Shown one piece after another: positions 1 to 60,000 of a stretch of 60,000 bases of DNA. Under the pieces are notes generated by a model. It did not search any database, was not told where the DNA came from, and worked only from the letters and a program-made list of their open reading frames with translations. This DNA comes from Malacoraja senta (Eukaryota): NCBI GenBank assembly GCA_038087875.1, contig CM075990.1, forward strand, positions 6,946,001 through 7,006,000. The letters are read 5' to 3'. Each line of letters starts with the position of its first letter. The stretch's first letter is position 1. Position numbers and translations under genes: made by a program.

Positions 1-440
1 TGCTGATCATCCAATTTGCGCTGGGCCTCACTCTGACAATGGAGGAGGCCCAGGACAGAAAGGTCAGATTGGGAATGGGAGGGGAAGTTAAAGTGCTGAG
101 CAACCGGGAGATCAGGTAGGTTTAGGCGGACTGAGCAGAGGTATTCAGCAAAACAATCGCCGAGCCTGCGCTTGGTCTCGACACCTGGAACAGCTGATTC
201 AGTAGATGAGGTTGGAGGAGGTGCAAGTGAACCTCTGCCTCACCTGGAAAGACTGTTGGGGTCTTTGAACGGAGTCGATGGGGGTGGTAAAGGGACAGGT
301 GTTGCATCTCTTGCGGTTGCTGGGGAAAGTAGCTGGGGAAGGGTGGTTTGGGTCGGAAGGGACAAGTTGACCAGGGAGTAGCGGAGGGAACGGTCTCTGT
401 GGAAAGCAGAAAGGGGTGGAGATGGGAAGATGTGGCTAGT
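1..440 (-). mobile_element. Penelope-like retroelement fragment (Cys-rich linker plus GIY-YIG endonuclease), degenerate
   Basis: Minus-strand translation NRKRCNTCPF...QVRQRFTCTSSNLIY*ISCSRC...ETKRRLGDCFAEYL...PVAQHFN. Has a stop codon and lacks the YIG segment. Confidence 0.85.
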
Positions 441-549
441 AGTGGGAGCCTGGTGGAGGTGGCAAAAATGTCAGAGGATTATATGCTGTTACTGGGGGAG
501 TGGATTGGGGTTCTGATAGAGGGATGGCTGGAGGATAGCTATGGAAGGG

Positions 550-915
550 AGAATATCATTGAAACCTACCGGATAATGAAAGGCCTAGATAGAGTGGACA
601 TGGAACAAATGTTTCCAGTAGAGGGAGACTCTAGTACCACAGGGCACAGCCTCAGAAAAAAAGCACCTACCTTTAGAATAGAGATGAGGAGGAATTTCTT
701 TAGCCAGAGGGTGGTGAATCTGTGGAATTCATTGTCACAAACCACAGTGGAGGCCAAGTCATTGGGTCTTTTTAAAGTGGAGATTGATAGGTTTTTGATT
801 AGTAAGGGTATCAATGGTTATAAAGAGAAGGCTGGAGAATTGGGTAAAATAGATCAGCGATGACTGAATGGCAGAGTAGATTCACTGGGACTAATGGCCT
901 AATTCTGCTCCCGTC
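550..915 (+). mobile_element. CR1 LINE 3' fragment
   Basis: IIETYRIMKGLDRV...RNFFSQRVVNLWNSL C-terminal CR1 ORF2 motif plus typical tail. Confidence 0.85.
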
Positions 916-1110
916 TTAAGCTGAAGTGACCATTGTCCTGGGATGGGTTGTTGTGGTTTTCTAAGTTGTGCTGAGGAGACCTTGGCCCAAAATGTTGATT
1001 CTGTTTCTCTCCTCACTAATAAGCACCTACAGCGTTTCTGATTTGGTTTTGGATTTCCAGCATCTGCAGGCTATTATCCAATTCCTCATGTAGTCCAATT
1101 CTAATGTAGT

Positions 1111-1369
1111 CTTGATTCAAACTCGGGGAATGTCCGTAGCGAGTCGGTAGGAGTCCGTAGATATTTCGTAGCGGCTCGTAATGCCAGCCGTAGGTATTCG
1201 GGGCATCGGGTAAGTCGGGACGTTTTTTCAGCATGTTGAAAAATGTCCACGATTTTAAAAAAAATAGCCCCGAGTACCTACGGCTGGCTATTACCGTAAT
1301 TCTCCGAGTTTGAATCAAGGGGAAAACTCGGAAGGATTCGTGGTAACTCGGGAAAGTGGGACAGGGGCT
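1111..1369. mobile_element. Harbinger-type MITE, left end truncated
   Basis: Right TIR gtgggacaggggct followed by TAA. Internal sequence is related to the copies at 19382 and 45441. Confidence 0.7.
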
Positions 1370-2439
1370 TAAGAACCTGACGAAGAAGGGTCTCGACCCA
1401 AAACATCACCTATTCCTTTTCTCCAGAGACGCTGCCTGCGCCGCTGAGTTACTCCAGCATTTTGTGTCTATCTTCGGTTTAAACCAGCATCTCCGTCTTT
1501 GAAACCAATCTCTTATGAATGCAGAATGCCCAGTAAAATCAATGAAAATCAGTGCCTTTAGTCTCCTAATCTCTGTGTGAGTCTTTGAGCCTGAATTAAT
1601 TGTACGTTAGAGGTCTTCATTTCAATTCAATGGATCATAGACCTTTGCCTAACATACACAGTGACTATCACATCAGGATCTCAACCCACAACAACGATGC
1701 ATCTATTCAAAGGCTCTGAGTCTCGAGGCTTTATGAATAATGAACTAACTGCTAATTTTAAGCCATCTGCTCACAACATTCCTAATACAGTAACAGTCAC
1801 CAGGGGACAGCCATAAAGACTGAAATCTTAGAAATGCCTCTCTCTCTCTCTCTGCGACTTCCAACGGAAGGAACAGGATGAGAATGGGTCAGGGCTGTGA
1901 TGCCGTTAGTGGAGCCGCTATTTCACAGCACCAACGACCTTGGGTCAGTCCTGACCTGTGTGGTCAGTGTGGAGTTTACATGTCCCCCCCTATGGGTTTC
2001 CTCCAGGTGCTCTAGATCCCTTCTGCATCCCAAAGATGTGTGGATCAGCAGGTTTAGTTGGCCTGTGCAAATTGCCCCTGGTGTAAATGGATGGTGTAAC
2101 TGATGGAAATGTGGAGAGAACAAGTAATTTAGAAAAATAATGAGGGAAGAGGATTGCTCGGAGAGCTGGCACAGACCTAGGTCACATGGGAATAAGTAAA
2201 CAGGCTGGCCCTTGAAAATGCAGGCTGTGCCAATCATCTACTCATGTGATCTTTCTAAATAACCATCCATTGACTCCACCGGATATCAGCCCAGACTGAC
2301 TGCTTCCCTGCGGTACGAGAGATCTTACTAATATAGAGATATAGTGGCCCTTCGGCCCACCGAGTCCACACCGACCAGCGATCCCCGCACACTAACACTA
2401 TTCCGCACACACTAAGGACAATTTACAATTATATTAAAA

Positions 2440-3362
2440 ATTTGAATGAGAACGTACTTGGCATGATTAGCAAGTTTGCAGATGATGCAAAAGTGGGTGG
2501 TATTGCAGATAGTGAGGATGGTTGTGAGAAATTGCAGCAGGATCGTGATCGGTCGGCCAGGTGGGCTGAGGAATGGTTGATGGAATTGCATACAGAGAAA
2601 TGTGAGGTGTTGCATTTTGGGAAATCTAATATGAATGGTAGGGCTTTTGGGAGTGTTGTAGAGCAGAAGGATCTAGGAGTACAGGTGCATGGTAACTTGC
2701 AGATGGAGTCGCAGGTAGATAGGGTGGTCAAAAAGGCTTTTGGCACATTGGCCTTCACCATTCAGAGTATTGAGTATAGAAGTTGGGAGGTCATGTTGCA
2801 GTTATACAAGATGTTGGTCCGCATTTAAAGTCTTGTGTTCAGTTCTGGGCACCATGTTATGGGAAAATGTTGTCGAGCTTGAAAGGGTACAGAGAAGATT
2901 TACGAGGATTTTGCCAGGCCTCGAGGGTCTGAGCTATAGGGAGGTTGAGTAGGCTGGGACTCTATTCCTTGTAGTGCAGGAGGATGTGGCGATTTTATAG
3001 AGGTGTATAAAATCATGAGAGGAATAGATTAGGTAGATGCACAGAGTCTCTCGCCCAGAGTAGGGGAATCGAGAACCAGAGGACAGAGGTTTAAGGTGAA
3101 GGAGAAAAGATTTAATAGGAATCTGAGGGGTAACTTTTTCACATAAATGGTAGTGGGTGTATGGAACAAGCTGCCAGAGGAGGTAGTTGAGGCTGGGACT
3201 ATCCCAAAGTTTAAGAAACAGTTAGACTGGTGCATGGATAGGACAGGTTTGGAGGATGTGGGCCAGATGCAGGCATGTGGGACTAGTGTAGCTGGGACAT
3301 GTTGGCCGGTGTGGTCAATTTGGGTCTTAGAGCCTGTTTCCACACTGGATCACTATGACTTT
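2440..3362 (+). mobile_element. CR1 LINE RT/C-terminal fragment with 3' tail
   Basis: ISKFADDAKVGG RT motif, KCEVLHFG, KDLGV, LERVQRRFTR; frameshifted. Confidence 0.9.
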
Positions 3363-3762
3363 ATATGGTTTAACTACTATCAACAACACCAACACCTTTC
3401 ACGTCCCTTGCAACTTACTAATCATACCTACTCCATACATATCCAAATCATATAACAGACAATAAGTGTCTCCACACTGATCTTTGTGGTACACCATGAT
3501 CACAAGCCTCCAATCAAATAAACACCCACTACCATAACCTTTGCCTCCCACTGCCAAGATAGTTTTGGATCCAATTTGCCAAAATGCCCTGGATCCATGA
3601 GCCTGAATCTTTTGGACCACTCTCCCATGTGGGTCCTTGTCAGGGCCTTATATGAAATCCATATCAACCACATCTATTGCACAGCCCTTGCTAATACACT
3701 TAGTTACCTCTCGGAAAAATTCAATGAAATTAAACAGACAAAATACCAACCAGCAAACCTTA

Positions 3763-4218
3763 AGGGCCTGTCCCACCAGCATGCGATAGCATGCGTCTAG
3801 CGCGACCAAACGTGGTCGCTTCAGGCATACGCCTCGCGGGGCCGGTCCCACTTCGATCGGCGGACGCGTATGGAGTTGTGCGGGGCTGGTCCCGACATCT
3901 TCAAAAATCTTGCACTGTCCGAAAATCCCGCGCGCCAACGGCCTGTCGGCCTGCAGGTGCATTGAGGGCGTACGCAGCGTCTTGACGTCGTACGCCTAGC
4001 GCGTGGCTTTGCACGATTACGTCACCGCCCAGCGTGCCGTGGCGTGATGACGTCTCTGCCGACGCCCAAATTCAGTCGGCCCGCCTCCTGCCCAGCTGAT
4101 TGGTGAGTATGATGTCGGGACCAGCCCCGCACAACTCCATACGCCTCCGCGGTTCGAATTGTGACCGGCCCCGCGAGGCCGTACGCCTCAAGCGACCACG
4201 TTTGGTCGTGCTAGACGC
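3763..4218. mobile_element. Harbinger-type MITE, right terminus missing
   Basis: TTA followed by TIR agggcctgtcccac. Long internal inverted repeat, about 3794-3850 versus 4161-4218. Confidence 0.75.
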
Positions 4219-4379
4219 TCCCAACCAAGCCATGCTGACTTTTCCTCATCAATGTGCTTTCAAGTGTAAATTAATCTTCTGCCTTAGAAGTTGTCATTCG
4301 TCATTAGTCTATTGTCATTCGTCTATTGTCAATAGACTCACAAGCCTTGTAGTTACTTGGCATATCCCTGATGCCCTTT

Positions 4380-4636
4380 TAGTTTTGTTTAGAAACAGGC
4401 CCTTTGGCCCACCGAGTCCGCGTCGACCAGCGATCCCCAAACATTAACACTATCCTACACACTAGGGACAATTTACATTTAAACCAAGCCAATTAGCCTC
4501 CAAACCTGCACGTCTATGGAGTGTGGGAGGAAACCAGAGCTCCCCAGAGAAAACCAATGCAGGTTACTGGAGAGCTTACAAACACCGTACAGACAGCACC
4601 CATAGTCAGGATCGAACCCGGGCTTCTGATGCTGTA
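4380..4636 (-). mobile_element. HE1-like V-SINE
   Basis: Reverse complement of the tRNA-head/V-domain/LINE-tail consensus seen at 9790. Confidence 0.8.
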
Positions 4637-5987
4637 GCCTGAGAGTCTGAAGAAGGATCTCGACCCGAAACATCACCCATTTCTTCTATCCAGAGATGCT
4701 GCCTATCCCGCTGAGTTACTCCAGCATTTTGTGTCTATCTTTGGTGTAAACCAGCATCTGCAGTTCCTTCCGACATACATCCTCTTGCCCTTAACGTACT
4801 TACAAGAGTGGGAAGTTTCTTTGCTGCTGCATGCACAGATCCTTCTTTGCCCTCCTGATCTCTTTGTTTAAACACCCCCAACATTCCTGAAGGGCCTTCC
4901 CAGTGTACGGTTCGCAAAATAATACTTTCTGAAATGTCAGCACTCTTTAGCAGACAATTTGGCAGCTATTGCGTACGCTCCAAGGCCAACAAAATAAACA
5001 AGTTGGAATCTTCATGGCCAGTTGGAACAGCAAAATTCCTATTAATGCTCCATCCAAAATCATCCCTGATGGTGAAGCACTTCCACAGCATTGCCAGTGC
5101 TGATAATCTGGAGTGGACGACTGCCGACTCTCACAGTCTGCTGATTCCGAATCAGAATCAGCAGACTGTGAGAATCTGCACTCATGCTTAGCACAGTACT
5201 GACCAGTTAAGCTGGTGCACCAGGCACCCGGATAAGTTGCTGCGTTTATTGCTCGAACACAGCGATCGGAAAATTGACATTAAAGGAGACATGCGGATAG
5301 ATTAAGCTGCGGCGTTCGTCTTGAGCAGAAATGCTGCAAGTTCATTCCCTGGCAAAATGCTTTTCAGATTTGAGGGTCAAAGCTGTTAACCAGTGATTTC
5401 ATTTCACTTTGGACACAGCCGCTGGGAGAGATGTGTACCTGCTCTGTTCAGTGTAACATTAGTCAGAGGGTGGTGAATCTGTGACATTCCTTGCCACGGA
5501 CGGCTGTGGAGACCAAGCCGATGGTGAATTTTAAGGCAGAGATTAACTGATTCTTGATTAGTAAGGGTGTCAAGGCTCATGTGGAGGAGAATGGGGTTGA
5601 GAGGGAAAGCTATGATTGAATGGCGGAGTAGACTTGATGGGCCGAATTGCCTAAATCTGCTCCTAGAACTTATGAACTTGTGCATCTTTCAATCAATTCA
5701 GTCATACATATCAGTGTTTCAAAATTTTAGACGGCAGGCAGTTTAAAATTGTGGTCAAGGCCATTCATGGAAAACAAAGTACAGGGCCCTAGTGAGACCA
5801 CACCTGAAGTATTGTGTGCAGTTTTGGTCCCCTAATTTGAGGAAGGACATTCTTGCTATTGAGGGAGTGCAACGTAGGTTTGCAAGGTTAATTCCCGGGA
5901 TGGCGGGACTGTCATATGCTGAGAGAATGGAGCAGCTGGGCTTGTACACTCTGGAGTTTAGAAGGATGAGAGGGGATCTCAATGAAA

Positions 5988-6733
5988 CTTCTTTTGTCCC
6001 GTTGTTGCGGTTTGTTTTGGTTTATTTTAGTTGTGTATGTGTGGGGGGGTGGGAGAAGCATGTTTTTTGGCTCTTCCTTCGGGGGGGATGCGACCTTTCT
6101 TGCCGTATACCCCGTCTCCGTCTGCGCTGAGGCCTATCGCGGAGCTGGCGGCCTCCAACTGGGACCGATCTCGGGGCTCGGGAGGCAGAGCCAGCCGGGA
6201 CTTGCCAGCGCGGGGCTGGCCGACTTCGGGGCTGTGGTGGCGTTGCGACCGGACTTCCGACCCGACTTCGGAGCCTCGGAGGCTCGGCGAGGGCCAGTGG
6301 ACGACATCGTCGGGAGCTCGCAGGTCACAGGTTGGTGACCTGTTTTTCCGTAGCTCCCGCAACAACAGCTGCGTCCGCTGGACTGGAGGGCGGCAGCTTC
6401 GGCAGCTTCGACCGCCCTGGGCCACGGAGTTTGAACTGGCCTGTTCAGATTCAGCCGCGGGACTTACTTACCATCACCCGGCGGGGTCACAACATCGGAG
6501 GCCTGGATCGCCTCAGGGCAGAGGGAGAGCAAGGAGGGAAGAGACATGGACTTTGGGACTTTTTGCCTTCCATCACAGTGAGGAGGTGCCTGGTGGACTC
6601 ACTGTGGTGGATGTTAAACTGTGTTGAGTGTGTGTTTTTGTTATTTATTCTATGTTATGACTGCAGGCTAAACCATTTCGTTGCACTGAAAAGTGCAATG
6701 ACAATAAATTGAATCAAAATCAAAAATCAAATC
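5988..6733 (+). mobile_element. GC/CpG-rich non-autonomous retroelement with LINE-type 3' stem-loop and simple-repeat tail, inserted in a CR1 fragment
   Basis: Ends ttgcact-gaaa-agtgcaa-tgacaataaa-(aaatc)n. CR1 sequence breaks at about 5987 and resumes at about 6735. Confidence 0.6.
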
Positions 6734-6857
6734 AAATAAGATTGTTAAGGGATCAGGGGATATGGGGAGAAGACAATGCACGAGGTCTGAGAAATGATGA
6801 ATTTGATGGGTCAATTTGAGTGAAAAATGGACAGAAAAATGATGAGAGATACAATAC

Positions 6858-6931
6858 CATATTAAATGTGTTCCCCAAATCTAAGTTTAGCTTGTCCACT
6901 GGTTGACCTTCACCTACAGGACATCTTTCTT
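6858..6931 (-). CDS. Candidate small linker exon (EERCPVGEGQPVDKLNLDLGNTFNM)
   Basis: Pyrimidine-rich acceptor tttattgtgttctttgaag gives phase 1, in frame with the previous exon. Donor ATG|gtattg is weak and no homology is recognised. Confidence 0.4.
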
Positions 6932-7139
6932 CTTCAAAGAACACAATAAATTATTCCAACATCATTTAATTTCACAAAATTACGTTATCCTACCGGATCG
7001 TCTTGGATTTATAGATATGACTTGTTAAAATATCTTTAGTAATAGTTTCTCTGCCAGATGTTAAACTAAATGCCTGGTGATTACCAGTTTTCTGTCTCCT
7101 TTTCTTAATAAAGGAATTACATTTTTTTCCCAATGTAAC

Positions 7140-7895
7140 CGCTGAAAATGAGCACATACCCCAGTTTGAATTGATAGTACCGAAGTACAGATGGTCGAAA
7201 ACTTCAAATGTCTAAGAGTCAATATCACCAACAACTTCTCCTGGACCACCCATATTGAAGCAACGACCAAGAAAGCACACCAATGCCTCTACTTCCTTAG
7301 AGGGCTTCAGATGTTTGGCATGTCCCCTACTACTCTCACCAACTTCTACAGTTGCACCATAGAAAGCATTTTATCAGCTTGGTTTGGGTACAGCTCCATC
7401 CAGGACTGCAAGAAATTGTAGCAAATTGTGGACACAGCCCAGGCCATCACACAAACCAACCTCTCTTCTACTGATTCCATTTACACCTCACGCTGCCTCC
7501 GCAAGGCCAGCAGTATAATCGAGGACGAGTCGTACCCTGGCCACTCCATCTTCTCCCCTTTCCCATCAGGCAAAAGGTACAGAAGTGTAAAAAAGCACAC
7601 CTCCAGATTCAGGGACAGTTTCTTCCCAGCTGTTATCAGGTAACTGAATCATCCTACCACAACCAGAGCGAGTGCTGAATTACTATCTACCTCATTGGTG
7701 ACCCTCGGACTATCCTTGATCAGACTTTGCTGGATTTACCTTGCACTAAACATTATTCCCTTATCATGTACCTATACACTGTAAATGGATTGATTGTAAT
7801 CCTGTATTGTCTTTCTGCTGACTGGTTAACACGCAACAAAAGGTTTTCACTGTACCTCAGTACATGTGACAATAAACTAAACTACAACTAAAATG
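7140..7895 (+). mobile_element. Rex1/Babar-type LINE 3' fragment
   Basis: FKCLRVNITNNFSWTTH...KKAHQCLYFLR...TNFYSCTIESILS and RFRDSFFPAVIR, ending in tail catgtgacaataaactaaact. Confidence 0.85.
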
Positions 7896-8039
7896 AATAT
7901 TTATTATTTTACTTTTTATTGAGTGTTTAAGAAAGTTGCTTGGAAAAGATTCAAGGATTAATCTCAGCACTTCTATGAGCATGAGAGCTTTATAAATGTA
8001 TTAATGATAATATAATAAGCAGTGGGCAGGAGTGCTTTT

Positions 8040-8317
8040 TTAGTTTAGTTTTGAGATACAGCGCAGAAACAGGCCGCTTGGTCCACCGAGTCCGCGCCGA
8101 CCCACAATCCCCGCACGCTAACACTATCCTACACACAGTAGGGATAATTTGCATTTATACCAAGCCAATTAACCTACAAACTTGTATGTCTTTGGAGTGT
8201 GGGAGGAAACTGAAGATGTCGGAAAAAAACATACAGGCAGTGCCCGTTGTCGGGATCGAACCCGGGTCTCTGGCGCTTTAAGGCAGCAACTCTACCGCTG
8301 CGCCATTGTGTTGCCCC
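8040..8317 (-). mobile_element. HE1-like V-SINE
   Basis: Matches the family consensus in reverse. Confidence 0.8.
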
Positions 8318-9026
8318 TGATGAAATGTTAGTCAGTTTGAAGAAGGGTCTCGACCAGAAACATCGATCAGTCTGAAGAAGGGTCTCGACCCAAAACGTCG
8401 CCCATTCTTTTTCTCCAGAGATGCTGCCTGTCCAGCTGAGTTACTCCAGCATTTTGTGTCTACCCACAGTTATAACAGCCCGCAATAAAGCTCTCTGAAT
8501 GACTCTGAATGAACGACTGCATTCTTGACTTATTGGTCACTCTCTTTCTGCACTAGTCTGACGTAAACATTGGACTGACTGACAGACTGACTGATCAGCA
8601 TAGGATAACCTTTCTATGCCAAAGCTGGGGCCTTGTTGATTATAATTCAAGCAAATGTTTCCCAGCACATTGCTCATCCCACTGAACTCCAGTATTTGTC
8701 AGGATAGATTACCTCTACTGAAGAATGTTTCCCCTTTTCCACTGACTGCAGGCCACTAACTTTTAATCAAACTGAAACATCCTGAAAAAGATTAAGGGCC
8801 ATTCCAGGGAACAAAGAGTGCAATCATTGCAAGGGTAATGATCCAAGCTACATAGGTTTATTCAGCATTTGTTAATAATTCCTAATGCAACAGTTAAAGC
8901 AAGAGCAACCACTCTTCCTGCAGCAATCAACATGTTCCCTGCTTAGATTTATTCTTGCAAAACAAAGTCTTTGCTGGATACTAATGATCTTCATGAAAGA
9001 GACAGCAACATTATGACATTAAAAAC

Positions 9027-9240
9027 AGACACAAAATGCTGGAGTAACTCAGCGAGACAGGAAGCATCTCTGGAGAGAAAGAATGGGTGATCTTATGGGT
9101 CACAACATTTCTTCAGAGTCTGAGGAAGGGTCTCGACCCAAAACGTCCATTCCTTCTCTCCAGAGATGCTGTCTGTCCCACTGAGTTACTCCAGCATTTT
9201 GTGTCTTTCTTTGGTGTAAACCAGCATCTGCAGTTCTTTT
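9027..9240. mobile_element. Fold-back Penelope-terminal-repeat-like unit with hammerhead-like motif
   Basis: Inverted copies of agacacaaaatgctggagtaactcag... flanking ctgaggaagggtctcgacccaaaacgtc. Confidence 0.65.
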
Positions 9241-9299
9241 CTCAACATTATGACATTGCTCAGTTAGAATTTTACTGTCTCTCCAATAATGAAATGCCC

Positions 9300-9750
9300 G
9301 AGGTTCAGGTTTATTATTTTCACTACTGCTCCAGACACTAACGGTACTGAGGTACAGTGAAAAGTTCTGCTTAGGATGCTGAGCATTCAAATCAGATAAT
9401 ACTGTCCATAAATACTATCACGCCAAACTCAAGTACAATAGGTAGAGCAAATGGGAAGATACAGAGTGCAGAATATAGTTCTCAGCATTGTAGAGCATCA
9501 GTTCCACCGACAAAGTCTAATGTCTGCAATGGGGTAGAGGTGAATCAGACAGTACCCTAGCATATGGAAGGACCATTCAGAAGCCTAATAAGAGAGGGAC
9601 AGAAACTGTTCCTGAGTCTGGTGGTGCATAGGTTCAGGTTTCTGTATCTATTACCCGACGGAAGAGGATGGAAGGAGGAACTGACCGGGTTGAGATGTCT
9701 TTGATAATGTTGGCTGGGGCACAGTGAAGTGTGGATGGAGTCAATGGTGA
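9300..9750 (-). mobile_element. Rex1-type LINE 3' fragment
   Basis: Reverse tail tactgaggtacagtgaaaag and gaaactgttcctgagtctgg, homologous to 7140-7895. Confidence 0.65.
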
Positions 9751-9789
9751 GGAGTCTGGATAATCTCCTTGATTCCGCTAGTCCCTGGA

Positions 9790-10096
9790 GCGGTCACGGT
9801 GGCGCAGCGGTAGAGTTGCCTTCTGCAGAGCCGGAGACCTGGGTTCGATCCTGACTACGGGTGCTGTCTGTAAGGAGTTTGTACGTTCTCCCCGTGATCT
9901 GCGTGGGTTTTCGCCGAGATCTTTGGTTTCCTCCCACACCCCAAAGACGTACAGGTGTGTAGGTTAATTGGTTTGGTAAATGTAAAAATTGTCCCTAGTG
10001 GGTGTAGGATAATGTTAATGTGCGGGGATCGCTGGTCGGCGCGGACCCGGTGGGCTGAAGGGCCTGTTTCCGCGTTGTATCTCTAAACCAAACTAA
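9790..10096 (+). mobile_element. HE1-like V-SINE, near full length
   Basis: A box tggcgcagcgg, B box ggttcgatcc, V-domain gtttgtacgttctccccgtg, CR1-like tail gggcctgtttccgcgttgtatctctaaac. Confidence 0.88.
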
Positions 10097-10616
10097 AGGG
10101 GCTGTCCCACTGCGGCGACCTAATTGGCGAGTTTAGAAGAGTTTAGGAGAGTCTGAAAAAATGTCATGATGAAGACCTCCTTCGATCTCCTTCGACTATG
10201 TTGAAGACTAGCTTCGGGAAAATTGGACACCGAATAGTGGAGAGTGAAGACAACCTTGTTCGATCTCCTACGACCTCCCTTCGACTATGTTGAAGACTAT
10301 CTTCGATTACCTTCGACTACCCTCGATTACCTAAGAATAACATACCGACCTACTATGACCTACATCGACTAAACCTACGAGTAAAAAAAATGTTGATTTT
10401 TTCCATGGCGACCTTTTTTCACTCGCGGGCATTTTTCAGCATGTTGAAAAATACGCCGCGACCTAGCTGAGGCCTCGAGTACGCGGGGACTACTCTCGAG
10501 CATGAAGGAGAGTTACAAAGACCTCCGAGGACCTCGTGTCGACAATGCTGCGAGTAAGAGTCGAGGGCAAACGCGCCAGAACTCGCGGATTAGGTCGCCA
10601 CAATGGTACAGCCCCT
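10097..10616. mobile_element. Harbinger-type MITE
   Basis: TIRs aggggctgtcccactgcggcgacctaa / ttaggtcgccacaatggtacagcccct, TAA TSD, many internal TTCGA repeats. Confidence 0.85.
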
Positions 10617-10995
10617 TAAAGCTCTATCTAACTCTCTTTTAAATTCATCCAGTGAATTGACCTCTACTGCCTTCTGTGGCAGATAAAGCACGTGGGCACG
10701 GAAATTTATTGGTTTTAAGTCAGAGCTTTGGAACAGCGGCACAACAGTAGAATTACTGCCTTATAGACAGTGTGGACCATCATTATACCACCACAGTGTG
10801 GAGGTCACCAGATGACAATTGAGAGCCTGGCTCTATTGCTTCCCGCCTCTCACCCAAGCTTGTTGATGCTAAGGGTGACACATACCCACTGTAGCTCTGG
10901 CCCCATTACTTGCACAACATATACACTTATAGCAGGATTGGGGGGCAGAATTGTTAGGGAGTAGCCCTGGTGCATTCCACTTCCCTTCCACTTAC

Positions 10996-11385
10996 CCTCC
11001 ACTGGGACTGCATGCTCCGATCTCTGCCACCCTCCTTGCCTCTCCTTGGCTCTTGCATAGGCATCCAATGCAGAAGTGATGCAAGCTTCGGAAGAACTGT
11101 GCATCCCCTTGTCTCCCAGATCTGCCTGCTGCGCTCTGCCATTGAGAAACTCCTTAGATTTGGACAGGTAAGAAGAAACTCCCATGAGGGGCTTGGAAAT
11201 GGCGCCGCTTCCGTTCGTGTCTGGAGCAGTAGTGGAAGACTTGGCACCGTAGTTCTGAAGGACATGGTCTTGGCTGAAGCTCTTGGTGATGGGCCCCGAA
11301 TGGAGGGAGTTCTGTTCACTCAGGGATCCGCTGGACAACCTCAAGTCAAGGCCCACCTCGGCCCTCTGAGGAAATCTGTCCTCCT
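10996..11385 (-). CDS. FRMPD2: FRMPD2-like Ser-rich linker exon (EEDRFPQRAEVGLDLRLSSGSLSEQ...EHAVPVE-G)
   Basis: Acceptor tttcctttttgcag, donor GAGG|gtaagt, 390 nt open, phase 1-1, non-repetitive. RLSSGS is recalled from the FRMPD2 linker. Confidence 0.75.
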
Positions 11386-11684
11386 CTGCAAAAAGGAAAT
11401 GTTCACATCAACTCAAAGTTTCTGTGAAGTAGAGCAGCATCTCACTCTGAATTGATAATTAGACTTCATTTAGACAGGCACATGGAAAGGACAGGTTTAG
11501 AGGAATATGGGCCAAACGCAGGCAAGTGGGACTAGTGTAGATGGGTCATGTCGGTCGGTGTGGGCAAGTTGGGCCGAAGGGCCTGTTTCCATGCTGTATG
11601 ACTCTATGACTCCATCATATGACCATCTCACAATCTCCTTCTGCCATTTTAACCTCAATACTGATCAGCAAAGAATCTTAATTC

Positions 11685-12020
11685 ATAAGAGGAATAGATC
11701 GGGTAGATGCACAGAGTCTCTTGCCTAGAGTAGGCGAATCGAGGACCAGAGGACATAGGTTTAAGGCGAAGGGGAAAAGATTTAATTGGAATCTGAGGGG
11801 TAAATCTTTCACACGTTGGGTGTATGGAACGACCTGCCAGAGGAGATAGTTGCTGCTTGGACTATCCCAAAGTTTAAGATACAGTTAGACAGGTACATGG
11901 ATAGGCAGGTTTGGAGGGATATGGGCCAAATGCAGGCAGGTGGGATTAGTGTAGCTGGGCATGTTGACTGTTGTGGGCAAGTTGGGCCGAAGGGCCTGTT
12001 TCCACACTGTATCACTCTGA
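11685..12020 (+). mobile_element. CR1 LINE 3' end
   Basis: Same subfamily as 3010-3362. Confidence 0.8.
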
Positions 12021-12659
12021 TACTCTGATTCTGTGACTAAAGTAGGCTGCTGGCGACTAAGAATGTGAGGTATAGGCCGGTAGGCAGGGGCTGGGGTATT
12101 ATCTCCAGCGCCTTCAAGGTTGGCTGCAAGAGGCGCCCCTGGGGCACGAGAGGCGGTCTATATCTCTCGTCCCACTTTCACCTGACTCTCAGTATGAAAA
12201 AGGGTCTCGACTCAAAACGTCACCTATTCCTTTTCTCCAGAGATGCTGCCTGACCTGCTGAGTTACTCCAGCTGTTTGTGTCCATCTTCAGTTTAAACCA
12301 GCATCTGCAGTTCCTACCAACACATTGTAGTCTTCAGCTGGCTATCGTGTGGGAATACCCACTAACATTGAGCAAGGAGCAAGTAAAACTAGGCTTCAGA
12401 ATTTGAGAAGTAGCAAAGCTTCAAAACCCAGAATTATTAAGTAGTCTATTTTAAAACACTAAAGCATTGTTGTTAATGTAATCCTGATCCCTATGTATTA
12501 ATATCACTATTATGTCTATAATTTTTTTTGTGGAAAAATTAATAAAAAGGTTTAAAAAGAAAGAAAACACTAAAGCAGAAACTATTCAGGTATTTGAGAT
12601 GAAGATCCTTCTTCTATCTCTCAACACCTACCACTGCTGATTAACACCACCACACAACT

Positions 12660-12965
12660 GCGGCACGGTGGCGCAGCAGTAGAGTTGCTGCCTTACAGCG
12701 CCAGCAATCCGGGTTTGATCCCGGCTACGGGTGCTGGTCTGTACGGAGTTTGTACGTTCTCCCTGTCACCGCGTGGGTTTTCTCCGAGATCTTCGGTTTC
12801 CTCCCACCCTCCAAAGACGTATAGGTTTGTAGGTTAATGGGCTTGGTATCAATGTAAAATTGTCCCTAGTGCGCGTAAGATAGCGTTAATGTGTGGGGAG
12901 CGCTGGTCGGTGCGGACTCGGTGGGCCAAAGGGCGTTTCCGTGCTCTATCTCTAAAACTAAAATC
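12660..12965 (+). mobile_element. HE1-like V-SINE
   Basis: A/B boxes, V domain and tail present. Confidence 0.85.
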
Positions 12966-13768
12966 TAAAAAACTGGAGGCAGGAAATAACAGCACTTAAA
13001 TGACATTTGGCCAGGTGCATAGAAAAGGTTTCGAGGGATAGGGCCAAACATGGGCAAATGTGATTAGCTTAGATGGAGCTTATGGTCGGCATGAACAAGT
13101 TGGGCTGAAGGGACTTGTCCCATGCTGTACGACTATGACTCAAGGATATGCAAGTTGTAATTTGAAACAGTATTTGTCATGATGGAGTCATACAATCATG
13201 CACCATGGTAACCAGCCCTTCAGCCCATCAAATCCTCACCATGTATTTATGTACTGTCAATTTATATGTCTATCTGGACCCATTTATTCAACATATTCTC
13301 ATCAACTCCCCCAAATTCTACCACTCACTTACATGCACTAGGGGCAACTTACAATGATCAATTAACATGTCTTTGAGATGCGGGAGGAAATCACCGCACC
13401 CTTGGAAATCATACCGGGTCACAATGAGAACTCGCAAACTCCATACGGACAGCACCGGACGTCAGGATAGAACCTGGGTCCCTGGATTTGTGAGGAGCAG
13501 CTCCCGCAACTGAACCGCTGAGGGTAATTCAGTATCACCTCTCCAGTACAGGAAGCTTAATTTATTATTGTCACGTGTACCGAGGTACAGTGAAAACCTT
13601 GTTTGTTGTGTGCTATCCAGTCACGAAAAAGCTATACATGATAACAATCAAGTCGTCCACAGTGTACAGATACAGGATGGAGGGTATAACCTTTAGCGCA
13701 AGATTAAAGATAGTTTGAAGGTCTCCAATTAGGTAAATGGGAGGCAGGTACATTTCGAGGGAGATAAT

Positions 13769-14208
13769 AGACAATAGGTGCAGGAGTAGGCCATTTGGCC
13801 CTTCGAGCCAGCACCGCCATTCAATGTGATTAAGGTGAATTTCATTTCATCACCCAAGACTTGACTGATCTTGGACCTGTGAATCTCTCCATCGAAATCT
13901 TCTCCCAATCATCCCCAATCAGTACCCCGTTCCTGCCTTCTCCCCATATCCCCTGACTCCGCTATTTTTAAGAGCCCTATCTAGCTTTCTCTTGAAAGCA
14001 TCCAGAGAACCGGCCTCCACCGCCCTCTGAGGCAGAGAATTCCACAGACTCACCACTCTCTGTGAGAAAAAGTGTTTCCTCGTCTCCGTTCTAAATGGCT
14101 TACTCCTTATTCTTAAACTGTGGCCCCTGGTTCTGGACTCCCCCAACATCGGGAACATGTTTCCTGCCTCTAGTGTGTCCAAGCCCTTAACAATCTTATA
14201 TGTTTCAA
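13769..14208 (-). mobile_element. CR1 LINE 3' end
   Basis: LIETYKIVKGLD...FFSQRVVSLWNSLP and (ctattgt)n tail. Confidence 0.85.
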
Positions 14209-14363
14209 TCAAGACTTGGTAACTGGGCACAATCTCTGCACTGCTCGAGCAGTCTGCTGGGTCCCAGCCCCCCTGTTCAAATCCTCAGGTAGGTAGCAGG
14301 ACTCGTGAAGCCTGACACATTGAGTGACCGTTGATGGTCAGCACCATTGAAGGTCTGTGGCAT

Positions 14364-14910
14364 TAGTTTAGTTTAGTTTAGACATGCAGCGTGGAAACAG
14401 GCCCTTCAGCCCAGCGAGTCCGCACCAACCAGCGATCCCTGCACGTCCACACTATCCTGCGCACACTAGGAATGATTTACACTTACACCAAGCCAATTAA
14501 CCTACAAAGATGTACGTCTTTGGCGTGTGGGAGGAAACCAAAGATCTCGGAGAAAACCCACGCGGTCACGGGGAGAACGTATAAATTCCATACAGACAAG
14601 TACCCGTAGAAAGACACAAAAAGCTGTAGTAACTCAGCGGGACAGGCAGCATCTCTGGAGAGAAGGAAAGGGTGACTTTAAGGGTCGAGACCCTTCTTCA
14701 GACCCGAAACGTCACCCATTCCTTCTCTCCAGAGATGCTGCCTGTCCTGTCGAGTTACTCCAGCTTTTTTTAGTCTACCTTTGGTTTAAACCAGCATCTG
14801 CAGTTCCTTCCTGCACGGACAAGTACCCATAGTCGGGATTGGACCCGGGACTCAGGCGCTGAGAGCGCTGTAAGGCAGCAGCTCTACCGCTGCGCCGCCG
14901 TGCTGCCCTG
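14364..14910 (-). mobile_element. HE1-like V-SINE interrupted by a fold-back Penelope-type unit (about 14611-14810)
   Basis: SINE halves are separated by the insert and flanked by a duplicated acRgacaagtacccRtag. Confidence 0.8.
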
Positions 14911-14917
14911 GGACTAC

Positions 14918-15047
14918 CTTTGTGGGTGACGGTTCGGCGAGTCACGACGGGCATCTCAGGCAACGTTTTACGATGCAACCTCTCCCGTATCACCGCGCTC
15001 CGATCGTGCTGAATCACCACGCTGTCTCTCTGCTCTCCCTCGTCCCC
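14918..15047 (-). CDS. FRMPD2: FRMPD2-like post-KIND exon (GDEGEQRDSVVIQHDRSAVIRERLHRKTLPEMPVVTRRTVTHK)
   Basis: Acceptor ttatctttccag, phase 0. DRSxxIRxRL motif as in PTPN13/FRMPD2. Donor AAAG|gtagtc gives phase 1, matching the next exon, but is weak. Confidence 0.75.
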
Positions 15048-15679
15048 CTGGAAAGATAAGCAAAAGTTCATATGAAAGGCATATTTATGGTCAGGACATA
15101 GTGTGATAGATTCTTACAGCGTGGAAACAGGCCCTTCGGCCCAACTTACCCACACTGGTCAATATGTCCCATAGACACTTGTTCATCTGCTTGCTTTTGG
15201 TCCATTTCCCTCTAAACCTCTCCGATCCATGTACCTGTCTAAATGTTTCTGAAACTAAATGTTTCTTATACTCCAAAATGCTGGAGTAACTCAGCAGGTC
15301 AGGCAGTATCTCTGGAGAATATGGATAGGTGACCTTCAGGCCGGGACCTCTCTTCAGATTGTCTGAAGAATGGTCCCAATCCAAAACCGATCCATGTTGT
15401 CTAGTGATGCTGCCTGACCCACTGAGTTACTCCAGCACTTTGTGTCTTTTTATTTGTAAACCAACGTCTGCAGTTCCTTGTTTCTACTTCCTGGTCAGGA
15501 CAATTCCCAACCAGACAGCAACATTAATCAGAGAATCTTTTCAAAATTTGCCACGCTGTGAAGAAATAAAAAAACTGAGTGCAATCAGACTCAAGATGCA
15601 ACTTATGCTGACTGCAGTGTGATGCTATTCTGTACAGTTCAGAGGTCACAGGTCAATTGCAGGTTGTCCTCATCTATGT

Positions 15680-15945
15680 TTCAGGCAACTGTATTTATCA
15701 GGCCACTGAACCATCCTACCACAACTAGAGAGCAATCCTGAACTTCTATCTACCTCATTGGTGACTCTCGGGCTATCGTTGATTGGGCTTTGCTGGCTTT
15801 ACCTTGCACTAAACGTTATTCCCTTATCACGTATCTACACCCTGTAAATGGCTCGATTGTAATCATGTATAATCTTTCCTGGATAGCAAGCAACAAAAGC
15901 TTTTGACTGTACCTGTCACACTTGACAATAAACTAAACTGTAAAC
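15680..15945 (+). mobile_element. Rex1-type LINE 3' UTR
   Basis: Highly similar to 7630-7895. Confidence 0.75.
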
Positions 15946-16519
15946 TGTGATACAATCACCAGCTGCTTATCAAAGACAATCCCATACTAGAGATGTGGCA
16001 CAGCATTTCACTTGGATACAACTGAACAGCTCACAAATAGAGATGAACAAACCAGATGGAGCGTTGACCAACTCTGGTATGGGTTGAAGGATCATAAAAT
16101 CAAAGCATCAACGTTGTTTCTCCTACCACAGATACTGCTTGACCTGTTGAGCATTTCCTGCATTTTCTTTCTTTGTTATACATTCCCATCATGTGCCAGT
16201 TCATTGTCATAACCATCCATTTGCACAAAGATTATTACAATACAGAATGAGGCCATTCATCCCATTAGTTCCATACTGGCTCCCAGCAGAGCAATCCCAT
16301 CGATCCCACTCTGTTCCTCCCATTTCCCTGTGGCCCTGTAACTTATATTCTCTCACATATCAACTTCCTTCTTTGAATACATTATAAATGCTGCAATACA
16401 GTGTTGAGAATGAGGAAAATGTTCACAGCAATGTTTAACTGCGGGCATTCTGTACCTAAATAATGGACTAATCAAATCAGACTTTCAGCCTCTGTTTTAA
16501 TTATATATATAAACCATTA

Positions 16520-16761
16520 AGGGCCTGTCCCACTTGGGCGTCATTTGCGCGTCATTTACGCGTCACGACGCACGACACCCGTGTCATGACGTGCACGTGA
16601 TGCTCGCATGGCGTGCATTACGCGCGCATGGCGTGCATTACGTGCGCATGGTACGTGGTGACGTAAGCAGCGACGCGCGGCGCTCCAGGATTTTGGGATT
16701 CACAAAATCTTCGCGCACGGCCTGCGTGACGGGCATATGACGCCCAAGTGGGACAGGCCCT
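16520..16761. mobile_element. Harbinger-type MITE
   Basis: Perfect TIR agggcctgtcccacttgggcgtcat, TTA TSD. Confidence 0.88.
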
Positions 16762-16934
16762 TTAGTGATCACACTAATGATATAATCAAAAAGCATTGTC
16801 AAAGAGCACACACAATGCAGAAACAAGGAATGCTGATTAATGCACGAAAGGACACAAGATGCTGGAGTAACTCAGCAGGTCAGGTAGCATCTCTAGCAAA
16901 CATGGATAGGGGACGATTCGGATCAAGACCCTTA

Positions 16935-17433
16935 AGGCTCTGTCCCACGGGTTTGCGGTCGTTGGCGGTGAAGCGCGGCGTCGCCGGAAGAGGGGACCGC
17001 ACGGCAATCACGAGAGCGCCGCACGGATGCTGCGCGGGGGGGCCAAGTACAGCCGGTTCCACGAGCTTGCTGTTTCGGCTATCAGATCGCGGGGCTGTGG
17101 CTGCGGCCGTGCCGCACACGCGCCTCACTGGCGGCGGTCGTGCCTCACTGGTGGTGGCTGTGGCGGTGCAAGTTCGACGCACGGCGCTCGTGCCGCACTG
17201 GCGGCGGCTGTGGCGGTGGCCGTGCTGCACTCGTGCCTCACCGGCGGAGGATGTGCGGTAGGAACATATTTTTGAACAGTGTTGGTTTTATTTTAGCACC
17301 GTGCGGTGTTGGGAACAACGCCGCACGGCCCCGGAATTGTGCGTTTGACCGAGTGCGCGGTCTATGGCGGCCCAGGAGCGGTAGATTCTTCCTGTTTCGC
17401 CGCCAATGACCGCAGACTCGTGAGACAGGCCTT
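16935..17433. mobile_element. Harbinger-type MITE
   Basis: Imperfect TIRs aggctctgtcccacgggtttgcggtc / gaccgcagactcgtgagacaggcctt, TTA TSD. Confidence 0.8.
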
Positions 17434-18089
17434 TTAGTTTAGTTTAGAGATACAATGTGGCAGCAGGCCCTTTGGCCCACCGAGTCCACACCAACCAGTG
17501 ATCACCCCGTACACTAGCCCTATCCTACACAATATGGACAATTTACAATTTTTGCATTGTGGGAGGAAACCGGAGGAAAAACCATGTGGTCACAGGAAGA
17601 ATGTACAAACTCCACACAGACAACACCCGTAATCAGAATCTCTGCCGCCGTAAGGCAGGAACTCTGACGCTGCACCACTGTGCCTTCAGACTGAACATAG
17701 GTCGGTGACATTTCGGGTCGAGACCCTTCAGTTTAGTTTAGTTTAGTTTAGAGATACAGCCCACCGAGTCCGCGCCGAACAGCGATCCCCATACACTAAC
17801 ACTATCCTTCACACTAGGGACAATTTTACAATTTTTCCAAGTCAATGAACCTACAAACCTTCTTCAGACTGCAATGGGCATAGTAGCCTTGTTGGAATTG
17901 GACAGACTGCATTTAGCTGCAGAAGAATAAAGACAAAGCATTTACCGAAGAAAGGTCTCGACCCGAAACCTCACCCATTCCTTCTCTCTAGAGATGCTCC
18001 CTGTCCCGCTGAGTTACTCCAGCTTTTTGTGTCAATCTTCGGTTTAAACCAGCACCTGCAGTTCCTCCCTCCACAAAGCATATACTGAC

Positions 18090-18275
18090 CTCCGCTGTGC
18101 TTCCCAGCACCAGTTGAGCAAGTTCCTTCAGGTACGTGCTTGGCTGAAGCACTCCTGAGCTCTGCCAACGTGCCTCGCAGATTTGTAAAATGGTGTCCAA
18201 GGATACTCTCCGATGTGGCATGTCGTCGCACATACTCAGGAGGAGGTCGTTCAGCTGGTCACCGAGCTGGATGGG
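18090..18275 (-). CDS. FRMPD2: FRMPD2-like KIND C-terminal exon (PIQLGDQLNDLLLSMCDDMPHRRVSLDTILQICE...LAQLVLGSTAE)
   Basis: Acceptor tgccttttgacag, donor GAG|gtcagt, 186 nt, phase 0-0. Contains the PxQL..LLxMCxD and LVLG KIND motifs. Confidence 0.9.
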
Positions 18276-19381
18276 CTGTCAAAAGGCACACAGGAAAGAC
18301 TGTGAAAGAAACAAGAGAACTAAAACACAAGCCTTTAATTTCACAGTGAAGTAAGCCAGCAGAACCCTATGATCACAGTGGCACTCAATATCATCTTCAA
18401 AAGAGTGGTGACCATCCAGGTGATTAAGTGTATTTTTTTTTAACTCGACGAGAGAATAATTACACACTCCAACAAAACTTTGCTTTGAAATATTCCAACT
18501 ATTCCTTTCATGATGCAGTGAGGTGTTCTGCAAGAAAAAAATATCATTGTAAGGGTGTTAAGAAAGAACATTTGGCCCATGAAATGCGAGCTCATTGTCA
18601 CCACCATCCAATTAGATCTACTCTTTCTACAAAGATTATGACAATACAGAATGAGGCCATTCCACCCATCAGTTAAATGCTGGTTCCCAGCAGAGCTCAG
18701 ATCTCATCAATTCCATTCCATTCATAAATTCATGTTTATTAGTGATAGGAGCAGAATTAGGCCAATCGGCCCATCAGGTCTACTCCGCCATTCAATTATG
18801 GCTGATCTATCTTTCCCTCTTAACCCTATTCTCCTGCCTTCTCCCCATAACCTCTGATACCCGTACTAATCAAGAATCTACCTATCTCCGCCTTAAAAAT
18901 ATCCATTGACTTGGCCTCCACAGCCTCTTATTTCCCTGCAGCCTTGAAACTTATTTCTCTCTCACGTTTCCATCAGTTTTTTTCTACATATAATCGTTGC
19001 CACAATCTACACTAGGAATAACTCGCAAAATAAATCCATGCAGTCACAGGGAACACATGCAAACTCCGCATAGACAGCACTGGAGGTCAGGATCAGACCC
19101 GGACATGTGGAGCTGTGAGGAAGTTGCACAAACTGATGTGTCACCCTACTTCCTTTCCAAACCTGGGTCTAATTTGACTGTGGATTAGTTGAGGCAAGCA
19201 GAGACCTTTCTGTCCGTTAAACCTATTTTGCTGTTCAATCTGATCATATGATTCATGCCTATAATTTTCCCTCCCAATCCTTTAATGTTCAAAATTCGAG
19301 AACGGACACAACAACAACTCAACTCAAATTCAGGGGTAAGGAATTACAACCCTCTGAATGAAGGAAATCCCTTTCACTTCA

Positions 19382-19712
19382 TGGCCCTGTCCCATGATGC
19401 GAGTTCATTCAAGAGCTCTCCCGAGTTTTAAATAAAAATCAAACTCGTGGTAAGCACGGAGAATGAACGTAGCGGGTACATCGGAGCTCAGAGACGCCTC
19501 TTAGCGGCTCATAACGCTAACGGCAGGTAATCGGGAAGACTCGCTAACGGCAGGTAAGCTCGGGAAGACTCGTGAAGATTTTTCAACATGTTGAAAAATG
19601 TCCACGAGAGCCCCGAGTACCGACGAGTGGCCATTACCGTAAATCTCCGAGTTCGAATCAGGGCAAACACGGGAGAACTCTTTGAATGAACTCGTACAGT
19701 GGGACAGGGCTT
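19382..19712. mobile_element. Harbinger-type MITE
   Basis: TIRs ..gccctgtccca / gtgggacagggctt, TCA duplicated. Near-identical to 45441-45760. Confidence 0.85.
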
Positions 19713-20113
19713 TCAGCCTTAAATTGCCAAACCCTAACCTGAGTCAGGGACCCGTTAGTTAGATGCTCAAGAGTCCAAGGAACAGCACTGACCCCTAATC
19801 GTACTTGAGGAGGAAGAGAGTGACTGAGAAATAGATAATAAGGAGGATCGTGATGCACAGTATTTCCATGTGCTCTTGTGTTCCCTCAGTGACAGGGATT
19901 TTTCTGGTTGCATGTGACATCTGATGTTGCACATCCCCCTGTGAATGCTGCCTCAACCCGCAATGGATCAAACTGGGCAAAGGCCTGGACTTTGCTACAG
20001 GTCCCCAATTCACCATAAACACGGTGATAAAAGCCGAGCCTTATCCTGCCCTCACTCAGTGGTGAAGTAAACAGCCGGGTCCCATTTGGGCTTAACATCC
20101 AGGTTTGGGATCA

Positions 20114-20422
20114 GGGCGGCACGGTGGCGCAGCGGTAGAGTTGCTGCCTTACAGCGCATGCAGCGCCGGAGACCCGGGTTCGATCTGTCTGTACAGAGTT
20201 TGTGCGTTCTCCCCGTGACCTGCGTGTGTTTTCTCCGAGTCTTCGGTTTCTTTCCACACTCCAGAGACGTATAGGTATGAAGGTTAATTGGCTTGGTGTA
20301 TGTGTAAAATTGTCCCTAGTGTGTGTAGGATGGTGTTAGTGTGCAGACATCGCTGGTTGGCATGGACTCGGTGGGCCGAAGGACCTGTTTCCGTGCTGTA
20401 TCTCTAAACTAAACTAAACTAA
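20114..20422 (+). mobile_element. HE1-like V-SINE
   Basis: Head gggcggcacggtggcgcagcgg through (taaac)n tail. Confidence 0.88.
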
Positions 20423-20435
20423 ATACCCAGTGGAA

Positions 20436-20740
20436 TTTAGTTTAGTTTAGAGATACAGCGCGGAAACAGGTCCTTCAGTCCATCGAGTCCGCGCCGACCA
20501 GCGATGCCTGCACACAAACACCATCCTACACACACTAGGGACAATTTACAATTAAACCTAGCCAATTAACCTACAAACCTGCACGCTTTCGGAGCGTAGG
20601 AGGAAACCGAAGATCCTAGAGAAAAGCCTCGCGGTTATGGGGAGAAAGTACAAACTCCGTACAAACAGCACCCGTAGTCTGGATCGAGCCCGCATCTCTG
20701 GTGCTGTAAGGCAGCAACTCTACCGCTGTGCCACCGTGCT
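20436..20740 (-). mobile_element. HE1-like V-SINE, tail-to-tail with the previous copy
   Basis: Reverse-complement near-full-length copy. Confidence 0.88.
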
Positions 20741-20835
20741 ATGAAGACATCACATGGGATCTTCCTCTGAGCTGAATCGAGATGCTTGTGGCAACCAGCT
20801 CCAAAGGAAGTGGGCAGCAGCCGACCTAACTGTGC

Positions 20836-20996
20836 TGGCAGATTCCCAGACTAAGATGGCAGGTTCCCAGGCTAAGATGGCAGGTTCCCAGACTAAGATG
20901 GCAGGTTCCCAGACTAAGATGGCAGATTCCCAGACTAAGATGGCAGATTCCCAGACTAAGATGGCAGGTTCCCAGGCTAAGATGGCAGGTTCCCAG
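20836..20996. repeat. 21-bp minisatellite, about 7.7 copies (tggcaRRttcccagRctaaga)
   Basis: Direct reading; exact 21-nt period. Confidence 0.95.
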
Positions 20997-22072
20997 TCAA
21001 TCACGGACGATAATGAACCAGATTCACCAACACCAAGGGAGCCATCTTACCATCCTTACCCGAGGCAGGCCCATCAAAGCGGTAGATTCATAACTTCTTC
21101 CTGGTTTCAGTATAAATTTAGGACGCCTAATTAGCATCAGTGAGATCAGTAGCCTTCGTAGTCCATGAAGAAATAAAAAAAAGTTCAGAATTCCCATTTG
21201 TTGAATGGAGAATTATCACCAGGAAAATGGGAAATAAAATCTCAGTTATTTAGCCTCACATTTTACTTCAGTTCAATGTTTCGGATTATCACATTTTTGA
21301 TGGGGTTTTTTCTCATTAACTTTTCTTAATGGTTCCAATACCTATTTATTTATTTCATCCAGTGAAGCTTAAACTATTGCTTCTGAGCTTTGTGTCATTA
21401 TTTGATGTGCAGCTTTCAATCGCTCTATGTGAACATTGCATTGTGAGATTAGAGTATTTGTACTATATTTGTGCTATGTTATACACTACTGCACTGGAAC
21501 AGCGGGGGAATTCTATAAAGAGTCTACTTTAAACAATCAAATGCATCCTCCCGTGAAAGTTAGTACCCCCTGCTCAGATGCACAAAATCAAAAAATGTCC
21601 AAAAGCATTTGTGTCATTTTGTGGAATTCAATGCCACAGACAGCTGTGGAGGCCACGTCATCGGGTATTTTTAAAGCGGAGATTGATAGGTTCTTGACTC
21701 GCACGGGTGTCAAAGGTTATGGGGAGAAGGCAGGAGAATGGAGTTGAGAGGGAAAGATAGATCAGCCATGATTGAATGGCGGAGTAGACTCGATGGGCCG
21801 AACAGCATAATTCTGCTGCTGTGACTTATGAAAGCAACAAAGAATTGTCCACATATGAAGACAACTGCAGTACTTTGGAAGAGAGGTAGGAATGCAATTT
21901 ATTTCTGCCCAGGCAAATTAGACCAGAGAAATAACAGACTGCAGATCCTGGAATCTGGAGTAAAAAAACTGTTGGAAGATCTCAGCACGTCAAGCAGCAT
22001 CTGTGGAGACAAAAGGATGGTCGGCGAATTTTGATACCGCTAGACCTGCAGTAGTGCGGGACAGATGGTGGG

Positions 22073-22420
22073 TTGGAAAGGAGAGGAGAAGCTACTTGCC
22101 TGGTCAGCTTGGACCAGGAGAAGGCCTATGACAGAATATCACACAGGCACATGATGGACCTGCTCACCGAAATGGGCTTCGGTGAAGGAATCCAGAATTG
22201 GATAAACAGCTCTGCAAAGACAATGGTAGCACGGACAAATAAACAAGCACAAAATGAAGAGCTTGCCCAACAGACCTGGAGTCAGCAAGTCTACTCTCTA
22301 TCTCTGCTGTCTTGTTTGTGCCTTGTATTGATCCTATTGCCAAATCTATTAGGTTTCACAGACTCTCAGGTCAAAACAACCCTCCACGTGGACAACATTG
22401 CCATCTTCTGCTCAAACCCA
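22073..22420 (+). mobile_element. Old Tx1/L1-clade RT fragment
   Basis: LVSLDQEKAYDRISH...MGFGEGIQNWI, with a degenerate YxDD region (LHVDNIAIF). Confidence 0.7.
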
Positions 22421-22526
22421 CTATGGGCCCACAGGGTTGTGCTCCGTGGGCTGTTCCCCAGAACTGAGAGGTGTTTCACGTTCTGAGGGACTGGAGTGAC
22501 TTGTTCACATATCACTGGAAGCCAAA

Positions 22527-22838
22527 TTTAGTTCAGTTTGGACATACAGCGCGGAAACAGACCCTTTTGTCCCACAGAGACCGCACCGACCAGCAATCCC
22601 CACACATTGACACTATCCTACACACACTAGGGACAATTTTACATTGATAACAAGCCAATTAACCAACAAACCTGTACGTCTTTGGAGTGGTGGGAGGAAG
22701 CAGAAGATCTCGGAGAAAACCCGCGCAGGTCACGGGGACGAACGTACAAACTCCGAACAGACAGCACCCATGGTCAGGATCAAACCCGGGTCTCTGCCGC
22801 TGTAAGGCAGTAGCTCTAGTGCCCGTGCCACCGTGCCA
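22527..22838 (-). mobile_element. HE1-like V-SINE
   Basis: Family consensus in reverse. Confidence 0.85.
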
Positions 22839-23637
22839 CCCAATGTGCAGGTACAGAAGGCCAATGGCGAGGATTTGAGTATTAGAGACATCTTGCTTGA
22901 ATTTCATTGAGCGCTGGAGAGAGCATATTTGGAATATTCTGTACAACTCTGGTTTCTGAACCCAAGGAGGGTGGTATATGCAGCAAAAGATCACAGATAG
23001 ACAATGGTTGAGGAGTGGGTTATAGGGGGATGAACTGTTGGATCTATACTGATTATGGTTTCAGAGACTGAGAGGTAATCTGTTTGAAATTGGTAAGAGT
23101 TTGGCGGAGTGGATGGAGAGAAGAGATTTCCATTGGCAGAAATAGCTGGCGTGAATGGGTTTGTGTTACAGGGTTGTGTGTTATCTTCTCTAAACAAGGG
23201 ATTAACCATTCAGGACAAAGATGATAGGAAACATGGGCCGAATGGCCTTCCCCTGGTTCTATTCTTTGGTTGGCCCCATAGCAGAGGCGTCCACATTGCG
23301 GGGCTGGATACTGGAGGTATCCCGATCTAATTCTGCTACAACCATCATCTACTGCAACAAGTGATGGCTCCCACTGATTGTCGCCGGAAGCTTGCGTCCT
23401 TTTCCGGACGGACAATGCCAACGATGTCAACATTTGAAACATGGAAGATGGACATGAGAGAAGAAGATTCTTTGGGTTCTCCATTAGAATTATAGAAAGA
23501 GGGAGAAATGATCAGTTTCACTGTCGGATTTTATCTCTGCTCTTTATTTTTCTCAATAGGGGAAGAGTCTATATCAATGAATGGTTTCGCTTCATCGATA
23601 GAATTCATTCAAGGCTCAGAAATCTGTCACTTCTCAC

Positions 23638-23703
23638 CTGTGCTTCAGGAAGCTGGTAATCGGCTGCCCAGTACAAGGTCATCCCCAGCGAGTACACGTG
23701 CAT
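23638..23703 (-). CDS. FRMPD2: FRMPD2-like KIND exon (MHVYSLGMTLYWAADYQLPEAQ)
   Basis: Acceptor ttgtttgtttttccag, donor CAG|gtgaga, 66 nt, phase 0-0. MHVYSLGMTLYW is the conserved KIND core of FRMPD2/PTPN13. Confidence 0.92.
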
Positions 23704-23969
23704 CTGGAAAAACAAACAATGGAGAAACCAGTGAAACGAAGCACGGCCACGACCAAAGACTGGAAATGAAGGAAGAGAAGAGTCAAGGCAAGTCACATTT
23801 ATTTATATAGCACATTTAAAAAACAACTCTCGTTGGCCAAAGTGCTTTACATTTGTTATAAGAATAGTATAAACAAACAAACTACATACATATATACATA
23901 TAGCCCTCGCTCAGAGGACGTCAAGAAAGGCTTGGGAGTATAGATACGTTTTTAGTCTTGACTTAGGTA

Positions 23970-24270
23970 GGGCGGCACGGTGGTGCAGCAGTAGAGTTGC
24001 TGCCCTACAGCGCTTGCAGCGCCGGAGACCCGGGTTCGATCCTGACCTCAGGTGCTGTCTGTACGGAGTCTGTATGTTCTCCCTGTGACAGTGTGGGGTT
24101 TCTCCGGGTGCTCCAGTTTCCTCTCAGACTCCAAAGACGTACAGGTTAATTGGCTTCTGTAAACGGTGATTTGTTCTTGGAGTGTAGGATAGTGCTCGTG
24201 TACAGGGTGATCGCTGGTCAGCACGGACTCGGTGGGCCGAAGAGCTTCTTTCCGCGTTGTATCTCAAAAC
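23970..24270 (+). mobile_element. HE1-like V-SINE
   Basis: A/B boxes, V domain and tail. Confidence 0.85.
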
Positions 24271-24351
24271 TCTACATTTTAAAGTGTGAGGTCTTGAATG
24301 TTAGGAGGTGAAATGTACAAGGAAAGTGTACAGTAAATGACAGGTCTCTTA

Positions 24352-24971
24352 AGGGCCTGACCCACTTGGCCGTCATTTACGCGACAGGTCGGTAGTGACT
24401 GATGCGCGACGGTCACGCGCGTCATCATGCGTCCACACAGCCGTCTGGAACGCGTGACGTCATTTGAAGATAGACACAAAATGCTGGAGTAACTCAGCGG
24501 GACCGGCATCATCTCTGGAGAGGAGGAATGGTGATGTTTCGGGTCGAGACCCTTCTTCAGTCTGAAGAAGGGTCTCGACCTGAAACGTCACCCATTGCTT
24601 CTCTCCAGAGATGCTGCCGGTCCCGCTGAGTTACTCCTGCATTTTGTGTCTATCTCCAATCGTCATGGCCCCGCCCTGGGAGTAGGAGTGGGGGCGGATC
24701 CGGATCCGCAACGGCCGCGAGCCCCAGGCCGAGCTCGGCGATTGTTTGCCTGCTTCTGCTGCTGTTGGAGGTGAGACGTTGCGCCATGCCAGGGTCTTGG
24801 GCCTGTCCCACTTTGGCTGTCAGTTACCAGACAGGCCGGTGGCGGGCGAAGATTTCGTGCAGGACGAAGTCCACACTCCTCCAGACCACTCCATGCGCCC
24901 GTCCCACGCTACCCACGCGCTACCCACACGTTAGCAGGTCGCGTAAATGGCGGCCAAGTGGGACATGCCCT
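24352..24971. mobile_element. Harbinger-type MITE containing a fold-back Penelope-type unit (24468-24654)
   Basis: TIRs agggcctgacccacttggccgtcatttacgcga / tcgcgtaaatggcggccaagtgggacatgccct, TTA TSD. Confidence 0.85.
24562..24590 (+). ncRNA. Minimal type I hammerhead ribozyme-like motif (representative copy)
   Basis: CTGAAGA-A-GGGTC tc GACCT-GAAA-C-GTC: core boxes, stem II and an ACGT palindromic stem III. Helix I is only about 2 bp, so activity is unproven. Confidence 0.55.
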
Positions 24972-24984
24972 TTAGGATCCTTGA

Positions 24985-25680
24985 TTACAGATTGCATACA
25001 AGTCCATATCTCCCTGGAAGTAGTTAGGGTGGTGAAGAAGGCATATAGCATGCTTGCTTTCATGGGTCAGGCCATGAATTATAAATGTTGGGACATCATG
25101 TTAAAGTGTAAAATTTGGTTAGGCCACATATGGAGTACTGTGTGCAGTTCTGGTCAACATGCAGCGGAATGGATGTGAAGGCTTTGGAGAGGGTGCGGAA
25201 GAGTGCAACCAGGATGATGTTGCCTGGATTGGAGTGTAAGCAGAAGATGGACAAACTTTCATTGCCGAATTCATTGCCAAACTTTAATTGTCAAACTTTC
25301 ATCCGAAGCCAAGAGTCGATCTGATAAAACAATGTAACACGAGGAGAGGCACAGAAGAGGCAGATCTTTCTCCTGGCACGGAAAGGTCAAATATGAGACA
25401 ACATAGGTTTAAGGTGAGAGGGGGGAAATTTACAGATGTGTAAGAGAGTGTTTACAGGAGATTTCTGCAGAGTGTGGTGGGTGCCTGCAACACAATGCCA
25501 GGAGAGATGGTAGAAGCAGATACAATAGAATCCGATAAGTGGAATTTGGACAGAAACGTGAACAGGCAGAGAAAGAAGCGATATGCACCTTTGTGCAGGC
25601 AGATGGGATTTTGGCATCGTGGTCGACATGGACACTGTGGGCCAAAGGGCCTGTTTCTCTGCTGCATTGCTCTCTAACTA
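24985..25680 (+). mobile_element. Degenerate CR1 LINE fragments
   Basis: VRPHMEYCVQFWS, ALERVRK and the 3' tail. Confidence 0.75.
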
Positions 25681-25833
25681 CAATGGGGAAGCTGAGATCC
25701 AGACCATGCTTCTGTTTGCCATGGTATAGAGATGGTTCCTGCAAACCATTTGCATCCAATGGCTTGCAACAATGAGTATGCCCAATCACCAGCTCCTTTG
25801 TGACATTCATCCCTGCCAACTTAATATCACAAT

Positions 25834-26725
25834 AGATAGGCACAAGGTGCTGGAGTAATTCAGCGGGTCAGGCAGCATCTCTGGAGAAAAAGGATGGGTG
25901 ACTTTGTGGGTCGGAACCCTTCTCCAGTCTGACGAAGGGTTCGACCCGATACGTCACCTATTCCTTTTCTTCAGAGATGCTGCCTGACTCGTTGAATAAC
26001 TCAAGCACTTTGTGAGTATTTTCGGTTTAACCAGTATCTGCGGTTTCTTTCTACACTTAATATCACAATGAAGTTTGTTTTGCAAGGCACCAATATTTGG
26101 ATTATTTATTTCTTTGTTAACCCTATCTCTAAATAAAAGACATGGGTGATATGCATACGTATTACACAAAGGTGGCAGAATATTTCCAGGAACTGAAGGG
26201 AATTTTCCTGGTGTATCTGTAGTAAATCAGATGCACTTCGTAGCATTTGTTTAATGGATTTTTTTGAGAAAAAGCTAGAACTATTGTAATGATAGACACA
26301 AAATTCTGAAGTAACTCAGTGGGACAGCAGCATCTCTGGAGAGAAGGAATAGGTGATGATTCAGGTGAACCCTTCTTCAGATTGGAGAAGGATTCTGACT
26401 CGAAACATCATCCATTCCTTCTCTCCAGAGATGCTGCCCATCCCGATGAGTTACACCAACATTTTTTCTCTATCTTCGGTGTAAACCAGCATCTGCAGTT
26501 CCTTGTGCAGGACAGGAACTGCAGATGCCGGATTAAACTGAAGGTAGACATAAAATGCTAGAGCAACTCAGCGGGACAGGCAGCATCTCTGGAGAGAAGG
26601 AATGGGTGACGTTTCGGGTCAAGAAGGGTCTCGACCCAAAACATCACCAACTCCTTCTCTCCAGAGATGCTGCCTGTCCCACTGAGTTGCTCCAGCATTT
26701 TGTGTCTATCTGCAGTTCCGTCCTA
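25834..26725. mobile_element. Cluster of fold-back Penelope-terminal-repeat-like units (25834-26055, 26292-26725)
   Basis: Repeated inverted gctggagtaactcagcggg...cagcatctctggagag / ctctccagagatgctg...gagttactccagc. Confidence 0.7.
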
Positions 26726-27164
26726 CGCCAATGATTCTGGTAGATACACATTTCTCCCTGTAACAAATGGCTGTGCTGATTAGAGCCACAACCTCTCTCC
26801 TCTCCAGTGGAATTGATTTGATTCAGGGCGCATTTTTGGAAGAGTTTTTTTAACAAGGGGGATTACTTCAGTAAGAGGTTGAGTTTTACACTCTGCATAT
26901 ATATTTGATGATTTGCTTGAGGGCAGTGAATTTGTATGAAATTGCCTGAGAGACCATCCAAGCCTACAATCCGTAGGCTGGGAAAACTGCTTCACACAAA
27001 TTCAGATGCAATTGACATTTGAAAACCTAATCTGCTTTGCTTCTTTGTACACAATAAAAACTCAGCACCGCTCGTCCTTGTGTTCATACAATGGCCTAAT
27101 TTAACGATAGTCTTGCATAGGGCTTTTATTAGATCCTCCAGCTTTTCATATGCTGTACTCTGCG

Positions 27165-27178
27165 GTTGCCTAGGTAAC
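27165..27178. promoter_or_regulatory. RFX X-box motif GTTGCCTAGGTAAC
   Basis: Matches the GTNRCC-N0-3-RGYAAC consensus and lies in non-repetitive intron sequence. Confidence 0.5.
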
Positions 27179-28771
27179 GGAATACCAGCTCTGACATCAG
27201 TTTAAGAGCTCGAGCATTTGTCACTCTGGTGCTGGGATCCATTAGAGATGATCAGCTTGGGTGCTTTGCTATTCAGCGCAGTTCGCTCTGTGGAGGCAGC
27301 TCTCCATTCAAGGTCCCTTGGACGTGGGCTCTGCAAGCATCAGCTTCAAGCACAAGAGGCAGAGAGTAGACAAGGGCAGTAAACTGAGCGACACAAAATG
27401 CTGGAGTAACTCAGCGGGACATGGAGCATCTCTGGAGAGAAGGGATAACGGGTGACGTTTCGGGTCGAGACCATTCTTCAGACAGTAAATTGATGTTGCA
27501 TCAGACAACGGCGTATTACGATTAGCTCTGCTCACTATATTTTAGGATTGGGAGACCTAAAGAGAGGAGAGGAAAGATGACCATAATATGTGCAAGGTTG
27601 TGGAATTTCAGCCATAGGTTAGAATGGAGAGGTTGGAGCTCAGCTTACTTGAGGGAGTGTGGAGATAAGACAATAGACAATAGTCCAATCGGCCCTTCGA
27701 GCCAGCACCGCCATTCAATGTGATCATGGCTGATCATCCCCAATCAGTACCCCGTTCCTGCCTTCTCCCCATATCTCCTGATCTAGAGAAAGAAGTGGAA
27801 CGTTCACTAGAATATGTGCAAGGATGTGGAAATTCATCCTTAAGGTGAGTTGATGCTCACTATAGGAAGGGTATGGATATCTAGAGAAGGGAGAGGAAGC
27901 TTCAGGGATGTGGAATTTCAACCATAAGGTTAGAGTGGAGAAGTAGGAGTTGTTTTGGGAACAAAGATTGAGAGTGGATTCGATGTGGATTTACCCAAAA
28001 TCTGACATTCCAGACAGAACCATCCACTGAATATAGATCACTTTATTTCAGGGTATCTAAGATTTGTGAACAAAAGTCATGACACGCTGAGATGAAGCAA
28101 ACTCTTTCCTTCAGTGGATGGTGCAATGTCTGGGAGGCACCCATTTCAAATGTTGGGCAAAAGTTACAATGACGGGAAACACATTTACACAGGAAGTAGT
28201 TACAATCTGGAATTCACTGCCCTTTGGGATAAATCTACTCTGAGAAAGGATTTGGATAGGCCGGAGGGAAAGTACTTTTGCCACGTTTTGAAGACAGAAT
28301 GGAGGAATGGGACCTGATGGAATATGTGTACTCGGAGTGGGCATAGACTCAATGTGCCCAGAGGAGCTTCTGTGCTTAGGATTGCCATCAACACATCCCT
28401 TGCCTCCAGGGATGCTGCCTGACCCGTTGATTTACTCCAGTACTTTGTCTCCTTCTTTGAAACCAGCATCTGCGCTTCAATAGATAGACACAAAATGCTG
28501 GAGTAACTCAGCGGGTCAGGCAGCATCTCTGGAGAAAAGGAATAGGTGACATTTTGGAGCGACACCCTTCGTCAGACTCTGTCAGAAGAAGTGAACATTT
28601 TTGTGTGTATCTTCCGTATAAACCAGGATCTGAAATTCCCTCATTAATATCTACACCTCTTTGTCACTAACATACTTTATTCCCCTAAGATGTTCTATAA
28701 TATGCAATTTTTATTTCCCATTCATACTTTGGTAAGTGCATTCTGGTGAAGGTGTTCCCACAGTGCTGTTA

Positions 28772-29072
28772 GACAATAGACAATAGCCAGCACCGCCATT
28801 CAATGTGATCATGGCTGATCATCCCCAATCAGTACCCCGCTCCTGCCTTCTCCCCATATCCCCTGACTCCTCTATCTTCAAGAGCCCTATCTAGCTCTCT
28901 CTTGAAAGTGTCCAGAGAGCCTGCCTCCACCGCCCTCTGAGGCAGGGAATTCCACAGACTCACAACTCTCTGTGTGAAAAAGTGTTTCCTCATCTCCGTT
29001 CTAAATGGCTTACCCCTTATTCTTAAACTGTGGTCCCTGGTTCTGGACTCCCCCAACATCAGGAACATGTTT
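28772..29072 (-). mobile_element. CR1 LINE 3' end
   Basis: RKHFFTQRVVSLWNSLP and tail. Confidence 0.85.
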
Positions 29073-29374
29073 AACAGGGAGCTCCAGGATTTAGACCCAG
29101 CGATGAAGAAGGGCCAACCATACATGGCCAGGTCAGGATGTTGCGGAACCTATGGGACAATGCATGGGTGGTGGTGTTCCCATGCATTTGTGGCCCCTGT
29201 CCTTCTTGGTAGCGGAGATTGCAGGTTTGAGAGGAGCTGCAGGAGCAGCCTGGGCCACTGACTGCAGCATATTTTCTGGATGGTCCACACTGTAACTAAT
29301 GTCTGCCAGTGGTGGAGGACACAAATACTTAGAGTAACGGACGACGTGTATACCATCAAGCTGGACAAGATCTT

Positions 29375-29930
29375 AGATTCAGAGTGATACAGCGTGGAAA
29401 CAGGCCCTTCGGCCCAACATGCCCACCACCTACACTAGTCCCACCTGCCTGCACTTGGCCCATTTCCCACCAAACCTGTCCTATCCATCTACCTGTCTAA
29501 ATGTTTCTTAAACATTGGGATAGTCCCAGCCTCAACTATCTCCTCTGGCAGCTTGTTCCCTACACCCACCACCCTTTGTGTGAAAAGGTTACCCCTCAGA
29601 TTCCTATTAAATCTTTTCCCCTTCATCTTAAACCTATGTCCTCTGGTCCTCGATTCACCTACTCTGGGCAAGACCCTGTGCATGTACCCGATCTATTCCT
29701 CTCATGATTTTATATACCTCTTTTAGATCACCCATCCTCCTGTGCTCCAAGGAATAGAGTCCCAGCCTGCTCAACCTCTCCTTATAGCTCAGACCCTCTA
29801 GTCCTGGCAACATCCTCGTAAATCTTCTCTGTACCTCACTCCAGCTTGACAACATCTTTCCTATAACATGGTGCCCAGAACTGAAGACAATACTCTAAAT
29901 GCAGCCTCACCAACGTCTCATATAGCTGCA
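29375..29930 (-). mobile_element. CR1 LINE 3' fragment
   Basis: VQRRFTRMLPGLEGLSYKERL motif. Confidence 0.85.
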
Positions 29931-30102
29931 ACAGGCATCAGTCAAGCAGACCGATTTGTGGTTCTGGAGCGCAGTTGGAGTTGAACTCAACCGGGCGTGA
30001 AGTAGAGAGCACTCCTGTGAGTGGCAGAGAACACAGGAACTGGGGCCACAGTGAGTTTGAGAGAGCGCAGGAAAGTGGTGTCTTGAAAAGTGGAAAAGAA
30101 GC

Positions 30103-30386
30103 ACCAGGACTCGCTGTGTGGAAGAGAGCGCAGGAACTGGGTTCCGGTGTGTGCTACAGACTATCTGAACCAGGACTCGCTGTGTGGAAGAGCGCAGGAA
30201 CTGGGTTCCGGTGTGTGCTACAGACTATCTGAACCAGGACTCGCTGTGTGGAAGAGAGCGCAGGAACTGGGTTCCGGTGTGTGCTACAGACTATCTGAAC
30301 CAGGACTCGCTGTGTGGAAGAGAGCGCAGGAACTGGGTTCCGGTGTGTGGAACAGACTATCTGAACCAGGACTCGCTGTGTGGAAG
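30103..30386. repeat. 66-bp minisatellite, about 4.3 near-identical copies
   Basis: Units start at 30103, 30169, 30233, 30299 and 30365; one unit lacks 2 nt. Confidence 0.95.
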
Positions 30387-30796
30387 GAAAGTGCAAATAT
30401 CACTTAATGAGCCGGATGCTGAGCCATCGGTATTTCCAACAAGTGAAGCAACTAACAATCAGCGTTTTACTACCTAAATTAAATATTATCCTCTTAGCCC
30501 AGGGCTAGGGTAACACAATTGGAGGCAGAAAGATATCTGGCACGGTTCAATGCACCGTCACTAATCTACAGAATGGTCATCATGACGACTCTGCCGATTC
30601 TGTGGTTAGAGATAGCATGTATGTTCAATAGTTCATTGAGATTGTTTATTGCACACAGCATTTTGTGTGCACCACGCTAAGATGTGAGATATGATGCTGG
30701 AAAATATCCGATATCAGGAGCCCACAAACTGGAGAGTAGCCCACATAAAACTACAACAATTAGAACAGAATGTAACAGTTGATAAAGATGGTGTGT

Positions 30797-31283
30797 CATA
30801 AGGTCAAGGTCATAAGTGATAGGAGCAGAATTAGGCCATTCAACCCATCAAGTCTACTGCGCCATTCAATCATGGCTGATCTATCTCTCCCTCCTAACCC
30901 CATTGTCCTGCCTTCTCCCCATAACCCCTGACACCCTGTGCGTGCGTGTACACCAGGGTGCATTAATTTCCTCAATAGACAATAGACAATAGGTGCAGGA
31001 GTAGGCCATTCGGCCCTTCGAGCCAGCACCGCCATTCAATGTGATCATGGCTGATCATCCCCAATCAGTACCCCGTTCCTGCCTTTTCCCCATATCCCCA
31101 GACTCCGCTATCTTTAAGAGCCCTATCCAGCTCTCTCTTGAAAGCATCCAGAGAACCTGCCTCCACCGCCCTCTGAGGCAGAGAATTTCACAGATTCACA
31201 ACTCTCTGTGAGAAAAAGTGCTTCCTCTACGTTCTAAATGGCTTACCCCTTATTCTTAAACTGTGGCCTCTGGTTCTGGATCT
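30797..31283 (-). mobile_element. Two tandem CR1 3' ends
   Basis: Two successive tails (gccattcaat...cctgccttctcccc). Confidence 0.8.
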
Positions 31284-33965
31284 AGGTCAGCAAGACTTGG
31301 TCAGCAAGACTTCTAGTTGACACCTCATTCAACATTAAAAATCAGCTGTTAAAATAACACTGCACTGCATCTAGACTGATGAAGTTATATTTGACCCCCC
31401 CCCCCCCCCCCAGGAATGAATGACGCTTAATTATTATCACATGTGACATGTCACAGTGAAAATCTAGTTTTGCACACCATACACGAAGTAGGCAAATAGC
31501 CTCCATGAGTATTGGGCGCTGAGAATATTACAAAGTGTTCAATGCTGTAGCAATGGTCCCTCTACACCCACTCTACATCCTCCCCCCTCCCCCAATCCCT
31601 TAACATCGGGAGCCTTGGAGCTCCAAACCGGCGCGGCCTTGTCGGCTTCGGAAGCTGCGGCCTCCGGTAAGGAATGCGGGCCGTTCCAGGTGGCCCAGCC
31701 GCTAGAGGACTCTCCCAACGCCGGGCCAGCATCACCCGGTGAAAACGGCCAGGAACATCGGGCCTCCGTAGAGGCAATAGCGGAGGCCTCATTGGGCCTG
31801 ACTTTGGGTGAACTGGGGTTGGGTGACTGGACATTGTGCCTTCCCCCACAGTGGTGGTCATTGTGGGGGGATGATTTCTGTGTGCTGTGTCTGTTGGTCT
31901 TTGTTCAAGATGGCGGTCGGAGGGGAGAGTGGACGCTGGCGCGGTTTGGCTTCCGCTGCTCTCTCCTCAAACTGTGTTTCTGATTTTCTTTTTGTGCTTT
32001 TATAATTGAATTCTGTCCTTGATTTGTGTACTGTGGTGTTTTTATATTTAATTTATTCCGATTATGTGTTTTGTATTTTTGTGATTCTATGTCTTGTAAG
32101 GTGTCCTTGGGTTTTAGAAAGGCGCCAGCAAATAAAATGAATTATTATTATTATAATGCCGGGTCAATCTTTGTTCCCGGCAGTACTCCCATGCCGGGTT
32201 GATAAAGTTGGCTCCAAAGATGCCCCCCCTCGCCATCTGCGGAGGGGTCAGGTGTGAAGTGCCGCAGTTGGTTTTACCATTCCTAGAATGTAAGCATGGA
32301 AAATCTCAAAATCCCCAATGAGTCTTGTCCAGGGGCTCCTGGTGTGAGGTCCGGACACGGGGTCGGTACATGAGGGCGGGATTGCGCTGGGTAATGCAAC
32401 CTGCATTATGATACCCACATCCAAGATCAAGGCTCAGCCATAACATTGAACAGAAGGTTGGGTGAGGTGCGCAAAAGTGTTGGTGGCATCAACGGCCCTC
32501 AGCTAAACAAGGCAGCACAGTGATCAGGAGAGCAGAACTAGAAACAACACAATATAGAAAAGTGACATCCTATAGCCATACTTAATCAGTCTTTGATGAT
32601 CAGTTAATTTACGTCCTGGCTATGTGCTCATATAGTCAATATGTAGAACGCTGCGTATATCAATGTGGGATTAACCAGGAACTGTACAAGATAATGAGCA
32701 AGCCCTTCAAAACAAGAGGGAATGTGCCAGGTCGATCTACATTCATTAATTCACATTCAATTAGCATATATAAATATGGTTGAATCCAAATTTACTGTGC
32801 GATAGAATATTATCAGGCTTAGGAGTTTGTCTTCCCTAGACCAATTTGCTGATTAAAACTACCAATTTGCCCATTTTTCTGGCAGTGCACCTCTTTATAC
32901 TTTATATTATTCATTCAAACACTCAAGCAAACAGATACAATGGAAGAGACTGCACCCAAGCAGATGCAGGCAGCGCTCATTACAAAGAGGTGCCTGAGAG
33001 ACTGTCGAGTGTTCTGCCATAATGAGAGCTATTCAATGAGCAAGGTGCTTTCTATTCAGCTCCTGTGGTCCACTGTGCCAGCTCATTAGTCTGGATGAAC
33101 CTCCTCCATTAATAGCAGAAGGCCTTAAATTTACTTGTTGCCATTGGCAACAATTCTTCACCATGCCAGAGCAATTTGGCCTGAAGTGAAGATAGGCACA
33201 AAAAGCTGGAGTAGTTCAGCGGGACAGGCCTGCACCTCTGGAGAGCAGGAATGGGTGACGTTCCGGGTCGAGACCCTGCTTCAGCTTCCTTCTCCCCAGA
33301 GATGCTGCCTGTCCCGCTGAGTTACACCAGCTTTTTGTGTCTATCTTCGGTTTAGACCAGCATCGGCAGTTCCTTCCTACACTGTCCCGAAGTGAAGAAA
33401 TGTCAATAAGGCCAACTACCATTAAAATATATCCGTCTAGGACATGCACAAGCACTTGGTGCAGTGCTGATTTATTCCTTCACAAGCAGAGCTGAATGTT
33501 TTATGCGTCTGTAGGGTCTCGACCCAAAACGTCGTCTATTCCTTTTCTCCAGAGATGCTGCCTGACCTCTGAGTTCTTCCTGCTTTTTGTGTCTATCTTC
33601 TGAATAGTTATTCGGTTGAGATTGAATTGAAAGGCTAGGTGCAGGCAGTTCATGGTATATAAGTGCATATGACATAGGAGCCGAATTAGGCCATTTGGCC
33701 CATCAAGTCTGCTCCGCCATTCGATCGTGGCTGATCAATTCTTCTCCCCTCAACCCCAATCTCCTGCCTTCTCCCCATAACCGTTGATGCTTATTAATCA
33801 AGACCCTAGCAATCTCTGCTTTACAGATACCAAATGACTTGGTCTCCGCAGCCGTCTGTGGCAACGATTTCCACAGATTCACCACCCTCTGGCTAAAGAA
33901 ACTCCTCTCCTCATCTCCATTCTAATATATCATTGTAAGCGTGCCATTGGTCTGGGGTTGCCTCG

Positions 33966-34295
33966 AGTACACACGCGCGCGCACACACGCATATGCACAC
34001 ACACACACACACACACACAGTGAACACACACGTACACAGTGAACACACACCTACACACACACAGTGAACACACACGTACACAGTGAACACACACACACAC
34101 ACACACACAGTGAACACACACGCACAGTGAACACACACATACACACACGCAGTGAACACACACACACACGCAGTGGACATACACACACATGTGCGCACAC
34201 ACACGCATATACACACACACAGTGAACACACACACACACACAGTGAACACACACACAGTGAACATATACACAGTTGTACATACAAACAGACATAC
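33966..34295. repeat. Compound (CA)n microsatellite punctuated by CAGTGAA
   Basis: Direct reading. Confidence 0.95.
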
Positions 34296-37256
34296 ATGGC
34301 AAAGAGGATACTTAACCTTAATATTCTTCAACACAGATTAAAGTGTTGCAGGTTATTAGTAACCTAACTGGAGTCTCTGCTCATTGTCCCGTGATATGCC
34401 AAGATAAAATGGCATTCAGCCTAGTAATCTATGGTTTAGTACCAGAAACAAAATAGTCGGAGCTGCCAGATTCTAAGAACAACCTAAGTTTTCCCTCCAC
34501 TTATGATTCCAGTCCCACCCCAAACGACTGACAAACGCTTCCTGAAATGCCCCAAGTGGTTATATTTGGTCAGCATAGCAGTGCAGCTGGTAGTGCTGCT
34601 GCCTCACAGCACTAGAGACCTGGGTTCGATCCTAATCTCAAGCTGTCTGTATGGAGTTTGCACGTTCTCCATGACCATGTGGGTTTCCTCGGATGCTCTG
34701 GTTTCCCTCCAACTTGTAGGTTAATTGGTCTCTGTAAAAATTACCTCTAATGCGTGCGGAGTGGTTGAGAAAGTGGGATAACATAGAACTAGTGTGTGAA
34801 CAGGTGCTAGATGGTCGATGTGGACATAGTGGGTCGAAAGACTGGTTTCCATGCTATTTAGGTTACATATTACACAAAAGGCCGAAGGGCCTGTTTCCGT
34901 GCTGTATCTCTAAACTAAACTAAAATGCCTCCCACTGAATCAGGAAAGCATTAAGACGGAGGGTGGATTAAGATGTCTTTTGGGCACTTTTCTCTGCAAA
35001 GAAAATATCTGCAAACATGCAGATTGCTGCTGTTATAATTATTCATGTTTCACACTTGAAGTAACAGCACATAGTTCCGCACACACTCACAAAAGATAGA
35101 AATTCGGGATAAATCAATGTAGTCCCAAATCAAATCAAACTGAAAGCTTCGGCTTTTACACTGGAATCAAATACTTCATCAAAATATTGGCTAAAATTCC
35201 GTAACAGCTGCGACTTCCAATTTCAGTCATTAAAACTGGGAGACCTACAATGATTAAACCCCCCAAATTGGTTAGGTCTGAACACACAAAGTCTTGGGAC
35301 GGATTAGCCGACCTAATATTTACAGTAATTCCTGCTTTATTTCAATCTTTTAATCCTTCAAGACCAAATGTATTTGTTGTTAGATTTGCTGCTCTTTTCA
35401 CTTCATCAGAATTGGCTTTTTGATTACTGGTGAAGCCCTGGTCTCCCAAGCCAATTGCTACGGGTCTCCCATGCCTGCTTGGTGTTTAATTGTGCTGTCG
35501 AGTTTGGACGTAGTTTAGTTTATGGTCACGTGTACCGAGGTACAGTGAAAAGCTTTCGTTGCGTGCTATCCAGTCAGCAGAAAGACAATACATGATTACA
35601 ATCGAGCCATTTACAGTGTACAGATACATGATAAGGGAATAAGGTTTAGTGCAGGTAAAGCCAGCAAAGACTGAACTAGGATAGTCCGATGGTCACCAGT
35701 GAGGTAGATAGTAGTTCAGCACTGCTCTCTGGATGTGGTGGGATGATTCAGTTGCCTGATAACTTAATTTTTAGCATTCACTTGGCAAAATTTCCTTCAC
35801 TCAGTAAAATAAGCTTTATGCACTTAAACAAATGGAGGTAGTTCACAAGATCACAAGTTATAGGAGTAGAATTAGGTCATTTGGCCCATCGAGTATACTC
35901 TGCCATTCAATCGTGGCTGATCTCTGCCTCCTAATCCCATTTCCCTGCCTTCTCCCCATAACCTTTGACACCCGTTCTAATCAAGAATTTGTCTATCTCT
36001 GGCTCATGTGAAACCAAATTGCTTCCTCAACCACTCACAGGAAGAGATGGCAGTAGACTAACTCTCCAAGGATGGGTTGTATATCTGGCAGGGTTTTTGT
36101 GCACATTTTTATGCTTACTGCCTGGTGAAAAGTTGAAATTGGTCATCAATGCAGCTTCCAGCCCTGGACTATTTCCAGAATTGTGTAACTGACAATAGGG
36201 AGTTACAGTGGTGCTGCTGGTAGAGCTGCTACCTCGCAGTACCAGAGACCCAGGTTTGATCCTGACCTCGAGAGTTATCCGTGTGGAGTTTCATGCAATT
36301 CTGCCTGAATTGCAGATCAGGCAGCATCTCTGGCGAAAAAAGGATCGGTGATGTTTCAGGTCGAGATCGTTCTTCATTTGGGTCAGGCAGCCTCTCTGGA
36401 GAGAAAGAATGGGTGAGGTTTTGGGTCTGATTCGTCACCTATCCTCTTTCTCCAGAGATGCTGCCTGACCCGTTGAGTTACTCCAGCACTTTGTGTCGAT
36501 CGTTGCCACTTCAGTCTCCTCGAAATAGCAGGAAAGTCACATCAATGGATACAAAAAAGGGGATGAACTCCCTCTCTGCTTTGAGCCTTTAAATAATTGT
36601 CCCATATTGACTCTGAAAGGAGTAACTTGAAGCTTGAATGTTAGCGTAAAAAAATGCTAGCAGGCAGTGATTTTATACTCTCCCAAATATTTATTTACCT
36701 TGAAATCAATGACACAGATATAAAACATGTTGCTAAAGCACTATAACTGATTTACACCATCACAAGTCAAAATATAACCAAGGTGAGTCCATAAACCTAG
36801 GCAAGAATTAACAAGCCTCCTGTCCATGTGATTACATTGTATCTACATTTTAGTCACCTTCAGCACTAGATTACTCATTTTCTTATTTTCTAAAAGAAGT
36901 GTAGACAGTAACCCAAGGGGCAGTTCTAATCTTTACTAATCTACAAATACTTGTGGAGATGTTTAACTGGGGAACCATGATCTGGTTTCACAGTTCCCGA
37001 CTCAAGGTTCCCTCCAAGCGAGGCAACTGTGGGAAAGTTATTCAACAGAAAAGAAAACAGAAACTGCAAAAAGAAAATATGCAAGTCCTTTGGAAAGAAA
37101 TATACAAAATCGCTATAGAATTTCCGAGCAACAACAACATCCGCATTCCAAAGACGTACAGGTTTGCAGGTTTATTGGCTTTGGTTAAAATTGGAAATTG
37201 GCCCTACTCTGTAAGGATAGTGCATGAATTCACTGGATGTTTTCAAGAGAGAGTTA

Positions 37257-37484
37257 TGGGCCTGTCCCACTTTCACGACCTAATTCACGACCTTTGTCGA
37301 GTTTGCCCTTGACTCATACTCGCAGCACGGTCGTAGGAGGTCGTAGGTAGGTCGTAGGTAGGTCGTGATGCTTGTCGTAGGTACTCGTGGCATCAAGTAG
37401 GTCGGGGCGTTTTTTCTAGCCTGATGAACAATGTCCACGAGTAAAAAAGCTCGTGAATTAAGTCATGAAAGTGGGACAGGCCCT
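37257..37484. mobile_element. Harbinger-type MITE inserted in a CR1 tail
   Basis: TIR gggcctgtcccactttcacgacctaattcacga. Removing the element and one TTA restores CR1 agagagttagatttagctc. Confidence 0.9.
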
Positions 37485-37614
37485 TTAGATTTAGCTCTTC
37501 GGGCTAAAAGAATCAAGGGATATGGGGGAAAAAGCAGGAACGGGAGTACTGATTTTGATTTCAGCCATGATTATATTGAATGGCGGTGCTGGGTCGAAGG
37601 GCTGATACATAGAT

Positions 37615-38502
37615 ACATAGATACATAGAAAATAGGTGCAGGAGTAGGCCATTCGGCCCTTCGAGCCTGCACCGCCATTCAATATGATCATGGCTGATCA
37701 TCCAACTCAGTATCCCGTACCTGCCTTCTCTCCATACCCCCTGATCCCTTTAGCCACAAGGGCCACATCTAACTCCCTCTTAAATATAGCCAATGAACTG
37801 GCCTCAACTACCCTCTGTGGCAGAGAGTTCCAGAGATTCACCACTCTCTGTGTGAAAACGTTTTTCCTCATCTCGGTCTTAAAGGATTTCCCCCTTATCC
37901 TTAAGCTGTGACCCCTTGTCCTGACTTCCCCAACATCGGGAACAATCTTCCTGCATCTAGCCTGTCCAACCCCATAAGAATTTTGTACGCTTCTATAAGA
38001 TCCCCTCTCAATCTCCTAAATTCTAGCGAGTATAAGCCAAGTCTATCCAGTCTTTCTTCATATGAAAGTCCTGACATCCCAGGAATCAGTCTGGTGAAAC
38101 TTCTCTGCACTCCCTCTATGGCTATAATGTCCTTCCTCAGATTTGGAGACAAAACTGTACGCAATACTCCAGGTGTGGTCTCACCAAGACCCTGTACAAC
38201 TGCAGTAGAACCTCCCTGCTCCTATACTCAAATCCTCTTGCTATGAAGGCCTACATACCATTCGCTTTCTTCACTGCCTGCTGCCACCTGCATGCCTACT
38301 TTCAATGACTGGTGTACCATGACACCCAGGTCTCGCTGCATCTCCCCATTTCCTAATCGGCCACCATTTAGATAATAGTCTGCCTTCCCGTTTTTGCCAC
38401 CAAAGTGGATAACCTCACATTTATCCACATTATACTGCATCTGCCAAACATTTGCCCACTCACCCAGCCTATCCAAGTCACCTTGCAGTCTCCTAGCATC
38501 CT
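37615..38502 (-). mobile_element. CR1 LINE 3' about 0.9 kb
   Basis: DRLGEWANVWQMQYNVDKCEVIHFG and LRGDLIEAYKIL, with tail. Confidence 0.9.
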
Positions 38503-38628
38503 GAATGGCCTACTCCTGCACCCATTTTTCTATGTTTCTATGTTTCTCGTGCTAGTGTACGGGGTGATTGCTGGTCGGCGTGGACTGAGTTTGCCGAAGG
38601 GCCTGTTTCCACGCTGTTATCTCTAGAG

Positions 38629-39063
38629 CAGGGGTGGGCAACCTTGTTTGGCATAGGGGCCAGGACGCATGTCTGTGAGCGGATGGCGGGCCACATCTAT
38701 CACATGTACACATGGATCCCGTCCCCATCCCGCCTCGGATGGCAGACCTCAAATCATTGTTCACAGAAGGTAGACAAAGATGCTGGAGAAACTCAGCGGG
38801 TGAGGCAGCCTCATGCAGTCTCACGCGCTGAGTTTCCCCAGCATTTTTGTCTACCTTCGATTTTTCCAGCATCTGCAGTTCTTTCTGAAACATGTTCAAG
38901 GAAGGTGCGCGGCCGTGCCGTCGGCTTTGCGCAGGATGCGGTACAGCCAGAGCTCGGCGCTCGGCCGTGCCGGATGATTACGGGAAGAAAAATCCGCCTG
39001 TGGGCCGGATGATTTGTGTTACGGGCCGCATTCGGCCCGGGGGCCGTAGGTTGCCGACCCCTG
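38629..39063. mobile_element. hAT (Charlie-type) non-autonomous element
   Basis: TIRs caggggtgggcaacc / ggttgccgacccctg, perfect 8-bp TSD ctctagag at 38621-38628 and 39064-39071. Confidence 0.9.
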
Positions 39064-39239
39064 CTCTAGAGTCTGAAGTAAAGTGAAGTGAAAGACTGTG
39101 CAGCTCCACAGTGGGTTTGAGTTACCATGGACCAGGCAAAGACCAGCTCTAGATCTCTCAGTCCTGTGACACAATTACTGAGAGCACATGTACCAACCTC
39201 ATCGAGGAAATCAGAGATAAGGAGCCATTTTCCTCTTAC

Positions 39240-39400
39240 CTTTTCTATTGCAAGCTGTGAGCTCAACCTTCTTCCCTGGAGTATTTCTGGGGCAGTAAAT
39301 GTGTAGATGTCTCCCCCTGAGGCATTGCTTCGGAAAGATAATTCGCCACTTGCTGACAACAGCATTGACCAGGGGGAGATAATGTAACTGAAGGCAGCAC
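39240..39400 (-). CDS. FRMPD2: FRMPD2-like KIND exon (GAAFSYIISPWSMLLSASGELSF...FTAPEILQG...AIEK)
   Basis: Acceptor ttttctgcctttcattacag, donor AAG|gtaaga, 161 nt, phase 1-0. PWSxLLSAxGxLSF and FxAPE(I/L)LQG resemble FRMPD2 as recalled. Confidence 0.9.
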
Positions 39401-39646
39401 CTGTAATGAAAGGCAGAAAATGAAGATAGCAATGAAATCTCTTTTAACAGATCAATGAGGCATCACTGATCAACTGATCACCAGTTGGCTTTCCTTACAT
39501 GCTGGGGCCGGGAATGGCATGAGATGTTAATACTCCGAGGACCAATGCAACATCAAAATGGGTGACAAGAACAACACTGATCAGCAGTGATTGGTAAGTA
39601 AAGAAGTTTGTGGATTCAAATCATTTTACCTGTCTTCAAATTTCTA

Positions 39647-39975
39647 TTTAGTTTAGTTTTGTTTGGCTTTAGTTTCGAGATACAGCGCAGAAACAGGCCC
39701 ATCGGCCCACCGAGTCTGCGCCGACCAGCGATCCCTGCACACTAACACTATCCTACACACACGAGGGACACTTTACAGTTATACCAAGCCAATTAATCTG
39801 CAGGCCTGTACGTCTTTGGAGTGTGGGAGGAAACTGGAAATCCTGGGAAAAAACACCCGCGCAAGTCACGGGGAGAATGTACAAACTCCGTACGGACAAG
39901 CACCAGTAGCCAGGATCGAACCCGGGTCTCTGGCGCTGTAAGGCAGTGTAACTCGACCGTTGCGCCCTCTATGCC
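39647..39975 (-). mobile_element. HE1-like V-SINE
   Basis: Family consensus in reverse. Confidence 0.85.
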
Positions 39976-40212
39976 AAATGGGGTGTTGCATTAGAATCTG
40001 TTTTACACATCCCCACAGGTTAAAGTGACCTCTATGTCTTCAATATCAGTAATAGTCACCGAGAAAGCTTCCAAGTGAATTTACTTGCCTTATCTTTGCT
40101 GAAACCCAGTGCCACCATGAATCATAGACAGGCCCTTTGTTAATAACAGCCAAGCTGATTGCAAACACGAGCACAGGAGGATGTGAGGTAATCTTGCAGA
40201 ACTGTGCAAGAT

Positions 40213-40580
40213 CATGAGGGGAATAGAATAGGGTGACGGCCACAGAGACTTTTACCCAGAGTAGGAGAAGCAAGAACCGGAGGGCATAGGTTTAAGGTGA
40301 GAGGAGAAAGATTTAACTGGAACCTGAGGGGCAACTTTTCCCACACAGTGGGTGGTGGGTATATGGAATGAGCTGCCAGTGGAGTAGAGGAGATAGTGAG
40401 ATAAGGATTTTGAATCAACATTTAAAACTCATTTGTACAGGCACATGGACAGGAATGTTTTAAGAAGGTAGATGGGCCAAACACCAGCAGCTGGGACTAG
40501 TGTATATGGGGCATCTTGGTCAGATCTGGCAAGTTAGGCTGAAGGGCCTATTTCTGTGCTGTCTGACTCTATGACTCTAA
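40213..40580 (+). mobile_element. CR1 LINE 3' end
   Basis: Same family as 3010-3362. Confidence 0.8.
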
Positions 40581-42159
40581 AACCAGCTTGACTTACTGAT
40601 CAAGAAACCAGCTTCATCAAGCTCCCCAGGTGACCCAGCAGAAAGTCCTCTTTCATTTTGCAGAAATCTTTTTTTCATTTTGGCTCTACTTCACAGCCAA
40701 GTGAAGCTACTCATGCGTCCAAAGAAAAAGCAAAGGCTTCGTGCGCTTGGCTGCCTCTCTGAAGACTTATTTGGCAGAGCTTTAAGGTCAGAGGGGAAAA
40801 GTTTAAAGGAGATGTGCGGGGCAGGTTTCTTTCCCCACACTGAGGGTGGTGGGTGCCTGGAACGCCTTAATGGTGGGTGAGGTGGTGGCAGAGGCAGATA
40901 CGACAGGGGTGATTAAGAGGCACATGGATATGCAGGGATTGGAGGGATATGGATCACGAGCAGGGAAGGAGATTACCTTGGCATCATATGTAGGAAGGAA
41001 CTGCAGATGCTCGTTTAAATCGGATAGACACTCAGTCTGAACAAGGGTCTCGATCCGAAACATTAACTATTCCATTTCTCCAGAGATGCTGTCTGACCCG
41101 CTGAGTTATTCCAACATTTTGTGTCTAACTTGGCATCATGTTCAGCACGGATATTGAGGGCCGAAGGCCTGTTCCTAGGCTGTAGTTTTATATTCAATGG
41201 TAGTTTGAAGATCAAGTTTAAGATCAAATTCAAGAGAGTTTATTGCCATGTGTCCCTGATAGCACACCAGAACATAGACGGCATGAATACAGAACAGATC
41301 AGTGTGTCCATATACCATTATATAAATATATACACACATGAATAAATAAAGATGTCGTATGTATGATTTAGTAATTATTTGTGAGCCCTGACGTAAACCA
41401 ACCCCCCTTGGGTATTGAATCCCTGTTAGAGGGTGACTTTCATTTACAGGTAGACAAAATTGCTGGAGAAACTCAGCGGGTGAGGCAGTATCTATGGAGC
41501 GAAGGAAATAGGCAACGTTTCGGCCTGAAACGTTGCCTATTTCCTTCGCTCCATAGATGCTGCCGCACCCGCTGAGTTTCTCCAGCAATTTTGTCTATCT
41601 TCGATTCTCCAGCATCTGCAGTTCCTTCTTGAACACTTTCATTTACAGCATGTTCCCACAGAGGGAATAGCTGGAAAGAGATGGTAAATTCCAATGTTAC
41701 ATCCAGCAAATGCTTGCCTTTGCCATTGATGGGGCAGTACAATGGGCTCTGGCTGTGGGGACCCATTGCCCACTCTTGTGCTTGCTTGCACCTTGTGTAA
41801 AACCTTCCAAGTCTGAAGAAGGGTCTCAACCGGAAACATCACCCATTCCTTCTATCCAGAGATGCTGCCTGTCCAGCTGAGTTACTCCAGCTTCCAAGGA
41901 GAAGGCTGTACCGATGGGAATGGGGAGTTCCGCCTTCTCCTGGCAAGATGGTGTGGTGACACAGGCTCTGATAACGCTGAGGATGTCACACTGATCTGCC
42001 GATCACCACACGTAGATGTGGAAGAAGTGGAGCTTTCACAAGATCAGGCTTCTTCTACGATTCAGTCCTCCCGTGATCACAGCTCCCCGCCATCTCTCCG
42101 GTGACTTACTGCCCGTCCCACAGTACATTGTGCAGAAAACAATGCTGGGGGATCTTGAG

Positions 42160-42468
42160 GGGCACCACAGTTGGTAGAGCTGCCGCCTCACAGCGCCAGA
42201 GACCCAGGTTCGATCCTGGCTACCCCCTACTGTCTGCGTGGAGTTTGCACGTTCGCCCTGTGACCAGGTAGGTTTCCCTCGGGTACTCCGGTTTCCCCCC
42301 ACACCGCAAAGACATGCAGGTTTGTGGGTTAATGGGCCACAGTAAATGGCTCTTAACCTAAAAACACGCATGCAGGGAAACAGAACTACTGAACAGGTGA
42401 CCGATGGTCAGCATGGACTCAGTGGGTCAAAGGGCCTGTTTCCAGGCTGTATCGTTCAATCAATCAAT
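42160..42468 (+). mobile_element. V-SINE, older HE1-like subfamily
   Basis: tRNA head, V domain and (aatc)n tail. Confidence 0.75.
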
Positions 42469-43005
42469 AAAAATCAGAACAGGCAGCATTTGTGGAGGGA
42501 AATGGTCAGGTGACCTGACCCATTGAGTTTCTTCACCAGTTTGTTTTTTGCTCTGGATTCCAGCATCTGCAGTAACTTTTGCCTCGACTTCTAGTCATTT
42601 ATTTCTGCTCTGGAAGTATAAATAACGAGTGTACCTATGCGTGGTATATCCTGACCTGTTTGCATAGCAAGCAAAACTTTTCACTGTACCTCAGTACTAG
42701 CAACAACAATAAACCTAAACCTGCAGGAAGGAACGGCAGATGCTGGTTGACACTGAAGATGGACACAAAATGCTGGAGTGATTACCTCCAGAGTTACTCC
42801 AGCATTTAGTGCCTATAAACTTAAACCTTGAGAATGTATCAGTGCAGCAAGCAGTGTGAAGAGGAGATTAACTCGTCACAAGCCTCTCGCAAGCCCTGAC
42901 AAATAGATGAAGTTACTTGTGTAGGAAAGAACTGCAGATGCTGGTTTAAATCGAAGACAGACACAAAATGTTGAAGTAACTCAGCGGGCAGGCGGCATCT
43001 CTGGA

Positions 43006-43327
43006 GACAATAGACAATAGACAATAGACAATAGACAATAGGTGCAGGAGTAGGCCATTTGGCCCTTCGAGCCATTCAATGTGATCATGGCTGATCATCC
43101 CCAAACAGTACCCCGTTCCTGCCTTCTCCCCATATCCCCTGACTCTGCTATTTTTAAGAGCCCTATCTAGCTCTCTCTTGAAAGCATCCAGAGAACCGGC
43201 CTCCACCGCCCTCTGAGGCAGAGAATTCCACAGACTCACCACTCTCTGTGAGAAAAAGTGTTTCCTCGTCTCCGTTTTAAATGGCTTACTCCTTATTTGT
43301 ATACTGTGGCCCCTGGTTCTGGACTCT
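43006..43327 (-). mobile_element. CR1 3' end inserted in a Penelope-type fold-back
   Basis: (gacaata)n tail; ctctggaga is present at both junctions. Confidence 0.8.
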
Positions 43328-44281
43328 GGAGATGGATTTGGTGATGTTTCGGGTCTGAAGAAGGGTCTCGACCCAAAACGTCACCCATTCCTTCTCTCCA
43401 GAGATGCTGCCTATCCCACTGAGTTACTACAGCATTTTGTGTCTGCCTTAGATGAAGTTACTCTCCTGTTACCCTATAGTTTTCATGACAACATAATCCA
43501 AAAATTGGCTCCGGACCAACAGAGACCTGCACAGAAATGCTCTGAGAATATTTATTCGATTTGTCGCAAGGTGCCTTCAATTGTTTGGCTTTGAACACAC
43601 ACACACACACACAGTGCTGAGGAATGTACTCAGAGAGCTGTTGTCCTGGCGTTCTGCAGATCCTGTTACAAGCTTGAGAAGGTGGCCCAGGTCACTTTAC
43701 CCCTGACTGTATTCAGCTGCCACGCAGCATCAGAAAGATTCCCTTTGATTGTTCAAGGAGGAAGCAGAGAAGTGGGGAACAGAGCACAGACATCTTGAAA
43801 TGCCTTCAGAATGTCCACAATGCAGAAACTGTTAACAATAAAATGCCTCGAATCCTTTAGGGACTGAAAGCCCATGCTAATTTCTGAACCTCTTGTCGAG
43901 TCAAAAGACATTCTGTGACTTGTACAATAATGGCCCCAGGATCGAATGTATTTTGGCACAGATAAATTACCTTATTCTTTATTCAGTGGCAGCTTGACCT
44001 GTATGTAATGGATGGTAATTTCACAAACGCTATTGTATTGGCGCAGACTTGCCACTTTCAAGCATCAGAACCCTTAGTCATACAGCAGCAGTATTTCCAA
44101 ATACATTTCAGTGTTATGTTCCCAAGCTTTTCCAGTTATAAAACCTGCCAAGAATGCTTGACCCTGCTTATTGGACAGAGATTAATATACCAAGTGTATG
44201 CCTGACCTGTTTCTATTCTGGTGTATCTTTGTGGGATGAGTGTAAGAATGTCGAGTGTACGAGTGCAGAGTGTAGGAGTGT

Positions 44282-44575
44282 GGGGCGGCACGGTGGCACA
44301 GCGGTAGAGTTGCAGCCCCACAGCGCCAGAGACCCGGGTTCGATCCTGACTAAGAGTGCCGTCTGTACGGAGTTTTCACGTTCTCCCCGTGGCCGCATGG
44401 GTTTTCTCCGAGATCTTCGGTTTCCTCCCACACTCCAAAGCCGTCCAGGATTGTAGGTTAATTGGGTTCGGTAAAGATTGGGGTTTGTCCCGAGTTTGTC
44501 GGACAGTGCTAGTGATCACTGGTCGGAGCAGACTCGGTGGGCCGAAGGGCCTGTTTCCACGTTGTATCTCTAAAC
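44282..44575 (+). mobile_element. HE1-like V-SINE
   Basis: A/B boxes, V domain and tail. Confidence 0.85.
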
Positions 44576-44944
44576 ACTGTAAATGACTGGATTGTTAATC
44601 ATGTATTGTCTTTCTACTGACTGGATAGCACGCAACAAAAGCTTTTCCCTGTACCTCGGTACATGTGACAATAAACTAAACTAAACTCTACAGTTGCTGT
44701 AGATGTAATATTTCACTGATCCAATGTGCCAAATGGTCTCATTCAGTGCTGTAAATTTCTATTCCGCTATTTAACTGGCGTATCGATCCATTATAACACA
44801 AGACGAAAGAGCGTTCATTCAACAATCCTGTGCGCCGGAGGATTGATTTGGCTTTTGGACTATAATGCCATTTTGGGTAAATTCCCCATGAAGCATGGCA
44901 CTGACGCACCCAATCGATGAACTAGATGGTTCCATATATAGATA

Positions 44945-46163
44945 AAGTAAACCCTTGTTGTAACGGACCGCTTTATAACGGATTTTGGTTACAGCGGATG
45001 GACGTACCGATGGCAGACACCATCCCCGGCTCTCACGTCACCCGACTGCCCATGGCACTCCCTGTTCGTACCGCCATGCTGACCACTTGCAGGCTGGACC
45101 CTTGCTGGCCCACACAGCTTCCTCAGCTACTCCAGGCCAAGTCTTCCACCGCCGTCGTCACCTGCCCTTACCTGATCTCCGGCCGCCCGCGGGCCGCGAC
45201 CATCGACTCCGCCGATCCTCGCCTCTCCCCCGGCCGCAGGCAGAGCGGGGCCGTCAACTCACCCGGATTCCAGGCCCAGTTCCAGACCGAGAGCCTGAAG
45301 AAGGGTCTCGACCCAGAATGTCACCTATCCATGTTCTCTAGAGATGCTGCCCGACCTGCCGAGTTACTCCAGCACTTTGGGTCCCTTTGTGTATTAAACC
45401 AGAAACTGCTCGGTTGCACAGCGGTATAGTTGCTGCCTGATAGCCCTGCCCCACTGTACGAGTTCATTCCAAGAGCTCTCCCGAGTTTAAAAAAAATCAA
45501 ACTCGTGGTAAGCACGGAGAATGAACGTAGCGGGTACCTCGGAGCTCTGGGACGTCTCTTAGCGCTAACGGCAGGTACTCGGGAAGACTCGCTAACGGCA
45601 GGTAAGCATGGGAAGACTCGTGAAGATTTTTCAACATGATGAAAAATGTCCACGAGAGCCCCGAGTACCGACGAGTGGCCATTACCGTAAATCTCCGACT
45701 TCGAATCAGGGCAAACTCGGGAGAGCTCTTGGAATGAACTCGTACCGTGGGACAGGGCTTTTACAGCGCTTGCAGCGCCAGTGAAGCGGGTTCAATCCTG
45801 ACTACAGGTGCTGTCTGTACAGAGCTTGTACGTTCTCCCCGTGACCACGTAGGTTTTCTCCGAGGTCTTCGGTTTCCTCCCACACTCCAAAGATGTACAG
45901 GTTTGTAGAATAATTGGCTTGGTATAAGTGTAACTTGTCCCTAGTGTGTGTAGGCTAGTGTTAATCTGCGGGGATCGCTGGTCAGTGCGAACTCGGTGGG
46001 CCAAAGGACCTGTTTCTGTGCTGTGTAACTAAACTAAACTGCAGTTGTTTGTTTCAACTACTTATGCAATGATAATCTCTTACACGGTTATAACAGACAT
46101 GCAGCAATAACAGACAACACCCCCCCCCCCTCCCCCATGGTCATTCATAACAAGGGTTTAGTG
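44945..46163. mobile_element. Tc1/mariner (Tigger-like) non-autonomous element with nested insertions
   Basis: Degenerate TIRs aagtaaacccttgttgtaacggacc / ggtcattcataacaagggtttagtg and subterminal (t)ataacRga repeats. Confidence 0.55.
45441..45760. mobile_element. Harbinger-type MITE inserted in a SINE head (SINE about 45415-46040, +)
   Basis: Splits the SINE consensus gttgctgcc-TTA-cagcgc; flanks are tga and tta. Confidence 0.88.
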
Positions 46164-46619
46164 TTAAAGTCGAGTTAGATCGTTGCAGTAAGATTGGCCG
46201 TATCAATGTGGCAATTGCCCATAGTAGAAAATAATTAGTTTGGGTGCCAGCCCAGATTCTGATACAACGATCCTTCCTTGGGTCAAAGATAAGGATAAAG
46301 ATGAAAGGTTATTAATTGAATTGGCTCTTTTCCTCCATTTTTCATGGGTATTTGAGGCACCTTCTGTTTTGTTTCACATGTCCAACAGCCACAGATTGAA
46401 GTTTTTCTTTTAAAGAATAAACAATCTTTGTTTTTTGAGTGCACTAATCACAGCACTTTCTAAAATAGATTACACTGAACAAAATTCTTTTGAAGCCAAT
46501 GTGCAATGAGGGAAAGTGCATCCAACCTCAGCAACAGAATTTAAACTCTCAGTCTATTGAGGAGCTAAACACCAAGAGGAATCCTCTTGCTCCGCTTTGG
46601 CCACTGCTATTCAATCTTT

Positions 46620-47005
46620 TACATAGAAACATAGAAAACAGATGCAGGAGTAGGCCATTCGACCCTTCGAGCCAGCACCGCCATTCAATATGTTCATGGC
46701 CGATCATCTAAAATCAGTACCCCGTTCCTGCTTTTTCCCTCATGTCCCTTGATTCCATTAACCCTAAGAGCTAAATCTAACCCTCTCTTGAAAACATCCA
46801 GTGAATTGGCCTCCACTGCCTTCTGTGCCAGAGAATTCCACAGATTCACAACTCTCTGGTTGAAAAAAAAATCCTCATCTCAGTCCTAATTGGCTTACCC
46901 CTTATTCTTAAACTGTGACCCCTGGTTCTGGACTCCCCCAACATCGGGTACTTTTTTTCCTGCGTCTAGCCTGTCCAATTCTTTAAGAATTTGTATACGT
47001 TTCTA
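46620..47005 (-). mobile_element. CR1 LINE 3' end
   Basis: (catagaaa)n tail and CR1 3' body. Confidence 0.85.
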
Positions 47006-47139
47006 TCCTAGGGGCCGGTCAGGGCTTTGGTTCAATGTCTCATCTGACAACTCTAACACAGCAGTACACCTTCAGTGCACTCACTTATGTTGTGCTCGCA
47101 AGTCTTAGAATAAAAGAACGTACCTTTAGAATGGAGATT

Positions 47140-47433
47140 TTAGATTAGTTTTAGAGATACCCTTCGGCCCAACGAGTCCGCACCGACCAGCGATCCCCGC
47201 ATACTAACACTACCCTACACACACTAGGGGCAGTTTTACATTCATACCAAGCCAATTAACCTACAAACCTGTACGTCTTTGGAGTGTGGCAGGAAACCAG
47301 AGATCTCGGAGAAAACCCACGCATGTCACGGGGAGAACGTACCAACTCCGTACAGACAGCACCTGTAGTCAGCATGGAACATAGGTCTCTGGCGCTGAAG
47401 GCAGCAACTTTACCGCTGCGCTACCATGCCGCC
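47140..47433 (-). mobile_element. HE1-like V-SINE
   Basis: Family consensus in reverse. Confidence 0.85.
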
Positions 47434-47451
47434 TAATGAACCCCCTCCAAT

Positions 47452-48490
47452 TAGGTATGTTACAATACTTGCCTTCAGCGGCGCTGTAATTCTGTCACTG
47501 GCCTTGTGCGCGATTTTGGTGCCTTTAAGGGGGGGCAGGGTTAAAACGCGGGTTTCTCCTCCCTTGTCCTGAATTATATTTTGTTGGAGTACAAGCTTTT
47601 GCGGAAGAATCGTTCCGAGGGGCGTTTTGAGTATTTTGTTTTAAAAATCTCCCGACAAGTTCAGCGTTGGATTCATTTTTAAATCATCTTCTGAACCTGT
47701 CAACGCCCACAACGGGGACGGATTTCACACACGGGAAAGGTAAACGAAAGTGGTTTATTTTTATGTATAAACGTTCTTCTTAAGAGGCCTTTAATTCACA
47801 TTTTTACATGCGACACGGTGATTTTTTCCCCGAACTAACGGCAATAATTTTTATGCCAATACGGGGTTAAATTCACCGCAAATGAACGTTCCAAATGATC
47901 GCGTTCCAGAAATCCCCATACGCAAGATGATATAAATTCCCATTAATTTACAGGTATTAAACATTCAATTTCTTCCATTTGGCCTGTAAATCCATGACAA
48001 TGAGATAAAAAAATTATGTTATATTGTGAATTCTTGTGTGAATGTTATTTGGACACTTAGGCTATTTAAAAATGTTAATCTATTCTTAAGAAATTGATAG
48101 GTTTAGATCTAGTAATTGAATTTTGTAATTAGCTACAATTAGGTAACTAACTAATTATATGCTTTAATTTCATGTCATCTAAGTAAGATTGTTTCATATT
48201 TGTTTCAGAATGCTTCAATCTATAATAACTGAAAATTTCTTTCAGTTCTCTTAATTTTTAAGAAAGTTACGGGCTTTTGACTGTCCTCGATCACAGCTTT
48301 TGTGTTAAGTCAATGGAAAAGCAATAGGGAACAAGATGCTAATTTCCGAGTATGAAAATGGCCATAACTTTTTTAATACTGAAGATATGAAAGTGAATTA
48401 TGTGTCAAATTAAACTTCTTTTTATGCTTTATCTGATGGGATAAATTACAGACTTGATTTTTAAAATCTCAAAATTTTGTAACATTGCTA
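47452..48490. mobile_element. Unclassified AT-rich non-autonomous DNA transposon
   Basis: TIRs taggtatgttacaa / ttgtaacattgcta (12/14 match), direct repeat ctccaat on both flanks. Confidence 0.7.
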
Positions 48491-49119
48491 CTCCAATGAA
48501 ATAAATCTTTCTTTCAGCAGGGACCGCTCATAGTAGAGGTTGTTTCACTATTGCCTTCTACTTTTTCTTTTTTTTACACCTAATCTTTCTTTCATACTCC
48601 AATCCCATTGAAGCAAGGGTCTTGCCATAAGCCTTCCACATTACCAATTTCCCTGCGGGGATGAATAAAGTTCGATCGTATCGCATCGTATCGTATTACC
48701 TGCTACACTAGTATGCTTGCTTTCAACTGGGGTATTCTAATATCATACTTATAAATCTTATTTTTTTGTTCTTTCTCCAGTGCCATTCTCTATTCCATTT
48801 TTATAATTGGGACCAGTTCCAAGCATAACTGGCGGATCTGATTCATTGCCAATTCCAATCTGTCAACTGTGAATTAAATAATGTTCGGAGATCTGTGAAC
48901 AGTTGCCAAGGCACCATTTGATTCTGCATTGTGCAGCAGGCAAATGCAGCCAGCATACATTCTTAATGATAGCACCCCCCCCCCCCCTCTACACACTGTC
49001 CCCAAATGGTGACGAGAGGCCAGCTGCAAATATTACTATGATTAATATCGTTGCACGTTACTGCAAATGAAAATCCCGACAAGCACCAGGGTCCAGAAGG
49101 GAGGCAAACCCAGGCTTTT

Positions 49120-49560
49120 TACATAGAAACATAGAAAATAGGTGCAGGAGTAGGCCATTCGGCCCTTCAAGCCAACATCACCATTCAATATGATCATAGC
49201 TGATCATCCAAAATCAGTACCCCATTCCTGCTTTCTCCCCATATCCCTTCATTCCATTAGCCCAAGGAGCTATATCTAACTCTGTCTTGAATACATCCAG
49301 TGAATTTCCCTCCACTGCCTTCTGTGGCAGAGAATTCCACAGATTCACAACTCTCTGGGTGAAAACGTTTTTCCTCACCTCAGTCCGACACGGCCTACCA
49401 CTTATTCTTAAAATGTGAGCCCTAGTTCTGGACTCCCCCCAACATCGGGAACATTGTTCCTGCATCTAGCCTGTCCAATCCCTTAAGAATGTTATGTTTC
49501 TATCAGATACCCTCTCATCCTTCTAAATTCCAGTAAATATAAGCCCAGTCGACCCATTCT
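49120..49560 (-). mobile_element. CR1 LINE 3' end
   Basis: FTQRVVNLWNSLP and tail. Confidence 0.85.
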
Positions 49561-49974
49561 TACCTACACCTTTTAGCAGAGAGAAAAAGTTTGAAGATGT
49601 AAGGGGCAGAGTGGTGGGTGCCTGGAACGCGCTGTTCCAGGAACCAACCGTCAACCACCATTTACATTAGTTTGACACTAATCCATTCTGTTCTCTCCTC
49701 GCAGATTTGTCCCGCTTACTCTGCAGGTCGTATGTTCAATCCCCCAACCCACTTAGGGCCAAGTCATTCTGGACTCGGAGACAACGAAGGGAAGATATTT
49801 TCTAAAATTGCAGATGTTGGAAATCTAAAATCAAAGTGGAAAACACTCAGCAGGTCAGCCAGCCTCTGTGGAAGGAGAAACAGTAATGCTTCAGGCCAGG
49901 AGATCTTCGTCGGAACCGACAGTGAAGGGAATTCAGAAACCAAGTTACCGTCTGCTCCATTTTCCACGAAGTTA

Positions 49975-50253
49975 CCGCGTGGAAACAGGCCCTTCGGCCC
50001 ACTGAGCTCACACCCACCAGCGATCCCCGCACATTAACACTACCCTACACACACTAGGGACAATTTTACATTTACACCAAGCCAATTAACCAACAAACCT
50101 GTACGTCTTTGGAGTGTGGGAGGAAACCGAAGATCTCGGAGAAAACCCACGCAGGTCACGGTGAGAACGTACAAACTCCATACAGACAGCACCCGTAGTC
50201 AGGATCGAACCCGGGTCTCTGGCACTGTAGCTCTACTGCTGCGCCACCGTGCT
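49975..50253 (-). mobile_element. HE1-like V-SINE
   Basis: Family consensus in reverse. Confidence 0.85.
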
Positions 50254-50744
50254 GTTAGTTAATGCTGTTAGCCAACATTTAGCTATCCGTTAATACAGGG
50301 TCAAAGGCCCAAGGGGATTAAGCACATTCATTTACAAAGCTGTGAAGGGTTGTCCGTGAAGCTGTTCTCGGCTGTAATATGCCCACTGTGTTAATTAGCA
50401 GCTTATCAAAACACATTTTGATGGAGTGATGTGTGATGCAGGAACCAATCAATAGCATCAAGCCGCGGATGATAAGGTGAGCAAGAGTCAGCTGGCATTT
50501 ACATTAAATCTACACTTTTCTATGCTTGGCAATCAAGCAGGCAACCACGGAGTATTTACCTGGTGATGGCAATGCATCTGAAGGCATCTGCTCAAACTGT
50601 CAGGCTTGTATGAAGCTGGTTCATTGCTCATCATCAACACCATTCACCCTACAAGTAACCCTCAATTGCTCCCGTGACAATATGATGTAGAACTGAGAGC
50701 TTCACAACTGACTTGGGCCATCTACAAATCTCTACCATTCGATT

Positions 50745-51185
50745 GTGCACGCACAACTCTGCGCGTGTTTCTGTGCATGTGCGAGCACGCAGGTGCCTCT
50801 GTGCGTGTGCGAGCACGCGTGTACCTCTGTGCGTGTGCGAGCATGTGTGTACCTCTGTGCGTGTGCGAGCACGTGTGTACCTCTGTGCGTGTGCGAGCAC
50901 GCGCGTACCTCTGTGCGTGTGCGAGCACGCGTGTGCCTCTGTGCATGTGCGAGCACGCGTGTACCTCTGTGCGTGTGCGAGCACTCGTGTGCCTCTGTGC
51001 ATGTGCGAGCACGCGTGTACCTCTGTGCGTATGCGTGCACGCGCGTACCTCTGTGCATGCACATCTCTGTGTTTGCCTGAGTGTGCGTGCATCTCTGTGT
51101 TTGCGCGTGTGGAGATATCTGTGCGCTCGCGTGTGCGTCTGTGCGTGCTTGCCTCTGGGCAGAGAGGGGAGCGCGTCTCTGCGTG
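50745..51185. repeat. 28-bp CpG-rich minisatellite (tacctctgtgcgtgtgcgagcacgcgtg), about 10 copies plus degenerate flanks
   Basis: cctctg recurs every 28 nt from about 50795 to 51050. Confidence 0.92.
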
Positions 51186-52195
51186 TCAAGAGTCAAGTCA
51201 AGAGTGTTTTATTGCCCCATGCCCCCGACAACAACAAAGTGCTTAGATAGACACAAAAAGCTGGAGTAACTCAGCGGGTCAGACAGTATCTCTGGAGAAA
51301 GGGAAATCTGACCCGATGAGTTACTCCAGCTTTTTAGACAATAGACAATAGAAAATAGGTGCAGGAGTAGGTCATTTGGCCCTTCGAGCCAGCACCGCCA
51401 TTCAATGTGATCATGGCTGATCATCCTCAATCAGTGTCTATCTTCAGTTTAAACCAGCATCTGCAGTTCCTTCCTACACAATTAAATCCTTACTTGCAGC
51501 AGCACAACAGAACATGTAAACATAGTACACTGTAAATATAATAAATGAGGAAAAAGGTTCAATGTGTGCATTTATACCTATACACATGCACATAAACATA
51601 CAATCTGAATTGAGTCTGAAGAAGGGTCTCGACCCGAAACTTCACCGATTTCTTCTCTCCAGAGATGCTGCCTGTCCCGCTGAGTTACTCCAGCTTTTTG
51701 CGTCTAGCTTCGATTTAAACCAGCATCTGCAGTTCTTTCCTACACATAAACATACATATATATAGAAACATAGAAACATAGAAAATAGGTGCAGGAGTAG
51801 GCCATTCGGCCCTTTGAGCCTGCACCGCCATTCAATATGATCATGGCTGCATATACTGCATGGATTTCCTCCGGGTGCTCCGGTTTCCTCCCATATCCCA
51901 AGACATGCTGGTCGATATATGAATGGTCACAGTAAATTGTCCCTAGTGTAGGTCGGTAGTTAGAGAAGTGCGGATGTTAGAGCTTATGGAGCGAATAGGT
52001 AACTGGAAAATAAGCAGGGAAGTAGGATTGCCAGCATGGACTTGATGGGCCAAATGGCCCAGGAAATATGAGAAGCTGAACAAATGTTATTATTTTCTTT
52101 CACATCCATGAAACCCTTGGGAGATTTCTCACACTGAAGACACAATGTAAATACTGACATGCATCGAGCCAGTAAATAACTTGAAAATAAATTAC

Positions 52196-52336
52196 CTTCC
52201 ACACAATTCTCCTGCAGGACCTCTGAGGCTTGCAGTAACAAAGCCCAGATGTCATCATCTTCAACAGGGCTTCCCTTGGCCTCCAGAACTTCCGTCAGAG
52301 TCACGTAAGAATTATTCATCTCTGACCTGAGCAACC
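52196..52336 (-). CDS. FRMPD2: FRMPD2-like exon, start of KIND domain (..MNNSYVTLTEVLEAKGSPVEDDDIWALLLQASEVLQENCVE-G)
   Basis: Acceptor tcttccatttcag, donor GAAG|gtaatt, 141 nt, phase 1-1, in-frame ATG at 52319. Peptide matches the KIND N-terminus pattern V(S/T)LxExLExRGxPxxEEEIWxLL of FRMPD2/PTPN13. Confidence 0.85.
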
Positions 52337-54777
52337 CTGAAATGGAAGAAGCGTGGATATGAATCAGAATTGTTGGCAACATCGTAAAAACAACATCGCA
52401 GAATCTCAGGACAGAGACCTTTCAGCCCAATATATCATTTCAGATCATCTATTCATTGATTCGCACACCAACTCCACTATTTCTCACTATCCTGCAATTC
52501 TGTTCATTTTCTGTTAAAGTTCGCGCTAATTCTGCTTTCAATCAATGTGTCACAGATTATTACAGCTTGCTGCATGGGGAGAGATATCTTTTCATTGCCC
52601 ACTTGAGTTACTTTACCAGTTTTCTTAAATCAGTGTCGACTGGCCACTAATTCACCTGCCTGGCAAAGTCATTTCACCACGTTGATTGACAGATTGACCG
52701 ATCTATCGATCGATCGATTGATTGATACTTTATTATCACGTGTGACATGTCGTTACTGCATTTCGTTGTCTCTGTACTTGTACACTGCACAATGACAATA
52801 AAGTTTGAATCTCAATCTGAATCTGAATCTGAAAGTGAAATTCTTTCTTTTGCATAAAATATGCAAAGAGTTGCCATGTATAGGGCACCGGCAAAGTTAT
52901 ATTATTGTCCCCAATGCTGGGTCCCCCCTTTGTTCTCGGCGGCCCCTCAATGCCGGGCCCCTCTTTCTTCTCGGCTTGCATCCTCGACCGACCTCCAGCA
53001 CCCACCGTGGGCCCTTCCTTGGCTGCCCGCCTCCGCGTCCCCTCTTGGACGGTTCCGCGGCACTCCCCTGGAGCTTCTGATGGCCCACCTCGCTCTCCCA
53101 CGGCCCACATTCCTCGACCGCCCACCTCACTCCTCGACGGCCCACCTGGCCCCTCGGCCGCGAGAAAGAATAGCCGCCGAGCAGCAGAGTTCACCTTTCA
53201 GACAAACTAAGCCTTAAGCCGACCGTTTGCAAGCAGTTCACATTCCCCTGTCGGTACATTGCTGGTAATGCCATCACTCAGACCGACTTTCACTTGCACA
53301 GGATGCATGTATGCAGACAGAAACATCACTCTCAGATGTTACATCAGCACAGGGCCATGAATTATTTAGACCTGCAAATTAGTGAGAGTTAGAAAGCACA
53401 CAAACACCAAGACTTCAAACAAGTGAACCCCTGGATATGATCATCACCACAGCTTGCATACAATGCCCACCTCAATACAATGCCAAGCACAGAGAATGCT
53501 TTGCAATGGTCCATCCATTAGTCTTAGGGTTTGTTCCCTCCCCAAGTCTAGAGTCAGGGGTTGTTTTATCATCATATGTCCCAAAACAGAACAATTAAAT
53601 TCTCAGCGTAACAGGTTTGTAAAGAGAGTACTCAATAGATAATATAACAGACAAACAAAAAGAAAGTTCAATAGGTTAGTTGGTTACGGTAAAATTGTAA
53701 ATGGTCCCTGGTGTGAGTAGGATAGTGTTGGTGTGCGGGGATCGCTAGTCGGCGCGGACTTGCTGGGCTGAGGGGCCTGTTTCCACACTGTATCGCTAAA
53801 CTAAATAACTAAATAAATAAATTAAATAAAAACCCAATTTAAAAAAAAGAACCAAACAAAGCCTCAAGGTTGCTAGTGTAATAGGAGCAGGGGTAGGCCA
53901 TTCGGCCCTTCGAGCCAGCACCGCCATTCAATATGATCACGGCTGATCATCCAGAATTCCTGCTTTCTCCCCATATTCCGTGATTCCGTTAGCTAGTCAG
54001 TTTGAAGTTCGGAGTTTAGTTGGAGTTTGCAGCGTTCAATAGCCTGATGGTTGTTGGGAAGAAGCTGTTCCTGAACATGGAGCTTTCAGTTCTGTGATCC
54101 AATACCTTCTTCCCGATGGCAGGAGGCAGATGAGAGCGTAGCCAGGGTGGTGTTGGTCCTTGAAAAAGTTGGCTGCCTTTTTGAGAAAACACCTCGTATG
54201 GACCCCTTCGATGGTAGGAGGTCAGTACCGTGCTGAACCATGGAGAAGCGTCTCGACCTGAAATGTCACCTCTTCCTTTTCCTCAGACTAAGATGCTGTC
54301 TGACCCACTGAGTTACTCCAGCTTTTTGTGTCTATCGCCCGTGATGGACCATGTCATTACACATTTGGAACGTTGTAGTCCCTAATGGTTCCCATTTTCG
54401 AGAAGATGATTTGGTATAAAGTATAGAGAGGAAGCCATTCAGTCGCTTGAACCTCTTCTATCATAGAGATGGATCACAGTTGATCAAAGCAAGAGCCAAG
54501 AGCTATTCAGATGTTGGGTAAATGAAGGTATATGGAGTTAGTGCAAGTGAGCAGCGCTGAGGTTAAAGGTCACCAAGAGCTGGCTGATAGATGAGGAGTT
54601 ACAAAGGGCTGAATGGCCTCCTTCTATTTTTATGTCCAGTTAATTAGATAGTTAGTTGGTTAGCTTATTGTCACATGTACCGAGGAACAGCGAAAAGCTT
54701 TTGTTGCGTGCTAACTAGTCAGTGGAAAGGCAATAACATGATTATTACAATCGAGCCATCCACAGTTTTTTCGTTTT

Positions 54778-55052
54778 TTAGTTTTAGAGATACAGCACGG
54801 AAACAGGCCATTTGGCCCACCAAGTCCACGCCGACTAGCAATCCCCGCACACCAATGCTATCCTGCACACGAGAGACAATTTACAATTAAACCAAGCCAA
54901 TTAACCTACAAACCTGTACGTCTTTGGAGTGTGGGAGGAAACTGGAAATCCCGGAGAAAACCCACGCAGTTCACAGGGAGAACGTACAGACAGCACCCGT
55001 AGTCAGGATTGAACCCGGGTCACTAACGCTGTAAGGCAGCAACTCTACCGCT
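54778..55052 (-). mobile_element. HE1-like V-SINE
   Basis: Family consensus in reverse. Confidence 0.8.
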
Positions 55053-55497
55053 ACGTGAATGAGTCTTGCGCTGATATTCTGATTCCATCTACCTGTTTTG
55101 GCTCCAGAACTTTTGTACCAAACAGAAACATCTGTGTAGAAGTTATTTTTTGTCATTTTTGCGTAAATCTATTCATTTTAGTCCAGTCATATAGGAAACA
55201 GTTTGTGAGACAGCTGGTGGCCGGCCGCTTAACAGCATGCGGTGAAGGTTCGATTTTACATCTGTCTGAATTAAAATTTGTGCATTAATCAATTAGGCAG
55301 GGCTCAGCACTGAAGCTCCAGCAGAAGACCCGAGCTTCAGGAACATGGCTCTGATCCGAGACTGGACCCAGCCACTGCAGTTAATGACCATAAGGTAAGT
55401 CACAGTTGATTTCTATCTCAGTTTGTGTCACTCGGTATGGCCAAAGGGGCATCTGGCCATAGAGTCCAGAGAGATGCAGCACAGAAACAGACCCTTA

Positions 55498-55964
55498 AGG
55501 GCCTGTCCCACTTGGCCGTCATTTGCGCCTCATTTACGCGTTATATGTAAATTAGGTCGACGCATTGTGACACCTGGGGTGCGCATGGTGAGGCGTGGAA
55601 TCGTATGCTGTGGCGTGCGGTATCGTGCGGCGCTCCAGGATTTAGTACAGGAATGAATTCCTTGCGCACCACCTGCGTGACGTATCGCGTATGCACGCTG
55701 ATGCTTTGGGTACGCACGCTGACGCATTGGCGTCGTACGCTGGCGTCCCGACGTCTCACGTGAATCGCGTGGTAACGCATGGTTACGTCACCGTGCGTCA
55801 ACATCCTTGCGTCAACGTCCTGCCACGCGCCGCAGGGTATTCTAATGACGTCACACGCACCAGACTCGTGATTTGCGCGCGACGTCGTGCATCACGACGC
55901 GTTGACCTATTTTACATATGATGCATAAATGAGGCGCAAATGACGGCCAAGTGGGACAGGCTCT
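55498..55964. mobile_element. Harbinger-type MITE
   Basis: About 39-bp TIR agggcctgtcccacttggccgtcatttgcgcctcattta, TTA TSD. Confidence 0.9.
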
Positions 55965-57185
55965 TTACACTCACCAAATCCACAAAGATCACACAGCCTC
56001 CACTGTTCCAACCATCTTACCATCCATCGTTTTATTCTCTCCACATTCACAGGGGGGATTTACAGTGATCAATTAACCTGTCAACAACGAATTGAGGGTA
56101 GACAAAAAATGCTGGAGAAACTCAGCGGGTGAGGCAGCATCTATAGAGAGAAGGAATTGGCAACATTTCCATTGCAAATTCCTTCTCTCCATAGATGCTG
56201 CCTCACCCAGTGAGTTTTTCCAGCATTTTCTGTCGACATTTGATTTTTCCAGCATCTGTAGTTCTTTCTGAAACAACAAATTGAGGATGTGGGAGGAAAC
56301 TGGAGCACCCAGAGTGAACCAGTGGAGTCACAGGGAGAGCGTGCAAACTCCACAAAGATAGCACCCAGTTGCTGCAGCTGTGAGGCAGCAGCTTCATTAG
56401 CTGCACCTCTCCAGCCAGCTGGTGGGGGTGAGGGGGGAAGGTTGGCTTATGAGGAAAGGTTACCTGAACTGGAGTTTAATAAGAGGAAGGAGAGACAACT
56501 GAGGGGTCTCAATGGAGTGGATGTGAGGAGGATACCTCCTCTTGAGAAAGAACCTAGAACTTGGGGCCTCTTTAAAAATAACTGGTCACCCATTTAAGGC
56601 AACCAAGCACCAATACTTTTGTTTCTCTGAAGGACATGAAACATAGAAACATAGAAAATAGGTGCAGGAGTAGGCCATTCGGCCCTTCAAGCCAGCACAG
56701 CCATTCAATAAGGTCATGGCTGATCATCCAAAATCAGTACCCCATTCCTGCTTTCTCCTCACATCCCTCGATTCCATTTTTGAGTCTTTGGAAATCTTTC
56801 CCTTAAAGGGCAATTCATGCAGATTGCTTGAATATTTTTAAGACAGAGATGGATGGATTCTTAATTAGGAAGAGGATGGACAGTCACCAGAGGTAGGCAG
56901 CAATATGGAATCGAGGTTACAATTAGATTAGTCGTGATCGTATTTAATGGTGGAGTAAGCTGAATGGCTGGAATGGCCAACTATACCTGCTGGTTCATAT
57001 GCTTGTTAGCTTCCTGCCTGCCATTATAGCAAGTTAGAGTGTGTCATACCTATAACACAGGTCGTTCCATTTGGATTTTGACTGAACCTATCCTAAAGAG
57101 GATGATACAGCCCATAGCTGGCCCTTTGGCCCAATGAGACCATGCTGACCCACATCCGACCATTCACACCAATCCCCTGTTATTT

Positions 57186-57460
57186 TTAGATACACAGGCC
57201 CTTCGGCCACCTAGTCCATGTCGACCAATGATCCCCACACACTAACACTATCCTACATACATTAGGGACAATTTACAACTATACCAAACCAATTAACTTA
57301 CAAACCTGTACGTCTTTGGAGTGTGGAAGGAAACGGGAGAACCCGGAGAAAACCCACGCAGATCACGGGGAGAACGGTACAAACTCCGTACAGGCAGCAC
57401 CCGCAGTCAGGATGGAACCCAGGTCTCTGGCGCTGTGAGGCAGCAACTCTACCGCTGTGC
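57186..57460 (-). mobile_element. HE1-like V-SINE
   Basis: Family consensus in reverse. Confidence 0.8.
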
Positions 57461-58354
57461 CGTTAATCTCTCCACATTCCCATCCACCCTGCTAGTTTCT
57501 CCTGCTCACATACATATTTACGGAGCATTTACCGCAGCCATTTACCCAAACTATGAAGAGATGTAGGAGGAAACCGGAGCACCCGGAGGAAACCTACACG
57601 GTCACGAGGAGAACGTGCAAACTCCACACAGACAGGACCAGAGGTTTGGATAGAATCTCAGTCTCTCCAACTTTGAGATAAAGGAATACTAACTATACCA
57701 ACCGTGAGGTACTCAGATATACCAATTATGTGCCAGCCATAAATGTCACTAAAAAGACACAGTGAAATTTAAAGGGCATTTCAACCATTTCCAGTCTGAT
57801 TTCTTGCATTAGCTTCTTAGCAAAACACAGACAGAACATTAGCTGCTGAGAAAGGCTGGATTGGAATCATGAGAACACACCTTCTTCAGGAAGTCATTAA
57901 TTATGGAGAAGGGGAAGCTTATTCATGTTTCATTAAAAAAGTAATTGGACATCTTGTGCATGGAAATTAATTTCAAGAAATCTTCCACAGTTGTCCTGCC
58001 TCAAGATGTACTAATTTGAAAAAGTTCCCCAGAGGCTAAACCATCACTGAAATAGATGCCTTGAATTTTGCTTAGGCTATATAGACTTTCACACAAGAGG
58101 CTTTCTTTCACTTGGGGACCAATGGGGACATTATCTCCATGTATTTACCTCAGTCTTCCATCAGACTCCTCCATCCCCATTTTACATTTGGGATAAGATG
58201 ATAAAATAAAATCCAGAGGTAATTCCTGGAGTCAGTGCTGGATAGAATCATAGTCAGAGTCATACAGCAAGGAAACAGGCCCTTCAGCCCAACTTGCCCC
58301 ATCCAGCTAGTCTCACCTGCCCTGAAATGCTGTTATAGTACCTACTTCAACTAC

Positions 58355-58690
58355 AATAATAATGGATGGGATTTATATAGCGCCTTTCTAATACTCAAGG
58401 CGCTTTACATCGCATTATTCATTCACTCCTCAGTCACACTCGGTGGTGGTGAGCTACTTCTGTAGCCACAGCTGCCCCTGGGGCAGACTGACGGAAGCGT
58501 GGCTGCTAATCTGCGCCTATGGCCCCTCCGACCACCACCAATCACTCACACACATTCACACACATTCACACGCAGGCAAAGGTGGGTGAAGTGTCTTGCC
58601 CAAGGACACAACGACAGTATGCACTCCAAGCGGGATTTGAACCAGCTACCTTCCGGTTGCCAGCCGAACACTTAGCCCTTTGCGCCAAAC
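58355..58690 (-). mobile_element. CORE-type tRNA SINE (AFC/teleost-like), distinct from HE1
   Basis: Minus strand has B box ggttcaaatcc, CORE-like gtccttgggcaagacactt and L2-type tail gtaaagcgccttgag...gcgctatataaat...(att)n. Confidence 0.75.
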
Positions 58691-59387
58691 TACCTCCCAT
58701 GGCAGCTTGTTTCATATACCCATCACCCTCTGTATGAAAAAGTTGCCTTCATATTCCTACTATTTTTTTCCCTCTCATCTTACATCGATGTCCTCTGGTT
58801 CTTGATGCCTCTACTCTGGGTAAAGGTCTCTATGAATTCACCCAAAACATCCCCCTTATGATTTTATACATCTCTAGATCAACCTTCAACCTCCTGTGAC
58901 CCAAAGAATAAAGAATAAAATCCTCGCCTCACCCATGGCACTCCCTCATTTTGATCCTGAGGACTGTGGTGAGTACCTACTCTAAAAACAAAACCACAAG
59001 GCCCAACTTTCACTGACACACTGTCAGAGATGATGTAGTCTTCGTCCTTCTTCCCCAGGTTGGTATATATAGGGTGTCACAGTGGCACAGCTGGGAGAGC
59101 TTCCATCTCAGAGTCCAGAAACCCTGGTTCGATCCTGACCTCGGGTGCTGTCTACATGGAGTCTGCCCGTTCTCCTCGTGACCATATGGGTTTCCACTGG
59201 GAGCTCTGCTTTTCCTCCTGCTTCACAAAGATGTGCGGGTTTGTAGGTTAACTGGCTTTTACCAATGGCCATAATATGCAGGGAGTGGATGAGAAAATGA
59301 GATGACATAACTGGTGTGAGCGGGAGATCGATTGTCTCAGTGGGCCGAAGGGACTGTTTCCGTGCTGTTTCTCTACACGAAACTAAA

Positions 59388-59770
59388 AGATGAGGGGGGA
59401 TCTCATTGAAACATATGGAATAGTGAAAAAGATAATGCTGAGAGGATGTTTCCACTAGTGGGAGAGTCTAGGACCAGAGGCCATAGATTTAAATTAAAAG
59501 GACATACCTTTAGAAAGATGAGGGGGAATTTCTTTAGTCAGAAGGCAGTGAATATGTGGAATTCTTTGCCAAAGATGACTGTGGAGGCCGTCAATGGATA
59601 TTTTTAAGGCGGAGATTGACAGATTCTTGAATAGCAAGGGTGTCAGGGGTAATGGGGGGGGGGGGGGCGATGGCAGGAGAAGGGGTTGAGTGAGAAAGAT
59701 AGATCAGCCAAGATGAATGGTGGAGTAGACTTGATGGGCCGAACGGCCTAATTCTGCTACTAGAACTTGT
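59388..59770 (+). mobile_element. CR1 LINE 3' end, preceded by a V-SINE at about 59075-59387
   Basis: gatctcattgaaacatat...gtggaattctttgcc...tail. Confidence 0.8.
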
Positions 59771-60000
59771 TGAACAGGCACAGAAAGTGCTAAGAAAACA
59801 TGCGGGGGACACAATTTCTTGGCGGCCACCCGCACGCATGCGCACACACGCGAGGCTTCGGCCGTGGGCCCTGCGGACGGTAACATCGGGAGCTGACCTG
59901 TTTGGTGATCGACTCCGAACTCCCAGCAACAGCAGCTTCGTCCGCCCCGAATCATGGGGCTTGAATCGGCCCGTTCACGGGGTCTTTCATCGACCGGCGG

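Follow-up and report, generated by a model that had tools for sequence, protein, structure and literature searches.

The short hammerhead-bearing repeat scattered through the stretch of the Malacoraja senta genome analysed here (the window; 60,000 nt of contig CM075990.1) is, judging from its sequence, a terminal repeat, made up of pLTR and tail, that belongs to an autonomous Penelope-like element (PLE) of the Neptune type, and the short copies dispersed around it are probably dead products left behind by insertion and remade each time from uncleaved element RNA, a reading to which we assign a probability of about 0.85. The terminal repeat as defined here consists of a minimal hammerhead motif and an optional tail of roughly 35 nt. 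A profile search located 55 arms of the repeat at 35 sites in the window and BLAST counted 50 arms, more than the approximately 25 elements of the sequence-only reading, and the unit was found by BLAST and inspection at every position listed there. Genome-wide, about 0.9 million arms were estimated by sampling, 41,995 exact ribozyme cores were counted, and the reversed-sequence control of the arm profile gave 0 matches. The unit was also present in four contig sets, presumed to be RNA, from three organisms; contigs of this kind cannot reveal RNA ends or expression. No description of this family from cartilaginous fish turned up in the literature searched, which did not extend to Repbase, Dfam or subscription journals, where it may be catalogued. 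A search with an old fragment (955-1075) returned only itself and one short match, and for an older family no tie to an adjacent GIY-YIG sequence was established. A distinct SINE-like repeat with an HDV-like ribozyme was noted at 23272.

The suggested origin of the unit from a Penelope pLTR was borne out by its position relative to the element ORF. In 11 of 12 loci it comes after the GIY-YIG region and shares its orientation, and among 24 loci drawn from the 5' part of the ORF there are 8 whose pLTR and tail run on into the ORF, which places the pLTR on both sides of the ORF by partial tandem arrangement. Short copies intergrade continuously with 5'-truncated copies that bear the ORF. A single ORF, putatively encoding a telomerase-like RT followed at the C terminus by a GIY-YIG domain with CCHH, was read from motifs in overlapping natural copies, which carry the DKG, RT, CX4CXXC linker and CCHH/GIY-YIG motifs. 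Pfam matched RVT_1 in one of six ORF pieces (E = 3.5e-8) and did not detect GIY-YIG in them; no intact full-length copy of the element was found, every copy seen being broken. The DKG motif and a CX2-5CxxC linker preceding the endonuclease follow the definition given in the available portion of PMC8557442, and placement in Neptune is probable on these motifs, of which the linker is common to Nematis. In the window, motifs confirmed the GIY-YIG fragment reported at 1-440 on the minus strand as part of a broken Neptune-type ORF fragment with linker Cys motif and GIY-YIG (1..490, -; left limit about 490), whose 78-aa open piece gave no Pfam match. The 3' pLTR that belongs to this fragment has an exact core and is situated ~175 bp to the left of the window (L001:1294-1325), and a pLTR arm inverted relative to the fragment, with a decayed core, is found at 1382..1494 (+).

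The remaining copies in the window are solo arms, fragments and pairs. Solo arms with tail are located at 4641..4777 (+; stem II and palindrome mutated), 12158..12325 (+; with a piece of the upstream UTR), 17947..18075 (+; 12-bp target-site duplication (TSD) with 1 mismatch, by eye) and 51605..51747 (+; 14-bp TSD by eye, palindrome mutated). Solo short-end arms lie at 27387..27484 (-; base of stem II mismatched, U/C) and 54240..54337 (+; core decayed), and further solo arms at 16830..16933 (-; truncated core), 33513..33606 (+; no CUGANGA), 41810..41893 (+; 3' end cut) and 45292..45409 (+; older subfamily). A core fragment is present at 17702..17729 (-), and at 8291..8479 (+) a locally duplicated core is followed by a short-end arm. 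At sixteen sites of the window the arms form head-to-head pairs, in several cases with TSDs, a layout absent from the sequence-only reading. These sites are 9017..9247 (short arm -, long arm +; 15-bp TSD), 14603..14817 (joined within stem II; 18-bp TSD with 2 mismatches), 15274..15481 (older subfamily; TSD not resolved), 24464..24658 (centred just before CUGA), 25830..26057 (15-bp TSD), 26288..26717 (two adjacent pairs), 28392..28642 (three arms, including one pair), 33177..33382, 36312..36505 (three truncated arms, one pair), 38757..38894 (no core, subfamily B tail), 40985..41133 (11-bp TSD), 41440..41635 (subfamily B; 14-bp TSD), 42721..42816 (short and core-less; 14-bp TSD with 1 mismatch), 42916..43454 (interrupted by repeats that inserted later; 13-bp TSD by eye), 51243..51480 (no core, with a tail fragment) and 56091..56275 (subfamily B; 15-bp TSD with 1 mismatch).

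Among 140 close neighbours, adjacent arms were arranged head-to-head in 107 cases, tail-to-tail in 11 and directly in 22. The 3' ends of copies fall preferentially at two places separated by about 35 nt (profile 270-279 and 307-314), and 71 of 87 classifiable pairs combine a short with a long arm, compared with 49% expected (p = 5e-10; 20 pairs with other ends excluded). A TSD score of at least 9 was obtained for 37 of these 71 pairs (one being an element-internal match) as opposed to 2 of 400 mismatched flanks, while a clear TSD was missing in 34; TSD lengths were mostly 11-18 bp. The 107 head-to-head pairs displayed 100 distinct junction signatures. Divergence was 14.6% between the arms of one pair and 22.0% between pairs (90 pairs), with a slight excess of rare variants common to both arms (0.18 vs a null of 0.08 per pair). 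An inverted 5' copy, a one-sided tail and a TSD are thus all present, as in endonuclease-bearing (EN+) PLEs, for which the accessible parts of PMC3846280 and PMC8557442 describe an inverted pLTR and a one-sided tail of 30-40 bp; on sequence grounds, the layout is the known inverted-copy-plus-tail pattern.

The 5' ends of the copies cluster just before CUGA, away from the cleavage site, around which the number of starts (1.2 per nt at profile 206-214) equalled that of the flanking bins. They are scattered from 0 to 6 or more nt ahead of CUGA and do not fall on one base, a spread that is also compatible with polymerase stalling. Since the profile models one UTR subfamily only, the raw start peak was inflated; the corrected analysis, which compares upstream sequence between loci and in which rare UTR types may remain miscounted, showed that 124 of 169 core-bearing arms with no inverted partner share no upstream sequence with another locus. 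The non-C bases in a test for a non-templated cap G were 16 G, 12 A and 2 T, with G above base composition (p = 0.004) and A also high. Because the ends lie just before CUGA and not at the cleavage site, the copies are probably run-off cDNA made from uncleaved RNA; that ends are missing from the cleavage site speaks against cut RNA as the template.

In the mechanism that we propose, the element protein would nick both DNA strands and one cDNA would be primed from each nick, at two internal start sites ~95 and 130 nt from the 5' edge of the hammerhead. Both cDNAs would usually terminate at CUGA or immediately before it, the most probable reason being that the RNA starts there, at an initiator-like YCAGT, and microhomology would join them to the target or to each other. 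The ribozyme is predicted to be dispensable for making short copies. Parallels for the Anolis Poseidon element PAc, as given in the available text of Frangieh et al. (2024, PMC11167929), are two RT start sites that define the tail, extension of both strands, unprocessed RNA as the main substrate and a protein-assisted hammerhead; the Drosophila pLTR contains an internal promoter (PMC2377424). Tentatively, and at slightly under an even chance in our estimate, the hammerhead region may double as an internal promoter, with transcription starting at YCAGT three bases before CUGA, priming ~95 and 130 nt downstream on both target strands, and nearly all insertions being 'strong-stop' cDNAs.

The majority core, CUGAAGA-A-GGGUCUCGACCC-GAAACGUC, is as originally described, and its classification as a minimal type I hammerhead was upheld. 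When the majority sequences of subfamilies A and B were compared with the printed consensus, both displayed CUGANGA, the extra base, a stem II with G10.1-C11.1, GAAA, a palindromic 15.2-16.2 and NUH, and a descriptor of the minimal motif matched 60 times in 1.06 Mb as against 0-1 in each of five shuffles. None of the window copies carries the consensus core and only 1 of 55 window arms passed the descriptor, which supports the expectation that most copies are probably inactive. CpG decay was likewise evident, 108 of 401 arms carrying A in place of the G of GAAA; the catalytic G within its CpG decays much like other CpGs (29% vs a mean of 25%). Non-CpG core positions vary by 5.6% compared with 12.7% downstream (p = 0.009), a comparison confounded by subfamily differences. 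Two cores had been called intact. The one at 24562 (+), the window's only descriptor match, has a G.U in place of G10.1-C11.1, and the one at 27481 (-) has a U/C mismatch at the 10.1-11.1 position. The proposed helix I of 2-4 bp held at its lower end, 2 bp being formed in 40 of the 60 descriptor matches, but 3-4 bp in only 4.

As to covariation in helices I and II, four differences between subfamilies A and B within the motif keep pairing, each being one-sided, and no two-sided change was found within these subfamilies. In copies of the older family, whose 5' strand was unconstrained, helix I positions 1-4 were paired in 17, 11, 10 and 13 of 20 copies. Rfam returned no hammerhead family in the window (E up to 5) or on an intact core (E up to 10); minimal motifs are not expected to match the Rfam hammerhead models. 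The Rfam microRNA matches correspond to the fold-back pairs. The monomer ribozyme fold (-3.9 kcal/mol) is predicted to compete with a hairpin of -12 to -15 kcal/mol in three of four natural copies. Cleavage is predicted to require a dimer or the assistance of a protein, and read-through is predicted to trap the 24562 core in a long hairpin.

Head-to-head copies could also be generated by self-priming or by folding back on a single, perhaps antisense, template, as has been proposed for PLE palindromes (PMC3846280, in the portion available), the 5' pile-up then marking a stall or fold-back point instead of an RNA start with two-strand priming. In 59 of 107 pairs the arms do overlap through an inverted sequence common to both, and the sequence preceding the core is a small palindrome, but this palindrome centres only 5 of 107 pairs, and fold-back by itself accounts neither for the asymmetry of short and long ends in 71 of 87 pairs nor for solo copies that stop at the same place. 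We therefore consider this explanation unlikely, if worth keeping in mind. Far less probable, and largely refuted, is the separate non-autonomous, retrozyme-like family of the sequence-only reading, which would spread from its own short masters via ribozyme-cut circular RNA. The unit is integral to an autonomous element, nearly every junction is distinct, copy ends are not at the cleavage site and direct neighbours are few (22/140), even though ORF-bearing copies are greatly outnumbered by short ones (17 of 526 arms begin at the profile 5' end). Retrozymes derived from vertebrate pLTRs have been reported (bioRxiv 10.64898/2026.07.22.740005), and non-LTR retrozymes, in the sections available of that preprint and of PMC7229834, resemble the skate copies in being short and non-coding, with a type I hammerhead and kinship to PLE pLTRs. 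They form head-to-tail arrays with a complete motif per unit, canonical type I in tandem (PMC7229834), whereas the skate copies are solo or head-to-head and carry a minimal, mostly decayed motif whose helix I has 2 bp; the one head-to-tail array found, four 99-bp units outside the window (L161:5722-6090), has decayed cores. Splicing or back-splicing of the unit as an exon (acceptor just before CUGA, donor 45 nt after the tail) was rejected as the least probable origin, since, despite acceptor- and donor-like motifs on either side, an exact joined form in both arms of locus L203 and a D. virilis intron that ends at helix I (PMC4209133), the 17 control loci joining post-tail sequence to the core have scattered junctions with just one at the splice junction, and no resemblance to intron removal is seen at any of the 6 loci in which the end of the ORF is joined to the core.

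The hammerheads of published PLEs, as far as the available text describes them, share with the skate repeat the consensus (CUGANGAH, G..C stem II, GAAAN, palindrome, NUH), the extra base after the first box, a location in pLTRs and mostly dispersed single or opposite-strand motifs, and a 2-bp helix I is given for some species too; stem II is shorter in the skate (4-5 bp). The portion available of the published species list includes no cartilaginous fish. Copy number exceeds the 4,000-9,000 given there for coelacanth and Xenopus and is of the same order as the 120,000 hammerheads in axolotl stated in the accessible part of PMC7229834. Partial tandems, a head-to-head inverted 5'-truncated copy, a tail at one end, TSDs and, at the C terminus, a GIY-YIG with linker Cys motif are likewise described for EN+ PLE insertions in the portions available of Arkhipova et al. 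(2013, PMC3846280) and Craig et al. (2021, PMC8557442); compared with these, the minimal form, consisting of two pLTR arms but lacking the ORF, is very frequent in the skate, and TSDs are longer (8-10 bp in the rotifer examples). According to the text available, PAc belongs to another clade and its data were obtained in vitro, whereas the skate element is known from sequence. In both, the hammerhead is situated where pLTR and ORF meet, the tail is delimited by two internal RT start sites, and RNA ends are absent from the cleavage site, the skate side being represented by copy ends. The first in-frame ATG lies ~45 nt after the tail in the skate element and at stem II in PAc.

Apart from its very large copy number the finding is ordinary, because the repeats are likely insertion by-products of a common Penelope-type element and not a separate ribozyme family; publications already cover both the presence of hammerhead motifs at the ends of Penelope elements and the layout of inverted copy plus tail. 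Its value is that of a very large natural data set on PLE integration and on the purpose of the PLE ribozyme. The short-plus-long asymmetry within one TSD agrees with the two-site, two-strand priming shown in vitro in another clade, and for annotation about 5% of the genome would be assigned to one repeat end. If the internal promoter model is true, these ~0.9 million stubs (~5% of the genome) would map, as fossils, where the RNA starts and where both priming sites lie, a full-length Penelope copy would depend on either tandem RNA from read-through or a template jump, and the RNA that is copied would not be defined by the ribozyme.

Copies of the unit (arms) were located in the window with a search profile made from 15 natural copies. 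The profile identified 55 arms at 35 sites, and none in the reversed-sequence control. The unit was found at every position listed in the sequence-only reading, and its majority core matches the description given there. The consensus hammerhead core was absent from the window copies, and the two copies that had been put forward for assay are both altered at the 10.1-11.1 pair.

The proposed origin of the unit from Penelope terminal repeats was borne out by its surroundings. The GIY-YIG fragment reported at window 1-440 (-) is indeed present, as a broken domain with a Cys linker motif ahead of it. In 11 of 12 genomic loci matching this fragment, the unit lies 115-280 nt beyond GIY-YIG in the same orientation; the window's own fragment is among the 11, with a pLTR carrying an exact core just left of the window. 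The 5' part of the ORF was reached by stepwise extension through overlapping copies, and in 8 of the 24 loci thus reached the unit plus tail continues directly into the ORF. That the unit both follows GIY-YIG and runs into the ORF identifies it as the pLTR, together with its tail, of an autonomous element. DKG, RT, CX4CXXC and CCHH/GIY-YIG motifs are present in the ORF pieces, one of six of which matches Pfam RVT_1; by these motifs and the definitions of PMC8557442, the parent is a Neptune-type element, with a length of roughly 3.7 kb as summed from overlapping copies. At five loci where a 5' pLTR enters the ORF (L101, L108, L111, L113, L115), the ORF's frame extends without a stop from the hammerhead-box CUG across the tail and up to the first ATG, which lies ~45 nt past the tail and overlaps a splice-donor-like motif.

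Arm pairs no more than 30 bp apart (n = 140) are arranged head to head in 107 cases, 16 of them inside the window, tail to tail in 11 and directly in 22. The 3' ends of arms fall into two groups, short and long, about 35 nt apart. With 20 head-to-head pairs with other ends set aside, 71 of the 87 classifiable pairs have one end of each type (p = 5e-10). A flanking direct repeat score of at least 9 was obtained for 37 of these 71 short-long pairs (one being an element-internal match) vs 2 of 400 controls; the repeats are mostly 11-18 bp long and 65% A+T. Since, in addition, the two arms within a pair resemble each other more than arms from different pairs and junction signatures are distinct in 100 of 107 head-to-head pairs, each such pair is one insertion, likely made anew. 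The layout is the same as the inverted copy plus tail described in PMC3846280 and Craig et al., and the two 3' end groups agree with the pair of RT start sites demonstrated in vitro for PAc, the Anolis Poseidon Penelope-like element (PMC11167929).

Self-priming would account for the palindromes of the head-to-head pairs but leaves the short-long asymmetry unexplained. The separate retrozyme-like family of the sequence-only reading fails on three counts: tandem structure, the diversity of junctions and the places where copies end. Four head-to-tail 99-bp units some 16 kb beyond the right edge of the window (L161:5722-6090; hammerhead start to short end, cores decayed) show that retrozyme-like arrays can form locally. 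A splicing origin, hinted at by a single head-to-head insertion (L203:1370-1875) in which post-tail sequence is fused to the core identically in both arms, at a donor-like and an acceptor-like site, failed its control (1/17 such joins).

Arm starts showed no enrichment at the cleavage site. Of the core-bearing arms that lack an inverted partner (n = 169), 124 have upstream sequence common to no other locus and 45 extend into a shared UTR. Most of 17 rearranged loci are likewise joined within the few bases before CUGA, and in all subfamilies seen the bases just before CUGA fit the initiator consensus. An internal promoter within the pLTR of the Drosophila element is described in PMC2377424. From these observations the element RNA is inferred to begin just before CUGA; the dispersal of 5' ends across several bases counts against such a start, and a cap-G test gave a mixed result (16 G, 12 A, 2 T).

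The majority motif of the unit fits the printed minimal hammerhead consensus, and the differences between subfamilies A and B leave pairing intact but alter one side of each pair only. Helix I, previously put at 2-4 bp, is 2 bp in 40 of 60 descriptor matches. In an older family, a core of which has 34 genome matches, a 4-bp helix I is predicted from the strand left free by the search. Older, more diverged pLTR relatives occur at L183-L202 and at window 960-1075, 16086-16203, 21934-22012, 42514-42579 and 49805-49912. In three of four natural copies with an exact core, the hammerhead fold is predicted to be 8-11 kcal/mol less stable than a hairpin formed with the downstream pyrimidine tract, and transcripts reading through head-to-head pairs are predicted to have their cores buried. 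Family membership makes self-cleavage of the master motif plausible, as low activity as dimers (PMC4209133) and protein-assisted activity (PMC11167929) are described for related hammerheads.

Abundance was estimated from 94 samples, each 10 kb long and placed at round coordinates of the large contigs, excluding six further stretches beside the window. These contain 447 arms, or 4.8 per 10 kb (bootstrap 4.0-5.5), which extrapolates to about 0.9 million genome-wide. Matches account for 5.3% of the sequence in the 1.0-Mb sample and for 8.7% of that in the window. The exact-core pattern yielded 41,995 matches vs 0 for the reversed control, and a looser hammerhead descriptor 53 in 0.94 Mb, corresponding to about 110,000.

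The window also contains a SINE-like repeat of roughly 196 bp at 23272-23467 (+); of 1,889 candidate matches, at least 40 are copies with 90-93% identity. Over its first 66 nt the repeat resembles the CPEB3 HDV-like ribozyme model, scoring 28.3 bits against a gathering score of 35. All ten aligned copies share one start, a GGCCCC at which cleavage is predicted, and terminate in short GAA repeats; no covariation was detected in six copies. The repeat is likely a ribozyme-headed SINE. Other non-LTR retrotransposon fragments lie at 22055-22486 (+), 2337-2828 (+) and 565-915 (+), which we take to be an L1/Tx1-like RT piece and CR1-like RT and 3' pieces. GC-rich inverted-repeat elements found by eye at about 3762-4220 and 1100-1370 look like non-autonomous DNA transposons. 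Judging by what its repeats look like, the host is probably a cartilaginous fish. A short stretch at 52002-52210 (-) has a protein-like exon translation, presumably akin to a KIND domain, so the window probably lies within introns of a host gene.

The unit is a real and abundant addition to the PLE pLTR hammerheads, a known kind, and its main value lies in its insertion statistics.
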